Of a stretch of DNA of 64,000 bases, positions 1 through 64,000 are shown piece after piece. Both the position numbers and the translations under genes were made by a program. Origin of the DNA: Candidatus Woesearchaeota archaeon (lineage in GTDB: Archaea > Nanobdellota > Nanobdellia > Woesearchaeales > DSVV01); contig JACRKF010000033.1 of NCBI GenBank assembly GCA_016219865.1, positions 1,960 through 65,959 of the forward strand. The letters run 5' to 3'. Within the stretch, counting starts at the first letter, position 1, and every line of letters starts with the position of its first letter. Below the pieces are notes generated by a model. That model searched no databases. It was not told where the DNA came from and saw only the letters and a list, made by a program, of their open reading frames with translations.

Positions 1-2
1 TG

Positions 3-3000
3 ATTGGGCAGGCAGGAGAATTTGATTTCTCAGCCTCGCAATGTTTAAAATCATTAAAAGAAGAACAGATTGAAACAATATTAATCAATCCAAACATTGC
101 TACTATCCAGACTAGCGAAGGTATGGCTGATAGAATTTACTTTTTACCAATCACGCCATATTTTGTTGAGAAAATTATTGAAAAAGAAACTCCTGATGGA
201 ATTCTTCTCAGCTTTGGAGGGCAAACTGCATTAAATTGCGGCTTAGCTTTAGATAAGGCTGGAGTATTTGCAAGATTTGGTGTTAAAGTGCTTGGTACTC
301 CTGTGCAAAGTATCCGTGATACTGAAGATAGAGAATTATTTGTTAATAGGTTAAATGAAATCAATGTAAAGACAGCAAAAAGTTTTGCTGTTAATAACAT
401 AGCAGCAGCATTAAAAGCTGCGCAGCAAATAGGTTATCCTGTTATGTTGCGGGCAGGATTTTCTCTAGGTGGAAAAGGTTCTGGTGTTGTTTATGATGAA
501 ACAGAATTATTTGAAAGAGCGCAAAAAGCTCTTGCAGGTGTTGAACAAATTCTAATTGAAGAATATCTTGGCGGCTGGAAAGAGATTGAATATGAAGTTG
601 TGCGAGATTGCTATGATAACTGTATTACAGTCTGTAATATGGAAAACTTTGATCCAATGGGTATTCATACAGGAGAAAGCATTGTTGTTGCGCCTTCGCA
701 AACGCTTGATAATGCTGAATACCATCTGTTAAGAGAGATTTCTATAAAAGTTATACGCCACATTGGTATTATTGGCGAATGTAATATTCAATATGCATTG
801 CATCCTGAATCAAGAGAATATAGAGTAATTGAAGTAAACGCAAGACTTTCACGTAGTTCTGCTTTAGCTTCTAAAGCAACAGGTTATCCATTAGCATTTG
901 TTGCTGCAAAATTAGCATTAGGTTATTCATTATTAGATATAAGAAATAATATCACTAAAGTAACAACTGCTTGCTTTGAGCCGGCATTGGATTATATTGT
1001 TATCAAGATTCCGCGCTGGGATTTAAAGAAGTTCAAAGAAGTTGACAAAAGAATAGGCAGTGAAATGAAATCTGTTGGTGAAGTGATGGCAATTGGAAGA
1101 AGTTTTGAAGAAACACTTCAAAAAGCTATCCGTATGTTGAATATTCAAGCAGAAGGCTTATGCTGCAATAATAGTGAGTTTAATAATTTCCAGGATATAA
1201 GAAATGCATTAAAATATCCTACAGATACAAGAATCTTTGCAATTGTTGAGTCAATGAAACAAGGAATTGCAGTTGATGAGATTGCGCTTTTGACAGGAAT
1301 TGATAAATTTTTTCTCTATAAGATAAGGAACATTATTGATATGGAAAAAGAATTAAAAGAATTAACTGAAACAGCTTTAACTGAAACAACTTTGATGCAA
1401 TTAACTCCAGAATTATTATTAGAAGCAAAAAAGCTTGGATTTAGCGATAAACAAATTGGAATATTGCTGCATAAAGAAGAGTCAGAGATTCGCGAGCATA
1501 GACTGCAGCATAACATTATGCCATTCATCAAACAAATAGATACTCTGGCTGCTGAATATCCAGCGCAAACCAATTATCTTTATTTAACGTATAATGCTGC
1601 TGAGCATGATATTATATTTAGCTCCGAATTGCAAAATTCTCAGAATAATAATTCCATTATTATGTTAGGCAGCGGAGCATACAGGATAGGTTCAAGTGTT
1701 GAATTTGATTGGTGTTGTGTAAGCTGTGTAAAAGCATTGAAAAAAGCAGGAAAAAAAACAATTATGATCAATTGCAATCCTGAAACAGTCTCAACAGATT
1801 ATGATGAATGTGACAGGCTTTATTTTGAAGAATTAACTTTAGAAACAGTGTTGCAGATTAATTATTTTGAAAAGCCGTTTGGTATTGTAATTTCTATGGG
1901 CGGGCAGATACCAAACAATTTAGCTATGGATCTTCATAAGAACAATATAAAATTATTAGGAACAGATGCAATAGATATTGATTGCGCTGAAAACAGATAT
2001 AGATTTTCAGCATTGCTTGACAGTTTGGAGATTGAACAGCCGCAATGGATTGAGACAGCATCAATTAGTGAAGCTAAAAGATTTGCAGAAGCAGTTGGTT
2101 ATCCAATCTTAATCAGGCCAAGCTATGTATTAAGTGGCGCTGCAATGAATGTATTATATAATGAAGAACTTCTTGATTTTTATCTTCGAGAAGCAGTAGC
2201 ATTAAATCCAAAACATCCTGTTGTGATAACAAAGTTTATTGAACATGCAAAAGAGATTGAGATTGATGCTGTTGCGCAGAGAGGAGAGATTATTATTTTT
2301 GCAATAAGCGAGCATATTGAACATGCAGGAGTGCATTCAGGCGATGCAACAATGGTATTGCCATGCCAAAAGATTTATGTTGAGACATCCAAAAGAATTG
2401 AGGATTATGCGCGCAAGATTGCAAAAGCATTGTCAATAACAGGACCATTTAATATTCAATTTCTTGCTCAGGATAATTATGTCAAAGTGATTGAATGTAA
2501 TCTCAGAGCATCGCGAAGTTTTCCATTTTGTTCAAAAGTAACGAATTATAATTTCGTGGATATTGCTGCAAAAGCAATGCTTAATGAAACAGTAGAACCT
2601 GTTGGAGATGCGGCAAAAAATCTAAATTATGTTGGTGTAAAAGCAGCGCAGTTTTCATTTTCTCGGCTTAAAAATACAGATCCAATTGTTGGAGTAGAAA
2701 TGCGTTCAACTGGAGAAGTAGCATGTTTTGGCAATGATCTTGATGAAGCATTATTAAAATCATTAGTTGCAACTGGATTCTCAATACCGCAAAAAAGCAT
2801 TTTAGTAAGCATTTCTGGAGATAAAAACAGATTCAGGCTGATTAATGAACTGCGAAGATTATATGATAATGGATATTTATTGTATGCAACTGAGCACACT
2901 TCAGCATTTTTGACAGCAAATGGGATTGCAAATTACAGACTTTATAAGATAAAAGATAAGATTGAACCAAATGTTTTAAGTTATCTTCAGCAAAGAAAGA

Positions 3001-3224
3001 TTGATCTTGTTATTAGCATGCAGGATGAAAATAACGGAGAAATAAAGACAGATAGTTTTATTATTCGAAGAACTGCAATTGATTTTTCTGTGCCTTTGAT
3101 TAATAATGTGCAGCTGGCAAAAGCTATTGTTGATGCAATACTTCGGAAAAAGCAAGAAGAATTGCTGCCATTGGCATTAGATGAGTATGTTCCTAAGAGA
3201 ATTTTGCAAAGCAAAATTCTCTAA
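3..3224 (+). CDS. carB: Carbamoyl-phosphate synthase large subunit, 5'-partial (frame continues upstream of the window: IGQAGEFDFSASQ... precedes the first Met)
   Basis: 1033+ aa with two ATP-grasp halves and full CarB-like architecture. Upstream in-frame translation from nt 3 (GQAGEFDYSG-like motif) shows the ORF start lies outside the window. Confidence 0.9.
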   Translation: MGQAGEFDFSASQCLKSLKEEQIETILINPNIATIQTSEGMADRIYFLPITPYFVEKIIEKETPDGILLSFGGQTALNCGLALDKAGVFARFGVKVLGTPVQSIRDTEDRELFVNRLNEINVKTAKSFAVNNIAAALKAAQQIGYPVMLRAGFSLGGKGSGVVYDETELFERAQKALAGVEQILIEEYLGGWKEIEYEVVRDCYDNCITVCNMENFDPMGIHTGESIVVAPSQTLDNAEYHLLREISIKVIRHIGIIGECNIQYALHPESREYRVIEVNARLSRSSALASKATGYPLAFVAAKLALGYSLLDIRNNITKVTTACFEPALDYIVIKIPRWDLKKFKEVDKRIGSEMKSVGEVMAIGRSFEETLQKAIRMLNIQAEGLCCNNSEFNNFQDIRNALKYPTDTRIFAIVESMKQGIAVDEIALLTGIDKFFLYKIRNIIDMEKELKELTETALTETTLMQLTPELLLEAKKLGFSDKQIGILLHKEESEIREHRLQHNIMPFIKQIDTLAAEYPAQTNYLYLTYNAAEHDIIFSSELQNSQNNNSIIMLGSGAYRIGSSVEFDWCCVSCVKALKKAGKKTIMINCNPETVSTDYDECDRLYFEELTLETVLQINYFEKPFGIVISMGGQIPNNLAMDLHKNNIKLLGTDAIDIDCAENRYRFSALLDSLEIEQPQWIETASISEAKRFAEAVGYPILIRPSYVLSGAAMNVLYNEELLDFYLREAVALNPKHPVVITKFIEHAKEIEIDAVAQRGEIIIFAISEHIEHAGVHSGDATMVLPCQKIYVETSKRIEDYARKIAKALSITGPFNIQFLAQDNYVKVIECNLRASRSFPFCSKVTNYNFVDIAAKAMLNETVEPVGDAAKNLNYVGVKAAQFSFSRLKNTDPIVGVEMRSTGEVACFGNDLDEALLKSLVATGFSIPQKSILVSISGDKNRFRLINELRRLYDNGYLLYATEHTSAFLTANGIANYRLYKIKDKIEPNVLSYLQQRKIDLVISMQDENNGEIKTDSFIIRRTAIDFSVPLINNVQLAKAIVDAILRKKQEELLPLALDEYVPKRILQSKIL
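3197..3221. repeat. Perfect palindrome GAGAATTTTGC-AAA-GCAAAATTCTC (copy a), overlapping the last codons and stop of carB
   Basis: Read directly: 11-bp arms, 3-nt loop. Confidence 0.8.
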
Positions 3225-3265
3225 TATAGGCAATTCGGACAGATGGAACTTAGTTAGAGAATTAA

Positions 3266-4671
<1,406 letters not shown>

Positions 4672-4723
4672 TCATAAAACATAGTCATGTAAATGATATA
4701 ATAAACACTAATTTGGTGATAAA

Positions 4724-5698
4724 ATGAATAACAGCAACAACAACAACTATCACAATAATAATAATAATTTCAAGACTTCAATTGCAGGATTTAAATTGCA
4801 AAACTATTTCTTCAATGCATCTGGTCCCAGGTGTATGACTATTGATGAATTAACATCTTTAGGTGAATCACAAAGTAGTGTGATATTATCAAAATCATGC
4901 ACATTGCTTCCAAGAGAAGGAAATCCTGAACCAAGGTATTGTGACTTGCCCCATGGTTCAATAAATTCAATGGGTCTGCCAAATCTTGGTTATCAGAAAT
5001 ATGGTGAATTTGCTCCATTATTAAAGAAATATAACAAACCTTATTTTGTAAGTGTTTCAGGTTTAAGCTTAGCTGATAATATTAAGATTATCTCTGATTT
5101 ATCAGATATTCAGGAGATAGCTGCATTTGAATTAAATCTTTCATGTCCCAATGTTATAGGCAAGCCGCAAGTTGGCTATGATTTTAATCAAACAAGACAA
5201 GTATTAGGTGAAGTCATGAGAATAACTAAAAAGCCATTAGGTGTAAAACTGCCTCCTTATTTTGATTTTGCGCATTTTGAAGAGATGGCAAAGATATTAA
5301 ATAATCATAAAATCTCTTTTGTCAGCTGTATTAATTCATTGGGTAATGGATTATTTATTGATGCTGACAGTGAAAAAGCAGTAATAAAACCAAAAGGTGG
5401 ATTTGGAGGTTTAGGTGGAGAATATGTTAAACCTACTGCATTGGCAAATGTAAGAAAATTTTATGAATTGCTGCGAAAAGATATTGCAATCATCGGCGTC
5501 GGCGGCATTGCAACTGGAAGAGATGCATTTGAATTTTTATTATGTGGAGCAAGCGCAGCGCAAGTTGGAACAGCATATCAGCAGCAAGGAACAGCTGTAT
5601 TTGCGCGGCTTGAGAAAGAATTTGCAGCTTTTTTAGAGAAAAAAGGCTGCCATAGTCTTGATGAAGTGAAAGGAAAATTAAAAACTATAAATAATTAA
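4724..5698 (+). CDS. pyrD: Dihydroorotate dehydrogenase (class 1 type), with an unusual poly-Asn N-terminus
   Basis: NASGP..., GLPN(L)G and SCPN motifs of class 1 DHODH. N-terminus is MNNSNNNNYHNNNNNF. Confidence 0.85.
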   Translation: MNNSNNNNYHNNNNNFKTSIAGFKLQNYFFNASGPRCMTIDELTSLGESQSSVILSKSCTLLPREGNPEPRYCDLPHGSINSMGLPNLGYQKYGEFAPLLKKYNKPYFVSVSGLSLADNIKIISDLSDIQEIAAFELNLSCPNVIGKPQVGYDFNQTRQVLGEVMRITKKPLGVKLPPYFDFAHFEEMAKILNNHKISFVSCINSLGNGLFIDADSEKAVIKPKGGFGGLGGEYVKPTALANVRKFYELLRKDIAIIGVGGIATGRDAFEFLLCGASAAQVGTAYQQQGTAVFARLEKEFAAFLEKKGCHSLDEVKGKLKTINN

Positions 5699-5705
5699 TA
5701 AAAAA

Positions 5706-5719
5706 TGAACGAAGTGAAT
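5706..5719 (+). promoter_or_regulatory. 14-nt element TGAACGAAGTGAAT between ATAAAAAA and TTTTTTAT flanks, 6 nt upstream of the pyrC-pyrE ATG
   Basis: Read directly. An A-tract of TATA-box type lies ~24 nt before the ATG; the flanks are mutually complementary. Confidence 0.4.
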
Positions 5720-5724
5720 TTTTT

Positions 5725-7674
5725 ATGTATGACGCAAGATTATTGTTGGAAAATTGCAATATTGTAAATAAGGACGGAACATTCTCTCAAAAAAACATTT
5801 TTATTGAGGATGGAAAGATTGCAAAAATAGAAAGCAGCGCTTTTGTCAATACTGTCTCTTACAAGACAATTGATTGTGCTGGAAAATTAGTATTGCCTGG
5901 ATTAATTGATTGTCATGTGCATTTTCGTGATCCAGGTTTTCCAGAGAAAGAAGATTTCTTGTCAGGAAGTTCTGCAGCAGCAGCAGGAGGAGTAACTTCA
6001 ATTTTAGAGATGCCAAATACAGCTCCAGCAACATTCACAAGAGCATTGCTTGGGCAAAAGAGACATATTGCAAGCCATAAAAGTCTAGTTAATTATGGAT
6101 TCTATATTGGAGCTGGAAATGATAATCTTGAAGAATTAAATATGGCAGAGAACATTGCTGGAATTAAAATATACATGAATCTTACAACAGGACAATTATT
6201 GATTGATGATGATGCTCATTTAAAAAAGATATTCTCCCTAAATAATAAATTATTTGCAGTGCATGCTGAAGGAGAAACATTTGCAAAAGCATTATCTATG
6301 TTTCACGAAAATAACGAAAATAACTCCTCTAGACTATACTTATGCCATGCTTCTTTGCAATCAGAGATAGAAATAATTAGAAAAGAGAAACTAACTGGGA
6401 AAAAAGTCTATGCTGAAGTCTGTCCTCATCATTTATTGTTCACAAAAGAAAATGATTTAGAAAGATTAAACGGCTATGCTATAATGAAGCCAGCATTAGC
6501 AACAGCAACTGACAGAAACTCTTTATGGGCGGCAATTAACGATGGTGCAATTGATATGCTTGCAACAGATCATGCGCCGCATACACGAGCAGAAAAGAAT
6601 AATAATAAACCTGCATTTGGTGTAATTGGTGTTGAATTATTATTGTCATTGGCATTGACATGGTATCATGAAGGAAGATTAACTCTTAGAAGAATAATGG
6701 AATTATGCTGCGAAAATCCTGCAAGGATTTTCGGAATAAAAAACAAAGGTTTTTTAGCAGAAGGCTATGATGCGGATATTGTTGTTATTGATTTAGACGC
6801 TGAGAAGATTGTTAATGATGAATTATTATTTTCAAAAGCAAAAGGTTCTCCGTACAATGGCATGAAACTTAAAGGATTGCCTGTGATAACAATCGTCAAT
6901 GGAAATATTGTTTTTGCTGATGGTATGATTAATGATTCTTATAGGGGAAAAGAATTAATGTTTGGACAGGGTGAAACTATGGCGCAAGATGATTTAGAAA
7001 GTAATGTTAGTGAATCTGTTGCTGTTGGAGAGGACATTACTGAGAAGGTTGCAGAAATTTTATTGGACACAAAAGCAGTGATTGTTAATGCAGAAAAACC
7101 ATATAAATATGCATCAGGAATATTAAGTCCAATTTATTGTGATAATAGGATTGTATTATCCTATCCAGACAAACGAAAGATGGTAGTTGAAAGTTTTTTA
7201 GCATTAATTGAACGAGAAGATATTCAGTATGATGTTATAGCTGGAGTTGCAACAGCTGGAATTCCTTGGGCAGCAATGATTGCAAACAAACTTGACAAGC
7301 CATTAATCTATGTTCGAACAGAGAAGAAAGAGCATGGCAAGCAGAATGCAATTGAAGGAAACCTTGAGATTGGCCAACGCGTGCTGGTTGTTGAAGATTT
7401 AATTTCTACAGGTGGAAGCAGTTTGCAAGCAGTGCAGCATATCAGAAATGCACAAGGGATTGTTGACCATTGTGTTGCAGTCATGAATTATGAATTTGAA
7501 GAAAGCAGAAATAGATTTAATGAGAATGGCTGTACTTTATTGACATTGACTAACTTTTCAGTGCTTAGTAAAATTGTATTAGATAAGAAATATATAGATC
7601 AAGCTGCTTATGATAAAGTAAAAGAGTGGAATTTAATGCCAAAAGAATGGGGGAAAAAGCATGGGTTTGAATAA
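5725..7674 (+). CDS. pyrC: Fused dihydroorotase (N-terminus) / orotate phosphoribosyltransferase (C-terminus)
   Basis: N-terminal DCHVHFRDPG and ATDHAPH (DHOase metal ligands). C-terminal VLVVEDLISTGGS PRPP-binding motif of PyrE. The two halves are joined by an acidic linker to give a single 649-aa ORF. Confidence 0.85.
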   Translation: MYDARLLLENCNIVNKDGTFSQKNIFIEDGKIAKIESSAFVNTVSYKTIDCAGKLVLPGLIDCHVHFRDPGFPEKEDFLSGSSAAAAGGVTSILEMPNTAPATFTRALLGQKRHIASHKSLVNYGFYIGAGNDNLEELNMAENIAGIKIYMNLTTGQLLIDDDAHLKKIFSLNNKLFAVHAEGETFAKALSMFHENNENNSSRLYLCHASLQSEIEIIRKEKLTGKKVYAEVCPHHLLFTKENDLERLNGYAIMKPALATATDRNSLWAAINDGAIDMLATDHAPHTRAEKNNNKPAFGVIGVELLLSLALTWYHEGRLTLRRIMELCCENPARIFGIKNKGFLAEGYDADIVVIDLDAEKIVNDELLFSKAKGSPYNGMKLKGLPVITIVNGNIVFADGMINDSYRGKELMFGQGETMAQDDLESNVSESVAVGEDITEKVAEILLDTKAVIVNAEKPYKYASGILSPIYCDNRIVLSYPDKRKMVVESFLALIEREDIQYDVIAGVATAGIPWAAMIANKLDKPLIYVRTEKKEHGKQNAIEGNLEIGQRVLVVEDLISTGGSSLQAVQHIRNAQGIVDHCVAVMNYEFEESRNRFNENGCTLLTLTNFSVLSKIVLDKKYIDQAAYDKVKEWNLMPKEWGKKHGFE

Positions 7675-7718
7675 ATATCTTTTTATATCATGCATATTTC
7701 TCTCATTTAGGTGATTAG

Positions 7719-8594
7719 ATGAATAAAGAAGAGTCATACATCGAACAACTAACACAATTAGCGCAACAAAGAAAAAGCATTATCTGCGTTGGATTGGATC
7801 CAGATATTGAAAAAATTCCTTTACAGGGAAATTTAGAGCAAGTTATAACTAAATTCTGCGCAAATATTCTGCAAGCAATGATTGATGAGAATGTAACACC
7901 TGCAATAGTCAAGCCAAATTATGCATTTTATTTTCAGCATGGTTTTGAAGGATTAAAAGCATTGCAGAATATTATTGGATTTTGCCGCCAGAATAATATT
8001 CCTGTAATTTTAGATGCAAAAGTTGGTGATATTAAGAAAACAGCGCAAGCTTATGCAAAAGGAATATTTGGCTGGTTAAATGCAGATGCTGTTACAGTCA
8101 ATGCTTACATGGGATCAGATGTGTTAGCGCCTTTTCTCCCTTATTGTAATAAAGGAAAAGGAATCTATGGTTTATTAAAAACTTCAAATGAAAGTTCTGG
8201 AGAATTGCAGGATTTAGAATTAAAAGACAGCAGAAAAGTATATGAAGCTGCTGCTGGCATTCTTGCAAAAAATTATGTTGATGGGAATTTTCCGATTGGT
8301 TCAATTGGCGGAGTAATTGGAGCTACTTATCCTGCGCAGCTTAAGCAATTGAATGATTATTTTACTTCCAGAAATCTTGTTCTGCCATTATTAATCCCAG
8401 GAGTAGGCGGACAAGGAGGATCTGCTGGAGAAGTTGTTCAAGCGCTAGGCGGAAAGAAAAATAAGAATATTTGGACGCACAGAATCAATGTTTCATCTGG
8501 ATTTACTGAAGCTTATTTAAAATACAAGACAGATGATTATGCTGGCGCAGCTGTCAAAGAATTGAAGAAGTTGAATAAAGAAGTGATATTATGA
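7719..8594 (+). CDS. pyrF: Orotidine-5'-phosphate decarboxylase (long type 2 form)
   Basis: ICVGLDPD and ILDAKVGDI motifs; 291 aa. Confidence 0.85.
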   Translation: MNKEESYIEQLTQLAQQRKSIICVGLDPDIEKIPLQGNLEQVITKFCANILQAMIDENVTPAIVKPNYAFYFQHGFEGLKALQNIIGFCRQNNIPVILDAKVGDIKKTAQAYAKGIFGWLNADAVTVNAYMGSDVLAPFLPYCNKGKGIYGLLKTSNESSGELQDLELKDSRKVYEAAAGILAKNYVDGNFPIGSIGGVIGATYPAQLKQLNDYFTSRNLVLPLLIPGVGGQGGSAGEVVQALGGKKNKNIWTHRINVSSGFTEAYLKYKTDDYAGAAVKELKKLNKEVIL

Positions 8595-8839
8595 AAATAG
8601 GAATTGTCTTAAGCGCAGCTGATCCAGAAATTGTCTGGAATGCTTTACGATTTGGAAATACAGGATTACAATCACAGCATACTGTAAAGATATTCCTAAT
8701 AAATAAAGGAAAGATACTTGCTTGCGGAACTTGTTTAAAATCACGACAAAAAGAAGGAAGTAATATTTGTCCGCTATCAACAATGAAAGATTTATTAAGA
8801 CTGGTTGAAGAATCTGATAAAGTGCTGACATTTGGTTAG
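8591..8839 (+). CDS. DsrE/DsrF(YchN)-like small protein, truncated 82-aa form
   Basis: ATGA overlap with pyrF. MKIGIVLSAADPE...ACGTCLKSR...DKVLTFG matches the DsrE-family pattern (Cys in a CG[TS] motif and a C-terminal D+vitf). Confidence 0.5.
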   Translation: MKIGIVLSAADPEIVWNALRFGNTGLQSQHTVKIFLINKGKILACGTCLKSRQKEGSNICPLSTMKDLLRLVEESDKVLTFG

Positions 8840-8880
8840 TTATTTTTTGGTCTAGATATTAACTAATTTAAGTTTCATCC

Positions 8881-11800
8881 TCATCCCCTGCCATACACCA
8901 AACTGTAACTATTCTTGCTAGGTCTTATCTCATATCCTTCTCCAGGTTCAAAGCAGGCAAAGTTTCCTGACCATAGTCCTGTTGTTGCGCTATATTGCGC
9001 ATATTCATATCTTGCAGATGTTGTGTTGTAATGATAAATTCTATCACCTGTTGCAGGATTTGCAGGAGAAACGAAAATTGCTGAGAAATTGCATTGTTGT
9101 ATTGCAGAGTAATAACCAAACATATTTATTTCAGCAGAGGTTGTATTCCCCGCAGCATTTGTTGAAGCTGCAATCGAAGTTGTATAATTGTTTAATGGAA
9201 CTTCTCCAACTAATGTGATATTATATGCAGTTGCAACAGGAGAAAATGCATAGGATCTTCCATATTCAAATAAAGTAAAATCGCCAAGCCATCCAGAACC
9301 TGTAAAAAACTGTGAAAGCATTGCTGTTTTTGAAGTTGTATTATAAGAATAAATAATATCATTCTCTGAAGCAGAAGTTAAATTAGAAATATTAAGATCA
9401 TTGACAGTAATAGGCAATGAAATAAGATTCAATTGTATTCCCGCAGTTGGATTGCCAGCTGCTGCTTTAATTAATACATTGAATTTTGCAGCAGTAATAT
9501 TTGTTAGATTATAATTTGTGCCATTTGCTGCAGCAACACGATAAAATCTCTTGTCAACATCTCTTGCATCATTATCTATGTAATATAATTGTGCTGCTGC
9601 GCTTATTGTTGCATTTGCTGTCGGAAGCGCTGCAGCAGAGAGATTGAGGACATAGGATGCATTCTCTGAAAAAAATAATTTATACTGAGAAGCATCTTTA
9701 GCTGAATCCCAAGATATATTAATTGAGTTATTTGCAAGCTTTTTGATTGTAAGATTGCCAGGCATAAATGGTTTGACATCTGTTGAATTAAATATTGTTG
9801 TTGTATTTGCTGCTGTTTGATTGATAAAATTAGTTTCATTGCATATAATATTGTAATTATATGTTGCAGCTCCAACAAATGTTCTGTTGTATTCAAACAA
9901 TGCTTTTGTTGCATTATACATCATATTCGCAGTCACATCTGTAAACTGGATGCTGCAATTTGCAGTAGTAATTGGTGTTTTTGAAGTCACATTTGTGTAA
10001 TTTGCAAAAAAGTTTGCTATTTGATTTTCATATGTTGCGCCAAGACGATAAGGCGCAGCATCTTGCGTTGAATCCCAAGTAATTAATGAAGCATTTTCTC
10101 GTGCAGTAATATTAGCTAATCCTATTGTATAAAAAGTAAGATTTGTTGCAGTTGCTGTAATTATTGTGCAGCCATCCGCGGCAGAATTGCAAACAGAACC
10201 ATTTTTCATAGGCACTGGATTTGCATAGCCGGTATTGTATAATGAAAATGTTATGTTGCTATTTAATGTGCTGTGCAGATGTGAATTATTAAACAGGATA
10301 TTATTCCTGCTGATGTTTGCATTTTTATCAAAATCTTGAAATGCAGCAACCGCAAAATCATTAAATATTATTTTCCCATTCGATGTATTCTCAAGAATAA
10401 AGTAGGATGTATTATATAATGATGGAATAACAAGTGGATTTGATGTTATTCCATTAAATGTGTTTATTTGTGGTGAAGCATTTAATCCAGCAGAGATTAC
10501 TAATGAAAATGGCTGTGAACCTTGAGCAATATTATACGCTGAGACATTAACTTGATAACTTCCAGTTTGTGTATTGTTAGTATTAATAATAACCTGCTCA
10601 ACTGTATTTCTATCATCTGAGGACGCATTAAATGGAAATAAAAAGTTATTGCCAAGAAATTGCGTTCCATTTGGTGCTGTTGCAATCAGATTAAGATCAT
10701 TCACTAATGAAATTGCTGCATTTGCTGTTCCTTTGTAATCTGTCCAGACTAAAGTTATTTTTATTGGAGTTGATGCATTAACAACTGTAAAATTGTAAGT
10801 TGAAGATTGACCTGTTGTCAATTCAGTGCTATTATCAATATACACAAGATATCTTGATCCTGATGGAATTAATGTATTAGTCATATTTACTCTGCCCCAT
10901 CCGCTTGTATTGCTTGGAAATCCATAGCTTAGCTCTTGGGCGCCATTAATTAGTGTTGCTTTAAGCAATGCTCCAGAAACATTATTGTAGAATTTGTTGA
11001 GCATGAAATCCTGACGCAACAACACAAGCATGCCTGCTGCAGAAGGTGTTGCCATGCTTGTGCCTGAGCAAGTAGAATAATTGCCATTTGAAGAAAATGC
11101 GGAATTGCAAGATGGACTTCCTGAGCTGATTACAGTTGATTTTGTTGAAACAACATTTGTGCCAATTACAACAACATCTGGTTTTGTCCTGTTATCAGCA
11201 GCTGGTCCAAGACTGCTTGTCGATGAGATTAAAGCAGGATTTCCTGAACTTCTGCTGCTTTGAAGGTTGCCAACAGAAACTGCATTTTTCGCAGTTGCTG
11301 GATAAAATACTGTGTTTGCGCCAGAACCGCCAGAATTTCCTGCTGCAACAATTAATAATGCATCTTTTCTGTTCCACATAAAATCATCAACAGTTACAGC
11401 TAGTGATTCATACGCATTAGTATCGCCGCCATAACTATTGCTATGCACTCTAGCGCCATCTAAATATTGATTATGAAGAATTGTTTTATATGTTGATGTT
11501 GTTCCTAAATAAATTGATCGTGAACCATCATCATCACCTGCTGCATAGAATGAGATATTGGCAGCATATGCCATTCCTTTAAATTGACCAGCAGATAATG
11601 TGCCATTTCCAGCAGCAGATCCTGTTACGTGCGTGCCATGGCCATTTAAATCATTTGGTGAAGAACAACTAGCGCCGCTTAATGCGCAAACTGTATTGTT
11701 AGTTTTAATATTGACAATACGATTATCAAAATCCAGCAAGATATCATTTAATACAGAAAGATTATCAACACCAGTATCTAAACCAGTATCTAGTATGCCA

Positions 11801-12600
11801 ATCACTTGGTTTTTTCCATTAAGATTAAGAAAATTCCATACAGGAACAACCTCATGAGTTTGCGCAACCAAATCATTCAATACATGCACTGGTGAAGGAG
11901 CATCAATAATCTGAACTTCATCAACAGCAGAAATTTGTTGAATATTCTCTTGCGCAGTTTTTATTCGTATTACTTCATTATCAGCAGCTATTATCTCTAA
12001 ACCATTAACCTCTTTTAATTTTTCTGCAACTAATGCTGAATTTCCATCTTCATAAAGATAAAGATCAAGTGTAACTTTATTATTTTTGTCTGGAACAATT
12101 GTTGCAATTGTTTCTGTGTTCAATTTATACTCTGGGTTGTAGTCAATTATTGCTTTTACAAATTCAAATGTTTGTATTTTGTTTAAGTTTACTGTTGGTA
12201 TTTTCACAATAAATGAATTCTGGGGAATATATGAATATATTTTAACATCATATGTTTCCAATGCCTTTTTCCATGAATCTCTAACAGGACCGGCAAATTG
12301 AAGAACATAAAAAGCTTCGCTTTTATAAAAGACTTCCTCGCTGCGCTCGTCGTCTTTTATTTCATTAATAATTAGCGGTTGCTGTTTTTGTTGTTCAGTA
12401 ATTGTCTGCGATTTAAAATAAATATTAGCATCAGCTTTTTTATATTCTTCTGGATGATATTCAGTAAGTGCTGTTTTAACAGCATTATATTGCTTTATTT
12501 CTTGTTTATACGCAAAAGAGAATAAACTAATTATAGTTATAAGTAATAGAACTGCAACTATTGCTGCTAACCCAACTTTTTTCATAATAAAATCATTCAT
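8881..12600 (-). CDS. Secreted subtilisin-like serine protease (peptidase S8) with a very long Asn/Thr/Ser-rich C-terminal stalk
   Basis: N-terminal signal anchor. Catalytic triad motifs VIGILDTGLD (Asp), HGTHVTGSAAG (His), GTSMATPSAAGMLVLL (Ser) and oxyanion AAGNSGG. The ~700 C-terminal residues carry dozens of N-x-S/T sequons. Confidence 0.85.
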   Translation of the reverse strand: MNDFIMKKVGLAAIVAVLLLITIISLFSFAYKQEIKQYNAVKTALTEYHPEEYKKADANIYFKSQTITEQQKQQPLIINEIKDDERSEEVFYKSEAFYVLQFAGPVRDSWKKALETYDVKIYSYIPQNSFIVKIPTVNLNKIQTFEFVKAIIDYNPEYKLNTETIATIVPDKNNKVTLDLYLYEDGNSALVAEKLKEVNGLEIIAADNEVIRIKTAQENIQQISAVDEVQIIDAPSPVHVLNDLVAQTHEVVPVWNFLNLNGKNQVIGILDTGLDTGVDNLSVLNDILLDFDNRIVNIKTNNTVCALSGASCSSPNDLNGHGTHVTGSAAGNGTLSAGQFKGMAYAANISFYAAGDDDGSRSIYLGTTSTYKTILHNQYLDGARVHSNSYGGDTNAYESLAVTVDDFMWNRKDALLIVAAGNSGGSGANTVFYPATAKNAVSVGNLQSSRSSGNPALISSTSSLGPAADNRTKPDVVVIGTNVVSTKSTVISSGSPSCNSAFSSNGNYSTCSGTSMATPSAAGMLVLLRQDFMLNKFYNNVSGALLKATLINGAQELSYGFPSNTSGWGRVNMTNTLIPSGSRYLVYIDNSTELTTGQSSTYNFTVVNASTPIKITLVWTDYKGTANAAISLVNDLNLIATAPNGTQFLGNNFLFPFNASSDDRNTVEQVIINTNNTQTGSYQVNVSAYNIAQGSQPFSLVISAGLNASPQINTFNGITSNPLVIPSLYNTSYFILENTSNGKIIFNDFAVAAFQDFDKNANISRNNILFNNSHLHSTLNSNITFSLYNTGYANPVPMKNGSVCNSAADGCTIITATATNLTFYTIGLANITARENASLITWDSTQDAAPYRLGATYENQIANFFANYTNVTSKTPITTANCSIQFTDVTANMMYNATKALFEYNRTFVGAATYNYNIICNETNFINQTAANTTTIFNSTDVKPFMPGNLTIKKLANNSINISWDSAKDASQYKLFFSENASYVLNLSAAALPTANATISAAAQLYYIDNDARDVDKRFYRVAAANGTNYNLTNITAAKFNVLIKAAAGNPTAGIQLNLISLPITVNDLNISNLTSASENDIIYSYNTTSKTAMLSQFFTGSGWLGDFTLFEYGRSYAFSPVATAYNITLVGEVPLNNYTTSIAASTNAAGNTTSAEINMFGYYSAIQQCNFSAIFVSPANPATGDRIYHYNTTSARYEYAQYSATTGLWSGNFACFEPGEGYEIRPSKNSYSLVYGRG

Positions 12601-12663
12601 TGCATGAATGATTTTATATATTTTCCGTTATGAATCAGCTTTTTTCAAAATATCTAGTATTTG

Positions 12664-12694
12664 CTGAGTGAGCAAAGCGAACTCGCAAATACTA
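12664..12694 (+). promoter_or_regulatory. 31-nt element CTGAGTGA-N7-GAACTCG-N5-ACTA (copy A), 55 nt upstream of the HTH gene
   Basis: Shares 19 fixed positions at identical spacing with copy B. Embedded in the 9-bp inverted repeat AGTATTTGC...GCAAATACT. Confidence 0.35.
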
Positions 12695-12748
12695 AAGAAA
12701 TACTTCCATGTGTAAACATTTATATACTAGTGGAAGCTAAAACTTCCA

Positions 12749-13273
12749 ATGGAAGCAAAACTGTCCATATTGCAGCCTTTTTTCAAAAAGTCAGGGGAAG
12801 CATTCCATATCAGAGAAGTTGCTAAACTTACTGGTATAAACCATACAACTGTCAGAAAATATCTGCAGGAGATGGTTAAAGAGAATATTCTGGCTATAAA
12901 AGAAGATAAACTCTATGATATGTATATAGCATCACATTCTCTTGCATTTCATAATATACAGCTATATTATATATTAGAAAGTGTGCGAAAATCCAAGTTT
13001 CTTGCAGATATTGAAAAAAACGATAAAGATGCTGCAGTTGTCTTATTAAATTCTTTTAAATCTGATGATTCAATAGAACTATGTGTTATCTATCAGAAGA
13101 ATAATGAATATTCAGTGAAAGAATTAGAAAAATATTTTGGCAAGAAAATAGTTATGCACTATCATAATGCAAAGAAATTTCATAGTTATCTAAAGAATGA
13201 TGCATTGTTATTTCAACACATCTTAAATGGCATTGTTATCAAAGGCAAGATTACAGTTGCTGATTTTTTATGA
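12749..13273 (+). CDS. Winged-helix (HTH) domain protein, putative transcriptional regulator
   Basis: N-terminal HIREVAKLTGINHTTVRKYLQEMV helix-turn-helix. It is the first gene of a co-directional six-gene island. Its start codon sits in the palindrome ACTTCCAATGGAAGC. Confidence 0.45.
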   Translation: MEAKLSILQPFFKKSGEAFHIREVAKLTGINHTTVRKYLQEMVKENILAIKEDKLYDMYIASHSLAFHNIQLYYILESVRKSKFLADIEKNDKDAAVVLLNSFKSDDSIELCVIYQKNNEYSVKELEKYFGKKIVMHYHNAKKFHSYLKNDALLFQHILNGIVIKGKITVADFL

Positions 13274-13284
13274 ACGGAGTGAAT
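13271..13284 (+). promoter_or_regulatory. 14-nt element TGAACGGAGTGAAT flanked by TTTTTTA / AAAAAAA, 7 nt upstream of the ATG at 13291
   Basis: Read directly; overlaps the stop codon of the preceding gene. Confidence 0.4.
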
Positions 13285-13290
13285 AAAAAA

Positions 13291-14442
13291 ATGGATAAGA
13301 AAGCAATCAAATTAACAAGCGAGGCATTGATTGAAGCTGTATTGATTACAATTGTAATTATAGCATTTGCTTTCTACATTAGTTCATTAAGAGAAGACAC
13401 ATTAATTGAAAAGACAGCTATTATTAGAGAATTATCAATGCTTGCAAATACAGTGCAGGCAAGCCCTCAAGATGCGCTTGTAATATATAATAAAAACAAT
13501 CTCAACAAATATCATTTTTCATTTAAAGAGAATTATGTGCAGATTAAACAGCAGGATTATGCAACAGTATTATATCCTTATTACACAGATATGATGCTTT
13601 CAATGCTGCTGCTGGATATAGAAAAAAAAGATCAACTTGTATTCTCTAGTTTCAAAGATAGTTTTATAATTTCTCCTGAAACAGTTGTTGGCTTTTCTTC
13701 GCAAAGAGGAGATAGTTTCAATCCAGCTGCTGCATCAGGTGGCATAGTTATTCAAAACAATCAGCAAAAAGATCCGCAATTAGCAGCAAGCTTTGCTAAT
13801 TGTCCGCTTATAAAATCAACAGTTGCATTGCAGACAATTGTCTTAGATTCAGGTAAAGGAGATTATATTGCAATGCCTGATGAGACCCAAGAAGTATTTG
13901 TAAAAGATTTTGGCGTGCAGAATAAAGCTCTTGGTACAAGCGAGCATGAACTTACTATGAAAGCTGTTATTTTATTAGAGACAGCATTAAGATTAAAAGT
14001 TAAGAACACACTCCTCAAAAAAACAAGAACGCAGAATGAAGATGAAAGTTTTTCTTATTCTGAGAGGTTGCAAAGATTTGATGCAGATGACAATCTTGTA
14101 ATAAGCATCCGTATGTATCAGGCGCAAGAGACTGAGAATAAGATTACCTTATATATATTAGCAGGAAAAAATGAATTGCAGAATCAAAAGATTGCATGTT
14201 TATTGATGAACGAATTGCAAGAAAAGTTATCAGGATTAACGCATAAAATTGAGATACGTTATCTTGCAGAAACAGATGATAGTTATCCATTATTAGAAAA
14301 GAACAGCAAAGAAAATGATAATTTAGCTGTTTTATTAGAGCTAGGCAATATTAACAATAAAGATAATGCTTTGTACAGCCAATTAGATGCTGCTGTTGAT
14401 GCGATAGCTGCAGCAGTTGCTGCATATAACAATGATAGATAA
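13291..14442 (+). CDS. Hypothetical membrane-anchored protein (KKA-type N-terminus)
   Basis: Start reassigned from 13270 to the ATG at 13291, because 13271–13284 is the recurrent 14-nt upstream element. N-terminus MDKKAIKLTSEALIEAVLITIVIIAF (basic + TM). Confidence 0.5.
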   Translation: MDKKAIKLTSEALIEAVLITIVIIAFAFYISSLREDTLIEKTAIIRELSMLANTVQASPQDALVIYNKNNLNKYHFSFKENYVQIKQQDYATVLYPYYTDMMLSMLLLDIEKKDQLVFSSFKDSFIISPETVVGFSSQRGDSFNPAAASGGIVIQNNQQKDPQLAASFANCPLIKSTVALQTIVLDSGKGDYIAMPDETQEVFVKDFGVQNKALGTSEHELTMKAVILLETALRLKVKNTLLKKTRTQNEDESFSYSERLQRFDADDNLVISIRMYQAQETENKITLYILAGKNELQNQKIACLLMNELQEKLSGLTHKIEIRYLAETDDSYPLLEKNSKENDNLAVLLELGNINNKDNALYSQLDAAVDAIAAAVAAYNNDR

Positions 14443-14462
14443 GAATAATTAAAGATGAAAAG

Positions 14463-15089
14463 ATGAATAAAAGACAAATGAACCAAAAAATGAATATTTT
14501 TCATGAAAGAAAAGATAGAAAAAAAGCTTTTGCCTATTTTCAGATTATTTTTGCATTTTATAGGATATTTGTATTGATGTTGGTTGTCTTATCTATTGTT
14601 ATGATCACAAAATTATTTATTAAAGTAACATTTGACACGCAAAAAGCAGAGATGGAACTATTTAAAGAACAATTATTATACTCTAAAGATGGTATTTCGT
14701 TGTACGACAGGGAAACCCAGCTATTATCTCCTGGTGTTATTGATTATAATCTTTTAAAGAATAAAGCATTATTTGAAAGCAAATTATTGCAGGGATTTTA
14801 CTTTAAAGACAAACCTCTTATAGCAGCAAAGCTTGAATTTTCTCTTCCATCTAATGCTGATGAAACTAGTACGGATTATGAAGAATTTATTCCAATCTAT
14901 TATCATGAAGATTATTTTAAACAATTATCAGTGCTTGCAAATACAAAGTTTCATGGAGCAGGTGGAGCAAAGATGATCCAAAGAGAAACTCCTGTATTAA
15001 TTAAGAAAATAGTTGTAGAGAATAACATTGCAGTTGAAAAATATATTCCAGCAGATTTAACAATCACAATTGTCAGCTCAAATAGTTAA
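14463..15089 (+). CDS. Hypothetical membrane-anchored protein (KKA-type N-terminus)
   Basis: ...RKKAFAYFQIIFAFYRIFVLMLVVL TM after a basic stretch. Co-directional with its neighbours. Confidence 0.45.
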   Translation: MNKRQMNQKMNIFHERKDRKKAFAYFQIIFAFYRIFVLMLVVLSIVMITKLFIKVTFDTQKAEMELFKEQLLYSKDGISLYDRETQLLSPGVIDYNLLKNKALFESKLLQGFYFKDKPLIAAKLEFSLPSNADETSTDYEEFIPIYYHEDYFKQLSVLANTKFHGAGGAKMIQRETPVLIKKIVVENNIAVEKYIPADLTITIVSSNS

Positions 15090-15114
15090 TTAGAAAGATA
15101 ACAATAAAGAATAG

Positions 15115-15681
15115 ATGATACTTATGAAAAGGAAAAATAAAGAAATATTCTTTGCAAAAAGAATTTTTTGCAAAAAAGCTGCAACACCATCGCAGATATT
15201 AATAGACTTTTGGGCTGCGCTAATCATTGTATTGATTCTGGCAACATTCTTTTTTATTTTATATGTCTCTCAAGGCAATATGGGTGTTGTAATCAAAGCG
15301 CAAGCAGCTGAGTTCGAGACTAATGATGAATTGCTTTATCTTTTGCAGTCTCCTGTCGTTATTGGCAATAAATCAATGAGCTTTTCTGAAGCAATTGCAG
15401 TTTCAGTGCATAAAGATGATTTTGTTGAACTTGAAAAAGCATTTGATCAAATAGGAGTATCAATTAGATTCAATAACTGTATTGACATTACTCTTGAATA
15501 TTCTGGCAAGAAAAAATCAATTCCTGCTGTGAATAATTGTGAAAGATATGCTGAATATGAACACAACACTGAAAAGATCTACATAAGTAAAGCAGAACTG
15601 CCATCTTTAGATGGTGCAATTATCAGTGTTGCTTATTCAATCAGTAAGATAATCCCGGAATATAGATATGGAAATGAATAA
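15115..15681 (+). CDS. Hypothetical membrane-anchored protein (KKA-type N-terminus)
   Basis: ...CKKAATPSQILIDFWAALIIVLILATFFF; 188 aa. Confidence 0.45.
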   Translation: MILMKRKNKEIFFAKRIFCKKAATPSQILIDFWAALIIVLILATFFFILYVSQGNMGVVIKAQAAEFETNDELLYLLQSPVVIGNKSMSFSEAIAVSVHKDDFVELEKAFDQIGVSIRFNNCIDITLEYSGKKKSIPAVNNCERYAEYEHNTEKIYISKAELPSLDGAIISVAYSISKIIPEYRYGNE

Positions 15682-15683
15682 AC

Positions 15684-17864
15684 ATGAAAAAAATAAATAA
15701 AAAATCACAATTGTTTATGATATTGTTAGTTTTTGTTACATTGACGACTGTCATTTCTGTATTCTTAGTGCTTTCAGAGAAAAGAGCAGATGTTAAAAAT
15801 TATTTAGGAGAAGAAAGCATGAATCTTATTAGTGGATATCAAGAAGAGCAGAAATTACTGCATGCAATTCAATTGCAGGCAAGATTTGCATATTATCAAT
15901 CTGTTTACGATCTTGCATTAGCTGGAGGTGCATCAACTGAAGGAGCTGCTGCAAATAACTGCGGTAAATATCGTGGATTTGTAAATTATTACAATGATCC
16001 TGAGTTTCAGCAATGCTTGCCTTTGGATCCAGAGAAAGAATTAATTCTGCTGATGAACAAAGAGATGAAATTTACTGAAACAGGAATTAGTAACAGCGAA
16101 GTTACTTCTGTTTACAGCGCTGAGGTAAAAGATAATTCAGTTATTGGCAAAGCAAATGGCTCAATTGCATATACTTATGACACTGCAAATAAAGTATTAA
16201 ATCTTGGTTCAATTGAAATCAAACAATTATCTCCAGGAGAATACGCGCAATTGCATAATTATGGAACTGCTCCAGGCACTCAAGGAAATAGTGGCGTAAA
16301 AGAATATCCAGTATGCGATAAGACAGAAGATGTAATCATTGATCTTTCTCAAGGCAAAGAAAAGAAACTTGAAGAAATTGGCTTAGGAAAAATATGGGTG
16401 CCAGCGCAAGCATTATGTGGGGGAGAATTTCCAGTTTTTATAATGCTTCATGGTCATGATGCTAATCCTGCGCAGTATTATGTTGGAGAAAGTTCAAAGT
16501 CAAGAATTGATAGCAGTATTAAACAATTAATAGCTGATAAAAAAGTATATCCTGTAATCTTAGCTGCGCCGATTGGACGTGTAAATAAGATTAATGGTGA
16601 TTTAGTTGATCCATGGCCTGCTGACCAGTTTGATATTGCTGATTATATTGCAAAGATTAAAACTGTGTTGCAGCAGCAGAATAATAAACTAACTGCTGGA
16701 AAAGTTGGAATCATTGGGCATAGCGCAGCAAATTGTTATGCAGGTGGTTTAAGAACTGCTGTCAGCAAATATGATTTTTATTTTGTCGGTTCAGCTGATG
16801 GAACCTGCGGTTCAAAAGATGGCGCTGTTGGCAGCAATAATTATGCAAAAACAATCTCTCAAAGAATCAGCAATAAAGATGCAATTTATGTTTTGATGCA
16901 CAGAAATAGTGATTCAGGAGATAAATCATCTGAAACATTTATGGCGGAAAACAGTATTGATGACTCAGCAGATGCAATTGCAAAAGAGAATTATGTTTCT
17001 GTTGTAAAGAAAAATGATAAAGAATATTATCGATATTTGTTGGATCCGCAAAAATATGGACATATGGCAGTTCCAAAATTGATGACAATGGAAGTTTTGC
17101 AGCGATTCTTCACATTAGAAAAAGTTGGAGGATTTGCTCCTTATGCTGCCATATCTCAAGCAGCGCCTAATGGTTGTAAAAGAACAATATTTAATAGAGA
17201 TAGTGAATCAATTGGAACAGTTAATTGTGGTGCATTAAAAAATGCTGTAAGTTTTGCCGCCGAGCGCGAATATTATAAATCTGATCATGATTCTCAGAAA
17301 AGATATGCAACTGTTGAATTAGTTAATTTCATTGAGGATATTGGTTGTGTCTTAACTGCAAAATATGGTTCACAAGGGAAAATTGCTGTAGGACAAACAA
17401 GTTATGAATATGGCGGGAAATTATATCTTCATGGAGACAGCGGAAATGCGCATTCTTCGCATCAAAGTGGAAGAGATGCGGATATTGGATTGTTCTTCAG
17501 AAATGAGAAACAAGAATTGATAAGTAAACAAACTGCAATGGTTGATACAAAGACAAATATTGTAGATTCGCGTTTTGACTTGGACGCTAATTGGTTATTT
17601 GTAAAAGAGTTTGTTAAACATGATCTGGCAGATATCATTATTATTCATGGGGCATTAGAAGATGCGCTTATTGCTTATGCTGAACAACATAATGAGGACA
17701 AACAATTGATTGAAAAAGCAAAACAAATAATGGTTGGTGGATATGGGGAGTTAGGGTATGATCACAGACACCATTATCATATCAGGATTAAATGTCCGCA
17801 TGGAGATAATTTATGTGAAAAGAAATACAATAAATGTGATAATTATATTGCTCAGGCGAAATAA
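15684..17864 (+). CDS. Membrane-anchored multidomain protein with a C-terminal MepA-like (peptidase M74 / LAS-family) murein DD-endopeptidase domain and a central putative alpha/beta-hydrolase-like region
   Basis: C-terminus HGDSGNAHSSHQSGRDADIGLFF and DHRHHYHIRIKCPHGDNLCEKK closely match the MepA zinc-ligand blocks (GGHASHQTGLDVDI; HRAHMHVRLRCP..LEC). The central part has FIMLHGHD and IIGHSAAN, which is esterase-like. N-terminus is MKKINKKSQ + TM. Confidence 0.55.
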   Translation: MKKINKKSQLFMILLVFVTLTTVISVFLVLSEKRADVKNYLGEESMNLISGYQEEQKLLHAIQLQARFAYYQSVYDLALAGGASTEGAAANNCGKYRGFVNYYNDPEFQQCLPLDPEKELILLMNKEMKFTETGISNSEVTSVYSAEVKDNSVIGKANGSIAYTYDTANKVLNLGSIEIKQLSPGEYAQLHNYGTAPGTQGNSGVKEYPVCDKTEDVIIDLSQGKEKKLEEIGLGKIWVPAQALCGGEFPVFIMLHGHDANPAQYYVGESSKSRIDSSIKQLIADKKVYPVILAAPIGRVNKINGDLVDPWPADQFDIADYIAKIKTVLQQQNNKLTAGKVGIIGHSAANCYAGGLRTAVSKYDFYFVGSADGTCGSKDGAVGSNNYAKTISQRISNKDAIYVLMHRNSDSGDKSSETFMAENSIDDSADAIAKENYVSVVKKNDKEYYRYLLDPQKYGHMAVPKLMTMEVLQRFFTLEKVGGFAPYAAISQAAPNGCKRTIFNRDSESIGTVNCGALKNAVSFAAEREYYKSDHDSQKRYATVELVNFIEDIGCVLTAKYGSQGKIAVGQTSYEYGGKLYLHGDSGNAHSSHQSGRDADIGLFFRNEKQELISKQTAMVDTKTNIVDSRFDLDANWLFVKEFVKHDLADIIIIHGALEDALIAYAEQHNEDKQLIEKAKQIMVGGYGELGYDHRHHYHIRIKCPHGDNLCEKKYNKCDNYIAQAK

Positions 17865-17866
17865 AA

Positions 17867-18961
17867 ATGAAAAATAATCATCAAATAAAAAAAATAAGCA
17901 GGCATATGGTCTTAGTGTCAGCCATACTTTTATTTTCCATAGTTATATTTTTATCTCCTGTTGTTTCCGCAGCGCCGCAGTTATTGATCAGCATAGATAA
18001 TGAGAATAATCTTGAAGATTTCCAAGTGATTGCAGACAATGACTATTATGGCGGGAAATATTATCCTTTGCTTACTGAAGAATATGGGGAAGAAATACTG
18101 ATATCGCCTGAGAAGTTTCATTATAGAGTTATACTAGACAATATAGAAATTTCAAAACTAAATGAAAGATTTGCATTAGGATTCAGTCCTAAAACTGCAA
18201 CTATGGAAATCTTTGATGATAAGATATTTGATAATAATAAAGCAATCATCACTAAACAACTTTCATTCTGCAACAACAACAATATTTGTGAACCTTGTGA
18301 AGATTCTGAGTGCAATCTCATGGAATCTTCTTTGACATGCAATGATTGTAAGTCTGGCAGCGCAGATTTTATTTGTGATTTAGTTTATGATGGAATTTGT
18401 GATCCTGATTGCGAGAATAAAGACAAAGATTGCAGTAGTTGTAAAGAAAAAGCAAACGAAGAAGCAAATAATTGTTATGCTTATGCTGAAGAGACTGAAT
18501 GTCTTGAAGAATATAGCGGAGAAACTTGTTTCTTTGGCAAGAGCTGCGCTGAAGGTGATGGCATAGCAATAAAAAATACTTTGTGCTGCCCAAACAGTTA
18601 TTGCATAACTTCTTTTTTTTCAATGAATGAAAAAAAAGAAATTGAAAAGATAAAAGAAAAACAAGATGAAGAAAAAGAGATAAAATTCATGAACCAAGTT
18701 GCAACAAACCAACAGCAATCATTTACAATTTATTTAGTATTTATCATAATATTAATAATTACTATAATATTATTATCTATTTATTTCATTAGAAAAATGT
18801 ATAGGTCAAAGATGCTTGTTATAGAAATCCAGCGATTAAAGAACAGATACAGTTATGCCGAGATTAAAACTTATTTAGAAAAACAAGGATATAAAAAAGA
18901 AGATATTGATTTAGCAATACAGCAGCATTATTTGTATGATAAGAATGTTAAAAATCACTAA
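17867..18961 (+). CDS. Cys-rich surface protein with an N-terminal signal/TM and a C-terminal TM anchor plus cytoplasmic tail
   Basis: N-terminal hydrophobic segment. Dense Cys module CNDCKSGSADFICDLVYDGICDPDCENKDKDCSSC...CCPNSYC. C-terminal TM IYLVFIIILIITIILLSIYFI followed by a basic tail. Confidence 0.5.
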   Translation: MKNNHQIKKISRHMVLVSAILLFSIVIFLSPVVSAAPQLLISIDNENNLEDFQVIADNDYYGGKYYPLLTEEYGEEILISPEKFHYRVILDNIEISKLNERFALGFSPKTATMEIFDDKIFDNNKAIITKQLSFCNNNNICEPCEDSECNLMESSLTCNDCKSGSADFICDLVYDGICDPDCENKDKDCSSCKEKANEEANNCYAYAEETECLEEYSGETCFFGKSCAEGDGIAIKNTLCCPNSYCITSFFSMNEKKEIEKIKEKQDEEKEIKFMNQVATNQQQSFTIYLVFIIILIITIILLSIYFIRKMYRSKMLVIEIQRLKNRYSYAEIKTYLEKQGYKKEDIDLAIQQHYLYDKNVKNH

Positions 18962-19000
18962 TCGTGCTTTTTAACATTTCTTTGAAAAAGGATTGAAAAC

Positions 19001-22000
19001 ATGAACTATGGTTTCGGAGCAAAAACAAGAAAAGTATTGCAGTTTTATTTAGTTTACGCTTTATTCTTATTGTTGAGTGCTGCTTTTGTCACAGCAGACA
19101 ATATTAATTTTGCTATAATTACAGATACAAATGTTGGCATTGGGAGCATTGTATTAGCAGAACAAACTGATGCAGTTGTTAATTCAATTATTCATTCTCC
19201 GCAAAATATTGATTTTGTTATTCATCTTGGCAATATGGTAGCAGGAAGTTCTGCTGCAACAGCTGATGATGCTGAAAAGATGTGGAATGAATACAATCAG
19301 AAAGTTATAAAACAATTGCAGGATAAAAATATAGGACTGCTTTTAATTGCTAATAAACAAGATAAAGCAAATGCTGCATTAGAAAGTAATTATATCAATT
19401 TATTTAACTCTGCAACTCACGATTTTGTCTCTTCAGCAGCTGCAAAAGATAATTATGCATTTGTATACAAGAACAATCTTTTTATTGTTTTGCAGTATGA
19501 CAAAAATATTGACAAAAGCTGGTTAAAAGAACAGTTAGAAAATAATTATCAATCTGTTGACCATGTGTTTGTATTTTATCCAAACGAATTTGTTGCAATT
19601 GCAAAAGAAAAAACAACCTCCTTAGTCTGTAATAATTGCAATGACTTATTTTCTGCGCTTGATGCTTACAGCAATAAATTTGGCAACAAGGTAACATTAT
19701 TTACAGCATCATCTCAAGTTTATTACAAAGGAAATTACAAAGGATATGATATTGTCTCAGTTGGCGCAATTGACGAACCGCATACAATAATTGGAACTAA
19801 TGAACGGCAAAAAGCTGTGTATGCAGTTGTTAAAATAAATGATAAGGATACTGTTATTTATGGTGTTGAAGAGCAATTTGATCATTGGTTTTACGAATGC
19901 AGAAACCTGCCATTGATCCAGCCAGCAGGCTATGACAAATTTAAAGGAATGATTGCAGGATGCCAGCAGATAACAGGAGATAAAAAAACAAATGATATTA
20001 TCCAGTCACCCTGTATTATTCCTCCGCAATTTGAAGGATATGATCAATTTGCAAAAGCAAGAGGATTGATCGTTGAAAGTTTCAATGAAAAACATCCAGA
20101 ATATGATTCAATTATATTAGAAGCATCGCAAAGGTTTAACATGCCATTTGAATTGATTAAAGCAATTGTCATGGAAGAATCAGGTGGAAATCCTTTTCCA
20201 TCAAAACAATCTCTTGGTGGAACAACCTGCAATGAAAATGGATGTTTATGCAATCAACAAGGATTTTGTGGATTGATGGGAACAGGATTAAATTATGTTT
20301 GCTTAACTCCTTCTGAATGCAATAAACAAGCATTTATGGACGGAAACCCTCGTGACCAAATCTTTGCAGGAACCTCAATCCTCCGCAGAATAATAGACAA
20401 AAAACAATGCAAACTTGATAATAAGAATCTGCTTGATGATGTTAATAATCCTCAATATATCATGCATTTATTTGGCTGCTATGGAAAAGGTTCTGCTGAT
20501 AATAAAGAATATTGTGAAAGAGAAAATAAACCATGTGGTTATCCTGTTTTCCTCCGCAGAGCAATGCAAAAAAGTGCTAAACCTCTTGAAAAGATTACTC
20601 CTGCGGATATTGCTGCTGTAACTACAGATGCAAACGCAATAGTTCATAGTTACATAAAATATATTAAATTAAATCTCTGTAAAAATGGAGTCATCAATGA
20701 CCAAATAGCGCATCCAATTATTCAAAGTACTGCAGCGCAAAGCCAATCTGCATTAGCTAAAGTTGGAATTGCTCAAGGTGTTTCAACAGTCTATTATCTA
20801 ACACCTAACTTCAGAGTAAACATGGATAATGCATTCACAGATTATAAAACAATTAGAGAAGCAGCAACGCAATTAGTAACTGAAGTTAATGACTGCAGAA
20901 GTCGTGGCAATACTGTTGAGAATTGTTTTGCTATTAATATTAATAATCAAAAGTATAAAACGCTTGGAATTACAGTTGATAATCAATTATGCAAAGAAAG
21001 TCAGCTGGATAAATTCATCTATGATTCAATTGAGAATATGAAAACATGTTCAAGATTATCATTAAAAAAATGTCAGATGATTATCCCGCAGCAATATCCT
21101 GGAGAGGCAAAGCTTGATGAGAATGCAATTGCATTTGTTTTCTCATCTGTTGATGGCAAAACAATTCTTATTGAGGCATCTGTCAACAATATATTGCATA
21201 CTGCGGATAAAATAACTGGAAGCTTGGCATTATTTGAAGATTTTATAGCGCAGCCGGAGTTTAAAGATATGAAGAATGCAACAATTCTGCTGAAATATGA
21301 TAAATATCAATCTAAACACAATATATTATCATTTAATGATAATCATAATTTTGTTTCAAAAGACAAAATTATTCCTTTTGTTTTCAATCAGGATAATAAA
21401 TTAACTTTCTTTAGTGATAAGTTAGCGCAGCCATATTTTTCTTTTGCTGAAGCGCAGCAGCAGGAAATAGATGACATGCAAAAACTAAAAAAAGGTTTTA
21501 AGTTGTGCTATTTAAGCAAGAATACATTGTATGCAAAAGGTATGTTTGACACTTCTCCTGAAGATATTGCTTATTATGAGAATAATTTGCGTTATCCAAC
21601 AAAATTAAGAGCTCTTGTCTATAGATTTGCATTATTATTTGATGTTTCTCAGGCAATTCCTCATACAGCTATTGCAGCAGCTGACTTGCAGAAAGCAGAG
21701 AAAACTGTGCTTGTAAAGTTTGATAAACCAACTACTCCTGTTAAATATTATACATTATTTTTTTCTAACGAAAAAAATATATTGGAAAAACCTGCAAATG
21801 AGCTTAAAGATAAAGAAAATGTCCAGAAGATTATTCTTGATCCTAGCGCGGCAAAAACAGTAAGCGTCGCAGATTATTCTTTGCTTGGAGATGAAATAGT
21901 TATTGGCAAACTTTATTATAACATTCAGGAGAATATGTATTTCTTAGCAGTTGCAGTTGATAATGAATTAAAGCAATATTATTTTACTATTGCTGCAATG

Positions 22001-22480
22001 AGTGTTAATAATAAAGAACCGAATAATATTGATGCTGATCAAAAGCTAAATGTCATTGAAGGATTTTCAATTGATGATTTGCCTCCAGCATCGCCGGAAA
22101 TTGTTATTATTGAAGGTGCTTCTATTTCAGCAGCAGATATAAATCAAGAAGAGATCGAAAGCAATGTTGCATTAGCTGCGCCTCTTCAAGGAAGCATCGC
22201 AGTTGCTTGGGATAGTGTTGCAGATAATAGTAATCTTAATTATCTTCTTGCTGATTTAGATGGATATTTTGTTGTAATGCATGAGGATAAAGTTAATACT
22301 TCATTAAAGCTTACTAAAGATAATTGCAATACTGCAAATAATTGTCAATTTGTTTCTGCAGTATTGCCAGACAACAAAGATAGATTTGAAACAGTTTTTG
22401 CTGGATTAGATGATGCAAATAATTATATGGTTGTTGTTTATGCTGTTGATACTTCTGGAAATTATTTAGAAATTAAATAA
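19001..22480 (+). CDS. Large secreted protein (1159 aa) with a lytic-transglycosylase (SLT/lysozyme-like) domain
   Basis: N-terminal signal peptide. Residues ~370–470 read EASQRFNMPFELIKAIVMEESGGNP...GFCGLMGTG...DGNPRDQIFAGTSILRRI, which matches the family-1 LT motifs (catalytic E-S, G-L-M-[QG], downstream NP...I..G..IL) around a Cys-rich insertion. Confidence 0.5.
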   Translation: MNYGFGAKTRKVLQFYLVYALFLLLSAAFVTADNINFAIITDTNVGIGSIVLAEQTDAVVNSIIHSPQNIDFVIHLGNMVAGSSAATADDAEKMWNEYNQKVIKQLQDKNIGLLLIANKQDKANAALESNYINLFNSATHDFVSSAAAKDNYAFVYKNNLFIVLQYDKNIDKSWLKEQLENNYQSVDHVFVFYPNEFVAIAKEKTTSLVCNNCNDLFSALDAYSNKFGNKVTLFTASSQVYYKGNYKGYDIVSVGAIDEPHTIIGTNERQKAVYAVVKINDKDTVIYGVEEQFDHWFYECRNLPLIQPAGYDKFKGMIAGCQQITGDKKTNDIIQSPCIIPPQFEGYDQFAKARGLIVESFNEKHPEYDSIILEASQRFNMPFELIKAIVMEESGGNPFPSKQSLGGTTCNENGCLCNQQGFCGLMGTGLNYVCLTPSECNKQAFMDGNPRDQIFAGTSILRRIIDKKQCKLDNKNLLDDVNNPQYIMHLFGCYGKGSADNKEYCERENKPCGYPVFLRRAMQKSAKPLEKITPADIAAVTTDANAIVHSYIKYIKLNLCKNGVINDQIAHPIIQSTAAQSQSALAKVGIAQGVSTVYYLTPNFRVNMDNAFTDYKTIREAATQLVTEVNDCRSRGNTVENCFAININNQKYKTLGITVDNQLCKESQLDKFIYDSIENMKTCSRLSLKKCQMIIPQQYPGEAKLDENAIAFVFSSVDGKTILIEASVNNILHTADKITGSLALFEDFIAQPEFKDMKNATILLKYDKYQSKHNILSFNDNHNFVSKDKIIPFVFNQDNKLTFFSDKLAQPYFSFAEAQQQEIDDMQKLKKGFKLCYLSKNTLYAKGMFDTSPEDIAYYENNLRYPTKLRALVYRFALLFDVSQAIPHTAIAAADLQKAEKTVLVKFDKPTTPVKYYTLFFSNEKNILEKPANELKDKENVQKIILDPSAAKTVSVADYSLLGDEIVIGKLYYNIQENMYFLAVAVDNELKQYYFTIAAMSVNNKEPNNIDADQKLNVIEGFSIDDLPPASPEIVIIEGASISAADINQEEIESNVALAAPLQGSIAVAWDSVADNSNLNYLLADLDGYFVVMHEDKVNTSLKLTKDNCNTANNCQFVSAVLPDNKDRFETVFAGLDDANNYMVVVYAVDTSGNYLEIK

Positions 22481-22958
22481 TAACTGCAAATAATGTAATA
22501 ATTGTCATCAATATAAGCAAGATTATCTCTGCAAGCCCGCCTGTCTTCATAAACCCTTTAATTCTAACAGGTATTGGATACAAAAACATAATGCCTTGAT
22601 GATTTAGTGTATCTAAAACAAGATGTGAAAGATAGCCAATAAAAAACGGCACAATGTAAATAACTGGAATAACTAAAGATAATAAATATGAAAAGAGAAA
22701 TAATGCTAACAATGAATGAAAAAACCCTCTGTGTGTAAAGAGATATCCAACAATCTTAACATGCTTGCCAAGTTTTGAGGTAGTAATATCAATATCTGGA
22801 ATCATTGCAGCAAAGATAATAATCGCAATATACAACTGCGGCTGCAATTGAATATATTGAAAAGTCAGCAAACCAATAAGAAATGCAAATATAAGATGGG
22901 TTTTGAATAACATAAAAAAACATCGCTCCACTAGTTTTTTCTTCAGAGAAATTTCCAA
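22473..22958 (-). CDS. Membrane-bound metal-dependent hydrolase, DUF457/YdjM family
   Basis: Multi-TM protein with PDIDI...HRGFFHS...HLVLD His/Asp motifs typical of the YdjM family. Confidence 0.55.
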   Translation of the reverse strand: MEISLKKKLVERCFFMLFKTHLIFAFLIGLLTFQYIQLQPQLYIAIIIFAAMIPDIDITTSKLGKHVKIVGYLFTHRGFFHSLLALFLFSYLLSLVIPVIYIVPFFIGYLSHLVLDTLNHQGIMFLYPIPVRIKGFMKTGGLAEIILLILMTIITLFAVII

Positions 22959-23015
22959 AATTCAATTTCTGCAATTTTCATACCAAATCCCTTGTTGTCC
23001 GAATTGCCTCGCTAG

Positions 23016-23040
23016 GAGAATTTTGCAAAGCAAAATTCTC
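23016..23040. repeat. Palindrome GAGAATTTTGC-AAA-GCAAAATTCTC (copy b), just 3' of the RPA-like gene
   Basis: Identical 25-mer to copy a. Confidence 0.8.
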
Positions 23041-23047
23041 TTCAGAA

Positions 23048-24109
23048 TCACAAATTAGCTAAAGAGGGTATATTATTTGGTGCATTTGGCGCTGTCTGCA
23101 ATTCTTTCTCTAATTTCTTCATTTCATCTTCAGGATTAATATCTGTGAACACAAAATTGCTTATAAACTCTAGTCTGTCAAACATCATATTCTTTGAAGT
23201 CTTGCCTACTATTTTAATCATTTCGCCAAGCAAGTCATTCTTTATTTTTGCAAATGCTTCAGGAGCTTCTTTGAATATTAGAATCTCTTCTTCTTCTTTC
23301 TTAAGAAGCTTTTTCACTTGATTCTTAAAAAATACTGCCCTAATATTATCTGTGCCGTCATCGAGAAAAACATTAACAACATATGAATAGCCATGTTTTA
23401 CTGCGCCATGTTCATTGCAGACAAATCCTGTTTCTTTTGCTGAAACCTTTTTGCCGCAATTTGGGCATATCTCAAAGAATTTTATATCAAATACCTGCAC
23501 AATTGTTCCGACTAATTCAATATTTGTTTCATTTTCTTTAAGATCATGAATTCTTTTTCTGGTAGAGTCATATTGTTTTTGTTGTTGTGATTGCATTTGT
23601 TGCGATAGTTGAGCAACTGCAACATTTGGCGGATTTAAAAACAGCTTGCTTTTCTCATTGAGATGCAACTCCTTAAAACCATTGCTCTCTTTGATATAGC
23701 CAGATAATATTTTCACAACATCATTTTCCTTCAGAACATCAAAATCTTTTGTAAGAGCATGCCAAAGAACAATCCTTAATTGCCCTGTTTCATCAGCTGC
23801 TAGAAAACTTGCAACCTTGCCTTGTATTTCTCCTTTTTGAAATTCTCTCAATGCATATTTCTTTGCTACACGAGCATTTAATTCAATATTTCTCATTCCT
23901 GCAACAAGATCTTTTATTTTCATTGCCCCTGATGCCTGCACTAATCGTATACCCAAATCATTTGCAACAATATGCGCAGCGCCTTCTTCTGAGATTAATC
24001 CTGCTAATTGCGTCATTTTTTGCTTTATTTTTTCATGAATTTCATCATCTGAAAGCTGAGACTTTTCTTTAATCTTTTCAATTATTGTTTGTAAAGGCAT
24101 TGATGTCAT
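23048..24109 (-). CDS. RPA-like single-stranded-DNA-binding protein (OB fold + C-terminal zinc ribbon)
   Basis: N-terminal LISEEGAAHIVANDLGI helix typical of euryarchaeal RPA. OB-fold block NARVAKKYALREFQKGEIQGKVASFLAADETGQLRIVLW. C-terminal CPNCGKKV...CNEHG. Confidence 0.55.
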   Translation of the reverse strand: MTSMPLQTIIEKIKEKSQLSDDEIHEKIKQKMTQLAGLISEEGAAHIVANDLGIRLVQASGAMKIKDLVAGMRNIELNARVAKKYALREFQKGEIQGKVASFLAADETGQLRIVLWHALTKDFDVLKENDVVKILSGYIKESNGFKELHLNEKSKLFLNPPNVAVAQLSQQMQSQQQKQYDSTRKRIHDLKENETNIELVGTIVQVFDIKFFEICPNCGKKVSAKETGFVCNEHGAVKHGYSYVVNVFLDDGTDNIRAVFFKNQVKKLLKKEEEEILIFKEAPEAFAKIKNDLLGEMIKIVGKTSKNMMFDRLEFISNFVFTDINPEDEMKKLEKELQTAPNAPNNIPSLANL

Positions 24110-24235
24110 AGTAAACCACTTTTTAATCTGTTTTTATTCAATTATATAATACTAGAATTCTTGGAATGTTTATATAGTTTATTGATTTGCTCCTTCAATC
24201 TCTGCTTTCACATACTGCATTATTTGTCTGATGAG

Positions 24236-24260
24236 GAGAATTTTGCTTTGCAAAATTCTC
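24236..24260. repeat. Palindrome GAGAATTTTGC-TTT-GCAAAATTCTC (copy c, opposite loop orientation), just 3' of the 24262..24732 gene
   Basis: Same arms, loop TTT. Confidence 0.8.
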
Positions 24261-24261
24261 T

Positions 24262-24732
24262 TTACTTAACAAGATAATATTTTTTTCTAACAAAAATATA
24301 CGCAATTGATCCATAGATTAAAATCATAATTAATTGTGTTATTATAAAAAGAGTTGCTATTTGTTCAATTGAAAGAAAAGCAGAGAATGACTCTAAATAA
24401 TACTGTTTTACATTGAATATAACTTCATTTTGTAATATATAATAGCTAATCAATGAAATTGCTGTATTTATTCCAAGAGCAATACACATATAATTTGCAA
24501 GATAAGCTAGTTTATCTTTTTGTAACACTAAATATATTGAAATCAACAATAATGCTGTTAAAACAGAGATAATTGCTGTAGCTGTATATCCTTTAAAGAA
24601 TACAACTCCGGCAAGAATAAAAAACGGTGTTTTTAAGAGATTAAGAAAGATTATGATTGTAGCCAAAAGTAAAAGTATCAGTAATTTTATCTCTTTTGGA
24701 ATTTCATTATTAGAGCTGAATGGTTTCATCAT
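24262..24732 (-). CDS. Hypothetical 4-TM membrane protein
   Basis: Four predicted TM helices. 4-nt overlap with the upstream gene suggests an operon. Confidence 0.4.
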   Translation of the reverse strand: MMKPFSSNNEIPKEIKLLILLLLATIIIFLNLLKTPFFILAGVVFFKGYTATAIISVLTALLLISIYLVLQKDKLAYLANYMCIALGINTAISLISYYILQNEVIFNVKQYYLESFSAFLSIEQIATLFIITQLIMILIYGSIAYIFVRKKYYLVK

Positions 24733-25292
24733 ATAATGCTGTATTTATCCTGCTCTTTTTTAATCTTTTGCTCTTCGATGAGTTTTTCAAGAAAAAACAT
24801 TATTTGGCTTTCTGGAACTCCTAAAGCAAGTTCTAGTTCTTCTATTGTTTTTGAGCCATTGCGAAGCTCTATTTTGATAAAATTTCTTAGAAGAATTGTA
24901 AGATTCTTTTTAAACAATTCATTCTCAACTTTATATTTCTTATAGAGCATATCTAATGTATGTAATTTTGTGAGAATTTCATTAAAGAAACTAGTTGCAT
25001 CACGTGCTTGGAAAGCAAGTTCTTCTGGTTCAACAACTTCAATAGAAGCAGGCATGTAATCATAGCAGAACCAGATCAATTTGTCTAATTTCTCAACTTT
25101 CAATTCAAGTTCAACAAAAGTTGAGTATAAATCTTCCTTAAGCATAGGTTCTTCATATTTTTCTGAAACTACTGTAATTTCCTTTTCAGTTTTTAGCCTA
25201 TCAACATAACCATGTAATGTTTCCATTAAATGTTCTTTAGGATTGCCTAACATTTCAATAATAGCTCTTGCAACAATAGTCTGTTTTGCCAT
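24729..25292 (-). CDS. Hypothetical cytoplasmic protein
   Basis: 187-aa ORF with coding-like composition; no recognisable motif. Confidence 0.4.
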   Translation of the reverse strand: MAKQTIVARAIIEMLGNPKEHLMETLHGYVDRLKTEKEITVVSEKYEEPMLKEDLYSTFVELELKVEKLDKLIWFCYDYMPASIEVVEPEELAFQARDATSFFNEILTKLHTLDMLYKKYKVENELFKKNLTILLRNFIKIELRNGSKTIEELELALGVPESQIMFFLEKLIEEQKIKKEQDKYSII

Positions 25293-25347
25293 AGCTGTGA
25301 AGAATTAGGATTTATTTAAAAATGTTTAGTATTATTGATTGGGATTT

Positions 25348-26343
25348 TTATTTACATATCTTATAGAAGATTATAATGATAATTATAAATAACAACAAGA
25401 CATAAGGAATTACTTTAGCTATCTTCATTGTTTTTGATTGATAAATTATACTATTGTTTTTGTTGCTAATGTTTTCTTGTATTGACTGATAATCATTCAC
25501 AGATGATTTAGAAAGATTATTATTAATTGGTATAATTAGTTTTTCTTTCTTCTGCATCATCTTTGGTTCTTTGATTATTTCATTTGCATATTGTTGTATA
25601 TTATCATTGTTCAGCAATGGTTGTTCAATCTCTATCTCTTTTACTTGAATAATCTGTTTATTATCCTTAAGTTTACTAAATGTTGTTTTTGTTGCTGATT
25701 TCTGGCTCTTCTTTGCTGCTTTGCTTGTTACTTCTTTTGTTTTCTTGTTATTTTTTGGTCTTGTTATTTTCTTTTCTTTGATATTTTTGATAGAATTACT
25801 ATCAATTGCTTGATTATCTTCAATTTCAGTTAATGCTATATCCTTGTTTATCACAATCGGAATTGATGCAGTATTGCCGCAGCCTGTTATTACAAATAAA
25901 TAATTTGTTTGATTTGACTTTTGTTTAATATCATCATATAAAACTGAGATATTAAGTATCTGATAAGCAACTATATTTCTTCCGCGAATATGGATAGTTT
26001 GCTTTTTAGTAATTATTTTCTTATCTAAATCAGCAATATAATAATAATAGGCATATTTAGTTGTATTAACTTTAGTAATTATTACATCTGCTGTAAACTT
26101 ACATTCACTAGAACTATTGTATAATTTGCATGTTTGCAGCTCTTTATTATTTATTTCTATGCTTGAAGCAAAATTATTCAATCCTATATTCGTTCCATTA
26201 GTATTATTAACCTCATTGCTTTCATTGCTATTAATGTCATTACTCTCTAAATCCTCAGCTTTTGCAAGACTTGATAATAAGACTATGCTTAAAACAATAA
26301 CCAGGATAAACCCTATTTTTAACAGTGCTTTTGACTTTATCAT
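25348..26343 (-). CDS. Secreted Asn-rich surface protein with a C-terminal TM anchor
   Basis: N-terminal signal (MIKSKALLKIGFILVIVLSIVLL). N-rich body with many sequons. C-terminal VIPYVLLLFIIIIIIFYKICK anchor. Confidence 0.5.
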   Translation of the reverse strand: MIKSKALLKIGFILVIVLSIVLLSSLAKAEDLESNDINSNESNEVNNTNGTNIGLNNFASSIEINNKELQTCKLYNSSSECKFTADVIITKVNTTKYAYYYYIADLDKKIITKKQTIHIRGRNIVAYQILNISVLYDDIKQKSNQTNYLFVITGCGNTASIPIVINKDIALTEIEDNQAIDSNSIKNIKEKKITRPKNNKKTKEVTSKAAKKSQKSATKTTFSKLKDNKQIIQVKEIEIEQPLLNNDNIQQYANEIIKEPKMMQKKEKLIIPINNNLSKSSVNDYQSIQENISNKNNSIIYQSKTMKIAKVIPYVLLLFIIIIIIFYKICK

Positions 26344-26446
26344 AGATTAATTATTGTTTTTTTCTTAAAAAGCTTTGTGGAGAAAAACTGAGAAGATTTC
26401 TGAATTTTCTGAAGAAATCTTTGAAAATAATGAAAAAAATAATGAT

Positions 26447-26899
26447 TTATTCCAATTCTTTGTATTTTCCTTTGTATTTATCGAAATAAATTGGGTGTGT
26501 TTCTATAAATTGTCTAAATCCTGGTGGTAATTGTTCATCTTTTTCAAGATCTTTGCAGATAATTGGCGTGCCATCGAGATATTTTTTATTATTGATCCAT
26601 ATTAAAGTGCTGTTGTATAAAGAATTTTCATTATTTAGCTCAGGCTTTACAAGCCAGCCTCCTGTTTCAAGATTTCTTTTAAATATTGCAAAATCAGAAT
26701 AGATATATTCTCCACTATCTGGTGGTGGGTTATAAAAATAAATAAAACCATCCTTAATATATTGTACTTTCTTGCCAATAATATCACATTGCCTTAGAGA
26801 TGATGGTAATTGTGTAGTTTGTGTAGAAATATATTTATATCCTATAACTGATACAACGATAATTGCAATAAGCAATATTACAACAAGTATTTTCTTCAT
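26447..26899 (-). CDS. Small secreted/anchored hypothetical protein
   Basis: N-terminal TM MKKILVVILLIAIIVVSVIGY; 150 aa. Confidence 0.45.
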   Translation of the reverse strand: MKKILVVILLIAIIVVSVIGYKYISTQTTQLPSSLRQCDIIGKKVQYIKDGFIYFYNPPPDSGEYIYSDFAIFKRNLETGGWLVKPELNNENSLYNSTLIWINNKKYLDGTPIICKDLEKDEQLPPGFRQFIETHPIYFDKYKGKYKELE

Positions 26900-26959
26900 A
26901 TTATGCGCCTGGAATGACAGGATTATTGCTTATTTTATAAAGATTATGGAACTAAGATA

Positions 26960-27109
26960 TTATTCCTCTATTCCTAAGCATTTTACTATTTCATGCTTGC
27001 ATTTATTGCATTGAGTTACAAAATATTCTACATCACCTGAAAAACGAGAGCCTTTATTCTCAAGTATTCCTTCGCATTTAGGGCATTTCTTTTTCATTTC
27101 TAGTTCCAT
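26960..27109 (-). CDS. 49-aa zinc-ribbon protein (below the ORF-track size cutoff)
   Basis: Manual translation gives MELEMKKKCPKCEGILENKGSRFSGDVEYFVTQCNKCKHEIVKCLGIEE, with two CxxC pairs (CPKC...CNKC). Confidence 0.4.
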   Translation of the reverse strand: MELEMKKKCPKCEGILENKGSRFSGDVEYFVTQCNKCKHEIVKCLGIEE

Positions 27110-27217
27110 AAGAAATTCGGAATCATTGTGTATTAATAAATATTTTGAATTGTGTCGTATTAGAACGACAACTATATATATAATAACTTCTCAAAATAAG
27201 AATTGGTTAATAAAAAA

Positions 27218-27231
27218 TGAACGGAGTGAAT
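27218..27231 (+). promoter_or_regulatory. 14-nt element TGAACGGAGTGAAT between ATAAAAAA and TTTTTAT, 6 nt upstream of the antiporter ATG
   Basis: Read directly. Confidence 0.4.
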
Positions 27232-27236
27232 TTTTT

Positions 27237-28454
27237 ATGAGCACTTTAATAATTATCTTACTTTGCCTATTCCTGGCATATATCTTTTCTAATATTTGCA
27301 GGCATCTTAATGTTCCGCGAGTAATTGGGCAGATTGCAGTTGGATTATTGCTTGGCATACCTGTTATAAAAATAATGTTGTTTGATAATACTTCACTTTC
27401 AATGATTGAAAGCTTAGCGCAAATTGGGATTATTCTGTTATTCTTCTTTATTGGATTAGAGATTGATACAAGCATTTTTAAGAGGGATTTTAAGGAAGCT
27501 AGTTATATCTCATTATTTAATACAACATTGCCATTATTGCTTGGTTTTATAGTATGTAAGTTTTTGCTAGGTTTTTCTGTAACTGCTAGTTTAGTTATAG
27601 CTATATCATTATCTGTCAGCGCGCAAAGTGTCAGTATTGATTTCCTTGAAGAGTTAAGATTAATAAAAACAAGAATAGGAAATCTTATCATTACAGGTGG
27701 AGCTGTAGATGATATTTTCGAGTTGTTATTGATTAGCATTGTTTTTTTGTTTATTGAAGGAACAACTTCACAATATGGGTTTCTGAAATTAATTGTTGAA
27801 TTATTTATATTTACGATAATTATTCTTATTTTTAAGATCTATGTTATACCAATGATTCTTCATTCTGCTGAAAGTGAGAAATCAACAGCAACATTATTCA
27901 TGGGTGCATTGATTATTGTATTATTAATGGCAGCATTAGCTGAGTTTCTTCATGTTGGCGCATTAGTTGGAGCATTGTTTGCCGGATTAACTGTGAGAAA
28001 AATATTATTAGATGGAGATAATAAAAAGCCATGGGAAGAGCATTTGATCTCCAATACAATCCACATTATTGCATTTGGTTTTCTTGTACCCATGTTTTTT
28101 ATCTGGATTGGCTTAACAACAGATATTCCTGCAATTATTGATAATATAGGATTGGCAGGAATATTCTTTGCAATTGCCTGCATTGGAACAATTGGTGGTA
28201 CAATCTTAGGTGTAATGCGAGCGCAAGGAAGCTTTAATGAAGGTTTATTGATAGGAATTGGATTAAATCCAAAAGGAGATGTTGAATTGGTTTTAGCTGC
28301 ATTTGCGCTTCAGGCAGGAATAATCTCAAAAGGTGTGTTTTCAGCATTAGTATTAATGGCAATTGCAACAACATTGTTTAGCCCAATATTATTCCGATAT
28401 ATCATTACTAAGGAGCATATTTTGAAGAAGATTAAAGCTGGAGTTAGGTTATGA
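27237..28454 (+). CDS. Cation:proton antiporter (CPA/Na+-H+ exchanger family)
   Basis: About 12 TM segments with the FFFIGLEID motif. Start reassigned from the track start 27126 to ATG 27237 (MSTLIIILL), because 27218–27231 is the recurrent upstream element. Confidence 0.75.
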   Translation: MSTLIIILLCLFLAYIFSNICRHLNVPRVIGQIAVGLLLGIPVIKIMLFDNTSLSMIESLAQIGIILLFFFIGLEIDTSIFKRDFKEASYISLFNTTLPLLLGFIVCKFLLGFSVTASLVIAISLSVSAQSVSIDFLEELRLIKTRIGNLIITGGAVDDIFELLLISIVFLFIEGTTSQYGFLKLIVELFIFTIIILIFKIYVIPMILHSAESEKSTATLFMGALIIVLLMAALAEFLHVGALVGALFAGLTVRKILLDGDNKKPWEEHLISNTIHIIAFGFLVPMFFIWIGLTTDIPAIIDNIGLAGIFFAIACIGTIGGTILGVMRAQGSFNEGLLIGIGLNPKGDVELVLAAFALQAGIISKGVFSALVLMAIATTLFSPILFRYIITKEHILKKIKAGVRL

Positions 28455-28518
28455 GGTTATAAAAAACTCGTTTTACTAAATCATAATCTTTATATATATG
28501 TATATGTATATATTTCTT

Positions 28519-28731
28519 ATGTCGCAAATTATAAGTATATCAGATGATGTATATACTACATTAAAGAAAATGAAAGGGAAGAATAGTTATTCTGAAGTAA
28601 TCAGGATACTATTGCATACAAAGACAAATAAAGAAAAGATTTTAGGATGTTTTGGAAAAGGAGGAGTGGATTCCGAGAAAGTAAAAGAGCTCGATAATCT
28701 TTGGAAGAAATGGTCAGAAAAATATGCTTAG
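28519..28731 (+). CDS. vapB: VapB-type antitoxin (PIN-associated)
   Basis: MSQIISISDDVYTTLKKMKGKNSYSEVIRILL is the typical small antitoxin found upstream of an overlapping PIN gene. Confidence 0.55.
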   Translation: MSQIISISDDVYTTLKKMKGKNSYSEVIRILLHTKTNKEKILGCFGKGGVDSEKVKELDNLWKKWSEKYA

Positions 28732-29093
28732 ATTCAGATGTACTGATCTCTATCATGAATAACGATCTGAGAGTAAAAACTATATTTCAGTCGTTAGATT
28801 CACATTTCTATACAACTTCAATTAATTCATTTGAAATATGGTATGGTAGAAAAGATTCTGAGAATATATCTGAGTTATTGCAATCACTAATTAAATTAGA
28901 GCTGGATGACCATTCAGCAAGGATTGCTGCAGATATTCTCAGAGAATTAAGGAGAAAAGGCGAATTAATTGATGTAAAGGATTTGTTTATTGCTTCCATC
29001 TGTATTAAAAATAATCTAGAATTATTTACATTCAATAAAAAACATTTTGAACGATTACAGAAATACGGATTACAATTACCTAATTTTGAATAA
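28710..29093 (+). CDS. vapC: PIN-domain ribonuclease toxin VapC
   Basis: CLDSDVLI N-terminal acidic motif and FIASICIKNNLELFTFNKKHF C-terminal PIN motifs. Overlaps the antitoxin 3' end. Confidence 0.65.
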   Translation: MVRKICLDSDVLISIMNNDLRVKTIFQSLDSHFYTTSINSFEIWYGRKDSENISELLQSLIKLELDDHSARIAADILRELRRKGELIDVKDLFIASICIKNNLELFTFNKKHFERLQKYGLQLPNFE

Positions 29094-29107
29094 AAAAGGT
29101 TATAACA

Positions 29108-29662
29108 ATGCAGATACCAAAAGAAGCAAAAAAAGTATTTTCCGGCTATATCTTTAATATTTGGCACTGGCAGCAAGAGATGTTTGATGGTAGTTTTGAA
29201 ACATTTGAAATGATTGAGCGAAGAGCAGTTGTTGATATAATTGCAACAGTTGGCAATAAGATAATTACATTAGAGCAAGAACAACCTGCTAGAAAAAAGT
29301 ATCCTGCATTGCCTGGCGGAATGATTGACAAGGGTGAATTGCCAATCAACAGCGCAAAAAGAGAGTTGCGTGAAGAAACAGGATATAATTGTAAAAATAT
29401 AGAGCTTCTTGATGAGGATACTGGCAAAGGAAAACAATATTTTCATCAATCAATCTTTCTGGCAAAAGATTGTATCAAAGAAGGAATGCAGCATCTTGAT
29501 AAAGGAGAAAAGATAACTGTCAAACTTGTTTCTTATGATGAATTTTTGCAGCTTTGCAGAGATCCTCAGTTTGCTGCGCCGTATAAATTAATTTTTAAGA
29601 TGTATGAGTGTTTATTGGATAGAAATAAGAAAGAAGATTTTAGGAAGAAGATATTTGGTTGA
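29108..29662 (+). CDS. Nudix hydrolase
   Basis: Nudix box GGMIDKGELPINSAKRELREETGY. Confidence 0.8.
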   Translation: MQIPKEAKKVFSGYIFNIWHWQQEMFDGSFETFEMIERRAVVDIIATVGNKIITLEQEQPARKKYPALPGGMIDKGELPINSAKRELREETGYNCKNIELLDEDTGKGKQYFHQSIFLAKDCIKEGMQHLDKGEKITVKLVSYDEFLQLCRDPQFAAPYKLIFKMYECLLDRNKKEDFRKKIFG

Positions 29663-30046
29663 TTATGCTTTCATCTCACATAATACTTCTGATTCTAATA
29701 AAGGTGTTGTAACTTTCGTCATAATTATTTCTTCTTTCTGAATTCTTTTGTTTCTTAACAAAAGAGAGAAATGTAATTTAAGATTAATAGTGTTGTCTTC
29801 AACTTTTATAATGAACTCCCATTTGCTGAGACTGTTAAATGCATTCTTAGACAACCTAAATAGTTTTGATGCGTCAAATATCTGAATTCCTGTAATATAT
29901 CCTTCTTTATCAATATCTAACACAAAATTATTTAATTCAAGCGATTTCTTATAATCCCTCTCTTTGATCTTAAAAAAAAGAATATCATTAGATAAATCAT
30001 AGGCAGATTCTCCCTTTCCACGCGCATCTAGTTTTTTTAAGCTCAT
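29663..30046 (-). CDS. DUF2283-like small protein (putative antitoxin partner)
   Basis: YDLSNDILFFKIKE...GYITGIQIFDASKL resembles the DUF2283 Y-D-x-E-x-D-x-L-Y-I fold. Lies immediately downstream of a DUF4258-like ORF. Confidence 0.4.
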   Translation of the reverse strand: MSLKKLDARGKGESAYDLSNDILFFKIKERDYKKSLELNNFVLDIDKEGYITGIQIFDASKLFRLSKNAFNSLSKWEFIIKVEDNTINLKLHFSLLLRNKRIQKEEIIMTKVTTPLLESEVLCEMKA

Positions 30047-30047
30047 T

Positions 30048-30362
30048 TTATATCCTTGGTAAATGTTCTGTTATGAAAAAAGTAATAATTTCAATACATT
30101 CTGTCTTGACTGATATAATCATTCTGATATATCCATAATTTCTTTTGTAAAATACAGCGTAATTCTTGTTTTCCTGGATTCCTATTAAATGAGGGCTTTC
30201 TTTAGTTAAAAGATAAATAAGATAGTCTTCCTTATATATTTTTCTTTGCATCTCGCTAAGACGATATAAGGCATGCGGGGAAATGACAATATTATTTTTA
30301 TATTTACTTATTAAATAACCCCATTCTTCTTTTGATATTATCTCTATAATCTTCGTTGCCAT
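30048..30362 (-). CDS. DUF4258-like small protein (putative toxin partner)
   Basis: ISPHALYRLSEMQRKIYKEDYL matches the DUF4258 F-S-x-H-A-x-x-R-x-x-E-R motif. 1-nt spacing from the DUF2283-like ORF. Confidence 0.4.
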   Translation of the reverse strand: MATKIIEIISKEEWGYLISKYKNNIVISPHALYRLSEMQRKIYKEDYLIYLLTKESPHLIGIQENKNYAVFYKRNYGYIRMIISVKTECIEIITFFITEHLPRI

Positions 30363-30498
30363 GTATACATTTAACAGTTTAACAGAAACTTATTAATAAG
30401 ATTATACACCCAAAGAGCGAAATAATCTCTTAATTTTAGAGAAATAATACAGAAAATTTGAAAAACTTTCTGAAAAAACGATTATTTCTAGAAATTCT

Positions 30499-30600
30499 TC
30501 AACTTTTCTGAAAATCCAATGATAATGAATTAACACAATGCCGTATGTTTTTCTTTGTCAGATGTTCACCTTCAAACACATGACCAAGATGAGCATTACC
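30499..30600 (-). pseudogene. msrB: C-terminal relic of methionine-R-sulfoxide reductase MsrB (33 codons, no start codon)
   Basis: Minus-strand translation (R)[33 protein letters not shown] carries the MsrB signatures HLGHVF and R[YH]C[IV]NS. An in-frame stop lies immediately upstream, and no N-terminal part is present. Confidence 0.45.
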
Positions 30601-30741
30601 TCTTTAATTTACTTTAATAAGGATATAAATTATCGCCGATAAATTTAATATAATAACATAATTAGAAAAAGAAAATTAAAAAAGACAAATACTTTATCGA
30701 ACTTTTTGAAATAATTATCCATCTTTTATTCACTAATATGA

Positions 30742-31311
30742 CTAAAACTCCACTTTAACATCTTGCTTGTCAGCTTCTGAAACTTTGAACATCTCTTTTT
30801 TCTGCAAAGCCATCATTCTTGCTACAATCATGTCAGGAAATGATTCAATCCTAATATTAAAGTTATTTGTGCTGTCATTGTAATATTCTCTTCTATCAGC
30901 TAATTCATTTTCAATGCCTGAGATTCTGCCTTGCAACTGGATAAAATTTTCATTTGCTTTTAAGTTTGGATAATTTTCTGCAACTGCAAACAATGATTTT
31001 AATGCTCCAGACAAAACACCGTCAGCTGCTGCTTTTTGTGAAGTTGTTGTTGCATTTAGGAAAGCTGTTCTTGCTTTGACAATGTTCTCAAGCAATGTCT
31101 TTTCATGCTTCATATAACCTTTAACTGAAGCAATTAACTTAGGAAGTTCATCACTTCTTTGTTTTAAAAGAACATCGATATTTGCAAATGCTTTTTCAAT
31201 ATTATTCTTTAATGTTACTAACCCATTGTAAATTCCAACTAAATATGCAATAAATCCAATTACAAAGAGGATTACTGCTACTAAGATTATAATTGTTAAT
31301 CCGACTGCCAT
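30742..31311 (-). CDS. lemA: LemA family membrane protein
   Basis: N-terminal TM followed by YNGLVTLKNNIEKAFANIDVLLKQRSDELPKLIASVKGYMKHEKTLLE, the canonical LemA block. Confidence 0.8.
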   Translation of the reverse strand: MAVGLTIIILVAVILFVIGFIAYLVGIYNGLVTLKNNIEKAFANIDVLLKQRSDELPKLIASVKGYMKHEKTLLENIVKARTAFLNATTTSQKAAADGVLSGALKSLFAVAENYPNLKANENFIQLQGRISGIENELADRREYYNDSTNNFNIRIESFPDMIVARMMALQKKEMFKVSEADKQDVKVEF

Positions 31312-31370
31312 ATTGACTGTACCTCCATATTATTTATTATGATAGTTTCTATTGTAGTATATATAATTTT

Positions 31371-32189
31371 CTAAAACATTCCAATATAAAACAACACATA
31401 AGTCAAACAAGCTAATGCTAAAACAGCTCCACCTATAATGCCGCCAAACACAGACCATTTCATTGATGACAATACTGCTTTTTCATCTTTGTCAGAGATG
31501 TAGTAGGTTGCATTATTTCCTTTTTGAATCATAATGCCTTCTTCATTGAATCTAGCTGTGCCTTCTTTAATAAATGGATTCTTTCCAGCAGTGCCTAGAA
31601 TATATAATTTATCGCCTGGCGCAATATAATATTCACGATAACGCATTGTTAGATTTCCACCAAACCATCCTTCAAATGAAACTTTATTTGCTTTTAAAAA
31701 ATTCAATACATTTGCTGGCGGGTCTTTGCCAAAACTAGAGTTATATTCTGTGTCAACTGGAATATCCAACTCTGCTTTTTCTGTATCAACTAAAACACTG
31801 CCTGTCTTGTCTTTGACTAACAAATATTTTCCAGCAGTACCTTCTTTAACAGTTACCCAATATGAGCTTCTTCTGCTTCGCACGTATTTTTCTACAGTAT
31901 ATTTGTAAAAAAGACATTCTTTTTGAGAAAATGGTGATTTTAATATTTCTTTTGGAACAGCTTGACCGAAATTAGTTACCTTGCTTTTTAACAATTCTTG
32001 ATAAGGAAGAACAACAGCATAAACTTCAACCAACCCAATTGCTAATGAACGAATATTAGATGTAGGCATATTTTCAATTGTGCGTTTTAGTTTCAGTTTC
32101 TTAAAACCTTTATAGAAAAACCATAAGCCTCCGAAAAATCCAACTATTGAATAAACAAATAGTTTTGCTGCTCCTTCACCAGATGCCAT
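31371..32189 (-). CDS. Two-TM membrane protein downstream of LemA (possible GIDE-like domain protein)
   Basis: N- and C-terminal TM helices flank a ~200-aa soluble domain. LemA adjacency is typical for GIDE/TPM-type partners. No motif confirmation. Confidence 0.3.
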   Translation of the reverse strand: MASGEGAAKLFVYSIVGFFGGLWFFYKGFKKLKLKRTIENMPTSNIRSLAIGLVEVYAVVLPYQELLKSKVTNFGQAVPKEILKSPFSQKECLFYKYTVEKYVRSRRSSYWVTVKEGTAGKYLLVKDKTGSVLVDTEKAELDIPVDTEYNSSFGKDPPANVLNFLKANKVSFEGWFGGNLTMRYREYYIAPGDKLYILGTAGKNPFIKEGTARFNEEGIMIQKGNNATYYISDKDEKAVLSSMKWSVFGGIIGGAVLALACLTYVLFYIGMF

Positions 32190-32260
32190 AGTGATTCTAA
32201 ATAGTGCAACTATTTAAAATTAATGATAAATTTATAAACAATCATTAGTTCCTTTAACAT

Positions 32261-32836
32261 ATGATAATCGGCATTACTGGATATATAGGCGCAGGAAAAA
32301 CTACTGCTGCAACATTCTGTAAAGAATTAGGTTACAGCATTGTTGATTGCGACAGCATTGGTCATGAGATTCTTGAGAAAGATACTGAAATCCAGCATAA
32401 ATTAATTGGAAGATATGGCAATAAGATAATTGGAAGAGATTTAAAGATTAATCGGGAAATATTAGCAGAACTTATTTTTAATAATCAAGAAAACATTGAC
32501 GAATTAAATAAGATAATACATCCAAAATTAAAAGCAATTGTATACCAATTGCTCGATAAAGCAGCGCAAGAAAATAAAAAAGTGATTGTTGAAGCTGCTA
32601 TACTAAAAGAACTTGAATTAGACACAAAAGTTGATAAGATTATTATCATTAAATCTGAGATTAGCATAATCTATGAGCGATTAAAGAAAAGATATTCGCA
32701 AAAACAAGTTGTTAATATCATGAACAAGCAATTGCTTCCTAAAAAGTATGATTATTTAATCTTAAATAATGAAAGCATTGAAGAATTAAAAAGACGTGTT
32801 GTTGAGATTGTAAATAAGCTGTCAAAATTCTCTTAA
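32261..32836 (+). CDS. coaE: Dephospho-CoA kinase (bacterial-type CoaE family)
   Basis: P-loop GITGYIGAGKTT, DCDSIGHEIL, and IIHPKLKAIV (the THPxI motif). Confidence 0.65.
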   Translation: MIIGITGYIGAGKTTAATFCKELGYSIVDCDSIGHEILEKDTEIQHKLIGRYGNKIIGRDLKINREILAELIFNNQENIDELNKIIHPKLKAIVYQLLDKAAQENKKVIVEAAILKELELDTKVDKIIIIKSEISIIYERLKKRYSQKQVVNIMNKQLLPKKYDYLILNNESIEELKRRVVEIVNKLSKFS

Positions 32837-32837
32837 T

Positions 32838-35054
32838 TTATTCTATTTTAACGCACAATCTATCGATGCCTATATCAACAAAGCTTAGCATTTGATTTGT
32901 TGTGTAACTTATTGATTTTCCTGAGAAACCAATTGGTTTTCCATCTTTTAATATACAAACAAATATATTCTCAAATATTGGCAGATTATTGAATGAACCT
33001 GATTTTACTTCTGCATTATTTACATTTAATTGTAGTTTACCATCTGCATTAATTATTACATTTGATCCTTGAAAGAATGGATATGCTAGTTGTTGTTTGC
33101 AATTTGTTTGCTTTTTTATCTTTGTCATATCAAGATCATTTAAGTTAATTACTAAATGTATTGCTGAAGTTGTTTTATAATTTAAATCATAATTATATAG
33201 GTGAAGCAGATCTAAATGAATTGATTCAGGTTCAAGGATGTACAGTTCATTATTGTAATAATAATATGCGTACTGATTATAATCTATTGATGGTTCAAGT
33301 ATAGTTGATGGTGTATCAGTCATATCGCTAAAAAGCAATACTCTGCTGCCATCTTCATCTTCTTTGATAACCCTAAGATAATTATGAGCAACTGTTGAGA
33401 GTTCTTGATTTTCTTGATTATCTGTTGATCCTTGACAATCAGATTTATCATATGCATTTCCAGAGTTACATATATTTGATGATTTTCGTTGAGCTTCAAC
33501 TTCTTCTGGAGTTTTATAATAACATTTTCCATAATCGATTACAGTTTTAAAGTTGTTTCCTGTTGTTGTATCTTGTGTTGCTTCTTGTATTAAAGAATAT
33601 TCGCCAAAATTACTTGCATCAGCTGCTTCATCGCATTTTTTGATTGTATCCGCAATAGTATCAGGTTCCATCTTCTTATTTGTTGCATCAATTTTATGAT
33701 TGTTAATCTGCAATAGAATTCCAAAATCCAATGTAATCTCCTGTGATGATTTATCATTTAGATTAATCTTTTTATTTTTTGTTTCTCTTTCTGATAGGAT
33801 TATTGATTTTGCATTTTCAGCTTGTTTGTATTGATCAGAACTTCTCTCAGCTATGTCTGACTTAGGAATGACATATAATTCATCATTAAATAACTCTAAG
33901 TCTGCTGCATTAGTTGAGATTAAATCAAAATGTGTTTTGGGTTCATTATTATCTATGAATAACAACTCTTTCTGCTGTCCAAGACGAACAATCCTCAAAT
34001 AATATTGTTGAACTGTTTCTGGACATTTTCCTGTTTCAATTCTCCTAGTCATACCGTCTGCGCCAACAAATTCCTTTTTCAGATTGCCATTCTTATTAAG
34101 ATTAGAGATATCATCGCATGACTCAATAAGATTTTCTTTCACCTCAATAAATGGTGTATCAAGATTTATCTTTTCACCAAGGTTTGTTTCATCAAGATTG
34201 CCTTGCGCATCAAAATAATATCTGTAAATTGCTTTTTGTTGCGCTATTGCTGGAAGAAAATCAATGCGTTGATTATTATAAGCTCCTTGTTTTAACAGTT
34301 TAAAATAATCAGTTGGATTTGTCTTAGCTATTGTTTCTTCTCTGCAAGCATCATATATTTTTTGGAGTTCTGCAAAGTTCTTATCGATTATAGGCATGAA
34401 TCCTGGAGAAGTGCAGCACATTGGATCATTAACATTGCAGTTATTTGAGCAGAATGTTATTTCATCATTCAATTTTACAATCTTTAATGGATAAACTTTA
34501 TCAAAACTTTTTATATAAACGCAGTCATAAGTCTTTGTGCTGTCATACTGTTTTATGTCAGATACATATTTCTGCATAAACAATGGATCCATTTTTGAAA
34601 AGAATTGATATCTTGTCTGTGTTGCTTTTTTTGTAATTGGTTTGCATTCAATTATTTCATTGCATAATCCAATAGCGCTTGATTTGCATAAACAAAGACA
34701 GTCGCTTGTCTTGCATTCTTGTGGAAGTTCTTTATCAAACATTCTGATATTCTTGCCTTCTTTATTATCGCCTTTTACTTCTTCAACAAATTCGCATAAT
34801 TCTGGAGTTGTATCGATTATCGCATAATCACTGTCTAATTTAAACGGTCTTTCTATTGGTTTATTATCAGCCATAATATCCAGAGTTGCTAACAGGCTAT
34901 GAAAACTTTCTTTTGCAGCTTGTTCAGTTGAATCATGAAAAAAGAGTTGATAGATTCCAACTGCAAGAATTAAAAGAACAATGAAAGCTGCTGCTACTAA
35001 CACAGCTTCTGCTACTGTTTCTAATGTCATCATCTCAGCTTTTTTATGGCGCAT
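32838..35054 (-). CDS. Large Cys-rich extracellular protein with a pilin-like N-terminus
   Basis: MRHKKAEMMTLETVAEAVLVAAAFIVLLILAVG (KKAE + TM), then 700 aa rich in Cys with no recognisable catalytic motif. Confidence 0.5.
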   Translation of the reverse strand: MRHKKAEMMTLETVAEAVLVAAAFIVLLILAVGIYQLFFHDSTEQAAKESFHSLLATLDIMADNKPIERPFKLDSDYAIIDTTPELCEFVEEVKGDNKEGKNIRMFDKELPQECKTSDCLCLCKSSAIGLCNEIIECKPITKKATQTRYQFFSKMDPLFMQKYVSDIKQYDSTKTYDCVYIKSFDKVYPLKIVKLNDEITFCSNNCNVNDPMCCTSPGFMPIIDKNFAELQKIYDACREETIAKTNPTDYFKLLKQGAYNNQRIDFLPAIAQQKAIYRYYFDAQGNLDETNLGEKINLDTPFIEVKENLIESCDDISNLNKNGNLKKEFVGADGMTRRIETGKCPETVQQYYLRIVRLGQQKELLFIDNNEPKTHFDLISTNAADLELFNDELYVIPKSDIAERSSDQYKQAENAKSIILSERETKNKKINLNDKSSQEITLDFGILLQINNHKIDATNKKMEPDTIADTIKKCDEAADASNFGEYSLIQEATQDTTTGNNFKTVIDYGKCYYKTPEEVEAQRKSSNICNSGNAYDKSDCQGSTDNQENQELSTVAHNYLRVIKEDEDGSRVLLFSDMTDTPSTILEPSIDYNQYAYYYYNNELYILEPESIHLDLLHLYNYDLNYKTTSAIHLVINLNDLDMTKIKKQTNCKQQLAYPFFQGSNVIINADGKLQLNVNNAEVKSGSFNNLPIFENIFVCILKDGKPIGFSGKSISYTTNQMLSFVDIGIDRLCVKIE

Positions 35055-35310
35055 TTAGATCACAATCTTGCTCTTGTCCAGATTCATCTTTGTACTTGCC
35101 ATTATCTGCTAATCCATCACCGTCGCTATCATCAGGAGAATTTGCTGGAACTAAGCAATCTTGCTGCGAAGTTGTTTTTTCCTTTATATTTGTCAGTGAT
35201 TTCATAAAATCCTTAACAGAACCTGAAGAAATCATAATCAGTAAGAATCCAAACACTAATGAAACAATCATTATTACAAGCCAAAATGGCATTTCTGCTT
35301 TTTTATCCAT
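35044..35310 (-). CDS. Small pilin-like protein with a C-terminal Asp-rich calcium-binding-like motif
   Basis: Real start taken as MDKKAEMPFWLVIMIVSLVF (track start 35358 is a TTG). C-terminus DDSDGDGLADNGKYKDESGQEQDCD resembles a TSP3-type DxDxDG repeat. Confidence 0.45.
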   Translation of the reverse strand: MDKKAEMPFWLVIMIVSLVFGFLLIMISSGSVKDFMKSLTNIKEKTTSQQDCLVPANSPDDSDGDGLADNGKYKDESGQEQDCDLNAP

Positions 35311-35365
35311 AAAAAACATCCTCCCTTTAGTAGTCATTACTCCTATGTTAAAAAACAATAAAAAA

Positions 35366-35379
35366 TGAACGAAGTGAAT
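35366..35379 (+). promoter_or_regulatory. 14-nt element TGAACGAAGTGAAT inside the 9-bp inverted repeat CAATAAAAA...TTTTTATTG, with no downstream plus-strand gene
   Basis: 27-mer nearly identical to the 5701–5727 copy. Lies inverted ~56 nt upstream of the minus-strand gene starting at 35310. Confidence 0.35.
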
Positions 35380-35391
35380 TTTTATTGTTTT

Positions 35392-35856
35392 TTAGTTATT
35401 TAAACAACATACTTCTCCTTTATTGTCGCAATTAGTATATAATACATAATTAATTTTTCCATCTGTTGATTTGCAGCTTTCTTTTTTTATGCAGCTTCCT
35501 TGTTGTGATTCACAAGCAAGATAGCAGCATACTTGTTCACTTGCTGAGTTATCTGTAGTTGTGCTATCAGAACCATCTGCAGATTTTAACGGATTTGTTT
35601 TTCCGCAGGATAATGCTAATGTTTGTCCTTTTTGATCACTGCATTCTGTTGAAGACATGCATTTGCCTTGTTTTGACTCGCAATCATTAAGGCTGTATCG
35701 AAATAGAGATGATTGTTTGCCAAATATAAATAACAATACAAAAAGAACTACTAATGCAAGTATTACAATCACAACTGTATTTATTGCTAAATCTGCTTTC
35801 TTATTTTTTTGGTTCATAGTTTCAACTCTTTTTTTACTATTGTATTTATTAATCAC
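35392..35856 (-). CDS. Small Cys-rich secreted protein with a duplicated CES-QG-C module
   Basis: N-terminal ...MNQKNKKADLAINTVVIVILALVVLFVL. Two copies of the module CESKQGKC...C...VCC / CESQQGSC...C...VCC. Confidence 0.45.
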   Translation of the reverse strand: MINKYNSKKRVETMNQKNKKADLAINTVVIVILALVVLFVLLFIFGKQSSLFRYSLNDCESKQGKCMSSTECSDQKGQTLALSCGKTNPLKSADGSDSTTTDNSASEQVCCYLACESQQGSCIKKESCKSTDGKINYVLYTNCDNKGEVCCLNN

Positions 35857-35901
35857 TTGTTTATTCTCATAGCTGCATTTTCTTTTTCAGCAATTACTGA
35901 T

Positions 35902-36462
35902 TCATTTTTTCTCTTCTTGTATTTTTGCCATATAATAAACTGCATCTAAATAAATAGAGCTATCTTTCGCATTTTCAATCAAGTAGTTTGCTTTCTCTTC
36001 TGCATGAACAAAGTCTTTATTTTTAAAATATAGTTGGAGCAGCACATGTGTTATTTCTTCCTTTAAATTATCATCATCTTCAATAATTAATAACTTCTCT
36101 CTTATTTCAATAACTTTTTCAATATTTAGATTATTTTCTCTGTCATATAACTGCAAGAATCTTTCTAATATCTCTTTATTTTTAACTGCATTATTAGATT
36201 GTGCAATGAATTCATAACACACAACATAAGCGCTATCTATATCTGAACTTTTTTTTTCTTGTCCAGAAAGGTAAGTTCTGCAATCAATTTCCAATATATC
36301 AACCTTTTGCTGTTGATTAAGCAGTTTTTGTTCTTCTGTAAACTTTATGAATGATATTTTATCAATAAATTCTTTACCCATGCTGTATAATGCTTTAGGG
36401 AAGACAGTAATAAATATCAGAAAGAATATTGCAACCAATAAAGCAACCAATTTCCAATTCAT
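35902..36462 (-). CDS. Pilin-like N-terminus membrane protein
   Basis: Probable start MNWKLVALLVAIFFLIFITVF preceded by KNKKKAD (track start 36507). C-terminal helical region. Confidence 0.4.
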   Translation of the reverse strand: MNWKLVALLVAIFFLIFITVFPKALYSMGKEFIDKISFIKFTEEQKLLNQQQKVDILEIDCRTYLSGQEKKSSDIDSAYVVCYEFIAQSNNAVKNKEILERFLQLYDRENNLNIEKVIEIREKLLIIEDDDNLKEEITHVLLQLYFKNKDFVHAEEKANYLIENAKDSSIYLDAVYYMAKIQEEKK

Positions 36463-36481
36463 ATCCGCTTTTTTTTTATTT

Positions 36482-36613
36482 TTAGAAAAGATTTGCAATA
36501 AATTCACCTAATTTTCCTTTTGAAAGATATATTAAAGCTATGATTACAACTAGCATGATTAATGCGAAAATCATCATGACTATCCTAAATTCCATCTCTG
36601 CTTCTTTTTTCAT
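36482..36613 (-). CDS. 43-aa single-TM micro-protein (not in the ORF track)
   Basis: Manual translation gives MKKEAEMEFRIVMMIFALIMLVVIIALIYLSKGKLGEFIANLF. Preceded by TGAGGAGATTTTTTATTATG. Confidence 0.4.
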   Translation of the reverse strand: MKKEAEMEFRIVMMIFALIMLVVIIALIYLSKGKLGEFIANLF

Positions 36614-36627
36614 AATAAAAAATCTCC

Positions 36628-37527
36628 TCATTTCTTATTTTGTTCTTCTATTTTCAACTTTGTTTGTTGTTCTGCAGGAAGTTCATTGCAGTTTAAACCT
36701 TGCAATGCTTGTTCTGAATAAGGCCATAATACTGTTGCAGCGCTCCAGTCAGCAGCTTTGTCGTTTCCTGCTGCATAACCTATTGCCCCGCCAGCAATTG
36801 TGCCAAGCAATGCATATCCTGTTGCTGCAAAAACACCAACACCAGGAATTAAGATTGTTGATGCGCCAACAACAGTGCCTGCCCCTATGCCAGCCGGAGT
36901 AGACCACATTTTATTGACATAACCTTTTTTTGCATATAGCAATAGTACTGCATAGTTTCCTTTTGTAATTATACTATCTTCTGTGCTTTGCTGAGTTTTA
37001 ATAGTTTGTGTTTCTTCAGCTGTTGTATATGGAGAAATATATTTCTTATAATTTTGTTTGCCTAAAAAAGGCGGAATAGGATTTGATTCAAGAAATTGAA
37101 GAAAACCTTTAATCTCTATATTTGCAGCAGAGCCTTCAAAAGAAACCAATGAGCAAACAACGCAATAATTCTTTTCTTCATTAAACAAAACATCAAACAG
37201 ATCTTTTTTGCCCTCACCAAATTTAAACCAGCAATATGCCATTTGATTTGCTAACTTCTTCTGAATAAGAGTTGGATCTTTTTCTGCAATAACTATTTTC
37301 TGTGTTGGACAATCTAATCCTGTGCCAGCTATATCTTCTTGTTTGAATTGAATGCCTTTTATTTTTGTTTGTGACTGAATATCAACTGACTGTCTGCATG
37401 ATTCAATTGATTTAAATTCCTTTTGTTTTTGATGAACTGGAATCAGCCATAGCAATAATACTATTAAAGTAACGATTATTATAGCTATACTCGCCATTGC
37501 ATTAAACTCATTTGCTTTTTTATTCAT
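36628..37527 (-). CDS. Pilin-like surface protein, paralogue of 37555..38322
   Basis: Start MNKKANEFNAMASIAIIIVTLIV (track start 37536 is the ATG embedded in the SD-like GGAGCGATG). Shares the DCP...M..CW.KFGE...Y.NVCV.C block with its upstream neighbour. Gly-rich C-terminal TM region. Confidence 0.5.
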   Translation of the reverse strand: MNKKANEFNAMASIAIIIVTLIVLLLWLIPVHQKQKEFKSIESCRQSVDIQSQTKIKGIQFKQEDIAGTGLDCPTQKIVIAEKDPTLIQKKLANQMAYCWFKFGEGKKDLFDVLFNEEKNYCVVCSLVSFEGSAANIEIKGFLQFLESNPIPPFLGKQNYKKYISPYTTAEETQTIKTQQSTEDSIITKGNYAVLLLYAKKGYVNKMWSTPAGIGAGTVVGASTILIPGVGVFAATGYALLGTIAGGAIGYAAGNDKAADWSAATVLWPYSEQALQGLNCNELPAEQQTKLKIEEQNKK

Positions 37528-37554
37528 AAAAAACATCGCTCCGCTCGTTTCTTA

Positions 37555-38322
37555 TCAACCATACATTACCTCACATCTGAGCATATTCTGATTATCTAAC
37601 AGTTGTTCTTCATCAAGTATTGAGAGACGAAATTCATCATCATCAGTGTTTGAAACAGGAGTTGGCTTATAATCCACAATATTATGATAAATTAGATAGT
37701 ATGTTTTTCCAGCTGCAATTTGTGATGAATAGAACCAAAATAGATCCAACTGACCATTCTTAGTGAAGTAAGAGTAGTAATTTTGATCGCTAAAAGGCAG
37801 AGTTGCTTTTGATAAATAAGTTGTAAACGCAGTTCCTAATTCAATTGGTTGTATAGCTTGTGTGCTATCAATCTGAAATTGCGCGCAAAATACACATACA
37901 TTTTTGTAGCTTGCTTTATTTCTATCAAATACACTTCCGCCTGCTTCTCCAAAGTTTTTCCAGCAGATTCTCATTCTTTCTGCTAACACAGGATAAACTA
38001 CTTGTGAGTTTAATGCTTTATATGAATCAACAATTGTCTTTCTATTGCCGTCTGCTATAGCTATTGGTGTTTTTTTCTGATCTATTTCAAGATGATCTCC
38101 ATAGAAATTAATATATGTTCTTGGGCAATCAATTGGAACAGGAGATGAATCACCTGATATTCCAATTTTCGTTGCTTTATGCACTGCTGCAGTTGCTGCG
38201 CATTTTTCATCTTTTTCCTTTGAAATTAATTTTGCTAGCAATGGAGCTTCTATTGAGAGAAATATTATTAAAGAAACAACTAATATAATTATAGCATTAA
38301 TTCTGGAAATACCTCTTTTCAT
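37555..38322 (-). CDS. Pilin-like surface protein, paralogue of 36628..37527
   Basis: MKRGISRINAIIILVVSLIIFL (K-R-G followed by a hydrophobic stretch, resembling a class III signal). Shared DCPRTY...RICWKNFGEAGG...YKNVCVFC block. Confidence 0.5.
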   Translation of the reverse strand: MKRGISRINAIIILVVSLIIFLSIEAPLLAKLISKEKDEKCAATAAVHKATKIGISGDSSPVPIDCPRTYINFYGDHLEIDQKKTPIAIADGNRKTIVDSYKALNSQVVYPVLAERMRICWKNFGEAGGSVFDRNKASYKNVCVFCAQFQIDSTQAIQPIELGTAFTTYLSKATLPFSDQNYYSYFTKNGQLDLFWFYSSQIAAGKTYYLIYHNIVDYKPTPVSNTDDDEFRLSILDEEQLLDNQNMLRCEVMYG

Positions 38323-38349
38323 TATAAAAACTCCTCCAAGTCGTTTTTA

Positions 38350-38451
38350 TTATAAACGCAATAGTCTTAAAATACCATAAACTATAGTAATTAAAATAAT
38401 TAATACTGCCATATATATAATTATTCTAACTAATGATGCTTTCTTATTCAT
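38350..38451 (-). CDS. 33-aa single-TM micro-protein (not in the ORF track)
   Basis: Manual translation gives MNKKASLVRIIIYMAVLIILITIVYGILRLLRL. Preceded by the 14-nt element (TGAACGAAGTGAGT) + TTTTTTATG. Confidence 0.35.
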   Translation of the reverse strand: MNKKASLVRIIIYMAVLIILITIVYGILRLLRL

Positions 38452-38456
38452 AAAAA

Positions 38457-38470
38457 ACTCACTTCGTTCA
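38457..38470 (-). promoter_or_regulatory. 14-nt element TGAACGAAGTGAGT (minus strand), 6 nt upstream of the 33-aa micro-ORF
   Basis: Read directly on the reverse complement. Confidence 0.35.
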
Positions 38471-38511
38471 ATTCTTATTCTTTAGAAGCAGAGGTATTTA
38501 AATGTAGTGTA

Positions 38512-38537
38512 GAGAATTTTGCTAAAGCAAAATTCTC
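38512..38537. repeat. Palindrome GAGAATTTTGC-TAAA-GCAAAATTCTC (copy d), between the divergent pilin-like island and the glycosylation cluster
   Basis: Same arms, 4-nt loop. Confidence 0.8.
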
Positions 38538-38574
38538 ATTAACTTTATAAAACCATAAGCATTCTTTTTTTCCT

Positions 38575-39573
38575 ATGGAGAATAACTTTTGGAAAGGTAA
38601 GAAAGTATTAGTCACAGGAGGTTCAGGATTTATTGGTAGCTATGTTGTTGAGCTTTTGCTTGAAAAAGGAGCAATTGTCAGCATTACTTCTTTTAAGACA
38701 AGAGGTAATAATGATGAAGACAGAAATATTGCTCAATTCAAAGATAAGATCCAGATTTTTGAAATTAACCTGCTTAATATAGATAGTTGTAAAGAGATAA
38801 CAAAAGGACAGGATATTGTGCTTAATCTAGCTGCAAGAGTTGGTGGAATTGAATTAAACAGCAAACATCCAAGTATTATGTTTAAAGATAATCTTCTTAT
38901 GTTTATGAATGTTTTAGAAGCAGCAAGAATTAACAATGTTCAGAGATTTTTAACAGTAAGCAGTGCTTGTGTTTATCCTCAATTATGCGCAATTCCTATT
39001 CCTGAAGAAGAAGGATTTAAAGATACTCCTGCGCAAACAAATGAAGGATATGGCTGGGCAAAAAGGATGCAGGAGTTTTTGTCAAAATGTTATGCAAAAG
39101 AATACAATATGAACATTGCAATAGTCAGACCATCAAATGCATATGGTCCAAAGGATAATTTTGATGCTGCAACATCTCATGTTATTCCAGCGCTTATCCG
39201 CAGAATTCTCAATGGAGAAAATCCATTAGTTGTTTGGGGCAGTGGAAATCAAACTCGATCATTCTTATATGCAACTGATTTTGCGCGTGGTTTATTAGAG
39301 ATTGCTGAGAAACATGCTGTGTGTGATGCATTAAATCTTGGCGATGAACGAGAAGTGACAATTAAAGAATTAGTTTCAATAATTTTAAAGCTCTGCAATA
39401 AAGAGAATGAGATTAAAGTTGTATTTGACACCTCAAAACCAGAAGGGCAGCCAAGGAGATGCAGTGATGTTTCAAAAGCAAGCAAAATGATAAACTATAA
39501 AACAGAGGTAAGCCTTGAAGAAGGAATACGGGGTACGATAGAATGGTACAAAAAAGAACTGCTGCGCAAGTAA
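38575..39573 (+). CDS. NAD-dependent epimerase/dehydratase (extended SDR)
   Basis: VLVTGGSGFIGSYV Rossmann motif; YxxxK catalytic region; 332 aa. Confidence 0.8.
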   Translation: MENNFWKGKKVLVTGGSGFIGSYVVELLLEKGAIVSITSFKTRGNNDEDRNIAQFKDKIQIFEINLLNIDSCKEITKGQDIVLNLAARVGGIELNSKHPSIMFKDNLLMFMNVLEAARINNVQRFLTVSSACVYPQLCAIPIPEEEGFKDTPAQTNEGYGWAKRMQEFLSKCYAKEYNMNIAIVRPSNAYGPKDNFDAATSHVIPALIRRILNGENPLVVWGSGNQTRSFLYATDFARGLLEIAEKHAVCDALNLGDEREVTIKELVSIILKLCNKENEIKVVFDTSKPEGQPRRCSDVSKASKMINYKTEVSLEEGIRGTIEWYKKELLRK

Positions 39574-40349
39574 AAAATAATTTGAAAAGCTCAAAAAAAC
39601 AGAATAACAAACAGAATGAAAAAAAGTACGATGCAACCTTATTTATACTTACAAAAAATGAGATAAAAGGATTAACTGCATTATTTCAAAAGATTCCAAT
39701 TACTAGATTTGCTGAAGTTATTGCAATCGATGCGCAATCAACTGATGGCAGCAAAGAATTCCTGCTCAAGAAAGGATTGCGGGTTATCACCCAGAAAAAA
39801 ATGGGGCGAGCTGAAGCATTCCGTATTGGTTGCGCAGTTGCAGCATATGAAAATGTTATATTTTTCTCTCCTGACGGCAATGAAGATCCAGCTGATATAG
39901 TTAAGCTTGCTTATTGGTTAGAGCAAGGATATGATATGTCAGTTGGAAGCAGATTTATGAAAGGAGGCAGAAGCGATGATGATGATGTTTGGCTTCCTAT
40001 TAGGGGCTTAGGTAATAAAGGATTTACATTAGCAGCAGATATTCTCTGGGGAGGACATTTAACTGATTCAATTAATGGTTTTCGCGGCGTAAAAAAAAGC
40101 AAATTATGGAAATTAAATCCTGACAGCGAAGGATTTGGCATTGAGTTTCAGATTTCTATCAGAGCATTGAAATTAAGATACAAGATTAAAGAAATACCAA
40201 CGTATGAAGGCGACAGAATTGGCGGTCAAAGCACAGCAAGAACATTTGCAACAGGATGGTACTTCATTAAATTGTTATTGGGGGAATTGTTTATCGGAAA
40301 ATCATTCTTGCGATGGACGCAGATTAAGAATAAATATAAGTTATCGTAA
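39543..40349 (+). CDS. Family-2 glycosyltransferase (dolichyl-phosphate sugar transferase-like)
   Basis: DAQSTDGS, FSPDGNEDP, GSRF and TDSINGFR motifs. The only in-frame ATG (39543) overlaps the preceding gene by 31 nt, so the start is uncertain. Confidence 0.7.
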   Translation: MVQKRTAAQVKNNLKSSKKQNNKQNEKKYDATLFILTKNEIKGLTALFQKIPITRFAEVIAIDAQSTDGSKEFLLKKGLRVITQKKMGRAEAFRIGCAVAAYENVIFFSPDGNEDPADIVKLAYWLEQGYDMSVGSRFMKGGRSDDDDVWLPIRGLGNKGFTLAADILWGGHLTDSINGFRGVKKSKLWKLNPDSEGFGIEFQISIRALKLRYKIKEIPTYEGDRIGGQSTARTFATGWYFIKLLLGELFIGKSFLRWTQIKNKYKLS

Positions 40350-40383
40350 TTAATTTTATTCGTAGTCAAGAATGTGTATTTTT

Positions 40384-40415
40384 CTGAGTGACCTAAGTGA
40401 ACTCGAAGAATACTA
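40384..40415 (+). promoter_or_regulatory. 32-nt element CTGAGTGA-N7-GAACTCG-N6-ACTA (copy B), 36 nt upstream of the GT4 gene
   Basis: See copy A. Confidence 0.35.
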
Positions 40416-40450
40416 TACTTTTTTAAACCCTTGCTCTTTATTCTTGTTCT

Positions 40451-41641
40451 ATGAAAGTCGCGCGTGTAATTGAAACCTTTTTACCAAACATTACAGGACC
40501 AGTTAATCAGGCGTATAAGATTTCGCTGGAATTAGAAAAAAGAAATATTAATTCTCCTGTTTTTACTACTTATTATAATGTAAAAAATGTTCCTGATGAA
40601 GAATTTATTGACTTAGTTTCTGTAAAAAGATTGCCATATGCTAGAATAATGCAATATTGCATAAGTCCTGGAATTAAAAAAGCATTAGAAGAAAGCAATA
40701 CAAAAAAGAAGATTGATATAATTCATGCGCACACTTATAGAAGCTATCAAACAGAACAAGGCTATCAATTTGCGAAAAAGCACAAGATTCCGTTTGTGTT
40801 AAGCGCCCATGGAAGTTTGCTTGGCTATGATAAATATCTCAAGAATAAACTTGTGAAGATGCCATATCTTATCTATGATTCATTAAAAAAGAAATTGCCT
40901 GCAATTAATGCAGATGCTGTTATTGTGAATTCTCAATTAGAATATGATGATGCAATTAAATTTGGTATAGACAAAAAAAAGATACATGTAATTCCTGTTG
41001 GGATTGATACTTTGTTGTATGAAAAGAAAAACAAAGATCCAAACTTTGTTTTAAAGAAAAACAAAAACGGAATATCACTCTTATTTGTAGCTCGTATCTC
41101 TCGCAATAGAAATCTTGAACTCTTGATTCATGCTCTCCATTTTATTAAGAAAAAAAATCTTAACAAAAAGTGTAAACTTTTTGTTATTGGGAAAGAGATA
41201 GTCAACAGCGATACAGACAAACGCGGATATGTTGCTGAACTTAAGCAATTAGCGCAAAAACTTGGAGTTTCTGATATGATTCAATTTGTTGGCGAAAAAA
41301 CAGGAAAAGAACTTATTGATTTATATCTTAATGCTGATATTTTTGTTTATACTTCACTATATGAAAATTTTGGTCAGCCTCTCTTAGAAGCAGCAGCAGC
41401 AGGATTGCCAATCATCTCTCCAAGAATTGGAATTGCCAGAGAGATTATAAAAGATGGAGAAACAGGTTACTTTGTAGAGTATGATGCCAAAGATGTTAGT
41501 GATAAAATAGCATTGTTGTTTGATAAAAATGAAAGAGAAATTTTTGGAAAAAGATTGCAAACAATTGTTAAGAAAAAATATGCGTGGAGTAAGATAATTA
41601 ATGAATACTGCAAATTATATCGCTCATTAACAAAAAAGTAA
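40451..41641 (+). CDS. Family-4 (GT-B) glycosyltransferase
   Basis: C-terminal E-x7-E region ENFGQPLLEAAAAGLPIISPRIGIAREII. Confidence 0.8.
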   Translation: MKVARVIETFLPNITGPVNQAYKISLELEKRNINSPVFTTYYNVKNVPDEEFIDLVSVKRLPYARIMQYCISPGIKKALEESNTKKKIDIIHAHTYRSYQTEQGYQFAKKHKIPFVLSAHGSLLGYDKYLKNKLVKMPYLIYDSLKKKLPAINADAVIVNSQLEYDDAIKFGIDKKKIHVIPVGIDTLLYEKKNKDPNFVLKKNKNGISLLFVARISRNRNLELLIHALHFIKKKNLNKKCKLFVIGKEIVNSDTDKRGYVAELKQLAQKLGVSDMIQFVGEKTGKELIDLYLNADIFVYTSLYENFGQPLLEAAAAGLPIISPRIGIAREIIKDGETGYFVEYDAKDVSDKIALLFDKNEREIFGKRLQTIVKKKYAWSKIINEYCKLYRSLTKK

Positions 41642-41644
41642 TCC

Positions 41645-43282
41645 ATGATAAATACTATTAATACCATGACAATACGTAATATCATAAAGAATATTGAACG
41701 CAAAGACATATGCATAGCAATAGCGTTCTTTCTTCTTGCATTTGTTGTTCGCTTGCCTGCAATCCATTATCCTTTAAGCGGAGATAGTGTTGTTTATACT
41801 CAGCTCACTCAAAGCATCTATGAAACTGGATCATATGCAATTGATGGAAAAATTCACACACAATATCCATTTTTGTTTCCTTTAGTAAGCGCAATCTTCA
41901 TGTTCTTTGGCAACCCTGTGCTTGCAATTAAGATCTCTGCATTTTTTTGGGCAAGCCATGTTGTTGTTATTATTTACTTAATGGGCTTACGATTTGTTGA
42001 GAGGAAATTTGCCATTGCTGCTGCATTATTGACTTTATTCAACCCTTGGTTCTTTTATTTCACAACAACATTGCCATTATCTGAAGCGTTTACTACATTG
42101 CTTGTTTTACTTGCTTATTTCTGCTATGATTTTGAAGATAATGGAAATACAAATTATCTATCTGCTTTTTTCTTTGGACTTGCAATTCTTTCACGATATA
42201 CAGCAGGTATATTTGCATTGCCATTTCTCATTGCAAAATGCGTAGTAATTATAAAAGAAATAGCAAAAGCAAAAAAAGACAAACTTCTTTTTAGCAAAAA
42301 GCTGCTCTCCGGCATATTATCCCCTATGCTCTTTATACTCTTTGTATTAGTTCCTTCTATTCTCTGGTTTTCCTTTACAATTATGCAGGCAAATGATATC
42401 AGCGCCCATGGTTACATTGGTCCTTTGCTCACACAAAGCAGTTTGTCATTAAAGAATGTGATATATAATAGCTTTTTAGCGCTGATAATAGTGCCTTTAT
42501 TATTACTCTCAGGAATGATTATCTTTTTTGCATACGGACTTTTCCAATTAAAAACTGCTGACTTGCTGCAAAAAAAGAACAACCTGCTTTGGAAATATCT
42601 TCTGATTAGCTTCTTCAGTATGCTCTTGTTTGGAATCTTCTGGTTTAGCATATTTTCACCCTATTTCCCTTACATCTGGGAGAAATTACGGTTCTTTGTT
42701 AGTTTTATTCCATTGCTCACATTATTTTCAATGATTAGCTTTAGTGAGTTATTACAACGAAATATTGCTTATAGAAAATTACTCCTTTGTTGCTTAACAC
42801 TCTTTTTTATTCTTTCTTTTATCTGCGCCTTTTTTATCACTTTTGGTTTTTTTAAGGAGAACGTTGACGCTTTTTTGCCTTCACGAGAAATATTTACCCA
42901 AAAAGCATATCACCAAAGCAAAGCAATTGCTGCAATAAATGCAGAGAGTAATTCATATAATTCTGCAGTTCAGCAGCAGGATTCATCAAAAGATGTGATT
43001 GTGATTCTCTCTGAACAAAGCATCAGAGATAAGGAACAGAAACAGTTTAGTTATTTTTTTGATGCCAAGAATGTCGAAATCATGAATAAAAAAGCAGAGA
43101 TTATTATGGTAAAAGGAGATAAAAATAAACTATTGCAACAACCGCTTATCTACGCAGAATATTCTTTAGAAGAAACAAAGCAGATACTTGCTGCTGCAAA
43201 TATTTCTTGTGCAACAATAGCAAAGATAGCTGAATATGGCAGAATAAATACAATTGGAGCTTATAGGTGCAGTGTTTCATAA
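41645..43282 (+). CDS. Polytopic GT-C-type membrane glycosyltransferase (ArnT/PMT-like)
   Basis: About 12 TM helices. The first-loop D-S-V-V-Y motif (GDSVVYTQLTQSIYETGSY) is typical of the GT39/GT83 family. Confidence 0.5.
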   Translation: MINTINTMTIRNIIKNIERKDICIAIAFFLLAFVVRLPAIHYPLSGDSVVYTQLTQSIYETGSYAIDGKIHTQYPFLFPLVSAIFMFFGNPVLAIKISAFFWASHVVVIIYLMGLRFVERKFAIAAALLTLFNPWFFYFTTTLPLSEAFTTLLVLLAYFCYDFEDNGNTNYLSAFFFGLAILSRYTAGIFALPFLIAKCVVIIKEIAKAKKDKLLFSKKLLSGILSPMLFILFVLVPSILWFSFTIMQANDISAHGYIGPLLTQSSLSLKNVIYNSFLALIIVPLLLLSGMIIFFAYGLFQLKTADLLQKKNNLLWKYLLISFFSMLLFGIFWFSIFSPYFPYIWEKLRFFVSFIPLLTLFSMISFSELLQRNIAYRKLLLCCLTLFFILSFICAFFITFGFFKENVDAFLPSREIFTQKAYHQSKAIAAINAESNSYNSAVQQQDSSKDVIVILSEQSIRDKEQKQFSYFFDAKNVEIMNKKAEIIMVKGDKNKLLQQPLIYAEYSLEETKQILAAANISCATIAKIAEYGRINTIGAYRCSVS

Positions 43283-43330
43283 CGGCATAGTTACACAAAA
43301 AATATAAAGCGAGAGATAAATCTTCATTCA

Positions 43331-43921
43331 ATGAAACATGTTAATCGCATACGAATAAAACATGATGTGGATAAATGTGTAGGAAATAAGAATTGTCTGC
43401 TTTACGCTTCAAATTATTTCTCTTTTTCGAAACAGAAAGCGCATCTGCAGGATAATTACAAAAAAGCAAATGCTGAATATAAAGATATTACTGTCAGCCA
43501 TGTTGAACTCAACAAACTGATAAAAGCTGCATATTCATGTCCAGTTAATGTTATAAGTATTTATGATCTAAAGAAAAATAAAGTTATTGTTGACAATTCA
43601 ATTCATTCAGAATCAGCTCTGGATATTGTTGCAGAAAAACAAACCAGTCATGAGATGATATTTGATAAGACAGGATATTTTCTTGTGAAAGTAAATCAAG
43701 AACTAAAACAGATAGAAGTGGGATTATGCAGAAAAAGGAATATTGTTGCAGTAAAGATAATAGGCAAGACACCTGAAGATATTTATAAAACAATAATTAA
43801 ACATAAATTATTATCGCGATTTGATCATGCTGCATATCTTGGAAGAGAACTGCAAAAAGCATATATTGCTCTGCAACAAAATTTGGATTATGTTCAAGAT
43901 GATGAATTAAAATTCTTTTAA
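43331..43921 (+). CDS. Ferredoxin-like Fe-S domain protein with a C-terminal domain of unknown function
   Basis: DKCVGNKNC...CPVNVISI resembles a single-cluster ferredoxin motif. C-terminal 100 aa are unassigned. Confidence 0.35.
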   Translation: MKHVNRIRIKHDVDKCVGNKNCLLYASNYFSFSKQKAHLQDNYKKANAEYKDITVSHVELNKLIKAAYSCPVNVISIYDLKKNKVIVDNSIHSESALDIVAEKQTSHEMIFDKTGYFLVKVNQELKQIEVGLCRKRNIVAVKIIGKTPEDIYKTIIKHKLLSRFDHAAYLGRELQKAYIALQQNLDYVQDDELKFF

Positions 43922-43963
43922 CGAAAGCTTTTAAAAGGAACCTTTATTCTCAAACAATACGGC

Positions 43964-43977
43964 ATTCACTTCGTTCA
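43964..43977 (-). promoter_or_regulatory. 14-nt element TGAACGAAGTGAAT (minus strand) as the loop of a GC stem TACGGC...GCCGTA, 26 nt upstream of the plus-strand oxidoreductase gene
   Basis: Read directly. Inverted relative to the downstream gene. Confidence 0.35.
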
Positions 43978-44002
43978 GCCGTACGTATGGTGTTGTATTT
44001 TC

Positions 44003-45031
44003 ATGGTAAACATAGCAGTAATTGGAACAGGTACTTGGGGAAAAAACCACGTAAGAGTTCTCAGCGAATTAGGGGAAGTTAATCTAGTAAAGATCTGTGA
44101 TATGAATGAAAAGTCTTTGCTGCCATTGCAAAAAACATTTCATGTAAGCGCTACAACTGACTATAAAGAAATTCTCAATGACAAGACTATCCAAACTGTA
44201 AATATTTGCACTCCTGCTTCTATGCATTATTCTGTTGTAAAAGAAATGCTTCTTGCTGGAAAAGATGTGCTTGTTGAAAAGCCTTTAACTCTTGACATTG
44301 CGCAATCAGAAGAGCTTGCAAAGATAGCAAAAGACAATAACAGGATATTGATGGTTGGCCATATTTTCAGATTTAATGCTGGAGTAAATAAATTAAAAGA
44401 TGAAATCAAAAAAGGAACATTCGGAAAAATACGATTTATGTACGGAGCAAGGATGGGTTTAATGACACCAAGGGTTGATTGCGGAGTTATTGCTGATTTT
44501 GCGCTTCATGATATTGATACTTTTTGTTATCTGCTGGATGAAATGCCAACAGAAATCACTTGTGTTGGGCAATCATATAAAGATTCTGGAAATCAATCTG
44601 CTCAACAACAATCACAACAATCATTTGAAGATGTTGGATTTATAACATTAAGATTTAATTCAAATATTATTGCAAATGTTGGAGTAAGTTGGTTAACTCC
44701 AAAAAAAGTAAGAGAATTATGGGTTGTTGGCGAGAAGAAAAGCGCTTATCTAGATTATTTAACACAAGAATTGACTATATTTGACAAAGGAATTGTGCCG
44801 CAGTACAATTCCTTTGGAGAATTCAGTTTAATCACTAAACAAGATGGTGATGATATAAAGCCATTTGTTCCTGTGCGAGAGCCTTTGAAAGATGAATTGC
44901 TTCATTTCATTGATTGCATTAACACAAGAAAACAGCCAATTGTTAATGGAGAAATAGGAACGCAAATGGTTAAGATAATCAATAAAGCATATCAAGCATT
45001 AAAAGAAAAGAAAACAATCTCTATAAATTAG
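44003..45031 (+). CDS. Gfo/Idh/MocA family NAD(P)-dependent sugar(-nucleotide) oxidoreductase
   Basis: IAVIGTGTWGKNH Rossmann motif and the EKPL catalytic motif. Confidence 0.8.
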   Translation: MVNIAVIGTGTWGKNHVRVLSELGEVNLVKICDMNEKSLLPLQKTFHVSATTDYKEILNDKTIQTVNICTPASMHYSVVKEMLLAGKDVLVEKPLTLDIAQSEELAKIAKDNNRILMVGHIFRFNAGVNKLKDEIKKGTFGKIRFMYGARMGLMTPRVDCGVIADFALHDIDTFCYLLDEMPTEITCVGQSYKDSGNQSAQQQSQQSFEDVGFITLRFNSNIIANVGVSWLTPKKVRELWVVGEKKSAYLDYLTQELTIFDKGIVPQYNSFGEFSLITKQDGDDIKPFVPVREPLKDELLHFIDCINTRKQPIVNGEIGTQMVKIINKAYQALKEKKTISIN

Positions 45032-45076
45032 TTTTTATCACGTTAGTTTTTAATAACAATATTTAAGAGGACAAAG

Positions 45077-45823
45077 ATGTACAAGAAAAATAAGATTGCA
45101 GTTGTTGTTCCAGCATATAATGAACAAGGAAAGATAGAAAAAGTTATTTCTGATATTAAAAATAAATCTTCAATAGTTGACAAGATTATTGTTGTCAATG
45201 ATGGCAGCAAAGATAATACAATGAAAGAAGCAAAGCAAGCAGGAGCATTTGTAATAACACATGCTGTGAATCAAGGTGCAGGAGCTGCAATTAGAACAGG
45301 ATATAATTATGCGCTGCAGAAAAATTTTGATATTCTAGTAACAATGGGCGGAGATGATCAAGATGATCCTGCATATATTGAAAGACTTGTTTCAGAGATT
45401 GTAGATAAGGGATATGATTTTGTGCAGGGTTCTAGGTATAAAGTAAAAGGATTGGTATTAAAACAGCCATTGTTTAGAAGAATAACAACAACATGTTATT
45501 CATTATTATTTACACTTGCAGCTGGAAGGTCTGTTACTGATGGCTCAAATGGATTTCGCGCATTTCGGACTGATATTTTAAAAAAAGTTAACATAAATTA
45601 TTCAAGTATGAACAGATATGAGATGGAACCTTATTTGTTGTTAAAAACAATCAGGAAAGGTTTTCGTTATAAAGAAATTGGCGTGCCAAAATATTGGCCA
45701 AAAGGAAAAAGTTACAGCAAAATGATACCATTCAAAAGCTGGTGGAGTATATTGCGTCCAATAGTTTATTCATTGCTGGGATTTAATATTGAAAAAAGAT
45801 TTAGGAAGCTGTCAAATAGCTGA
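45077..45823 (+). CDS. Family-2 glycosyltransferase
   Basis: VVVPAYNEQ...VVNDGSKDNT...GSRY motifs. Confidence 0.8.
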   Translation: MYKKNKIAVVVPAYNEQGKIEKVISDIKNKSSIVDKIIVVNDGSKDNTMKEAKQAGAFVITHAVNQGAGAAIRTGYNYALQKNFDILVTMGGDDQDDPAYIERLVSEIVDKGYDFVQGSRYKVKGLVLKQPLFRRITTTCYSLLFTLAAGRSVTDGSNGFRAFRTDILKKVNINYSSMNRYEMEPYLLLKTIRKGFRYKEIGVPKYWPKGKSYSKMIPFKSWWSILRPIVYSLLGFNIEKRFRKLSNS

Positions 45824-45877
45824 TTTATTTAGCAAATATTAAATACCTAAAGTTCTCTAATAATAATTGGTGATCAA

Positions 45878-46000
45878 ATGTCTGGAAAAAAAGATGTTAC
45901 TGATTTGAAAGCTATCGATGTTAAATACAAAGAATTAGCAAAGAAAAACCATCCTGATATGGCTGGAGGAAATACAGAAACATTCAAAAAAGTTTCTTGA
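45878..46000 (+). CDS. 40-aa J-domain fragment (HPD motif); possible gene remnant or mini J-protein
   Basis: Manual translation gives MSGKKDVTDLKAIDVKYKELAKKNHPDMAGGNTETFKKVS*. Preceded by the SD-like GGTGATC. Not in the ORF track. Confidence 0.3.
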   Translation: MSGKKDVTDLKAIDVKYKELAKKNHPDMAGGNTETFKKVS

Positions 46001-46008
46001 CATTAACT

Positions 46009-46281
46009 ATGCTATACTATAAAGACTTAAGAAAAACTATTTCAACATTAATAGTTACAGGAGTTCTATATGTTGGAGCAATTAGTAGCTTAGATTATTC
46101 AGCAAGAGAATATAGGACACACTTGCAAAGAATGGAAAACGATTCTGCATACAAAGCTCAAGTCTTGAATCAAAGAAAACAAGAAAAAAAGGAAATAAGA
46201 GAACTTAATCAGAAACTTGTAGATGCTTGGAGAGATAAACACAAAATTCCTGGTTTAGAACAGTTAGTAAATTATTTTTAG
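46009..46281 (+). CDS. Hypothetical small single-TM protein
   Basis: MLYYKDLRKTISTLIVTGVLYVGAISS TM followed by a charged tail. The track start 45997 is a TTG. Confidence 0.3.
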   Translation: MLYYKDLRKTISTLIVTGVLYVGAISSLDYSAREYRTHLQRMENDSAYKAQVLNQRKQEKKEIRELNQKLVDAWRDKHKIPGLEQLVNYF

Positions 46282-46300
46282 AGAACTTTGCAAAATTCTT
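46281..46300. repeat. Degenerate/truncated copy of the palindrome (GAGAACTTTGCAAAATTCTT)
   Basis: Left arm has one mismatch; the central GCAAA is deleted. Confidence 0.35.
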
Positions 46301-46370
46301 TTATGCAATCTCCTGACCAAGTTCCCTATTATCATAATTGCCTAACTGATAAATTTTTCCGCAGAAAAAT

Positions 46371-47414
46371 TTATAAAACTTCTTTCTTAACTCTTTCCAG
46401 AAAAGTCTGCCAATCTTTTATCTTAACACAAACGCCGCAAGCATGTGTATGTCCTCCGCCATATCCCTGCAATCCCTCAAGGGATTTATGAATAATTGTA
46501 GGAAGATCATAATTCGCTCCTCGCATGCTGCACTTCATTTCCCCTGATTTTTCTCTGCAGATTAAAATAGCTTTGCCAGGATTTTTAAAAAGAAGTTCAT
46601 TTGACAAGTCTGAAGTAAAACTTGTTTTCATCTCGCTATATTTATACAGCAAAAGATTGCCGGCAATTTGAGCGCTTTTTGTATTTTCCAGTGTTTCTAC
46701 ATACTCTTTGTTAATTGTCTCAAATTTTTGATAAACAAACTTGCCCTGCGCAGTTGTTTGTTTCAATACTTCATCAAAATGTTCTATTCTTGTAAGAATT
46801 TTTATGCATTTTTTAGCATCATCTGATTTTCCCTTGAGAATAAAAGAAAACACACGCGACAACCCGCCTATCTTTGTAGTAAACAATGCTTCATCTACTT
46901 TTGTAACATTACTTGGCAGCATCTCAGGATACTTATTAGAGAACTCTCCAGCAAACTCAGGAAAGAACCAATCAGATAAACATCCAACAACAGCTATCCA
47001 TTGATCTTGCTGCGCTATTTGATAACACCAATAATTTGTAGGTCTATTATCAGCATCATTATAATTGCGAGGATTTAAGTAATAAACACCAGTATTCTTC
47101 TGCGGCTCATGATGATCTATCCAAAGTATCTTTTGCACGCCTTGCTGTAATGCGCCATCAATAAATGCTTGCTCAACAATAGGCATATCTAATATAAAAA
47201 TCTTATCAGGTCCATATTCTTGCACCTGTTTAAGATATTTCTTATCAACATTTGGACTGCTTTTGACAAAAATACCTTTTCCACGCAATATCTTTCGATA
47301 GAGCAATAAGAACGACGTTAACCCATCAGGATCATCATCAAACAGAAACAATGGATTTTTACTAGTTTCTAGCTCTTTACGGATATAATCAATATCTTCA
47401 ATTAAACTTGGCAT
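46371..47414 (-). CDS. DHH/DHHA1-family phosphoesterase (NrnA/RecJ-like nuclease)
   Basis: FLFDDDPDG (motif I), IDHHEP (DHH), GGGHTHACG (DHHA1). Confidence 0.75.
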   Translation of the reverse strand: MPSLIEDIDYIRKELETSKNPLFLFDDDPDGLTSFLLLYRKILRGKGIFVKSSPNVDKKYLKQVQEYGPDKIFILDMPIVEQAFIDGALQQGVQKILWIDHHEPQKNTGVYYLNPRNYNDADNRPTNYWCYQIAQQDQWIAVVGCLSDWFFPEFAGEFSNKYPEMLPSNVTKVDEALFTTKIGGLSRVFSFILKGKSDDAKKCIKILTRIEHFDEVLKQTTAQGKFVYQKFETINKEYVETLENTKSAQIAGNLLLYKYSEMKTSFTSDLSNELLFKNPGKAILICREKSGEMKCSMRGANYDLPTIIHKSLEGLQGYGGGHTHACGVCVKIKDWQTFLERVKKEVL

Positions 47415-47494
47415 AGTTCCTAGAAAATAATTGATAATTTATAAGTTTAATTGTTTTAAATAACTTTTTATTAAATGAAACACTTCTTTTATAC

Positions 47495-48766
47495 ATGAAT
47501 ATTGACTACATCAAAGACAAAGGCAGAACATTGCATTTCCCAGCATTAGATCCAAAAAAAATAAAACTGCAATCACAAGAAGAATTCAACAAAAAAGCAA
47601 AGCAAGATTACTTTGGCGCTTCACCAAACATTTTTGTCGGCAGATTTGGCTATCCGGATATAAACGTAGGCATTCTAAACACAGAAGAGTACAAAAACAA
47701 TGACGAACCTTTGTTATGGAGCAAAGAAAACTATACAATTCCAAAAATAATTGATCTTAGAACGCAGCTGATTAATGCGCAATTCAAAACAAACATTAAA
47801 TCAATAAATACAATAAATAATACTTCCAATAATAACAACAAATTTTTAGAACTCTCGCAGGAACTTTCTCTTTCACAGAAACCAGTGGATATTGAGATAA
47901 ACCTTTCAAAAAAGCCAAACTTCAATCTTACACTCAACAAAGAAGAAGCTCCTCATGGCTGTAATATTGAATTAAAAAAAGCGCAGATCACACAAAATGT
48001 AAGAGTGCCAACAAAAGTTGACAAAATTGTTTCCGACACAGATGTAAAAGCAGCAACTGCATTGCAAGAATTATATACTGACGGCTTCGATGAGCATTAC
48101 CTGACAAAAATAGTCAGCACTGGAAGTCTTGGAGTAAAAACACAGAGAAAATTAGTTCCGACGAGATGGAGTATTACACTAACCGACGACACAATTGGAA
48201 AGACATTAATCAAACAAATAAGAGATTATTCGCAACTTGATTGCTATCAAGCATATTTTGGAGGGCATCTTGGAAATTATTATTTAGTTCTATTCTTTCC
48301 AAACGAATGGCAGTATGAATTATTTGAAACAATCATCTCAGAAAAAACATCATTCGCAACAGATTATGAGAATTATTACGGCAGAAAAGAATATGCTTCT
48401 TCAACAGTTGGCGGCTATTATGCAGCAAGGCTTGCAATTCTTGAAAAACTGCAACAAACAAGAAAACAAGCAAGCATATTAGCTCTGCGTTTTGTTGATC
48501 CCAATGAATACATTGCTCCTCTTGGAGTTTGGGTTGTACGAGAAGCAACACGAAAAGCAATGACAGCGCAACCGATTGAATTTGAAGATAAGCAGACAAT
48601 GATAAGTTACACATTGGCATTTATCAAAAAAAGATTCAAGTATGATTGCAGTTTGCAATTAAAGCAAAGCATTTTGTTGGACAATCTAAAAAAGCAAAAG
48701 AAATTATTTGATTTTGAATTACTGAACAAAAACTTTATATATCACTTAAATATAATAGTTATATAG
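47495..48766 (+). CDS. Conserved hypothetical protein, possibly Nre-family (archaeal DNA-repair-associated)
   Basis: 423 aa with blocks FVGRFGYPDINVGIL and VPTRWSITLTDD that are reminiscent of Nre/DUF650-651 proteins. Divergent from the DHH nuclease gene. Assignment by recollection only. Confidence 0.3.
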   Translation: MNIDYIKDKGRTLHFPALDPKKIKLQSQEEFNKKAKQDYFGASPNIFVGRFGYPDINVGILNTEEYKNNDEPLLWSKENYTIPKIIDLRTQLINAQFKTNIKSINTINNTSNNNNKFLELSQELSLSQKPVDIEINLSKKPNFNLTLNKEEAPHGCNIELKKAQITQNVRVPTKVDKIVSDTDVKAATALQELYTDGFDEHYLTKIVSTGSLGVKTQRKLVPTRWSITLTDDTIGKTLIKQIRDYSQLDCYQAYFGGHLGNYYLVLFFPNEWQYELFETIISEKTSFATDYENYYGRKEYASSTVGGYYAARLAILEKLQQTRKQASILALRFVDPNEYIAPLGVWVVREATRKAMTAQPIEFEDKQTMISYTLAFIKKRFKYDCSLQLKQSILLDNLKKQKKLFDFELLNKNFIYHLNIIVI

Positions 48767-48794
48767 TAAACATAATAATATAACTGGTGATATA

Positions 48795-49016
48795 ATGCTA
48801 ATTTGTAAAACAAGGAAATGGGGTTCTTCATTGGGGATAATAGTCCCTAAAAAAGCTGCTGAGAGATTGCACCTTTATGAAAATCAAGAAGTAATTATAG
48901 AGATACAACCAAAAGATAATGTTTTAAAAGACCTCTTCGGATATGCAAAAGGAAGAATAAGAAGAAATACAGATGAAATAATTGCAGATGCAAGAAAAGA
49001 ATTAGGTGTTGATTAG
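48795..49016 (+). CDS. AbrB/MazE-type (SpoVT-AbrB) antitoxin
   Basis: KTRKWGSSLGIIVPKKAAERLHL is the swapped-hairpin AbrB motif. Stop TAG abuts the next ATG. Confidence 0.6.
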   Translation: MLICKTRKWGSSLGIIVPKKAAERLHLYENQEVIIEIQPKDNVLKDLFGYAKGRIRRNTDEIIADARKELGVD

Positions 49017-49379
49017 ATGTATTGTTTAGACACATATGCCTTATGGGAGATACAATTTGCGAATGAGAAATTTGTTAAGTTCCTGAAAGAAGACTTTGTC
49101 ATCACAGAATGGACGTTGATAGAATTCTATAAAACACTATTAAGAGAATATAATCAACAAACAGCAGATTATTGGTCCAGACGATTATTACCTCATTGTA
49201 AAAATATTTCAATTGAGATAGCATTGAAATCTGTTTTATACCAGCATGAAAACAAAAAAGAAAATATGTCGTTATTTGATTGCATTGGATATATTTATTC
49301 ACAAGAAAACAACCTTGTTTTTGTAACAGGAGATAAAGCTTTTAGGAACAGAGCAAAAGTATTATTTATACAAAAATAA
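49017..49379 (+). CDS. PIN-domain toxin (VapC-like)
   Basis: LDTYAL N-terminal acidic motif; C-terminal FVTGDKAF PIN motif. Confidence 0.55.
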   Translation: MYCLDTYALWEIQFANEKFVKFLKEDFVITEWTLIEFYKTLLREYNQQTADYWSRRLLPHCKNISIEIALKSVLYQHENKKENMSLFDCIGYIYSQENNLVFVTGDKAFRNRAKVLFIQK

Positions 49380-49383
49380 AGAA

Positions 49384-50556
49384 TCATGATCGAACAAACT
49401 TCCCATTCTCAACCTTCTTCAAGAAGAATTCATACCACACATCACCATTTTCATCAAATGACAGCTTGCCAAACAATGAAGGGATCTGCTGAAAACTCAA
49501 CAACCTTTGCTTGACACAAACATTATTAGCGCACTCTTTGCTGGCAAACAACAATAATCGCAATGCTTCATAACCTTCTGCAGAATATGCAGTTGGGATC
49601 TTATTATGCCTCATCTTGTAATTCGCAGCAAATTGTTCAAGTAAAATATTCTTCTGACCTGATTGATTTTGTGAAACAAAATCAATTACAAAATCAATCG
49701 GATAAGTATAAATTAATCCTTCTGCTGCATCTCCTGCAATTGCCAGCAATTCATCGCTTTCAACTGCTCGCGTTGCATAAACAGGCATATTCATCTGCAA
49801 TTCTTTCATTTGTTTAATGATATAAGCAGTTGTTTTTGTATCTCCTGCAATAAAAAGCGCTTCAGGATTTGTATCTTTTATTTTCACCAATACTGCTCGA
49901 AAATCAGTATCCTTTGCCCCATATGCTTCTTCAGCAACTATACTGCCGCCAAAAGAACTAAATGCTCCAACAAATCCTTTTTTGTGACCTAACCCCATAT
50001 CATTATTGATATGCATAACTGCAACTTTTTGATATTTATCTATAATCGATTTTGCTAATATTGTATCTTCAACCTCAGCTCGAGCAGTAACACGAAAAGA
50101 ATAATCATTGCTGCTTGTATAAGATGGAGTTGATGAAAACATCGCCATCTGTACTATCTCATCTTGTTCAGCTAATGGTTTTAATGCTAAGCTCACAGGA
50201 CTCATCCCAGTAATAAGCAATGAGATATTATTTGAACGAAGTTTTTGATATGCTGTCACAGCTAATTTCTGATCTCCCTGATGATCCTCAAAATAAAGTT
50301 CGACAGGAAAATTTACATTGCCATTTTTATCTTGCTTTTGAAATTCTTCAAACGCCAACAAAATTCCTTGTTGACTTTCAATGCCATAGCTTGCAAAATT
50401 ACCAGATAATGGCAAAATAATGCCAACACGCAACGGTTGATTATCTTGATTTTGGACAGCGCATCCTTGAAGAACAAGAACTAAGAAAATAACAAAGATT
50501 GATAATAATAGTTTATGTTTAATGCTCTGTTTATTACCTGATTGCACCTGCACCAT
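49384..50556 (-). CDS. Branched-chain amino-acid-type ABC substrate-binding lipoprotein (LivJ/PBP type I), orphan
   Basis: Signal + lipobox LVLQGC. GIILPLSGNFASYGIESQQGILLAFEE matches the Leu/Ile/Val-binding family. No permease or ATPase genes adjacent. Confidence 0.7.
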   Translation of the reverse strand: MVQVQSGNKQSIKHKLLLSIFVIFLVLVLQGCAVQNQDNQPLRVGIILPLSGNFASYGIESQQGILLAFEEFQKQDKNGNVNFPVELYFEDHQGDQKLAVTAYQKLRSNNISLLITGMSPVSLALKPLAEQDEIVQMAMFSSTPSYTSSNDYSFRVTARAEVEDTILAKSIIDKYQKVAVMHINNDMGLGHKKGFVGAFSSFGGSIVAEEAYGAKDTDFRAVLVKIKDTNPEALFIAGDTKTTAYIIKQMKELQMNMPVYATRAVESDELLAIAGDAAEGLIYTYPIDFVIDFVSQNQSGQKNILLEQFAANYKMRHNKIPTAYSAEGYEALRLLLFASKECANNVCVKQRLLSFQQIPSLFGKLSFDENGDVWYEFFLKKVENGKFVRS

Positions 50557-50671
50557 AGTTTAAACTTAACCCCAGCTACACTCAGAATGATGAATTTTTT
50601 AAGTATAAATATTATTGTTGTAATACCATATAACAACATTTATATAACAGATATTCTAAATATAAAAATTG

Positions 50672-50685
50672 TGAACGAAGTGAAC
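50672..50685 (+). promoter_or_regulatory. 14-nt element TGAACGAAGTGAAC inside the perfect 10-bp inverted repeat ATAAAAATTG...CAATTTTTAT, abutting the TrmB-regulator ATG
   Basis: Read directly. The 3' arm overlaps the first two nucleotides of the start codon. Confidence 0.4.
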
Positions 50686-50692
50686 AATTTTT

Positions 50693-51433
50693 ATGGATAC
50701 GCAAACAACATTACGCGAACTTGGATTAGCAGGAAATGAAGCGCGAGTTTATCTTGCATTATTAGATTTAGGTTCAAGTTTAGCTGGAGAAATAACAAAA
50801 AAGTCAGGAGTAAACAGAACAAATGTATATGACGCATTAGAAAAATTGATTGAAAAAGGATTAGCATCATATGTTATTTCCACAAACAGGAAATATTTCG
50901 AAGCAGCTCCCCCAACTAAATTCATCTCATTTCTAGACGATAAGAAGAAAGAAATAGAAAGAAAGAAACAGCTTGTGCAGCAATTGCTGCCAGAGCTCGA
51001 AGTTAGAAGAAAATTATCTAAAGAACCGCAAGAAGCAACAATCTACAAAGGAAAACAAGGATTAAAATCAATCGCAGAAGATGTGTTAAATCAAAAACAA
51101 ACAATGTTTGTTTTTGGCGCAGAAGGAAAATTTAGTGCAATGTTTACCCATTATGCTGAACAATGGCATATGCGAAGAGGAAAGTTAAAGATTCCATTAA
51201 AAATGATATTCAACGAAAAAGTAAGAGAAACAAAAACAAAAGCAAACTTTCCATTAGCAGAGCTTCGCTTCATAACACGAGATGAGACACCCGCAACAAC
51301 ATGGATCTATGGCAATACAGTTGCAATCATTGTCTGGAGCATACAGCCATTAGCAACAGTCATCAGAAGCAAAGAAGTAGCAGATTCCTATAAAATATTT
51401 TTTGATGGAATGTGGAATAATGCGAAGGAATAA
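50693..51433 (+). CDS. TrmB-family transcriptional regulator
   Basis: LRELGLAGNEARVYLALLDLGSSLAGEITKKSGVNRTNVYDALEKL TrmB HTH. Its own upstream region carries the 14-nt element inside a 10-bp inverted repeat. Confidence 0.8.
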   Translation: MDTQTTLRELGLAGNEARVYLALLDLGSSLAGEITKKSGVNRTNVYDALEKLIEKGLASYVISTNRKYFEAAPPTKFISFLDDKKKEIERKKQLVQQLLPELEVRRKLSKEPQEATIYKGKQGLKSIAEDVLNQKQTMFVFGAEGKFSAMFTHYAEQWHMRRGKLKIPLKMIFNEKVRETKTKANFPLAELRFITRDETPATTWIYGNTVAIIVWSIQPLATVIRSKEVADSYKIFFDGMWNNAKE

Positions 51434-51515
51434 AATCTCTCAATCATAGTCCAAAACTTGATCTATGTATTCTTAATAATTGTTTTCTTCGCAATTACTC
51501 TTGCCAGAAATACTA

Positions 51516-52838
51516 TTATAAATAAGTATTAACTTCCCAGTCAGTTACAGCTATTCTGAATTCTTCGCATTCTTTTTCTTTTGCATATAAATAATTTCCA
51601 AAAAGTTTGTCCCCTAACAATTCTTTCATTAAATCGCTTTTCTTGAAAATCTTTAATGCATCACTCAAGCTTTCAGGCAAAGTTTCTATTCCTATCTTTT
51701 CAAGCTCTTCTTTTGATTGTTCAAATATGTTTTCTTCATATGAAGGCATTAAACTTTTCTTTTTTTTTATACCCTCTAATCCCACTTTAAGCAAAGCTGC
51801 AAATGCTAAATAAGGCGATGCGCTTGGATCAGGACATCGTATCTCTGCTCTCACAGAACTTTCTCTCCCTTTTGTGTAATGTGGTATCCTTATCAGAGCA
51901 GATCTGTTTTTTCCTCCCCAGCAGATATAAACAGGAGCTTCATATCCTGAAACCAATCGTTTATATGAGTTCACAGTTGGGTTTAATATTGCTGACATTT
52001 CTTTTATGCAAGATAATTGCCCTGCAATAAAACTTTTTGCCAATGGTGATAATTTGTATTTATCTTCTTCGTTGTAAAACAAAGGCTTTCCATCTAGATC
52101 AAATAAACTAAAATGAATATGCATGCCGCTTCCTGGTTTTTTAAACAAAGGTTTTGGCATAAATGACGCAATTAACCCATACTTATGCGCAACCATTTTA
52201 ATTATTTTTTTCAATGTAATTACTCTTTCTGCTGTAACTAATGCATCATCGTATCGAAACCCTATTTCATGCTGTCCATGCCCAACTTCATGATGCGCTC
52301 TTTCTGAATGTATTCCATAAGCTTTAAGTTTCAGCATTACTTCTTTTCTAATCTCGCTCCCTATATCGCCTGTTGGACTATCAAAATAACTTCCATCATC
52401 AGAATCAGGAATTGCAATCTTTCCATCTGCTGTCTTTTTGAAAAAATAGAATTCAACCTCTGGACCTACCTTAAAAACATAGCCTTCTTTTTTTGCCTCT
52501 TCAATAACCTTTTTTAATACAGTACGTGGTGTTCCTGCAAATAATTCACCATTTGAAGTATAAACATCGCAGAAAAAACGAGCAGTTTTTACTTCTTTAT
52601 CATCGGGAATAATTGCAAATGTGCTTAAATCAGGCTTAAGATACATATCGCTTTCTTTAATTCTTGTAAAACCTTTGATTGATGAACCATCAAACCATAA
52701 CCCTTTTTCAACAGCATCTTTCAAACATTCAATAGGGATTTCAATTGACTTTAACACGCCAAATATATCAGTAAACTCCATTTCAATAAATTTAACATTT
52801 TCTTTTGCTATTATTTCATGTATCTCTTTAATTTCCAT
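51516..52838 (-). CDS. glnA: Glutamine synthetase type I
   Basis: 440 aa with FDGSSI and GSGMHIHFSL motifs. SD-like GGTGGA at -12. Confidence 0.9.
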   Translation of the reverse strand: MEIKEIHEIIAKENVKFIEMEFTDIFGVLKSIEIPIECLKDAVEKGLWFDGSSIKGFTRIKESDMYLKPDLSTFAIIPDDKEVKTARFFCDVYTSNGELFAGTPRTVLKKVIEEAKKEGYVFKVGPEVEFYFFKKTADGKIAIPDSDDGSYFDSPTGDIGSEIRKEVMLKLKAYGIHSERAHHEVGHGQHEIGFRYDDALVTAERVITLKKIIKMVAHKYGLIASFMPKPLFKKPGSGMHIHFSLFDLDGKPLFYNEEDKYKLSPLAKSFIAGQLSCIKEMSAILNPTVNSYKRLVSGYEAPVYICWGGKNRSALIRIPHYTKGRESSVRAEIRCPDPSASPYLAFAALLKVGLEGIKKKKSLMPSYEENIFEQSKEELEKIGIETLPESLSDALKIFKKSDLMKELLGDKLFGNYLYAKEKECEEFRIAVTDWEVNTYL

Positions 52839-53065
52839 ATTTCCACCATCTGTTCAATTTTAATATCTATACAGTTATAATTCTAATCCTAACACAATTA
52901 TTTAATCAATTCAGATAGTAAGTGTTAGCGTTATATTAAGTTATTTTAAGATTTAGTTAACAATTGCTGACTATAATAACAAAAAACTTTATAAATATAA
53001 AGTATTTGTTATATTATAATTAGAAAAACAAACAAACGTTAAGCAGAAAAAGTTGAGTGAGAAAA

Positions 53066-53512
53066 ATGATGATAGATGAGATTGATAAGAAGATATTGAA
53101 TGTAGTAATTGGAAATGCCAGACTTTCATTAAGAGAGATAGCTAAACAAATTGGATATTCAGTAGTTACAGTAATGAACAGGATGAAACGATTAGAAAAA
53201 GAAAAAATAATTAAAGAATACATAGCGCATATTGATTATGAAAAATTAGGATATGATGTGAATATAATCATTAAGATCAGAGTTTCAAAAGGCAAATTAT
53301 TTGAAGTTGAGAAAAAGATAGCCATAGACCAACATGTTTCTGCAGTATATGACATAACTGGAGATTTTGATTCTATTGTAATAGCAAAATTCAAGACAAG
53401 AAAAGCTTTAGACATATTCCTAAAAAAGATTCAGACCTATGAATTTGTTGAAAGAACAGAAACAATCTTGATATTAAATACAATCAAAGAAAAATATAAT
53501 CTATTATTATAG
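53066..53512 (+). CDS. Lrp/AsnC-family transcriptional regulator
   Basis: IDKKILNVVIGNARLSLREIAKQIGYSVVTVMNRMKRLEKEKII HTH + RAM domain. Divergent from glnA. The track start 53057 is a GTG. Confidence 0.8.
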   Translation: MMIDEIDKKILNVVIGNARLSLREIAKQIGYSVVTVMNRMKRLEKEKIIKEYIAHIDYEKLGYDVNIIIKIRVSKGKLFEVEKKIAIDQHVSAVYDITGDFDSIVIAKFKTRKALDIFLKKIQTYEFVERTETILILNTIKEKYNLLL

Positions 53513-53524
53513 ACAATAATAAAA

Positions 53525-54319
53525 TCAGTATACATTCATCACTTTCCTAAGAATCAAACTAAACGCTATTGACAACAGCACATAGCTTCCCAGCCAGCCA
53601 AAATTCTTAATCCAAGGTATCCAACCAAGAATAAATATATCTTTGTGCGGCTTAATCATTTCATTATTTGTTGTTATGCTCAACAAACCTTCTTTGCCAA
53701 CCTTTTGTTCAGGTAATGCATAAGTCCTATCTTTAATATTTTCAACAATTATAACTTGCTGTTTGTATTCTTTATCTTTATACTTATAACGCAAAGTATA
53801 ATCTCCAACTTGACCGTTATAGACAAATTTGGCGCTTTTATCTAACACTGTTTGATTATCGCTGTTTAACAAAAGCAAAGAAGTATTAGAACTGCTATTA
53901 TCTCCACCCAAATATTGCACAATCCCACTGCTGTCATCAAATGCAAATGCAACGCTAAACTCAGTATCTTTCACAATTGGCAAATATCCCATATGCGCAT
54001 TAAGCCATGAAAAGATAAGAATGATTGGAATAAATGTGATTAATGTTGGCTTTAATGACTGCATAAAATATTTCATATTTGTTTCCATTGCTTTTTTCTG
54101 CACAGCCATCATCTGCTTAGGATTATCTTTTAATGTTTTCATTTCATTCTGCAGTTCTTTAATCTCCTCTTTCATTGTTTTCATAAGATTTTGATCAGTA
54201 AGATATTTGTATGCTATTGTCATCAATAATGAAAGAACTAATGAAATGATAGTAATAGCTAGAAAAGGGTGTAATCGTAACACAGGAAAAAAGATCGGAT
54301 TAAATATTGAATCTAACAT
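53525..54319 (-). CDS. Archaeal YidC/Oxa1-like insertase (DUF106/EMC3 family) with a ~120-aa C-terminal extension
   Basis: Lies immediately downstream of secY. TM1 + coiled coil (KEEIKELQNEMKTLKDNPKQMMAVQKKAME) + KPTLITFIPIILIFSW. Start reassigned to MLDSIF (the track start is the ATG inside GTGAGGAGATTTTTTATG). Confidence 0.5.
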   Translation of the reverse strand: MLDSIFNPIFFPVLRLHPFLAITIISLVLSLLMTIAYKYLTDQNLMKTMKEEIKELQNEMKTLKDNPKQMMAVQKKAMETNMKYFMQSLKPTLITFIPIILIFSWLNAHMGYLPIVKDTEFSVAFAFDDSSGIVQYLGGDNSSSNTSLLLLNSDNQTVLDKSAKFVYNGQVGDYTLRYKYKDKEYKQQVIIVENIKDRTYALPEQKVGKEGLLSITTNNEMIKPHKDIFILGWIPWIKNFGWLGSYVLLSIAFSLILRKVMNVY

Positions 54320-54391
54320 AAAAAATCTCCTCACTTTGTTCGTCGATTTTTTAAAATAATAAGTTATTCATGAGCAAAGCGATTGAATAAC

Positions 54392-55822
54392 TTATCCACC
54401 CATAACTTTTTTCAGCATTGGATGCATATCCATCATATGCTGCTTTGCAATATCTTCATATAGACGATAAATGATCATAACTGTTAATAACAATGAAGTT
54501 CCATTGACTAATGATCCAAGCAAATCAGCAAATCCAGCTAAAAATCCAATAGTTAAACCACCCATGATTGTCAGTGGCGTTATGTATCTGCTTAAGATTC
54601 TTTCAAGAATTCTTTCATCTCTTCTAAATCCAGGAATTTGCAATCCTGAACTTAATAATTGTTTTGCCTGTGATCTTGCATCCATTCCTGAAGTTTGCAC
54701 CCAGAAATAAGAAAATATAACAGATCCGATTATTAGCACAAGAAGATATACTAACGCTTGTATATACGGCCTAAATCCAATATCAAGTCCGCCTTGTGTA
54801 ATAATCATCCCAAGTAACCCTCTTCTGCCGCCTGGAATCGAAAGCCATGCAACAACTCCTGAAACAGCATTGCCTGACGCATCAACTGTTCCTAATAAAG
54901 GTCTGCCCCAATTTTGCAATAATCTCGCCCATAATTGCAGATTTGCTAATAATGCAGAGATTAAGATTACAGGAATGTTGCTTGTATAAATAAAACTCAA
55001 TGGCCATCTTATTCCATGCCCTCTAACTCTTCCAAATGATAATGGAATTTCAACTTTCATTGCTTGTGAATAAACTGCAATTGCGAAAATAACAAATGTT
55101 GATAATAATGCAGTTATTGCTAACGCTGCAGTTTGCAAATCCCCTGCAAAAAATGCTTGGAACAACTGCGGCACTGCTCCAGTTGCATAACTTATTTCAG
55201 TAGTTCCTCCTACAGCAGGTAACCATGAAAATGCTTGAACAAATAATGATTTTGATACTCCTGCAGCAATAAACAAGGATAATCCTGAACCAAATCCCCA
55301 TTTGCTGACAATCTCGTCCATAAACAAAATCAATAATCCGCCAATTGTTAATTGAAGGATAAGCATTAATTGCAATGATGCATAAACAGGAGTTCCTATT
55401 TTATCAGCGTTTGGCGCTAATCCTCCCATATAAACATAAACTGCTGCTTCAAATATAATAAAGAGAATTGCCAATAATTTTTGGATTCCTTGAAACTTTT
55501 TCTTATCATCAGTACTTTGGAGATTAAAGCTGATTAATCCTGAACCATTTAACAACTGCATAACAATAGATGCTGTAACAATTGGTCCAATACCTAATGA
55601 GATAATGCTTCCAAAAGAAGCTCCAAGGATTAATGATAAGAATTCAAACTGCGCTAATGCATTCTCTCCTAACCCAAAAAGAGGAACTGCTCCAAGCACG
55701 AAAAACAGAACAAGAATCAACATAGTCCATTTTAACTTTTCTTTAAAACCTAGTTTTCGTTGTGTTGGTCCTGAAACTTCAGGCAAATTATAGATTAACG
55801 TTTTCCATAAAGACATAAACAA
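54392..55822 (-). CDS. secY: Preprotein translocase subunit SecY
   Basis: 476 aa, 10 TM, characteristic SecY blocks; lies at the end of the ribosomal protein operon. Confidence 0.93.
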   Translation of the reverse strand: MFMSLWKTLIYNLPEVSGPTQRKLGFKEKLKWTMLILVLFFVLGAVPLFGLGENALAQFEFLSLILGASFGSIISLGIGPIVTASIVMQLLNGSGLISFNLQSTDDKKKFQGIQKLLAILFIIFEAAVYVYMGGLAPNADKIGTPVYASLQLMLILQLTIGGLLILFMDEIVSKWGFGSGLSLFIAAGVSKSLFVQAFSWLPAVGGTTEISYATGAVPQLFQAFFAGDLQTAALAITALLSTFVIFAIAVYSQAMKVEIPLSFGRVRGHGIRWPLSFIYTSNIPVILISALLANLQLWARLLQNWGRPLLGTVDASGNAVSGVVAWLSIPGGRRGLLGMIITQGGLDIGFRPYIQALVYLLVLIIGSVIFSYFWVQTSGMDARSQAKQLLSSGLQIPGFRRDERILERILSRYITPLTIMGGLTIGFLAGFADLLGSLVNGTSLLLTVMIIYRLYEDIAKQHMMDMHPMLKKVMGG

Positions 55823-55871
55823 TACCCCTTATTTAAATAAAAATAATAATTTGCTTTAACTATATATAAAT

Positions 55872-56366
55872 TTATTCTTCTGTTTCAGCATTGTCAGCAT
55901 TATCTGCTGCTGCTTCAGTAGTTGCTTCAGCCAACATAACTTTTCCGCCAGCAGCTTCTATCTTTTCAATTGCTTGTTCTGATGCTGCAGCAACTGTAAT
56001 CATAAAAGAATGTGTAGCTTTGCCTGTTCCAAGTAATTTGTCAACTCCCCATGAAGATAAATCAACAGTGTATATATTTTTCGCAACAGTTATTTTCTGT
56101 TCTGCAATGTATCTGTCTAATCTTTCTTCAATATCGCGGATATTAAGAGTTTTTTGTTCATTTCTTGTTACATTAACAAAACCATATTTGCCAAAGTAAT
56201 CTTTATTTTTCCAAATGCTTGGTTTTTTTGAATCTGCTCTTTTTCCAGATCCAGCTCTTCCTTTCCCGCCTTTATTTCCTGAACCTCGATGCTTTTTCAT
56301 TGCGCCATAACCATGAGTATGTGAACCTCGATGCCGTGACATTTTTCCGCGTTTTCTCATAACCAT
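55872..56366 (-). CDS. rpl15: 50S ribosomal protein uL15 with an acidic C-terminal tail
   Basis: MVMRKRGKMSRHRGSHTHGYGAMKKHRGSGNKGG. Start set at the ATG preceded by GTGAGGAGATATTTT (the track start is a GTG). Confidence 0.85.
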   Translation of the reverse strand: MVMRKRGKMSRHRGSHTHGYGAMKKHRGSGNKGGKGRAGSGKRADSKKPSIWKNKDYFGKYGFVNVTRNEQKTLNIRDIEERLDRYIAEQKITVAKNIYTVDLSSWGVDKLLGTGKATHSFMITVAAASEQAIEKIEAAGGKVMLAEATTEAAADNADNAETEE

Positions 56367-56396
56367 AAAATATCTCCTCACTTAAATATACAATAA

Positions 56397-56810
56397 TTAA
56401 ATCATCCGCGCTAATAAATCTTTTATTTCGTCTTTTCTATCTCCTAATGCTCCTGAATTAGCATAAGGCACTTTTACACCTTTTCTTCCATATCCCTTTA
56501 ATGGAGGGTGTAATCGAAAGAATTTTTTTATTCCGCCTTTCTTTACATCTTTTTCTGCTCGTTTTTCAACAAGCTGCAAATATAATGCATGATTAATTGT
56601 GCCAAAAGTAATGTAATCTTTTGCATTTTGCAGCATTCCTCGAATGCTAGGCGTATCTTTATAGATACTGCAATAATTTTTTTTATGAAGATTTAACATT
56701 TGTAATGTATCTTTAATATAAGCAGGTACTCTAACTAATCCGCGAATTCGCACTGCTGCAACTAATTGATCTTGTTCAGTAAATTTATTGTTCTGCTTCT
56801 GCGCCATTTT
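56397..56810 (-). CDS. rpl30: 50S ribosomal protein uL30
   Basis: VAAVRIRGLVRVPAYIKDTLQMLNL. Start probably MAQKQ; overlaps the 3' end of rps5. Confidence 0.8.
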   Translation of the reverse strand, partial: KMAQKQNNKFTEQDQLVAAVRIRGLVRVPAYIKDTLQMLNLHKKNYCSIYKDTPSIRGMLQNAKDYITFGTINHALYLQLVEKRAEKDVKKGGIKKFFRLHPPLKGYGRKGVKVPYANSGALGDRKDEIKDLLARMI

Positions 56811-57693
56811 GTACACTTCCCTCTGCAATTGCTAAACTTTCATAATCAACAGGTGATATTTTTGTAGTTGATAACTTTCGCAATGCATCAAAGCATGCTA
56901 GAATCATATTCATTTTTGTTGATCTATGCCCTAATGATTTTGCCCAAATATTCTTAATTCCCGCTAATTTTAATACTTTCTGACATTCTTTTTCTACGCA
57001 TAATCCTGTGCCTTTTGGCGCTGGCATTAATTTTAATATAACTGATCCGCATTTTCCAGTAACTGCAAAAGGAATTGAATGCGCTTCTTTGCTTTTATCC
57101 TGCCAGCTTCCATTTCCTCTTTTTATTTTGATTATATTTAATTTTGCTTCTCTGATTGCTTTTTCTCTTGCAGGAACAGTTTCTTTTGCTTTTCCGTACC
57201 CTAATCCAATAAATCCATCTTTATTTCCAACAATTGCAAAAGTAGAGAATTTTGGTTTATTTCCTTCTTTTGTTTTCTTTTGTGTTTGACGAAACACTCT
57301 TCTCTGACCGCCGCCAAATTTACCTTTTGCTTGGCCAATCATTAACAAATCTGTTTCGAGATTTTTAAGTAGAAAATCAACTATTTCTGGTTCCATTATG
57401 CGGATTCCAGAATTTAATATTTCATCAATTGCAGTAATTTCTCCATTCTTGACTTTCTTGCCAAGGTCTGTCTTAGGCTTCCATGCTGAAGCATCAAATT
57501 CAGTCTTAGTTTTTCCTTTTTCAACAGCTTCCTCAACTTTCTTGACAGCTTCTTCAGTTAACGCTTCAATTTCTGCAGTTTCAGGATGTGCAACAATAGG
57601 TTCTTCTATTGCAACATCTTTGATAATATCTTTCATTGTTTCTTCTTCTGCTGTTTTTTGTTCAGGTTGCTGTTCTTCTTGTTTTTGTTTCAT
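56785..57693 (-). CDS. rps5: 30S ribosomal protein uS5 with a ~70-aa acidic N-terminal extension
   Basis: GGGQRRVFRQTQ...FAIVGNKDGFIGLGYGKAKE core. N-terminus Glu/Lys-rich. Confidence 0.85.
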   Translation of the reverse strand: MKQKQEEQQPEQKTAEEETMKDIIKDVAIEEPIVAHPETAEIEALTEEAVKKVEEAVEKGKTKTEFDASAWKPKTDLGKKVKNGEITAIDEILNSGIRIMEPEIVDFLLKNLETDLLMIGQAKGKFGGGQRRVFRQTQKKTKEGNKPKFSTFAIVGNKDGFIGLGYGKAKETVPAREKAIREAKLNIIKIKRGNGSWQDKSKEAHSIPFAVTGKCGSVILKLMPAPKGTGLCVEKECQKVLKLAGIKNIWAKSLGHRSTKMNMILACFDALRKLSTTKISPVDYESLAIAEGSVQNGAEAEQ

Positions 57694-57700
57694 AGTATGA

Positions 57701-58261
57701 TCATCCCAGTATCTTTTTCTTCACTTCAGCAAATATTGTGGAAATCGTTCCAGCATTTAATTGCTGTTGTTTATACGCATGAAATTGTTGTTCATTTTTA
57801 TTCTGAGCAAAATAAGTTGCAATATGTTTTCCTTGGATTCTGTCATCGCTTGGCAAGATTTCTTTGCTTACTGGCACAGATAATCCAGCATCTAATAATC
57901 CTTTTACTACTGCATAAATCTTGCTTCCTTTTATTGAAGTATGCAATCCAATATCAGCAATTGCATGTGTTATTCCTTGTTCTTTTGCTTTTTTTCCAAG
58001 AGATAATCCCGCAAGATAACATGCAGGTAAATTATTTTTTTTAAATTTCCACCCATATTGTTCTAATACACAGCTATTTACAGTTGCAAGTATTGCATCT
58101 CCTTTTTCATTAAACTTTGCTAATTGCACAACTACATTATTAGTTGATAAACGAATAATTATTCTAGGTGTTTTGCCCAATAATAGCTTTAATCGCTTAT
58201 GATAATTAGTTCTTCCTTCTCTTCTTCTTCTTTTCTGCACAACTCGTATTTGTTTTGTCAT
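57701..58261 (-). CDS. rpl18: 50S ribosomal protein uL18
   Basis: RRRREGRTNYHKRLKLL archaeal L18/eukaryotic L5 signature. Confidence 0.85.
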   Translation of the reverse strand: MTKQIRVVQKRRRREGRTNYHKRLKLLLGKTPRIIIRLSTNNVVVQLAKFNEKGDAILATVNSCVLEQYGWKFKKNNLPACYLAGLSLGKKAKEQGITHAIADIGLHTSIKGSKIYAVVKGLLDAGLSVPVSKEILPSDDRIQGKHIATYFAQNKNEQQFHAYKQQQLNAGTISTIFAEVKKKILG

Positions 58262-58280
58262 AGTCCATCAGTTCTTTAAA

Positions 58281-58754
58281 TTAGTTAGTTACATTCTGTT
58301 TTACATGTGGTTCCATTAATTTATGTTCATTAACATATAATTTAATGTGTTTTAAACTTCTGAAAAAACCGCCTTTTGCTTTCATGTATAACATATGGTA
58401 GTTTGTTGTTGTAATATATTTTTTATCACGCAATGTTTTCAGATAAGCGCGTAATAATCTTACTCTATGTTTCCATTCAAGTTTTTGTGGATTACGGGCA
58501 TTTTTACTTCCTTTTCTGCTGCCAAACCCTTTTTGCAAACCTTTTCTTCTTTGCAAATGTCTTTTTTTAGCTCTTCCTCTTGAAACTCCTTGAATATTTT
58601 CTTTCCATATTGCATAATCTTTAGCGAGTGAGATGATATCTTTCTTAGTGATTGCTTCTTTAATTTCATCTAATCTTTCTGCATCAAATCTTACTCTATA
58701 AGGTGAACAATTCAATACTTTTCCTGCAAGCATTTTTTTCTTTCGTAAATCCAT
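58281..58754 (-). CDS. rpl19e: 50S ribosomal protein eL19
   Basis: AGKVLNCSPYRVRFD...RRKGL archaeal/eukaryote-specific L19e. Confidence 0.85.
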   Translation of the reverse strand: MDLRKKKMLAGKVLNCSPYRVRFDAERLDEIKEAITKKDIISLAKDYAIWKENIQGVSRGRAKKRHLQRRKGLQKGFGSRKGSKNARNPQKLEWKHRVRLLRAYLKTLRDKKYITTTNYHMLYMKAKGGFFRSLKHIKLYVNEHKLMEPHVKQNVTN

Positions 58755-58764
58755 TGTATGTGCC

Positions 58765-59376
58765 TCATTGCTGTGGTTGTATTAACAATTTTTCTGCTTC
58801 TTTGTTTTCAGCTTCTTTCTTCTCTTCTGCGCTTAATTCTTGCTCTTTTTGAGCTGATTTTTCATCTGCTATCTTTTCAATGCCTTTTTTTTCAGCTTTC
58901 TTTTCTTCTTCTTTCTTTTTTTCTTCTTTCTGCTGAACAATTTGTTTTTTCTTGCTAAGACGATCAATAAATTCTTGTTGCAATTTATTTTTATGAGCTT
59001 CTGCATCTTTAACAAACAACACGCGTAATCCTTTTTTTACTGCTTCTGCCAATATTAACATGCGCTTTTTATTTCCAACAGCGCCAGCAATGATTATAGC
59101 ATCCTTAGTCTTATCCAAATTTGCTAAAGCAGCAGGTGTTGAAACATTATGCATTGCATATCCTTCTCTGCTGAGCCCGCTCACAGCTGCAGGGGACTTG
59201 AATCCTGGTGATACTTTTTTAGCATTGCCCTTTTTATTGATACGAAGCTTGCTATGTAATCCTCTAGGGCTTCTCCAAGTATCTGGTAACCTTTTTCGTT
59301 TATATGCATCTTGCCTTATAAACGCTGGTTTTTTTCTCTTCATTTTATTTCTTTGTTCTAATAATGATTTATCCAT
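58765..59376 (-). CDS. rpl32e: 50S ribosomal protein eL32 with a Lys/Glu-rich C-terminal tail
   Basis: MDKSLLEQRNKMKRKKPAFIRQDAYKRKRL. Start placed at the ATG with AGGTG at -11 (track start 59406). Confidence 0.8.
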   Translation of the reverse strand: MDKSLLEQRNKMKRKKPAFIRQDAYKRKRLPDTWRSPRGLHSKLRINKKGNAKKVSPGFKSPAAVSGLSREGYAMHNVSTPAALANLDKTKDAIIIAGAVGNKKRMLILAEAVKKGLRVLFVKDAEAHKNKLQQEFIDRLSKKKQIVQQKEEKKKEEEKKAEKKGIEKIADEKSAQKEQELSAEEKKEAENKEAEKLLIQPQQ

Positions 59377-59433
59377 AATTATAACACCTTTATGATATTT
59401 ATGCATTTTATATGCGCATTTTATGCAGTTTAT

Positions 59434-59979
59434 TTATTGAGGTTTCTCGGTAATATAAATACCTTGTTGAAACACACGTTTATCAAATCCTGTTCTGCTT
59501 GCTAATCTTTCAACTGCTGCAGCAGTCATTCCTACTGCTTCAATATCATTACCTTCCACAGTAATAACTTCACCATCAATTTTAACACTAACTCCTTTAG
59601 TTAAAGATAATATTCGCGGCTTTTTCTCACCAATAAAATTCTTTACAATTACTTGATTATTAGTTACTGCGACATTCATTGGAAAGTGACCTGAACAAAT
59701 TTTTAATTTATAAACGTAATTTTTTTGCGCGCCTTCTATCATATTTTTAAGATGTGACTTAAAAGTGCCTAACATCATTTTCTCAGCTTTTGCCATAACA
59801 AGCACTGAAAAGTTAACAACAGATTTATCAACAGATATATTGATTCTTTTGCTTGATAATTTCCTCTGCAATTCTCCATTCTTTCCTTTTACAATAAGAG
59901 TTCCATCATGATATGTAACAGTTATTCCTTCTGGAACTTCCAATTGTTCTGTATATGCTTTAAGTTTCATGTTGTTCAC
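59434..59979 (-). CDS. rpl6: 50S ribosomal protein uL6
   Basis: PEGITVTYHDGTLIVKGKNGEL two-domain L6. Confidence 0.85.
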   Translation of the reverse strand: MNNMKLKAYTEQLEVPEGITVTYHDGTLIVKGKNGELQRKLSSKRINISVDKSVVNFSVLVMAKAEKMMLGTFKSHLKNMIEGAQKNYVYKLKICSGHFPMNVAVTNNQVIVKNFIGEKKPRILSLTKGVSVKIDGEVITVEGNDIEAVGMTAAAVERLASRTGFDKRVFQQGIYITEKPQ

Positions 59980-60010
59980 GATTTATTAAATCTATAACTA
60001 AAATAATTTT

Positions 60011-60038
60011 GCAGAGCAAAATTATTTTAATAACAATA
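60011..60038. repeat. Variant palindrome AAATAATTTTGC-AGA-GCAAAATTATTT (copy e), between rpl6 and rps8
   Basis: Shares the core TTTTGC-N3-GCAAAA with AATTAT arms in place of GAGAAT. Confidence 0.6.
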
Positions 60039-60431
60039 TGCCACAAGCCTTCCGCCTGTGCGTTGTTCTTTTGCAGTTTCATGCACAACTAATCCTCGCG
60101 GTGTTGAAACTAATAATATTCCGAAATTTCTTGCTGGAAGAAATCTCTTCTCAAATTTCTCATAATTATCAACTTTCACTGAAAATCGTGGTTTAATAAC
60201 ATTGCATTTATTGATTCTGCCATTTAGTTTGATTGTTAAAAGATTTCCTTTATTGTCAACTGTTTCTTGATAATCTTCAATATATCCTTTTTCTTTCAAA
60301 AGACGAAGATTCTCTTTCATAAAAGCTGACGCAGGTCTTATAATGCATTCTTTTTTTCCAATCTTTTCGCTATTTAAGATATTGGAATACATGTTTGCTA
60401 ACGGATCATTGAATGTCATAGTTTCCACCAT
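60027..60431 (-). CDS. rps8: 30S ribosomal protein uS8
   Basis: DPLANMYSNILNSEKIGKKECIIRPAS. Confidence 0.85.
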   Translation of the reverse strand: MVETMTFNDPLANMYSNILNSEKIGKKECIIRPASAFMKENLRLLKEKGYIEDYQETVDNKGNLLTIKLNGRINKCNVIKPRFSVKVDNYEKFEKRFLPARNFGILLVSTPRGLVVHETAKEQRTGGRLVAYCY

Positions 60432-60440
60432 ATAATATTT

Positions 60441-60671
60441 TTAACTATATTTTTTAAAACCTATTTTTGTTGCGACTTCTCGAAAACAATGTCTGCAATA
60501 GTGCAGATTATATTTGCTGATATGTGCTCCATGCTGCCCGCATCTTCTGCATTTTCTCAATGAAAGCCCTGTTGTTCTCTTCTTAGGTGAGTTGTGCTTC
60601 AGATATTTCTTTAGTTTTACAGGCTTAGTTCGAAGCTGTTTCAATGGTTTTCGATAATCGCTATATGTCAT
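60441..60671 (-). CDS. rps14: 30S ribosomal protein uS14 (zinc-binding type)
   Basis: CRRCGQHGAHISKYNLHYCRHCF. Start set at MTYSD, preceded by GAGGATTAGGGGG (track start 60707). Confidence 0.8.
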   Translation of the reverse strand: MTYSDYRKPLKQLRTKPVKLKKYLKHNSPKKRTTGLSLRKCRRCGQHGAHISKYNLHYCRHCFREVATKIGFKKYS

Positions 60672-60681
60672 AAATATCCCC

Positions 60682-61194
60682 CTAATCCTCTTCAACTGAA
60701 ATTCCATATTTTGCTTTCATGAATTCAATTGATTCTTGTGGTTTAATTACATGTTTAAGTGAAACTTTGCGTTGTAATAATCTTCTTTTCTTTACTCTAT
60801 ATCCAGGACGTTCTAATGTTGCGCAAACCTGCAATCCCATTAAACCTAATTCCGGCAGGTACTTAACTAATGGAATTTCAATATATTCATGAACACCAAA
60901 AGATACATTGCCTTGATGATCAAAATGATTATTGCTTAGTTTATTATTTTTTGCTTTTAACATTCTGCCAAGCAATTCTTCAGCAGCTGCTCCTCTTAGA
61001 GTCAACTTGCATCCGATTGGCAATCCTGGCCTTAACCCCCATGTGGGAATTCTTTTATTAGTAAATGTTTTAATAGGATCTACTCCAGTGATATGCTTAA
61101 TTAATTTGAGTCCTTTTTCTAATACTGCTTGATCTTTTCCTGCTCCGACATTAAGCGTTATTTTCTCGATCTTTATATTTTTCATAACATTCAT
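60682..61194 (-). CDS. rpl5: 50S ribosomal protein uL5
   Basis: IEKITLNVGAGKDQ...GLPIGCKLTLRG. Confidence 0.85.
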   Translation of the reverse strand: MNVMKNIKIEKITLNVGAGKDQAVLEKGLKLIKHITGVDPIKTFTNKRIPTWGLRPGLPIGCKLTLRGAAAEELLGRMLKAKNNKLSNNHFDHQGNVSFGVHEYIEIPLVKYLPELGLMGLQVCATLERPGYRVKKRRLLQRKVSLKHVIKPQESIEFMKAKYGISVEED

Positions 61195-61208
61195 TGTGAT
61201 TACCTTTT

Positions 61209-61919
61209 TTATTTATGCGCTGTAACAACTGGTTGTTTTTTTCCAACCAACAATGCATAACTTTTTAATGTCTGGATTTTTTTATTTTCTGGTGTAACCA
61301 ATACAAGTGTATTATCAGCGATTGATTCTATTGCGCCATATGCTCCTATATTTCTTCCATCGATGATACAAACATAATTTCCAACATCACATTTGAAAAC
61401 ATCTGATATTTTTTTATCAACATAATTGTAAACAACAGTGTCGCCTGCACAAATTGTTTTGTTAATATCATCTTTTTGTTGTAATAATGCGCAAGTGCCA
61501 TCTAATAATGTAATTTGTAATTTTCCTTTAGCTATCATATTTTTTGCAACAACCATAAGTGGTTTTATTGCTTTTTCAGTTTCAGGAATTTCTACTGCAG
61601 TTAAAACACCATCATTTGCTAAAACAACACGATAATATTTTTTTAGTGCTTCTATTCCTACAACATCAAATAATCCTACACCATACTTTAATTCATCTAC
61701 GCGTTTATTATCAACTGTAACTTTTTGAGTATGAAGTATTTCTCTTACTTCTGCTGAAGTTCTGCCTACTTTCATAACATCACGAAGTAAAAGTAATAAT
61801 GGCAATGACAATGCTTGTTTATGCCCTGAAGGAAATGGACATACAATATACTTTCCGTCATTTCTTTTCAGATTCCATGTTACTGGTGCTGTTAATCTTT
61901 TAATGTGTCTTTTAACCAT
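61209..61919 (-). CDS. rps4e: 30S ribosomal protein eS4
   Basis: MVKRHIKRLTAPVTWNLKRNDGKYIV is archaeal/eukaryote-specific S4e. Confidence 0.85.
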   Translation of the reverse strand: MVKRHIKRLTAPVTWNLKRNDGKYIVCPFPSGHKQALSLPLLLLLRDVMKVGRTSAEVREILHTQKVTVDNKRVDELKYGVGLFDVVGIEALKKYYRVVLANDGVLTAVEIPETEKAIKPLMVVAKNMIAKGKLQITLLDGTCALLQQKDDINKTICAGDTVVYNYVDKKISDVFKCDVGNYVCIIDGRNIGAYGAIESIADNTLVLVTPENKKIQTLKSYALLVGKKQPVVTAHK

Positions 61920-61937
61920 AATATTCCCCTGTGCTTT

Positions 61938-62384
61938 CTAAGCTTCTTTTACTTGTTTTTCATCTTTTCTTGATTCATTTTTATTTTCATTCTTGTTTTC
62001 TTTTCTTAATGATTGTAAATATGCTGCTCTTTGCTTATCATCTGTATACAATGATATGATCTGCACTTTTGAAGCATCAAAAGGATAATATGATTTTGTG
62101 CCATCTTTTCTTGTTCTGTCAGTTTTTTCTACAGTAACAAAACTATTTTTTACATTGACAGTTAAAATTTTGCCAACTGCGCCTTTATAATTTCCACGCA
62201 TAATTTTAACTTTATCTCCTGTTCTTACACGTAAGTTTCTAATTCCGTATTCTTTTCGCAGCTCTTTTGAAAGATGCGAATGTAAAAATTTGCCAAGGAT
62301 ATGAAGTGGAGCATTATATCTATACTTTCTTTGTTTTCGCACTTGTGTGCTTGATTTCCAAAGCGCTGAAAATTTTTGTTTCAT
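61938..62384 (-). CDS. rpl24: 50S ribosomal protein uL24 with a Lys/Glu/Asn-rich C-terminal tail
   Basis: KOW motif VRTGDKVKIMRGNYKGAVGKI. Confidence 0.85.
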   Translation of the reverse strand: MKQKFSALWKSSTQVRKQRKYRYNAPLHILGKFLHSHLSKELRKEYGIRNLRVRTGDKVKIMRGNYKGAVGKILTVNVKNSFVTVEKTDRTRKDGTKSYYPFDASKVQIISLYTDDKQRAAYLQSLRKENKNENKNESRKDEKQVKEA

Positions 62385-62405
62385 AAATAATTACCTCTAA
62401 AAAAA

Positions 62406-62807
62406 TCAAACAATAATACTTGCTAACTTAGCTACACTTGGCCATCTTTCACATGCTTCTTTTGCAATTGGCCCTTTTAACATTGTTCCTTGAGGATTAC
62501 CCTTGTCATCCTTCAATACAACAGCAGCATTATCTTCAAATTTAACTCTCATGCCATCTGGCCTTCTAAATTCTTTTCTTTGCCTTACAATAACTGCAAA
62601 TACAACTTTCTTTCTCATATCAGGCTTTCCTTTTTTTACAGCAGCCATTACTAAATCTCCAATACCAGCTGTAGGATATCTTCCTTTGACAGTTTTTTGT
62701 CCAAAAACACTGACTATTTTTACAATTTTTGCGCCGCTGTTATCACAAGTATCGACATAACTGCCGTGCTGCAATGACTTTGGTATTTTTGATTTTAATG
62801 CTAACAT
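62406..62807 (-). CDS. rpl14: 50S ribosomal protein uL14
   Basis: YVDTCDNSGAKIVKIVSV. Confidence 0.88.
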   Translation of the reverse strand: MLALKSKIPKSLQHGSYVDTCDNSGAKIVKIVSVFGQKTVKGRYPTAGIGDLVMAAVKKGKPDMRKKVVFAVIVRQRKEFRRPDGMRVKFEDNAAVVLKDDKGNPQGTMLKGPIAKEACERWPSVAKLASIIV

Positions 62808-62828
62808 TATTGCACCTTTTGTTAATTA

Positions 62829-63170
62829 TTATTTATTTAATACTTCGATTATAACGAAGTTTTTTGTTTTGCTTAATTTTCTTGTTTCCATTATCTTGAC
62901 TTTATCATTTTCTTTAACACCTAAACATAATGGATTATGCGACATGATGCGAGTGTATCTTCTTTCATAACGCTCATACTTTGGAATTAATACTCTTCTT
63001 TCAAATGATACAAGAGCATTTTTTTGTAATCTTATTCGCACAACAGTGCCTACAAATGTTCTTCCATGTAGTTTTAATTCTCCATGAAACGGACATTTCT
63101 TGTCATTCTGACATTGTTGTGAAGGCATTTTTACTGCAATACCAACATTTTTTTCTTTTGCATTATTCAT
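62829..63170 (-). CDS. rps17: 30S ribosomal protein uS17
   Basis: CPFHGELKLHGRTFVGTVV...LCLGVKENDKVKIMETRKLSKTKNFVI. Confidence 0.85.
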   Translation of the reverse strand: MNNAKEKNVGIAVKMPSQQCQNDKKCPFHGELKLHGRTFVGTVVRIRLQKNALVSFERRVLIPKYERYERRYTRIMSHNPLCLGVKENDKVKIMETRKLSKTKNFVIIEVLNK

Positions 63171-63243
63171 TGTGATTTCACCAAACTCATTTCAAGTTGA
63201 TTTTTGATAATTTATATCTTTGTTTTTTTATATTTTTTATAAC

Positions 63244-63537
63244 TTATATTTTAATCTTGATCCGATCCTCGCTTCTTTTTGCAAGCAATAATCCATCAAC
63301 TTTTATTTTTTTGCTGCCAAAATTCGCAACAAAATAAACATCTTTTTTGATTATTTTTTTATATCTGCCAACTTTTCTTTGATAATCTTTTTTATCATCT
63401 TCTTTTAAAGCAAATGTATTTTTTGTTTCATCGACAATAACGCCTTGTGATAATTGTTTATCATTTTTCTTGGAAAATACAGCAACTTTCTTGCCGATAT
63501 ATTCTCCAGCAACTATCTGTTTTTTAAGTGTTACCAT
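63244..63537 (-). CDS. rnp1: RNase P protein component 1 (Rpp29/Pop4, Sm-like)
   Basis: GVIVDETKNTFALKEDDKK...VDGLLLAKRSEDRIKIK. Canonical archaeal position between SUI1/rpl29 and rps17. Confidence 0.65.
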   Translation of the reverse strand: MVTLKKQIVAGEYIGKKVAVFSKKNDKQLSQGVIVDETKNTFALKEDDKKDYQRKVGRYKKIIKKDVYFVANFGSKKIKVDGLLLAKRSEDRIKIKI

Positions 63538-63554
63538 TTCTGATCAAGTTTTCT

Positions 63555-63863
63555 TTACTTAACTTCTATTTTCTCAGGCGGAAACCCCAGCATTACCAAA
63601 GCTTCTCTCATATTTGATTTATGATCGCCTTGTAATTCAACTTTGCCGTCTTTAAATGTTCCGCCGCAGGCAAATTTTGATTTAAGCTTTTTTGTAATTT
63701 CTTTGATATCGATTTGTTTAATATCAATACCCTTGATTACTGTATAATATTTATTGAATTTCTTTTTTTCAATCATTACAATTATTTTCTGTGATTCTTT
63801 TGCAATACTTTCACAGACGCATAATTCTTTAGGTAATCCGCATATTGAGCAGATTTCACTCAT
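63555..63863 (-). CDS. Translation initiation factor SUI1/aIF1
   Basis: FACGGTFKDGKVELQGDHKSNMREALVMLGFPPEKIEV. Confidence 0.8.
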   Translation of the reverse strand: MSEICSICGLPKELCVCESIAKESQKIIVMIEKKKFNKYYTVIKGIDIKQIDIKEITKKLKSKFACGGTFKDGKVELQGDHKSNMREALVMLGFPPEKIEVK

Positions 63864-64000
63864 TCTTTGTACCTTCCTTTTTAGTGTTTAATTCATTTTT
63901 TCTTTGATGCAGTAAAGTAAGTATCCTTGCAATTGCTTTTTTAGTTTGCCCTATTTTAGCGCGATTTTTAACTTGAGATCCTTTTGCTGCTTCAGTTTTA
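63856..64000 (-). CDS. rpl29: 50S ribosomal protein uL29, 3' part only (continues beyond the window end)
   Basis: Minus-strand translation gives ...KTEAAKGSQVKNRAKIGQTKKAIARILTLLHQRKNEL...*, the L29 C-terminal IARILT motif. Its stop overlaps the SUI1 start (ATGAGTGA). Confidence 0.6.
   Translation of the reverse strand, partial: KTEAAKGSQVKNRAKIGQTKKAIARILTLLHQRKNELNTKKEGTKNE

Follow-up and report, generated by a model that had tools for sequence, protein, structure and literature searches.

Cleavage sites of characterised archaeal pilins include KA↓IS, RA↓LS, RA↓VS and RA↓QI as well as KG↓Q (↓, cleavage point). The rule stated for archaea is G, A or S at position -1 plus a charged residue at position -2, with alanine being canonical (PMC4371748). 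A glycine at -1 and a glutamate at +5 are the classical hallmarks of type IV pilins. Class III signals are also borne by archaeal proteins that are not pilins (preprint 10.64898/2026.04.22.720090), and display in a bindosome has been proposed for the sugar-binding proteins of Sulfolobus. The general interpretation of murein hydrolases in the archaea considered here is that they target bacteria (PMC8204110, PMC9723730, PMC12352652). Our literature search found no paper linking archaeal pilins with peptidoglycan hydrolases.

We analysed a 64-kb stretch (the window) of a metagenome-assembled genome of Candidatus Woesearchaeota, a tiny groundwater archaeon. It was compared with 57 related loci fetched from Woese-, Pace- and Nanoarchaeota genomes, 9 inside the window's own subclade and 48 outside it. 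Twelve proteins of the window probably carry class III signal peptides of the archaeal kind and belong, as prepilin-like subunits, to a type IV filament (TFF) system. By sequence comparison, the system is conserved in Woesearchaeota as well as in Pacearchaeota and Nanoarchaeota. The observations on which this reading is based are the N-terminal motif, orthology, synteny with ATPase and peptidase genes in relatives, and hydrolase domains.

Pilin-like N-termini in two gene clusters

The preliminary description had reported about twelve proteins with a basic leader followed by a hydrophobic helix. All 12 of the N-termini it listed were indeed found, each at the start of a co-directional, tightly packed ORF (Table 1). 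Four motif ORFs on the + strand form cluster 1 and eight on the - strand form cluster 2. The whole 64 kb was scanned in six frames for [KR][KR][AGS] and, no more than 8 residues behind it, a 15-residue segment with a Kyte-Doolittle mean ≥2.2. This gave 10 matches, 10/10 inside the two clusters; the two of the 12 that escaped the scan are an ORF with a GTG start and a K-E-A variant. Among the proteins of the window, the tripeptide motif occurs at 0.33% of residues. Of the 19 proteins having a hydrophobic segment, 10 show it within the 12 residues that precede the first such segment (binomial p ~6e-10). Overall, the motif is present in 12/12 cases in the clusters as compared to 0/7 elsewhere in the window (Fisher p = 2e-5). 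Other exported proteins carry classical AXA Sec sites (at 17867 and 19001, Table 1, and AKA↓ED at 25348) or a lipobox (LQGC, protein 49384-50556), and the remaining ones have plain anchors with no class III motif. None of the 12 proteins matched the Pfam and NCBIfam pilin N-terminal models. AlphaFold models gave pLDDT values of 39 and 51, too low to judge a pilin fold.

Table 1. Genes of the two clusters and their neighbours in the window (↓, predicted cleavage point)
Feature	Position	Strand	Junction or remark
Winged-helix/HTH protein, 174 aa	12749..13273	+	stop overlaps upstream ORF start of f3
Family f3 pilin-like protein, 383 aa, MBI5393003.1	13291..14442	+	MDKKA↓IKLTSE
Family f22 pilin-like protein, 208 aa	14463..15089	+	RKKA↓FAYFQ
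Pilin-like protein, 188 aa, f60 position	15115..15681	+	CKKA↓ATPSQ
Family f12 modular pilin-like protein, 726 aa	15684..17864	+	NKKS↓QLFMI
Cys-rich exported protein, 364 aa	17867..18961	+	classical Sec signal VSA↓AP, C-terminal TM anchor
Large exported protein, 1159 aa	19001..22480	+	Sec signal peptide VTA↓DN
YdjM and RPA genes	22473..24109	-	conserved right-hand neighbours of pilin operon in relatives
Large pilin-like protein, 738 aa	32838..35054	-	MRHKKA↓EMMTLE
Small pilin-like protein, ~88 aa from MDKKA↓EMPFW	35044..35358	-	MDKKA↓EMPFW
Small Cys-rich pilin-like protein, 141 aa from MNQKNKKA↓DLAIN	35392..35856	-	NKKA↓DLAIN
Pilin-like protein, 201-aa ORF	35902..36507	-	KKKA↓DMNWK
Tiny pilin-like protein, 49 aa	36482..36631	-	MKKEA↓EMEFR
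ANCH-family protein, 302 aa, MBI5393029.1, HZA96_04110	36628..37536	-	MNKKA↓NEFNA
ANCH-family paralogue, 255 aa	37555..38322	-	MKRG↓ISRIN
Tiny pilin-like protein, 33 aa, helix only after leader	38350..38451	-	MNKKA↓SLVRI

The junction across the clade

Across the clade, the junction is present in 464 out of 737 ORFs with a hydrophobic N-terminus, as compared to 245 ± 10 in shuffles (~21 SD above). The logo of these 464 proteins shows N at -4 (48%) and K/R at -3 (91%), two positions that the search rule did not impose, while residue -1 is G in 61%, A in 33% and S in 4%. The clade-wide junction reads N-K-K-[G/A/S]↓. In orthologue pairs (44% identity), residue -1 alternates among G, A and S only. 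Pairs of a window junction and that of its orthologue are KKA↓IKLTSE/KKG↓FELTVF and KKS↓QLFMI/KKA↓GVQVF, as well as, with the orthologue in L059, KKA↓ATPSQ/KKG↓ATPVQ (188-aa protein) and KKA↓FAYFQ/KKG↓MFLFFQ (f22). Both pilin hallmarks are near-invariant in the f3 family, where 115 of the 117 members have G-1 and 116 have E+5, and the A (-1) and E of the window f3 protein align to them. Because only G, A or S is found at -1 between orthologues and because G-1 and E+5 are so well kept in f3, we consider KKA↓ a canonical archaeal class III site. Since relatives read KKG↓ at the same positions, it reflects a local preference for alanine within the clade-wide site. The initial view that KKA↓ departs from the usual [KR]G↓ was abandoned, alanine at -1 being canonical (PMC4371748) and relatives having KKG↓. 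A novel junction type was likewise rejected, in view of the known pilins cut after alanine and of the exchange of G, A and S among orthologues.

The window genome has a GC content of 31% and is Lys-rich. Lys-rich N-termini are favoured anyway in such a genome, which counts against the motif reading. The N-termini could then be ordinary uncleaved signal anchors, their K-K pair being explained by the AT-richness of the genome and the positive-inside rule, with some of the genes encoding PilN/PilO-like bitopic accessory proteins. The lysine content, the lack of a pilin HMM match, the low pLDDT values and the 19% of ANCH relatives (among the best 144) that have acidic leaders and no junction would fit this explanation. 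It is nevertheless very improbable, as orthologues only 30-45% identical keep a small residue (G/A/S only) at -1, N-4 and K-3 are conserved without having been imposed, the motif count far exceeds that of shuffles, the motif is absent from the window's other proteins that are anchored or secreted, and relatives encode, inside the operon, an A24 peptidase that has the two Asp motifs.

Operon order, subunits and assembly machinery

As already remarked in the preliminary description, the window lacks a prepilin peptidase, an assembly ATPase and a platform protein. Pfam detected none of them in the 64 kb, and a tblastn search of the window with 75 machinery proteins of relatives gave a best E of 0.027. 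Within the window's own subclade, 0/9 loci have machinery genes within 10 kb, so that the link of this lineage to the machinery rests on orthology with other lineages. The machinery would be encoded elsewhere in this genome.

Outside the subclade, the orthologues are usually gathered in one operon, flanked by genes for a T2SSE/CpaF-like ATPase and a polytopic membrane protein, and for a FlaK-like A24 prepilin peptidase. Among these 48 loci, 22 have the ATPase, 32 the platform-position protein and 20 the peptidase; with at least 8 kb of flank, the values are 21/34, 28/34 and 19/33, respectively. The ATPase matches T2SSE with 49.9 bits, its best solved relatives being A. fulgidus GspE2, CpaF and FlaI. 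The peptidase matches Peptidase_A24 with 35.2 bits and aligns to FlaK (3S0X), keeping the stretches QD..SREI and GGD.K, which we take to be the FlaK catalytic-Asp motifs. The platform-position protein gave no T2SSF match; this, the missing pilin HMM match and the poor AlphaFold models were counted against the TFF reading. The same operon order was seen in L061 from independent gene calls with precomputed Pfam assignments.

With YdjM/RPA as the synteny anchor, cluster 2 followed by cluster 1 reproduces the gene order of a single operon in L003/L004. The order is tiny pilin, ANCH, ANCH, 49 aa, 201, 141, 94 and 738 in the proximal half, and f3, f22, 188, f12, then YdjM/RPA in the distal half. We read the two clusters as halves of one ancestral pilin operon, split and inverted. 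The winged-helix/HTH gene keeps its position in L059/L060 and may encode a regulator.

The 33-aa gene that opens cluster 2 has a 41-aa counterpart in L002 (E = 4e-13), and junction-bearing ORFs of 35-47 aa precede the ANCH gene in many loci. The 302-aa ANCH gene is the most conserved of the locus. In its product 4 Cys are conserved, and the C-terminal region, hydrophobic and rich in Gly, would make it harder to extract the protein into a filament; the 255-aa paralogue was assigned to family 0. At E ≤ 1e-3 the ANCH family comprises 3065 representatives, and it is not matched by any Pfam model; a [KR][GAS] junction is found in 117 of the best 144. The 49-aa protein is related to the f7/f56 family (~52 aa) and is a candidate major, Flp/EpdE-like subunit. 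The 141-aa protein has 41 relatives of ~80-150 aa in related loci; no homologue of the 201-aa protein was detected there. The f22 protein has 10 orthologues, each immediately after f3. For the 188-aa protein, the 57 loci yielded no homologue.

In the proposed TFF system, the N-terminus would be kept cytoplasmic by the Lys-rich leader while Sec inserts the protein. Cleavage behind the small residue of N-K-K-[A/G/S] would be the work of a FlaK/PibD-like A24 aspartic peptidase, and a CpaF/TadA-like ATPase with the polytopic membrane protein would polymerise the mature subunits via their hydrophobic N-terminal helices. The bulk of the filament would likely consist of the tiny 33-55-aa subunits.

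Alternatively, the A24-cut class III substrates might stay membrane-anchored in a bindosome-like display, or build a short pseudopilus, with no long filament. The wide occurrence of class III signals on archaeal non-pilin proteins, the lack of an ATPase or platform gene linked to the operon in the window's subclade, the additional C-terminal hydrophobic segments of ANCH and the very large size of some subunits (726 and 738 aa) agree with this arrangement. We regard it as unlikely, since in most other lineages the gene families sit between ATPase/platform and peptidase, f3 conserves G-1 and E+5, and the operon conserves tiny helix-only subunits of 33-55 aa, which are typical of Flp/EpdE-type filaments.

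Hydrolase modules on pilin-like scaffolds

Three pilin scaffolds repeatedly bear peptidoglycan-hydrolase modules, which in the window are an M74 module and a degenerate amidase fold. The 726-aa protein has an f12 module at its N-terminus, matching f12 of L009 and L006, and a Peptidase_M74 module (PF03411, residues 509-715, E = 1.2e-17) at its C-terminus. Alignment to E. coli MepA (1TZP) shows that HSSHQSGRDAD and HHYH are kept, and the module is predicted to be a MepA-type murein endopeptidase. The same architecture recurs in a 742-aa protein of L059/L060. The f3 protein consists of a leader, a hydrophobic helix with the conserved Glu, a ~135-aa pilin module and a C-terminal Amidase_3-like module (24.2 bits, under the 27-bit cutoff); its residues 8-128 align to the full length of 115-150-aa f3 proteins from TFF operons. 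In the amidase-like module, K and R replace the two zinc-ligand His, and it is probably non-catalytic. The N-terminal 160 aa of the 738-aa protein resemble the L003 f59 pilin (E = 5.7e-7). Its ~580-aa C-terminal extension, possibly an adhesin, has no Pfam match and no known domain.

Other junction-bearing operon proteins carry Amidase_3 (69.6 bits) and VanY (29.9 bits) in L015, Muramidase (134.9 bits) in L009, NlpC/P60 (50.1 bits) in L005, a 3D domain (31.4 bits) in L028 and Glucosaminidase (73.6 bits) in L023. SLT modules are found on such proteins in L016 (79.1 bits), L034 (74.0), L047 (57.4) and L061. In total, at least 22/58 loci have a hydrolase module on a junction-bearing protein, and eight murein-specific enzyme classes are exchanged on the scaffolds.

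In bacteria, operons for T4P, T2SS and T4SS frequently encode a dedicated lytic transglycosylase, for example VirB1 or BfpH, which clears the path of the apparatus. On this model, the modules would act on the archaeon's own envelope and not against bacteria. Such a role is highly doubtful, even more so than uncleaved anchors: murein is not known from these archaea, and the swapping of eight enzyme classes looks like diversification against varied targets. It also goes against the usual reading of such hydrolases as bacteria-directed (PMC8204110, PMC9723730, PMC12352652).

The TFF reading would instead have low-copy modular subunits bear functional heads: here the M74 murein DD-endopeptidase on f12, the amidase-fold module on f3, probably peptidoglycan-binding, and the 580-aa head of the 738-aa subunit. 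Displayed on the filament or its tip, these heads would bind to the peptidoglycan of a bacterial partner or prey and cut it locally, which suggests a tool that is carried on a pilus and serves to attack bacteria or to attach to them. The earlier proposal of a class III, prepilin-like system presenting cell-wall enzymes is retained, with strong support from the synteny with a T2SSE ATPase and an A24 peptidase in relatives and by hydrolases fused to pilin-like modules, but without the supposed novelty of KKA↓.

Neighbouring Sec-secreted proteins would act alongside the modular subunits. The 364-aa Cys-rich protein lies inside the pilin operon and has no class III motif. In the 1159-aa protein, the motifs MEESGGNP...GLMG...NPRDQIFAGTSIL were spotted by eye; Pfam and PDB sequence searches gave no match, and hhalign against SLT modules gave a weak match (E = 0.006, probability 6%). 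This protein might be a GH23/SLT-like lytic transglycosylase, and it has a syntenic 1428-aa counterpart in L059.

N-termini of the two gene clusters

All 12 N-termini quoted in the preliminary description were found in two tightly packed co-directional gene runs. In each of the 12 proteins, a K/R/N-rich leader of ~4-22 residues precedes a predicted hydrophobic helix with a mean Kyte-Doolittle value of 2.7-3.9. The hydrophobic 15-mer of junction-bearing proteins begins -2 to +9 residues relative to the predicted site. When the 64 kb were scanned in six frames for [KR][KR][AGS] with a strongly hydrophobic 15-mer after it, there were 10 matches, 10/10 inside the two clusters; the tripeptide has a background of 0.33% per residue, over which the enrichment corresponds to p ~6e-10. 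The motif was present in 12/12 proteins of the clusters as compared to 0/7 of the other N-terminally hydrophobic proteins of the window (Fisher p = 2e-5). These seven display ordinary signals, namely AXA-type Sec sites, a lipobox or plain anchors.

Classical Sec (SPase I) signal peptides were considered for the 12 proteins and rejected, because the hydrophobic stretch covers 20 residues or more and is followed by no AXA site, while products of adjacent genes do have true AXA signals. Between the two clusters, the 331-aa protein begins with MIKSKA|LLKIGFILVIVLSIVLLSSLAKA|EDLES (vertical bars mark presumed cleavage points), which leaves the signal type ambiguous, since the class III rule and a classical AXA site are each compatible with it.

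Features of the window and of related loci (L numbers), with their coordinates
Feature	Sequence	Position	Strand	Remark
S8 subtilase, 1239 aa	window	8881-12600	-	N-terminal anchor
Small HTH protein	window	12749-13273	+	
Cluster 1	window	13291-17864	+	4 genes
f3, first protein of cluster 1	window			MBI5393003.1; named amidase by NCBI
Protein with AXA-type Sec site	window	17867		
1159-aa protein	window	19001-22480	+	AXA-type Sec site; directly 3' of the pilin genes
331-aa protein	window	25348-26343	-	AXA-type Sec site or class III signal; Asn/Lys/Ser-rich; C-terminal TM anchor
Cluster 2	window	38451 down to 32838	-	8 genes, 2 tiny ORFs (33 and 49 aa) among them
302-aa ANCH protein	window	36628-37536	-	MBI5393029.1; locus tag HZA96_04110
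Lipobox protein	window	49384-50556		
Giant f25 protein	L001	390-5882		
966-aa protein	L061	1568-4468		MNKKRG|IFVFILIIL start
f21, small ORF	L049	8948-9112		
ATPase, ~1250 aa	L003	3788-7609		usual length ~760 aa
RadA, ~820 aa	L003	16725-19190		usual length ~330 aa

According to the published rule for archaeal sites, residue -1 is G, A or S and residue -2 is charged (PMC4371748). All 12 window proteins agree with it, position -2 being K/R in 11 and E in 1, and position -1 being A in 10, G in 1 and S in 1. The KKA| junction had initially been described as a departure from the norm. This view is not borne out, since the rule allows Ala at -1 and characterised archaeal pilins are cleaved at KA|IS, RA|LS, RA|VS and RA|QI as well as at KG|QV (PMC4371748).

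A junction logo was built from the 464 motif-bearing proteins of the fetched related loci. The consensus is N at -4 (48%), K/R at -3 (91%), K/R at -2, and G (61%), A (33%) or S (4%) at -1; the preferences at -4 and -3 emerged without being set by the search rule. The commonest +1 residue is Q, with 23% clade-wide and 37% in the subclade, that is, the window's own lineage. Junction-bearing ORFs numbered 464/737, as compared to 245±10 for shuffled leaders, ~21 SD above. Between orthologues, the -1 residue was exchanged only among G, A and S. Thus, the cluster 1 junctions KKA|, KKA|, KKA| and KKS| of the window face KKG|, KKG|, KKG| and KKA| in the orthologues from L059/L060 (syntenic, 44% identity), and orthologues of the 302-aa protein (family ANCH, 27-35% identity) carry KKA|, KKG| or KRG|. 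The junction is carried by 117 of the best 144 among 3065 ANCH representatives, the -1 residue being A in 44%, G in 37% and S in 17%. The f3 family is stricter, with G-1 in 115/117 (98%) and E+5 in 116/117 (99%), a pair typical of bacterial-type type IV pilins. The window f3 has Ala at -1, the preferred residue in the subclade (53%), and its Glu at +6 aligns to the family E+5, with one extra residue between. A fixed Glu was found in no window protein other than f3.

Judged from these alignments, the clade-wide pattern has the signature of a prepilin-peptidase site. One of the main alternatives is that the proteins are plain signal anchors. Indeed, curated pilin and archaellin N-terminal profiles matched no window protein (Pfam E <= 0.01; NCBIfam E <= 10), the L001 orthologues gave no pilin-related Pfam match at E <= 10, and in cluster 2 nothing was recognised by Pfam or NCBIfam. 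On the other side stand the confinement of the motif to the two clusters and the excess of junctions over shuffled leaders. Overall, the prepilin-like identity of the 12 proteins is well supported, and we consider it very probable.

AF2 modelling of full-length f3 with a 3-sequence alignment gave a pLDDT of 39. Its pilin module, modelled with a 118-sequence alignment, reached a pLDDT of 51, with the TM helix alone being confident; both low-confidence models have a helix-helix-beta-strand topology. Archaeal marks in the window are Nre, RPA, SecY and an archaeal ribosomal protein cluster, and exact protein matches assign it to a 189,767-bp contig of a Candidatus Woesearchaeota MAG. A horizontal transfer island was unsupported, G+C being flat across the region (0.29-0.35) and 0.27-0.36 over the window, with no compositional island.

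A probable pilin operon and its machinery in related genomes

A word-seeded search returned few close ANCH relatives; an exhaustive profile search returned the 3065 cluster representatives, at the 50% identity level. With a profile from a 5-sequence ANCH alignment, GTDB representatives were scanned at one genome per species, a set outside which the window's own genome lies. This yielded 57 loci with 10-kb flanks from Woese-, Pace- and Nanoarchaeota, in which ORFs were called and clustered by BLASTP. Four Cys are invariant in ANCH proteins, and toward the C-terminus (residues ~210-260) a Gly-rich hydrophobic segment, GIGAGTVVGASTILIPGVGVFAATGYALLGTIAGGAIGYAAG, is conserved, which might form a second hairpin embedded in the membrane. 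This architecture is unusual for a pilin and ANCH may be a base or anchor component.

The common operon order (e.g. L047, L049, L053, L055) begins with a PRC-barrel protein, 2-3 small membrane proteins and two coiled-coil proteins, followed by an ATPase of ~760 aa and a polytopic protein of ~720 aa. Then come ~8-12 junction-motif proteins (f7 of ~52 aa, f1, ANCH, f3, f5, f18, f1, f1). The order ends with a 281-aa polytopic protein, then HIT, EF1-beta, RPA, YdjM and RadA. Gene order is identical in L061, which is annotated in the database with independent gene calls. In that locus, the ATPase and platform genes are separated by the gene of the 966-aa protein, whose N-terminus is class III-like and for which no Pfam domain is recorded.

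The ATPase matched T2SSE above threshold (49.9 bits), and its closest solved relatives are A. fulgidus GspE2 (2OAP), CpaF and FlaI. The 281-aa protein matched Peptidase_A24 and aligns to FlaK (3S0X), with QD..SREI and GGD.K kept. The ~720-aa protein that follows the ATPase was present in 32 loci and is assigned as the platform by position alone; T2SSF was not detected in it by a Pfam scan to E <= 10 (best E = 5). Outside the subclade (48 loci), the ATPase was found in 22/48, the platform in 32/48 and the A24 peptidase in 20/48 loci; where the flank was at least 8 kb, these counts were 21/34, 28/34 and 19/33, respectively.

As previously noted, all three components are missing from the window. 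The subclade comprises the window, 9 other loci and L059/60, the latter fetched around cluster 1 only. Because none of the three was found within 10 kb in 9/9 of these loci, the machinery must be encoded elsewhere or absent in the subclade. Instead, a duplicated ANCH in the 9 loci is preceded by a giant Cys-rich surface protein and by four further proteins with the junction. The giant proteins (f25; L001, L005, L009, L014, L015, L029, L035, L046) are 1000-2187 aa long and Cys-rich; their C-terminal part comprises a TM segment and a tail rich in Lys and Pro. Their gene heads the operon where other lineages have the ATPase and platform genes; it is absent from the 64 kb of the window. Proteins of 510-585 aa encoded upstream of f25 were examined as candidates for the missing ATPase and rejected, as they matched no other protein of the fetched loci, ATPase, platform and peptidase families included; their sequences resemble further large surface proteins.

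In L003/L004, a single operon contains ATPase, platform, ANCH, f56 (55 aa), f57, f42, f58, f59, f3, f22, f60, f12, RPA and YdjM. The order in cluster 2 of the window is 33 aa, ANCH, ANCH, 49 aa, 201, 141, 94 and 738 aa, the 49-aa protein being related to f56/f7 and the N-terminus of the 738-aa protein to f59. Cluster 1 has f3, f22, a 188-aa protein and f12, then two Sec-type proteins, then YdjM and RPA. Since the order of cluster 2 and cluster 1 corresponds to the single L003/L004 operon, the two islands are the proximal and distal halves of a single ancestral pilin operon, separated and inverted. Cluster 1 is flanked by the S8 subtilase and the small HTH protein, whose positions are kept in L059/L060 (44% identity); their possible roles are those of a co-functioning protease and of a regulator, respectively.

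Some minor features of the related loci are also worth recording. Within the operon, conserved ORFs of 33-60 aa (f21; f24 and f58 in many loci) have a hydrophobic N-terminus without a basic leader, e.g. MAELTIGQLIKLILGILVVV, and may be pilin-like peptides or small membrane subunits. The ATPase is lengthened in L003, L004 and L032 and RadA in L003 and L038, which suggests inteins. Finally, the GenBank titles of L007, L009, L014, L029 and L050 read 'uncultured Methanosarcinales archaeon' or 'Paceibacterota bacterium'. Pilin families of the Woese/Pacearchaeota occur in all five, and in L014 RPA also stands in its usual place; the labels are probably wrong.

Murein hydrolase modules on the pilin-like scaffolds

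The window f3 and f12 proteins are much longer than their orthologues (383 aa vs ~115-150 and 726 aa vs ~250). Their N-terminal parts align to the full short orthologues, and the surplus is an amidase-like module in f3 and an M74 module in f12. Both proteins therefore have the organization of a modular pilin, a pilin module plus a separate recognisable domain. In f12, the fourth protein of cluster 1, the C-terminal domain is Peptidase_M74 (PF03411, E = 1.2e-17, 64.8 bits for a cutoff of 25). When aligned to E. coli MepA (1TZP), it keeps HSSHQSGRDAD and HHYH, stretches that we take to correspond to the H-x6-D and H-x-H metal-binding motifs of the LAS group.

With f3, the Amidase_3 score was 24.2 bits, under the 27-bit cutoff. 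The module (residues ~185-275) was mapped through the L015 relative in the table below, itself aligned to the solved amidases 7RAG and 4RN7. In Amidase_3 enzymes, the zinc ligands are His/Glu/His. DSGKGD and SIR replace GHGG and SIH of 7RAG and 4RN7, so that K and R occupy the positions of two zinc-ligand histidines; identical substitutions are present in the relatives P0008 and P0009. The f3 module is probably a non-catalytic amidase fold; it resembles a pseudo-enzyme, and may serve as a peptidoglycan-binding head.

Murein hydrolase domains on proteins of the related operons
Locus	Protein	Domain	Score
L015	f3	Amidase_3	69.6 bits
L009	f3-like	Muramidase	134.9 bits
L005	f12 position	NlpC/P60	50.1 bits
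L015	612-aa protein	VanY	29.9 bits
L014	f12	VanY/M15	weak
L016, L034, L047	f1	SLT	57-79 bits
L061	f1 position	SLT	precomputed Pfam
L028	f1	3D domain	31.4 bits
L023	f1	Glucosaminidase	73.6 bits

In other genomes, murein hydrolase domains ride on the same three scaffolds (f1, f3 and f12), and a sequence search among the loci found a hydrolase fusion in at least 22/58. The SLT modules retain the E-S and GLMQ motifs of the family. Several fusion operons, e.g. L045, L047, L048 and L061, also encode the ATPase and the A24 peptidase. That the hydrolases act in envelope remodelling is another of the main alternatives.

Comparison with known systems and possible role

The proteins were compared with archaeal type IV pilins processed by PibD/FlaK (Sulfolobus UpsA/B and AapA/B, Haloferax PilA1-6). 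Shared features are the basic leader, the charge at -2, G/A/S at -1, the ~20-residue helix, the many paralogues per genome and, in relatives, genes for a secretion ATPase and an A24 peptidase of FlaK-like type next to those of the pilins. In contrast, the window proteins give no Pfam or NCBIfam pilin N-terminal match, the N-K-K-[G/A] leader is clade-specific, and families such as ANCH, f1, f3 and f12 are unannotated. The Epd pili of Methanococcus maripaludis (EppA-dependent, 'system 1' archaeal type IV filament, Tad-like) also have a multi-gene operon, many minor pilins and a very small major pilin with no globular head, for which a candidate exists here. The frequent +1 Gln, the +5 Glu of f3 and CpaF among the closest solved relatives of the ATPase are further Epd-like traits of the clade. 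In contrast, EppA requires Gln at +1, whereas the window proteins have Q in 1/12 and D/E/N in 6/12; one long gene, not two, occupies the platform position; and hydrolase-bearing subunits are not described for Epd. The clade peptidase aligns to FlaK, a comparison made without an EppA sequence and which does not distinguish EppA-type from FlaK-type.

Bacterial modular pilins such as Streptococcus sanguinis PilB and PilC similarly join a small pilin module, a linker and a functional module, with one scaffold bearing many alternative modules (PMC8179133). In the survey of these pilins (IPR012902), most modules were adhesive and peptidases were represented by a single type (Raynaud et al. 2021, PMC8179133). 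Here, it is an archaeal host that has murein hydrolases from at least 8 classes as modules; the 'modular pilin' principle would thus extend from bacteria to archaea, with enzymatic cargo. In Saccharibacteria, ultrasmall episymbiotic bacteria with reduced genomes, type IV pili drive host attachment, as described in parts of two papers (PMC9894109, PMC11623550). These belong to a different domain of life, and no hydrolase-pilin fusion appears in those parts.

The best model, we infer, is that murein-targeting modules are displayed on a type IV filament. Taken together, prepilin-like subunits and filament display of such modules seem likely to us. As a third main alternative, the proteins would stay after cleavage as surface anchors resembling the Sulfolobus bindosome. 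There too, functional non-pilin proteins have class III signals and their genes can stand apart from the assembly genes; however, the bindosome cargo is solute-binding proteins, whereas here it is hydrolases and uncharacterised heads, encoded within a pilin operon. Within the filament model, a tip weapon specifically is a tentative reading, held at somewhat less than an even chance. Rather doubtful is the fuller proposal of a dedicated Woese-/Pacearchaeota filament whose subunits would be interchangeable murein-hydrolase 'warheads' (SLT, 3D, glucosaminidase, muramidase, NlpC/P60, VanY, M74, amidase) on three scaffolds. These ultrasmall archaea would use such a pilus as the organelle for docking onto bacteria, hosts or prey, and for breaching their cell walls. 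If this is true, the archaea would have an anti-bacterial device carried on a pilus, for which no counterpart has been described.

Woese- and Pacearchaeota are among the most abundant DPANN in groundwater and sediments. Murein hydrolases are so far the main hint that some of them live on bacteria; those of Woese-, Pace- and Nanoarchaeota have been taken as a sign of bacterial partners or prey (PMC8204110, PMC9723730, PMC12352652). The hydrolases described here share clade, enzyme classes and inferred bacterial-wall target with these, but have class III signals and belong to a type IV filament operon, which provides a specific mechanism of delivery that can be tested. Only 32% of archaeal peptidoglycan hydrolases had a recognised Sec or Tat signal, and class III signals may explain why most lack one. 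A role would also be assigned to several large unannotated families, ANCH alone having >3000 representatives (50% identity level).

The words 'pili', 'pilus' and 'pilin' have no occurrence in these three papers. Class III signals on solute-binding proteins and type IV filament systems in DPANN are treated in passages of Makarova 2016 and of a 2026 preprint (10.64898/2026.04.22.720090); the Makarova passages make no link between pilins and hydrolases, and 'peptidoglycan' and 'hydrolase' have no occurrence in the preprint. Targeted full-text searches of a limited literature found no paper joining archaeal pilins with peptidoglycan hydrolases, by which novelty is not proven.

The 1159-aa Sec-signal protein gave no Pfam or PDB sequence match and a weak partial match to SLT modules by hhalign. 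By eye, the motifs E-S, GLM and NP..I.AG follow one another in it as they usually do in GH23 lytic transglycosylases; as a weak lead, the protein may belong to the large murein transglycosylases that have been reported from the clade.

Follow-up and report, generated by a model that had tools for sequence, protein, structure and literature searches.

What does a murein endopeptidase do in an archaeon, and why is it fused to a second hydrolase? The gene that raises this question occupies positions 15684..17864 (stop codon included) of the 64-kb stretch of DNA that we analyzed, hereafter the window; it lies on the + strand, as do all features below unless stated otherwise. The ORF list gives its product as 726 aa, which we describe as a tri-modular surface protein. 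The sequence is identical to the NCBI protein 'penicillin-insensitive murein endopeptidase [Candidatus Woesearchaeota archaeon]'. The host is archaeal, as seen from that protein name and from archaeal Nre, RPA and MJ0538-type genes in the window or in orthologous loci. The first-pass annotation of this DNA had proposed a fusion of an alpha/beta-hydrolase-like module with a MepA-type LAS metallopeptidase on an anchored protein. This was borne out: we confirmed that a membrane-anchored alpha/beta-hydrolase-fold serine-hydrolase module is joined to a MepA-type LAS metallopeptidase, with the Ser/Asp/His residues of the former and the zinc motifs of the latter conserved. The same architecture is found in related DPANN genomes, where that annotation had suggested looking for it (P0002, 68% identity; P0003, 50%; the distant P0004, about 31-35%).

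The C-terminal M74 (MepA-type, LAS) zinc metallopeptidase domain (residues 498-726, 17175..17861) was recognized by Pfam, NCBIfam and PDB entry 1tzp. The match to PF03411 (E=1.2e-17; cut-off 25 bits) scores 64.8 bits and covers residues 509-715 and model positions 1-196 of 240. The NCBIfam model PRK09429 is matched with 69.8 bits against an equivalog cut-off of 272, so the domain is a family-level relative and not an orthologue of E. coli MepA, for which the same bond specificity cannot be assumed. Since only 196 of the 240 PF03411 positions are covered and the score lies far below the equivalog cut-off, the specificity may differ from that of MepA. LAS enzymes are defined by an H-x(3-6)-D and an H-x-H motif (PMC3927764). 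The first is present as H590-S-S-H593-Q-S-G-R-D598-A-D600 (17451..17483), aligned to HASHQTGLDVD of MepA, and the second as H694-R-H-H697-Y-H699 (17763..17780), aligned to HRAHMH. None of the four fusion proteins, P0004 at 35% identity among them, departs from the H593-x6-D600 block or from H694, H697 and H699; the metal ligands, on whose conservation the earlier reading depended, are thus kept. We gathered further M74 relatives, 950 in all, with a 4-sequence profile and compared the best 120. These are 225-403 aa long and either stand alone or are fused to LysM, in line with the earlier statement that MepA homologues are normally small, stand-alone enzymes, and the fusion described here is therefore atypical. 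Among the matches compared, M74 proteins from outside the Woesearchaeota share at most 35% identity with this domain, and the closest relatives that bear a name come from Myxococcota.

The central domain (residues 206-485, 16299..17138) is an alpha/beta-hydrolase-fold serine-hydrolase domain. A full-length AF2 prediction with only three full-length homologues was unusable (pLDDT 35.6), and a domain alignment from the representative search was used instead; the resulting model of the central domain is confident and has the canonical beta-alpha-beta fold. A fold search with this model returned exclusively alpha/beta hydrolases, the closest being CE1 carbohydrate esterases, followed at lower rank by acylaminoacyl peptidases, DPP4/8, serine carboxypeptidases and a poly(aspartic acid) hydrolase. 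The central region thus has a hydrolase fold, the second point on which the earlier reading depended. No Pfam or NCBIfam model matches the 726-aa protein at E<=1 outside the M74 region, and a PDB profile search with the central domain gave esterase matches that are weak but consistent (best E=0.012), which together define a new sequence family within a known fold.

Conservation was counted in an alignment of 28 central-domain homologues, across which the Ser, His and Asp that the first-pass annotation had asked about are all conserved. The predicted nucleophile is Ser347 (16722..16724) in the elbow G-H-S-A-A, where Gly345 is kept in 27/28, His346 and Ser347 each in 26/28, and position +2 is A, G or S in 28/28. 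In the model it lies between strand 336-346 and the next helix, and its aligned counterpart in esterase 8z91 is the serine of GHSMGG. His460 (17061..17063; His in 27/28), the predicted catalytic histidine before the last helix, aligns with the His of the C-terminal catalytic region of the same esterase. For the acid there are two candidates: Asp413 (16920..16922; Asp in 27/28), which follows strand beta7 in the model, and Asp372 (16797-16799; D/E in 28/28) after beta6. We infer that Asp413 rather than Asp372 serves as the catalytic acid. The predicted triad S347, D413 and H460 then runs in the Ser-acid-His order, after beta5, beta7 and beta8 of the model secondary structure. An LHG motif after strand beta3 (His256-Gly257, 16449..16454), invariant in 28/28 and aligned with LLHG of feruloyl esterase 7xrt, is the predicted oxyanion-hole region. 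Cysteines are conserved as well (C351 in 28/28 and C375 in 26/28, with six more in the M74 part), which fits an extracytoplasmic, disulfide-bonded protein.

What bond would this domain cut? Its partners bear on the question. Among 40 other proteins that carry the central domain, the Pfam partners are M15_4 (6), Amidase_2 (5), GDSL (5), SLT (3), Muramidase (2), M74 (2), M15 (2), VanY and Hydrolase_2, so that peptidases and amidases are commoner than glycosidases. In several relatives the domain shares one polypeptide with a GDSL/SGNH domain, as in P0015, which combines SLT, GDSL and the central domain. A genome-locus search with a 5-sequence central-domain alignment found only two loci, both in Woesearchaeota.

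MurNAc O-acetylation blocks lytic transglycosylases and lysozymes. The central domain could accordingly be an O-acetyl-peptidoglycan esterase, in line with the O-acetyl/ester hydrolase that the first-pass annotation had suggested. By stripping the MurNAc 6-O-acetyl group it would let the cluster's lytic transglycosylase or muramidase cut the glycan, with cross-links left to the M74 domain; we hold this reading as a tentative possibility. It is compatible with CE1 carbohydrate esterases as the nearest structures, with a model secondary structure that, like that of polymer-acting esterases, lacks a lid or cap element, with the SLT-like protein encoded two genes downstream (see below) and with the fusion of the central domain to Muramidase or SLT in other proteins. 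The characterized peptidoglycan O-acetyl esterases of the Ape1 type have, to our knowledge, the SGNH fold, whereas the fold here is that of an alpha/beta hydrolase, and the domain is thus not a member of the Ape1 family. Moreover, where a GDSL/SGNH domain stands in the same polypeptide (5 of the 40 carriers, P0015 among them), that domain is the more obvious O-acetyl esterase, which makes a redundant role of the central domain less obvious. O-acetylation is no block to peptidases and amidases, and the commonest partners (M15_4, Amidase_2, M74, M15 and VanY) would act independently of de-O-acetylation.

The ester could also lie elsewhere in the envelope. Mycobacteriophage LysB, a cutinase-like esterase paired with a peptidoglycan hydrolase, is a precedent for a lipase, phospholipase or other envelope esterase that would combine wall cutting with damage to the envelope or membrane. 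The targets that we considered are bacterial membranes, lipoproteins, teichoic-acid D-alanyl esters and storage polyesters. A multi-layer attack of this kind would suit Woesearchaeota in which genes for peptidoglycan degradation occur together with genes for pore-forming toxins (PMC9723730). We nevertheless regard it as unlikely, as the best fold matches are carbohydrate esterases and not lipases and the model has neither a lid nor a hydrophobic cap. A viral fold library yielded generic esterase/lipase matches only (TM <= 0.44) and no LysB-like or endolysin-linked relative.

The lower-ranked fold matches raise one further option, namely that the central domain trims stem peptides as an alpha/beta-hydrolase-fold serine peptidase or amidase, which would make the protein a double peptidase. 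Acylaminoacyl peptidases, DPP4/8, serine carboxypeptidases and the poly(aspartic acid) hydrolase are all among the matches, and the central domain is often fused to other enzymes that act on stem peptides. However, these peptidases rank below the CE1 esterases, and alpha/beta-hydrolase-fold peptidases usually have a beta-propeller or cap domain, which is absent from the model here. We consider this option very unlikely.

The third module, which the first-pass annotation had overlooked, precedes the central domain. This extracytoplasmic N-module (residues 32 to about 190, 15777..16253) was delimited by the representative search and alignment A6. Its consensus reads IGxxQ...YQxxEKxLFYIDQSAKxAxxQxxYDLAxxGG...CGxYxGYxxW...CxP, with a conserved Cys93/Cys111 pair. 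No Pfam model matches it, and its profile found no relative among PDB sequences. About 100 proteins in the representative search carry it at their N-terminus, and the partner domains in 50 of these are SLT, M23, NlpC/P60, 3D, lysozyme, Amidase_2, M15, glucosaminidase and CHAP. Every named carrier of either the N-module or the central domain is from Woesearchaeota. The partner domains of both novel modules all belong to families of bacterial-murein hydrolases.

Is the fusion protein part of a larger set of wall enzymes? Judged from the sequence of the locus, the gene and its neighbors, including those for Amidase_3-like and SLT-like proteins, look like a conserved, tightly packed operon, with intergenic gaps of -4 to 39 bases and the same gene order on three other contigs (50-68% identity). 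The run begins with a putative regulator, a 174-aa HTH protein (12749..13273) with several weak winged-helix/HTH Pfam matches, whose gene overlaps the next by 4 bases and is conserved in loci L001/L004 and L002. It is followed by a 390-aa protein (13270..14442) with the pilin-like N-terminus KKA/IKLTSEALIEAVLITIVII (the slash marks the predicted cleavage site here and below) and an Amidase_3-like C-terminal part. The PF01520 match of this protein is sub-threshold (E=9e-5, 23 bits against a cut-off of 27) and is weak in the L001 orthologue too, and the protein has no sequence match in the PDB. Two small proteins with no Pfam match come next: one of 208 aa (14463..15089) with the N-terminus RKKA/FAYFQIIFAF, kept even in the distant cluster L005 (8797-9402, E=3e-15), and one of 188 aa (15115..15681) with the N-terminus CKKA/ATPSQILIDFWAALIIVLIL. 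Downstream of the fusion gene, the ORF list contains a Cys-rich protein of 364 aa (17867..18961) that combines a Sec-type signal with a TM segment at the C-terminus, and then a 1159-aa secreted protein (19001..22480) with an SLT-like (lytic transglycosylase) segment around MEESGGNP...GLMG. In L002 the latter two genes are fused, both matching a single ORF of 1428 aa.

The SLT assignment of the 1159-aa protein is transitive and not direct, since it runs through P0015: residues 322-463 match residues 20-150 of P0015 (E=1e-14), in which Pfam places SLT at 69-192. The isolated fragment matches Pfam SLT only at E=0.0075, and the full 1159-aa protein has neither a Pfam SLT nor a PDB match. As the neighbors gave no PDB or PHROG matches, their amidase and SLT calls are to be read as sub-threshold or transitive. 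A divergently transcribed gene for a 1239-aa S8 subtilase (8881..12600, - strand; PF00082, E=2.6e-40) adjoins the cluster in all orthologous loci. In the distant Woesearchaeota cluster L005, the same kinds of parts are present in shuffled order. The cluster is flanked by a pyrimidine-biosynthesis operon and by RPA/YdjM genes, an order kept in several genomes. We also weighed an origin from a phage or mobile element and rejected it: GC content shows no deviation, the neighboring proteins have no PHROG match and the genomic order is the same in several genomes.

How is the protein held at the surface? It starts with the basic stretch MKKINKKS followed by a hydrophobic helix (residues 9-31; the two together at 15684..15776). 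This N-terminus is a membrane anchor and a candidate class III (prepilin-like) signal peptide, with cleavage predicted after Ser8. The first-pass annotation had called an anchor from KKS and a transmembrane segment; the hydrophobic helix after KKS stands, and what had been missed is that the gene is the last in a run of four, at 13270..17864, whose products all start with prepilin-like [KR]K[GAS] and hydrophobic N-termini. A [K/R]-[G/A(/S)] site directly before the helix is present in the 726-aa protein as KKS/QLFMILLVF, and its orthologues have KKS/Q, KKA/G and KKG/M at the same place. In the products of the three genes upstream, and in all orthologues of these, the site reads KKA/ or KKG/. 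Among N-module homologues, A, S or G follows the last K or R in 66/83, with Q one position further on in 22 and M there in 13. Archaeal prepilin sites on record include KGQV, RAQI and RALS (PMC4371748); the sites listed there have G or A at -1, where the 726-aa protein has Ser.

These N-termini allow a bolder reading, in which Woesearchaeota would carry their enzymes against bacterial walls as pilin-like subunits that a prepilin peptidase processes and that are then built into a surface structure resembling a type IV pilus or a bindosome. It draws on the four genes at 13270..17864 (amidase-like, two small proteins, esterase-fold plus M74) and on about 100 other hydrolase proteins with an N-module. 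We consider it quite doubtful. No PilB/PilC-type assembly gene or prepilin-peptidase gene was found among the ORFs of the 64-kb window scanned with Pfam; many archaeal pilin genes are unlinked to assembly genes (PMC4371748). If it were true, a lytic appendage would bring a complete murein-cutting set to the wall of a bacterial host and could serve the archaeon in episymbiotic attachment to, or feeding on, bacteria, and the new alpha/beta-hydrolase family would be its dedicated wall-de-esterifying component.

Setting display on an appendage aside, we favor as reasonably probable that the 726-aa protein is an N-terminally anchored three-module surface hydrolase that a Woesearchaeota (DPANN) archaeon directs at bacterial cell walls. 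Its N-terminus and N-module would keep it at the surface of the archaeon, perhaps once a prepilin-type processing step has taken place. The M74 domain would cut D-Ala-meso-DAP type cross-links of bacterial murein, as MepA does, and the esterase-fold domain would remove an ester-linked substituent of the wall or envelope, either an O-acetyl or other glycan acyl group or an ester-linked envelope component. De-esterification would open the wall to the peptidase as well as to the operon's amidase-like and SLT-like enzymes. Murein synthesis is not expected in the archaeon, so the target would be the wall of a bacterial host, prey or neighbor, or wall debris. For the large extracellular murein lytic transglycosylases of Woesearchaeota and Pacearchaeota, binding or degradation of bacterial walls has been put forward (Castelle et al. 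2021, PMC8204110; Vigneron et al. 2022, PMC9723730), and killing of bacteria by archaeal peptidoglycan hydrolases has been shown (PMC12352652).

Two alternatives concern the target and the activity of the whole protein. A partnership of Woesearchaeota with methanogens has been suggested (as mentioned in PMC9723730), from which one could argue that the protein attacks a pseudomurein-walled methanogen host. With an anchor in the producer's own membrane, it might also remodel the archaeon's own envelope. M74/LAS enzymes act on murein peptides that contain D-amino acids, whereas pseudomurein, as far as we know, contains L-amino acids only and its known endoisopeptidases are cysteine peptidases. 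In addition, the partners of the novel modules are without exception families that act on bacterial murein, and only two of the surveyed archaeal peptidoglycan hydrolase homologues come from pseudomurein-making classes (PMC12352652). We therefore regard a target other than bacterial murein as highly improbable. Attachment has been suggested as one role of large transglycosylase-domain proteins (Castelle et al.; PMC8204110), and by extension one or both catalytic domains might be inactive and only bind the wall, the protein being an adhesin. This is barely credible, since the catalytic residues of both domains are kept in homologues down to 25-35% identity, which is not expected of binding-only relics.

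Woesearchaeota, like other DPANN archaea, are believed to depend on life on other cells. For bacterial hosts, the pointer in the literature so far has been the large lytic-transglycosylase proteins. To these the locus adds (i) a cross-link endopeptidase fused to a new serine-hydrolase family, (ii) two modules specific to the lineage, by which dozens of further wall hydrolases can be recognized, and (iii) a conserved operon whose enzymes together seem to address glycan, amide, cross-link and ester bonds. The genes are clonable candidates for asking whether Woesearchaeota lyse or tap bacteria, and with the module profiles (alignments A3 and A6) metagenomes can be searched for the whole enzyme set. 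In the design of enzybiotics, the new esterase-fold family may be worth considering as an accessory activity.

How does the protein compare with known systems? Like E. coli MepA (M74, PF03411, PDB 1tzp/1u10), it has HxxH...D...D and HxxHxH blocks that align residue by residue and conserved cysteines around the C-terminal motif (CP...C). MepA is a soluble periplasmic protein of 274 aa, whereas the M74 domain here is the C-terminal third of an anchored archaeal protein of 726 aa and lacks the last ~44 positions of the PF03411 model. With the CE1-type feruloyl and acetyl-xylan esterases and the 'putative esterase/esterase D' group (PDB 7xrt, 5vol, 1jt2, 7b5v; PF00756 group) the central domain shares only 10-17% identity. 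Unlike in that group, its elbow ends in Ala-Asn-Cys and not in Gly, Cys351 is invariant and Cys375 nearly so (probably forming a disulfide), there is an extra beta-hairpin, and the context is one of peptidoglycan hydrolases and not of plant-cell-wall enzymes. The analogy with Ape1 may be one of function, with a serine esterase preparing the murein glycan for attack by lytic enzymes, but Ape1 is characterized by an SGNH/GDSL fold with four conserved blocks, and in relatives of our protein GDSL domains stand separately beside the central domain.

The 'bindosome' proteins of Sulfolobus are large and are not pilins, yet have class III (prepilin-type) signal peptides (PMC4371748). The locus resembles this system in combining a large functional protein with a prepilin-like site ([KR]-[GAS] before the hydrophobic helix), at which cleavage is predicted here, and in having several such genes in succession. 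It differs in its cargo, which is hydrolases and not solute-binding proteins, and in having no PilB/PilC or prepilin-peptidase genes in the 64-kb window. The published work on archaeal peptidoglycan hydrolases (PMC8204110, PMC9723730 and PMC12352652) concerns GH23/SLT domains or modular hydrolases in general; the terms M74, MepA, endopeptidase, esterase and pilin were not found in these papers, which describe neither the fusion of M74 with an alpha/beta hydrolase nor the operon or the two new modules. The SLT proteins of PMC8204110 and PMC9723730 are nonetheless the nearest parallel in setting: they come from the same lineage, are predicted to be extracellular and have an inferred bacterial-murein target, and some of them carry the same N-module or central domain.

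The 726-aa product of the ORF at 15684..17864 (+) was recovered with the coordinates and length given in the first-pass annotation (start codon ATG), and the two strings quoted there, FPVFIMLHGHDA and VGIIGHSAANCY, are found at residues 249-260 and 341-352. An identical NCBI entry is named 'penicillin-insensitive murein endopeptidase [Candidatus Woesearchaeota archaeon]', and the archaeal gene content of the window includes an RPA-type OB-fold protein, archaeal Nre, SecY and ribosomal genes. At its N-terminus the protein carries MKKINKKS and then a stretch of 23 residues without charge, most of them hydrophobic. Its domain anatomy comprises (i) an N-terminal module (N-module; residues 32-~190), (ii) a central domain (residues 206-485) and (iii) a C-terminal M74 domain (residues 498-726).

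The central domain is matched by no Pfam, NCBIfam or PHROG model. A HMMER scan with residues 1-505 against 1.8 billion representatives returned two independent sets of relatives, one over residues ~206-490 and the other over ~1-165. From the former, 28 full-length copies were trimmed and aligned (A3) as input for structure prediction, which gave a model with a pLDDT of 90.9 and a pTM of 0.90. A Foldseek search of the PDB with this model bore out the hydrolase-like character first proposed for this region: it returned alpha/beta hydrolases only, headed by the ferulic acid esterases 5vol and 7xrt (E~5e-5), with esterase D/S-formylglutathione hydrolases, acylaminoacyl peptidases and DPP4 ranking below them. 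The A3 sequence profile also ranks 7xrt first (E=0.012) and places GHS and the C-terminal His opposite their counterparts in esterase 8z91. Conservation of a catalytic Ser/Asp/His set had been named as a check, and all three residues are retained: S347 (26/28) in a strand-helix elbow with G345 (27/28) and H346 (26/28), D413 after beta7 (27/28) and H460 before the last helix (27/28). H256-G257 (LHG after beta3) is present in 28/28 sequences, as is an acidic residue (D/E) at D372. The Ser-Asp-His order, the elbow and the HG motif are, as judged from alignment and model, those of the alpha/beta-hydrolase fold, and the domain is predicted to be a serine hydrolase of this fold belonging to a new sequence family. 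Cysteines are also conserved (C351, 28/28; C375, 26/28), consistent with a probable extracytoplasmic location.

The C-terminal domain matches PF03411 over residues 509-715 (E=1.2e-17, 64.8 bits; gathering score 25), covering model positions 1-196 of 240, so that the final part of the family model is absent. The NCBIfam MepA model matches with E=2.3e-19 and 69.8 bits, far below its equivalog cut-off of 272, and the structure of E. coli MepA (1tzp) is matched directly (E=5.7e-5). HSSHQSGRDAD (590-600) aligns to HASHQTGLDVD of MepA and HRHHYH (694-699) to HRAHMH. The counterparts of these motifs in MepA are its zinc ligands, reported by Marcyjaniak et al. (2004) to be His113, Asp120 and His211. 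LAS enzymes, MepA included, are defined by the motifs H-x(3-6)-D and H-x-H, and MepA cleaves D-Ala-meso-DAP bonds (PMC3927764). The M74-like ligands proposed earlier hold up in an alignment: H590, H593, D598, D600, H694, H697 and H699 are invariant in 4/4 known fusion proteins, including a homologue with only 35% identity (P0004). Predicted catalytic residues are conserved in both enzymatic domains, and the C-terminal domain is, on these matches, a real member of the M74/LAS peptidase family.

A profile search with the four M74 domains found 950 relatives. The best 120 of these are 225-403 aa long, carry PF03411 alone or with LysM and share at most 35% identity. M74 proteins are thus, as first assumed, usually small enzymes that stand alone, and the 726-aa architecture is atypical for M74. 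An N-terminal LysM with PF23473 is common among M74 proteins. Among the best 120 of 950, the nearest named relatives (at most 35% identity) are Myxococcota/Polyangiaceae, which are predatory or lytic bacteria. A search with the isolated 227-aa M74 fragment matched nothing, its parent protein included, so absences from this type of search call for caution; the four-sequence profile did not return the parent fusion proteins either.

Both other modules recur next to wall-degrading enzymes. The Pfam partners in 40 other carriers of the central domain are Peptidase_M15_4 (6), Amidase_2 (5), GDSL (5), SLT (3), Muramidase (2), M74 (2), M15 (2), VanY (1) and Hydrolase_2 (1). The N-module precedes the central domain in proteins ending in M74 (P0004), M15 (P0016) or GDSL (P0018, P0022); elsewhere we find Muramidase + central domain, with (P0005) or without (P0010) Amidase_2, central domain + Amidase_2 (P0009) or M15_4 (P0011), and SLT + GDSL + central domain (P0015). 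Partners of the N-module in 50 proteins include SLT (6), M23 (5), fn3 (5), NlpC/P60 (2), 3D (2), lysozyme-type domains, Amidase_2, M15, glucosaminidase, CHAP and Metallophos. The central domain and the N-module are therefore statistically associated with murein hydrolases. Every carrier of either module with a source name is a 'Candidatus Woesearchaeota archaeon', and the GTDB species set yielded two loci, again from Woesearchaeota. That the central domain is a putative O-acetyl-peptidoglycan esterase is a tentative reading, with which the CE1-like fold and the SLT and muramidase partners are compatible; however, the known enzymes of this activity are of the SGNH type, SGNH/GDSL domains adjoin the central domain in five relatives (one also with SLT), and peptidases and amidases are its most frequent partners. 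As alternatives for this domain, we consider a putative envelope lipase/esterase rather unlikely and a putative serine peptidase quite improbable.

The N-module has no Pfam match and no PDB relative. It stands at the N-terminus of ~100 representative proteins of 80-1449 aa in the HMMER scan, with the consensus IGxxQ...YQxxEKxLFYIDQSAKxAxxQxxYDLAxxGG...CGxYxGYxxW...CxP (alignment A6). In 66/83 N-module proteins, A, S or G occupies the position after the final K/R that precedes the hydrophobic helix; the position beyond it holds Q in 22 and M in 13. Sites of archaeal class III (prepilin-type) processing include KGQV, RAQI and RALS (PMC4371748), and the N-module N-termini, judged by sequence, have this form. 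Genes 13270, 14463, 15115 and 15684 and all their orthologues encode a basic N-terminal segment that closes with [KR]K[G/A/S], immediately ahead of a hydrophobic helix. This run (window 13270..17864; orthologues in L001 7571..12181, L002 7268..12229 and L005 8821..12292) comprises an amidase-like 390-aa protein (KKA/IKLTSEALIEAVLITIVII; NKKG/FELTVFTLIEGLLI in L002), the products of 14463 (208 aa; RKKA/FAYFQIIFAF) and 15115 (CKKA/ATPSQILIDFW), and the 726-aa protein (NKKS/QLFMILLVF, with Ser at position -1). The KKG/FELTVFTLIEGLLI of the L002 protein is reminiscent of type IV pilins at their N-terminus. Among the window ORFs scanned with Pfam, none was found to encode PilB, PilC or a prepilin peptidase. 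Genes 13270..17864 have the look of an operon whose prepilin-like products carry enzymes, which we offer as a lead.

Genes 12749-22480 share a strand, are spaced by -4, 20, 25, 2, 2 and 39 bases and encode, in order, a small HTH protein, the 390-aa protein (sub-threshold to Amidase_3: E=9e-5, 23 bits, cut-off 27), two small proteins of unassigned function, the 726-aa protein, a Cys-rich 364-aa protein and a 1159-aa secreted protein. Three other contigs (L001/L004, L002/L003; 50-68% identity) retain this order and also a divergent upstream S8 subtilase (1239 aa; 8881..12600, -), which holds the same position in all orthologous loci and may belong to the same extracellular degradative set. The cluster is a conserved operon. 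It is chromosomal; its GC (0.31-0.35) is like the remaining window, a PHROG search of it gave no match, and it is flanked by pyrimidine-biosynthesis and RPA/YdjM genes. The 364-aa (17867..18961) and 1159-aa (19001..22480) ORFs, separate in the window and L001, form a single 1428-aa ORF in L002 (12307..16593), reflecting a fusion or fission event inside the cluster. In the 1159-aa protein, an SLT-like segment (MEESGGNP...GLMG, residues ~370-420) is detectable only transitively: residues 322-463 align with the N-terminal, SLT-containing part of P0015 (E=1e-14), and the MEESGGNP fragment alone reaches only E=0.0075 against SLT. Its N-terminal ~300 residues are metallophosphoesterase-like (IITDTNVG...HLGNMV), with no significant Pfam match. 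Shuffled equivalents of the cluster occur in a distant Woesearchaeota locus (L005 5295..15772): Muramidase + central domain (1161 aa), a homologue of the 208-aa protein (E=3e-15), a 204-aa protein, N-module + Metallophos (719 aa), a TSP3-repeat protein and GH75-like + DUF459 + NlpC/P60 (783 aa). Unlike in the window's 1159-aa protein, Metallophos is fused there to the N-module. Elsewhere in the window, five consecutive ORFs (738, 154, 201, 302 and 255 aa; 32838..38322, -) lack any Pfam family, and for the 302-aa product the N-terminus gives a weak match (E=0.0012) to the hydrophobic beginning of the N-module profile. A 649-aa ORF (5725..7674, +; also in L002) combines amidohydrolase (dihydroorotase-like) and phosphoribosyltransferase domains within a pyrimidine-biosynthesis operon (carB-like, pyrB, pyrI, pyrD, pyrF) and is an apparent pyrC-pyrE fusion.

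We propose that the 726-aa protein would be placed outside the archaeal membrane, where the M74 domain would cut murein cross-links and the central esterase-fold domain would take an ester-linked group off the wall or envelope. Because the producer is a DPANN archaeon, the target would be bacterial. The M74 annotation in NCBI and, in outline, Woesearchaeota murein hydrolases were already known. New are (i) recognition of the central domain as a predicted alpha/beta hydrolase, catalytically intact and from a family not described before, (ii) the N-module and the repeated fusion of both modules to nearly every murein hydrolase class and (iii) the conserved operon with its run of prepilin-like N-termini. 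The architecture and the pilin-like lead are noteworthy; that DPANN archaea attack the walls of bacteria has, as a general idea, been published before. We found no mention of M74 or MepA in PMC12352652, of endopeptidase or pilin in PMC8204110 and PMC9723730, or of esterase in PMC9723730. The proposed wall-degrading role fits published suggestions that large extracellular transglycosylases serve Woesearchaeota and Pacearchaeota to bind or degrade the walls of bacteria (PMC8204110; PMC9723730), and also experiments in which archaeal peptidoglycan hydrolases killed bacteria (PMC12352652). The N-module proteins, in turn, show an N-terminal form similar to that of the Sulfolobus bindosome subunits, which are large non-pilin proteins with class III signals (PMC4371748).

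Follow-up and report, generated by a model that had tools for sequence, protein, structure and literature searches.

A conserved DPANN archaeal locus encoding candidate pilin-like surface proteins linked to peptidoglycan hydrolases

Eight tightly packed minus-strand genes, g1 to g8, occupy positions 32838-38451 of the window, that is, the whole 64-kb stretch of DNA analysed in this study. With a probability of roughly 55%, they are read here as encoding pilin-like subunits from which a surface filament or pseudopilus carrying wall-degrading enzymes would be built. The host, labelled Candidatus Woesearchaeota, is an archaeon, as seen from S4e, L32e, RPA and SecY. The island constitutes blocks B and C of a modular locus of 14-18 genes, which was found in at least 10 metagenomic or MAG loci and is specific to DPANN archaea of the Woesearchaeota/Pacearchaeota type. 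In the explanation favoured here, nearly all products of this locus would be type-IV-pilin-like proteins. A preliminary description of the DNA had suggested a minor-pilin/adhesin operon. The form of the leader and the size spectrum of the proteins agree with that proposal, but no pilin HMM or fold was matched and no motor genes were found. The island is also not a stand-alone operon but the middle of the larger conserved locus, whose terminal hydrolases are split off in the window.

All of the eight co-directional open reading frames described previously were found at the coordinates given for them. The block is opened by g8 (38350..38451), a 33-aa micro-protein consisting of MNKKAS and a TM helix. 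After 27 nt comes g7 (37555..38322; 255 aa), with KRG, a TM helix and a globular alpha/beta head containing 6 invariant Cys, and after another 27 nt its paralogue g6 (36628..37527; 299 aa), with an inserted Gly/Ala-rich hydrophobic hairpin at about residues 205-255. The second micro-protein, g5 (36482..36613; 43 aa), lies 14 nt further on and is composed of MKKEAEM, a TM segment and GKLGEFIANLF. It overlaps by 26 nt with g4 (35902..36507), in which KKKAD and a TM helix precede a helical domain. The g4 gene itself stands, but its length had been put at about 186 aa; the GTG at 36507 is needed to include the KKKAD motif, giving 201 aa. In the window, L001 and L003 alike, the g4 motif (KKA/KKG) is upstream of the first ATG, the GTG falls within the g5 codons for GEF, and the overlap is again 26 nt. 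An 84-nt gap leads to g3 (35392..35817), in which KKA and the helix DLAINTVVIVILALVVL are followed by two tandem 6-Cys modules. Its duplication was borne out (12 Cys as two C-x6-C-x5-C-x11/14-C-xn-CC units), but the start is most likely ATG 35817, which gives 141 aa rather than 154. After 81 nt, g2 (35044..35310; 88 aa) has KKA, an EMPFWLV helix and an acidic D-rich tail, and it overlaps by 11 nt with g1 (32838..35054; 738 aa), which closes the block with KKA, the helix EMMTLETVAEAVLV and a large beta-rich ectodomain. The start context TTTTTTATGRATAARAAAGCR occurs four times in the window against 0.17 expected, and all four are in the island: g2 shares it with g6 and g8, and the fourth carrier is g5. 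The SD/T-run start ascribed earlier to both micro-ORFs was seen in g8. The NCBI locus tags are 04090 for g1, 04110 for g6 and 04115 for g7. Because the tags from 04090 to 04110 leave three for g2-g4, g5 is not annotated by NCBI.

A TATA-box-like TTTAAATA (38495..38502, minus strand), about 40 nt upstream of the g8 start, is probably the promoter of the block, and CAYTACATTTAAATAC is conserved between the window and L002. Just upstream of this box, between the island and a divergent epimerase gene, lies a perfect 26-bp palindrome, GAGAATTTTGCTTTAGCAAAATTCTC (38512..38537), which is possibly an operator. It is unique in the window (0 expected) and not conserved in L002 or L003; the former term palindromic repeat is right about the palindrome, but there is a single copy. 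Between g3 and g2, an AT-only 16-bp perfect hairpin with T-runs (35349..35394, minus strand; inverted repeat I20, 100% complementary, 14-nt loop) may be an internal terminator or a processing site. At the other end, the LemA/GIDE-like pair was correctly identified according to Pfam but does not flank the island directly, as CoaE (32261-32836, plus strand) is in between.

All eight N-termini carry K-[K/R/E]-[A/G] with a membrane helix next, as the preliminary description had claimed in the form of KKA/KRG plus TM. In a six-frame scan of the whole window, K[KRE][GA] plus a hydrophobic 16-mer was found in 10 ORFs, eight of which are the island and two the cluster at 13270-15089. Orthologues retain the leader, and almost all genes of the wider locus have it as well. 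A census of 110 proteins from 10 related loci gave an N-terminal helix in 109, with G (47), A (24) or S (13) as the residue after the last K/R. The G/A/S position was preceded by K/R in 79 locus proteins, and the family members usually begin with KKAQ, KKGQ or RKGQ. The archaeal SPase III site is defined by positions -2 (basic), -1 and +1 (PMC3387779). Since the pattern fits this rule, with a basic -2, G/A at -1 and a hydrophobic helix, the sequences support a leader of archaeal class III (prepilin-peptidase) form. Several +1 residues in the window are acidic (E, D), which is less typical and counts against the prepilin reading. In addition, g5 of the window has E rather than K/R at -2 (KKEA, then E), where its relatives have KKA.

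The same N-termini might belong to plain signal-anchored (bitopic) surface proteins, which would sit in the archaeon's own membrane as an envelope or cell-contact complex that includes wall hydrolases, with neither prepilin cleavage nor a filament. The basic leader would then reflect the positive-inside rule, and the common K-K-A/G would reflect descent by duplication. However, G/A/S directly behind the last basic residue in 77% of the 109 proteins, which belong to unrelated families, and Q at +1 in 26 of them (24%) are not expected from this rule. The motif is also absent from other secreted or membrane proteins of the window, for example the S8 protease, a 331-aa protein and a 150-aa protein.

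Both micro-ORFs are real genes, judged by their conservation in relatives and by purifying selection, as previously supposed. For g8, 27 of 33 residues are identical in the L002 homologue, and pN/pS is 0.21 in the coding frame and 0.96 and 3.3 in the other frames. The g8 slot, upstream of the g7-type gene, holds a TM micro-ORF in L003, L007, L016, L019, L021-L023 and L030, and in L007 and L030 it is a called gene. Homologues of g5 are present in L001 (a called gene), L002 and L003, with a coding-frame pN/pS of 0.07-0.09; for both micro-ORFs, the other frames give about 1-3. The g5 slot is filled by micro-genes of 41-49 aa in L029, L030 and the P0053 contig. By sequence, g5 is a short paralogue of the g2 N-terminus (BLASTP E=1e-4), with a PFWLV-type helix in common. 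Such micro-proteins of 33-49 aa, almost a TM helix alone, resemble subunits of a membrane complex, which favours simple anchoring.

The paralogy of g6 and g7 was upheld by alignment statistics (BLASTP E=4e-8) and by a full-length alignment in which six Cys are invariant. A g7-type gene followed by a g6-type gene is adjacent in every locus, and the family, of which g7 is the founding member, is large and unannotated, with 1,615 cluster representatives. A confident predicted model of g7 has a lollipop-like layout of TM helix, second helix and globular head, and matched neither a pilin nor any other fold among solved structures in the PDB. This head speaks for anchored proteins. The hairpin, two further hydrophobic segments, is found in the g6-type proteins of L006, L013, L016, L021, L022 and L023 and is lacking in the g7-type proteins. 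It is hard to reconcile with an extractable filament subunit and suits a resident membrane protein.

The small subunits point the other way. By its sequence, g3 is a member of a small-subunit family and a candidate major subunit. Alignment A4 (g3 and 17 relatives) gave the framework C-x6/7-C-x3-6-C-x9-14-C-x5-7-CC, and all canonical loci contain two adjacent copies of such g3-type proteins of about 80 aa. Their hydrophobic helix (VEMSMNVIIIAAIGLLILLILAFLVV) is strongly conserved, as is typical of polymerising subunits, and this argues against simple anchoring. Pfam matches were only sub-threshold, to Tad/TadE-G-like and defensin-fold families; a weak TadE/G-like (PF13400) match was seen in 3 of 18 small subunits, the best with E=0.0014, which lends some support to the pilin-like reading. 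The DDSDGDGLAD tail reported for g2 is present, but the L003 homologue (57% identity, same position) keeps it only loosely (DSIDKNHNGLDD). The 738-aa g1 is Cys-rich as reported, with 22 Cys. It has homologues of 64% and 35% identity and a 759-aa one in L003, stands where other loci have the 390-498-aa F02 proteins, to which its N-terminus is weakly similar, and showed no Pfam or PDB match; its AF2 model was unusable (pLDDT 43). The slot of g4 is that of the F09 family of about 200 aa. Taken as a size spectrum, the subunits of about 80 aa, the mid-size subunits and one large Cys-rich protein fit major and minor pilins with an adhesin.

Comparison of the related loci confirmed conserved gene order. 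The canonical locus is headed by a giant protein. In L003, L006, L016, L021-L023, L029, L030 and the P0053 contig, the genes are co-directional and come in the order of a micro-ORF, g7-type, g6-type, a micro-ORF, a protein of about 200 aa, two small subunits, larger subunits and a terminal M23/SLT or M74 peptidoglycan hydrolase. The hydrolases themselves bear the leader (e.g. KKGQ, then IFVISV). In the window, the end of the locus is the detached block D (13270..17864, plus strand), encoding proteins of 390, 208, 188 and 726 aa, the first three with KKA and the last with KKS before the TM helix. The 726-aa protein (15684-17864) has a Peptidase_M74 murein endopeptidase domain (E=1.2e-17), and the 390-aa protein a weak Amidase_3 match (23 bits, below the cut-off). 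The 208-, 188- and 726-aa proteins belong to families F03, F04 and F05; in L006, L016, L021, L022, L023 and L030, members of these families come after the island genes, all on one strand.

Searches with the island proteins gave no Pfam, NCBIfam, PHROG, PADLOC, PDB-sequence or PDB-fold match, and none reached the Pilin_N, Class_IIIsignal or archaeal flagellin N-terminal models even at E<=1. A pilus ATPase, a platform protein or a prepilin peptidase was found neither in the window nor in the about 10 related loci (17-21 kb). The lack of a pilin HMM match and of filament motor genes near any locus favours plain signal-anchored proteins. On the whole evidence, we consider this main alternative rather unlikely.

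A short, periplasm-less pseudopilus of the competence or type II secretion kind, built of island subunits, could act in secreting the giant protein and the hydrolases or in taking up DNA, rather than in adhesion. Like Com and T2SS, each locus has numerous minor-pilin-like genes; it is accompanied by a wall hydrolase, as are monoderm envelope-spanning machines, and the canonical locus has a giant secreted protein at its head. This use is nevertheless improbable, as ComEC/ComEA-like, secretin-like and ATPase genes are absent from every related locus, the island proteins matched no DNA-binding family, and an archaeon without a murein wall needs no hydrolases for its own envelope. Least credible is an integrated mobile-element, viral or conjugation-type (type IV secretion-like) module of membrane proteins and a VirB1/PrgK-like M23+SLT hydrolase. 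In its favour, very weak TM-driven matches to conjugative-element membrane families (DUF3262, TraL_transposon, CD3337/EF1877) were obtained, the terminal M23+SLT protein with its N-terminal TM helix resembles PrgK/TraG-type hydrolases of monoderm conjugation, and the locus is modular and rearranges. Against it, no relative was found in IMG/VR, phage or plasmid collections, no BFVD fold and no PHROG or PADLOC entry was matched, VirB4/VirD4, relaxase, integrase and capsid genes are absent from every related locus, and the island GC content equals that of the flanks. Moreover, L003 shares the chromosomal neighbours CoaE, GIDE and LemA, and housekeeping genes such as SecY/EMC3 and NAC/Sec61beta adjoin other loci.

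For the pilin-like reading, we propose the following mechanism. Each product would be inserted by Sec, and the archaeal prepilin (class III signal) peptidase would remove its short basic leader, which ends in [K/R]-[G/A], leaving the hydrophobic helix followed by a disulfide-rich head outside the cell. The genes of a type-IV-filament motor would lie elsewhere in the genome; this motor may then join the cleaved subunits by their N-terminal helices to form a thin surface filament or short pseudopilus. As bulk subunit, the g3-type proteins of about 80 aa are favoured; g2, g4, g5, g7 and g8 may be minor, priming or base subunits, and g1 a distal Cys-rich adhesin. Because of its extra hydrophobic hairpin, g6 more likely stays in the membrane as a base component or membrane-inserting element. 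Hydrolases with the same leader, here the M74 protein, come from the same locus, and therefore the apparatus may present wall-cutting enzymes to a bacterial partner. The outcome would be attachment to the bacterial cell wall and its local breaching, the bacterial target being suggested only by the hydrolase domains. If so, the locus may serve tiny DPANN archaea in attaching to or attacking bacteria.

Among known systems, the bacterial T4aP minor-pilin/PilY1 tip complex and the T2SS pseudopilins likewise combine low-abundance pilin-like proteins with a jointly encoded large non-canonical adhesin, a set thought to prime and tip a filament. On the other hand, they belong to another domain of life and have 4-5 subunits against 8-15 here, the island leader follows a basic -2 rule with no conserved E5, and there is no sequence or fold similarity. 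Beta-defensins and big defensins have the Cys spacing C-x6-C-x4-C-x9-C-x6-CC. The g3-type module, C-x6-C-x3-6-C-x9-14-C-x5-7-CC with G-G before the second Cys, is similar and drew several weak Pfam defensin-fold matches, all below the curated cut-offs; it is archaeal and fused to a pilin-like helix, and the two may well have converged on a small disulfide knot. Archaeal type IV filament 'system 1' or Epd pilus loci of Methanococcus maripaludis and standalone pilin loci have been described (Makarova 2016, PMC4858521; Sivabalasarma & Albers 2026 preprint, 10.64898/2026.04.22.720090). Shared with these are a candidate major subunit of very small size, several minor pilins alongside a large adhesin-like protein, and pilin genes that can sit away from the motor genes. 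Unlike those systems, the island locus is without ATPase, platform and dedicated peptidase, its proteins showed no membership in known pilin arCOG/Pfam families, and it has far more subunits (up to about 15) with Cys-rich heads, besides micro-proteins, a giant protein and peptidoglycan hydrolases. Precedents for pilins and class-III-signal enzymes or binding proteins encoded apart from the motor are found in standalone pilin loci and the bindosome (10.64898/2026.04.22.720090; PMC3387779). Like the Sulfolobus bindosome and other functionalised filaments, the locus gives non-structural proteins, here murein hydrolases, a prepilin-type leader and hydrophobic helix, apart from the assembly machinery. 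Its cargo consists of wall-degrading enzymes and Cys-rich domains rather than substrate-binding (solute-binding) proteins, in a single large conserved locus with no adjacent ABC transporter. Finally, 'Module 98' comprises 51 co-occurring, mostly hypothetical families of Pacearchaeota/Woesearchaeota, and its fam00969 contains giant extracellular lytic-transglycosylase proteins for which binding to bacterial walls or an attack on them has been proposed (Castelle et al. 2021, PMC8204110). That study defined the module by phyletic co-occurrence only and described neither gene order nor prepilin-type leaders, micro-ORFs or the g6/g7 family; shared by both are the lineages and the very large extracellular murein-hydrolase proteins.

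Eight minus-strand open reading frames (ORFs), separated by short spacers or overlapping, were found at 32838-38451, just as the preliminary description of eight consecutive co-directional genes had it. In the order of transcription they are g8 (38350-38451, 33 aa, N-terminus MNKKAS), g7 (37555-38322, 255 aa, MKRGIS), g6 (36628-37527, 299 aa, MNKKANE), g5 (36482-36613, 43 aa, MKKEAEM), g4 (35902-36507, 201 aa, NKKKADM), g3 (35392-35817, 141 aa, NKKADL), g2 (35044-35310, 88 aa, MDKKAEM), and g1 (32838-35054, 738 aa, MRHKKAEM), each N-terminus being followed by a helix. The KKA or KRG leader with a transmembrane (TM) segment that had been claimed for these proteins was recovered in all eight, but g5 has glutamate at position -2, where its relatives have lysine. 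The start context TTTTTTATGRATAARAAAGCR (compare repeat family D1) occurs four times, all in the island, against 0.17 expected. Island proteins are 100% identical to the NCBI hypothetical proteins HZA96_04090, HZA96_04110, and HZA96_04115 of a Candidatus Woesearchaeota MAG (189,767-bp contig). Searches of all eight proteins against Pfam, NCBIfam, PHROGs, and PADLOC gave nothing above noise, and PDB sequence searches with g1 and g3 gave no match. The AlphaFold2 model of g1 from three homologues was unusable (pLDDT 43).

The Cys-rich proteins g6 and g7 are indeed paralogues (BLASTP E=4e-8); in a full-length alignment that includes their orthologues, six cysteines are invariant. Word-indexed searches returned only two or three close relatives of g7, g6, and g1. 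When the g6/g7 alignment was used as a profile for an exhaustive search, 1,615 cluster representatives (clusters at 50% identity) were returned at E<=1e-3, of which 296 reached E<=1e-10. With few exceptions the members are 250-330 aa long, and the named ones come from Woesearchaeota and 'Nanoarchaeota' MAGs. In an alignment of 60 members the six cysteines are kept, as is the motif AEEMRxCWYxFGEGK...CxxC, and most of the sequences start with KKAQ, KKGQ, or RKGQ and then a helix. No Pfam domain was found in these 60, and the family profile had no match among PDB sequences. An AlphaFold2 model of g7 was obtained from the family alignment with pLDDT 85 and pTM 0.81. It consists of a helix at residues 7-23, a second helix at 31-50, and an alpha/beta head thereafter; as modelled, no solved structure, those of pilins included, is recognisably related to this head domain. 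The topology is single-pass throughout the locus proteins except for the g6-type, which always has a Gly/Ala-rich pair of hydrophobic segments at residues ~220-290 that the g7-type lacks.

The duplicated module ascribed to g3 proved to be two tandem six-cysteine modules, both with Cys spacings of 6 / 5 / 11-14 / 6-25 / 0. A C-terminal six-cysteine module is shared by g3 (35392-35817) and the ~80-aa small subunits of related metagenomic loci (L013, L016, L021-L023, L006, L008, and L029). In the small subunits GG precedes Cys2, and the framework is C-x6-C-x3-6-C-x9-14-C-x5-7-CC. The spacings 6-7 / 3-6 / 9-14 / 5-7 / 0 hold in 16 of 18, and two relatives depart from them at one spacing each. The beta-defensin/big-defensin framework is C-x6-C-x4-C-x9-C-x6-CC, and the g3-type module resembles these defensins in this six-cysteine arrangement. 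None of the 18 small subunits reached a curated Pfam defensin model above its gathering score. Sub-threshold matches were found to Defensin_big (2 members, best E 0.034), Defensin_beta (2 members, 0.71), Defensin_beta_2 (1 member, E 0.083), and Inhibitor_I68 (2 members, 0.0042). Weak TadE/G-like matches, to the model Tad (PF13400) and also below cut-off, appeared in 3/18 (best E=0.0014).

Contigs around g6/g7 family members were fetched, in part by a locus search with a 12-member subset of the family alignment, and all of their encoded proteins were clustered. Comparison of synteny across the related loci, as had been proposed, showed the exact order g8-g7-g6-g5-g4-g3-g2-g1, then CoaE, GIDE, and LemA, in L003, whose proteins are 35-57% identical to those of the island. 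The canonical locus has all genes co-directional. It begins with a giant protein of 1,500 to over 2,500 aa, followed by proteins of ~168, ~350, ~173, and ~180 aa. Then come a micro-ORF, a g7-type and a g6-type gene, a second micro-ORF in some loci only, a ~200-aa protein, two ~80-aa proteins of the g3 family, two 190-250-aa proteins, and a 390-500-aa protein in the slot of g1. Proteins of ~310, ~185, and ~200 aa and a large peptidoglycan hydrolase close the order (M23+SLT in L006 and the P0053 contig; M23 in L029). Blocks of the locus can be inverted relative to one another, as seen in the P0053 contig. The island is part of this bigger conserved locus. The giant-protein block is not within the window. 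The last canonical block is detached there; the 208-, 188-, and 726-aa proteins at 14463-17864 belong to families F03-F05, the three terminal genes of the canonical order.

This terminal block lies in a second co-directional cluster (13270-22480, plus strand), which is preceded by the gene of a 174-aa HTH protein (12749-13273). Its first four genes carry the same leader type as the island and correspond to the canonical terminal block. They encode a 390-aa protein with a weak, sub-threshold Amidase_3 match, the 208- and 188-aa proteins, and the 726-aa protein, in which a Peptidase_M74 murein endopeptidase domain was found (E=1.2e-17). The M74 protein begins with MKKINKKS|QLFMILLV, and the terminal M23+SLT hydrolases of L006, L029, and P0053 carry the leader 'KKGQ|IFVISV...'. 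Further along the cluster are a 364-aa Cys-rich protein, which has a Sec signal and ends in a TM segment, and a 1159-aa protein with a Sec signal (19001-22480). The latter contains ELIKAIVMEESGGNP, which resembles the catalytic motif of family-1 lytic transglycosylases; with its EESGGNP motif but no Pfam match at E<=0.01, it is not claimed as a lytic transglycosylase. The end of this gene is met by a convergent YdjM-family membrane hydrolase gene (22473-22958, minus strand, E=1.8e-26) with an 8-nt overlap. On the other side, a 1239-aa membrane-anchored subtilase (8881-12600, minus strand; Peptidase_S8, E=2.6e-40) adjoins the cluster; it has a long Asn/Thr/Ser-rich C-terminal region and lacks the K-K-A/G leader.

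The surroundings of the island are archaeal: the window encodes ribosomal proteins S4e and L32e, RPA-like OB-fold proteins, and SecY. GC is 0.29-0.33 in the island and likewise in its flanks, and neither tRNAs nor Rfam RNA families were found in the window. Of the flanking features described before, the LemA/GIDE pair is present, but CoaE sits between it and the island. The palindrome at 38512 is a perfect 26-bp one, GAGAATTTTGCTTTAGCAAAATTCTC (38512-38537), in the spacer from which the island and an NAD-dependent epimerase gene diverge. It is a single copy in the window, is not conserved in L002 or L003, and was rejected as a member of a repeat family. A TATA-like box lies at 38495-38502. An inverted repeat of 42 nt containing TGAACGAAGTGA, 79% complementary, lies at 35342-35383 in the g3-g2 spacer and at 38453-38494 just upstream of g8. 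In the same spacer, T-runs follow a perfect AT-only hairpin of 16 bp (35349-35394), a possible site of termination. Immediately upstream, the island faces a divergent glycosylation cluster (38575-45823, plus strand) of an epimerase, GT2, GT4, a PMT_2-like 545-aa membrane glycosyltransferase, an oxidoreductase, and another GT2, which could modify surface proteins. An epimerase and RPA flank the related locus of the P0053 contig too. The L030 locus begins immediately beside SecY and an EMC3/YidC-like insertase gene (7322-9628), and the SecY and EMC3/YidC-like pair of the window (53525-55822) is ~15 kb from the island. Elsewhere, genes of a 127-aa DUF2283 protein and a 104-aa protein (29663-30362, minus strand) are laid out like a toxin-antitoxin pair, and a PIN-domain gene lies at 49017-49379.

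The two micro-ORFs, g5 and g8, stand as genes, being conserved in relatives with low pN/pS in the coding frame. Near-identical homologues of g5 occur in L001, where the gene caller had called it, and in L002; the L003 homologue is 49% identical and keeps the C-terminal GKLGEF(I/L)AN motif. For g8, 27/33 residues are identical to the L002 homologue. By Nei-Gojobori counts, coding-frame pN/pS is 0.07-0.09 in g5 and 0.21 in g8, against ~1 to 3.5 in the two other frames. TM micro-genes are retained in both slots in far more distant loci. There are 42-aa and 41-aa micro-genes on either side of the g7/g6 pair in L030, the slot holds 48 aa in L029 and 49 aa in the P0053 contig, and the family F13 comprises TM micro-genes of L016, L019, and L021-L023. 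The N-terminus of g2 has a short paralogue in g5 (E=1e-4). The KKKAD motif of g4 is included only with a GTG start at 36507, within the GEF codons of g5. The resulting 26-nt dual-coding overlap is conserved in three genomes (window 36482-36507, L001 1850-1875, and L003 11956-11981). Because the GTG start of g4 lies inside the C-terminal G-E-F codons of g5 in all three, translational coupling of g5 and g4 is suggested. In L003, the g3 homologue (13033-13419, 128 aa, GTG start) was missed publicly in favour of a 70-aa ORF in another frame (13274-13486), and the micro-ORFs in the g5 and g8 slots are likewise uncalled. Two micro-genes missed by annotation turn out to be conserved components, and micro-ORFs, non-ATG overlapping starts, and the wrong-frame call in L003 point to systematic gaps in the gene calling of DPANN genomes.

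When all six frames of the window were scanned for K[KRE][GA] ahead of a strongly hydrophobic 16-mer, only ten ORFs were returned, the eight of the island and two at 13270-15089; other exported proteins of the window lack the motif. Leader statistics were taken from 110 proteins of at least 70 aa encoded in blocks of related loci. An N-terminal hydrophobic helix is present in 109/110. The residue after the last lysine or arginine before the helix is G in 47, A in 24, and S in 13 (G/A/S in 77% of the 109), and it is preceded by K/R in 79 (72%). The residue next after the site is Q in 26, V in 16, and D/E in 20. Cleavage by archaeal class III signal peptidase (SPase III) is set by positions -2 (positively charged), -1, and +1 (PMC3387779). 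Such leaders are also borne by non-pilin proteins put together by pilus-like machinery (PMC3387779; 10.64898/2026.04.22.720090). At the sequence level, a basic -2, G/A at -1, and a hydrophobic helix of ~20 residues are found in the island proteins. This leader pattern is the main positive support for the predicted prepilin-type signal. The best explanation, at a rough probability of 0.55, is a surface filament or pseudopilus of which these proteins are the prepilin-processed subunits and which carries murein hydrolases as well.

The main rival is that the same signals anchor surface proteins which do not polymerise and which form a membrane-bound complex, a somewhat unlikely but serious alternative. 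Pfam Pilin_N, Class_IIIsignal, and the NCBIfam archaeal flagellin N-terminal model gave no match at E<=1 among the eight island proteins and ten proteins of L022. The archaeal type IV filament core is defined by a secretion ATPase, a TadC/ArlJ-type platform, and the class III signal peptidase (10.64898/2026.04.22.720090). None of the three was found in the 64-kb window or in the gene tables of L003, L006, L029, L030, and the P0053 contig. The earlier reading of a minor-pilin/adhesin operon is partly supported: it keeps its prepilin-type leader, but no curated pilin model matches and the assembly genes are nowhere nearby.

A more far-reaching and rather doubtful version of the filament reading regards the locus as a hitherto undescribed DPANN cell-surface machine derived from type IV filaments, whose 'pilins' include effectors and which docks on bacteria and opens their walls. 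A thin filament would be built of ~80-aa subunits that have a beta-defensin-like disulfide knob at their ends. It would carry the new-fold Cys-rich g7/g6 pair, g6 with a glycine-rich membrane-inserting hairpin, as well as the giant adhesin and pilin-anchored M23/M74/SLT murein hydrolases. By these means Woesearchaeota and Pacearchaeota would dock onto bacterial, not archaeal, hosts, and the cell wall would be opened. If true, this would be the missing molecular basis of the bacterial episymbiosis or 'vampirism' proposed for these archaea. Castelle et al. (2021) described 'Module 98', a group of 51 families, most of them hypothetical, that is specific to Pacearchaeota and Woesearchaeota; in it are giant lytic-transglycosylase proteins for which an action on bacterial walls was proposed (PMC8204110). 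A predatory lifestyle was proposed from giant lytic-transglycosylase-type enzymes by Vigneron et al. (2022). The large murein-hydrolase proteins of these lineages had been noted only as isolated curiosities (PMC8204110, PMC9723730). They are now physically linked with 14-18 proteins that form a conserved set and bear prepilin-type leaders, among them the g6/g7 family of 1,615 cluster representatives, whose confidently predicted fold is matched by nothing solved. Woesearchaeota and Pacearchaeota rank with the most abundant archaea not yet in culture, and the mechanism of their contact with partners is the question at stake. Cleavage-site peptides, candidate filament subunits, and enzymes provide testable handles on whether, and by what means, bacteria are parasitised by these archaea.

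A conjugation or type IV secretion machine, in which the hydrolase would be VirB1-like, was rejected because there is no ATPase and no polytopic component; neither a VirB4-type ATPase, a VirB6-like polytopic protein, nor a coupling protein appears beside the hydrolase in any locus gene table. An origin from a virus, a plasmid, or a defence system was dismissed, with negative PHROG, PADLOC, IMG/VR, BFVD fold, and phage and plasmid tblastn searches, and is also contradicted by uniform composition and housekeeping neighbours. Full-text literature searches aimed at this question returned no paper on the gene order of the locus, its prepilin-type leaders, the g6/g7 family, or the micro-ORFs. Therefore, we place it as a type-IV-filament-type subunit locus, with a real chance that it encodes a distinct apparatus. 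Among known systems, it would resemble a bindosome-like functionalised filament in that an enzyme ectodomain follows a predicted SPase III-type leader and helix, away from motor genes.
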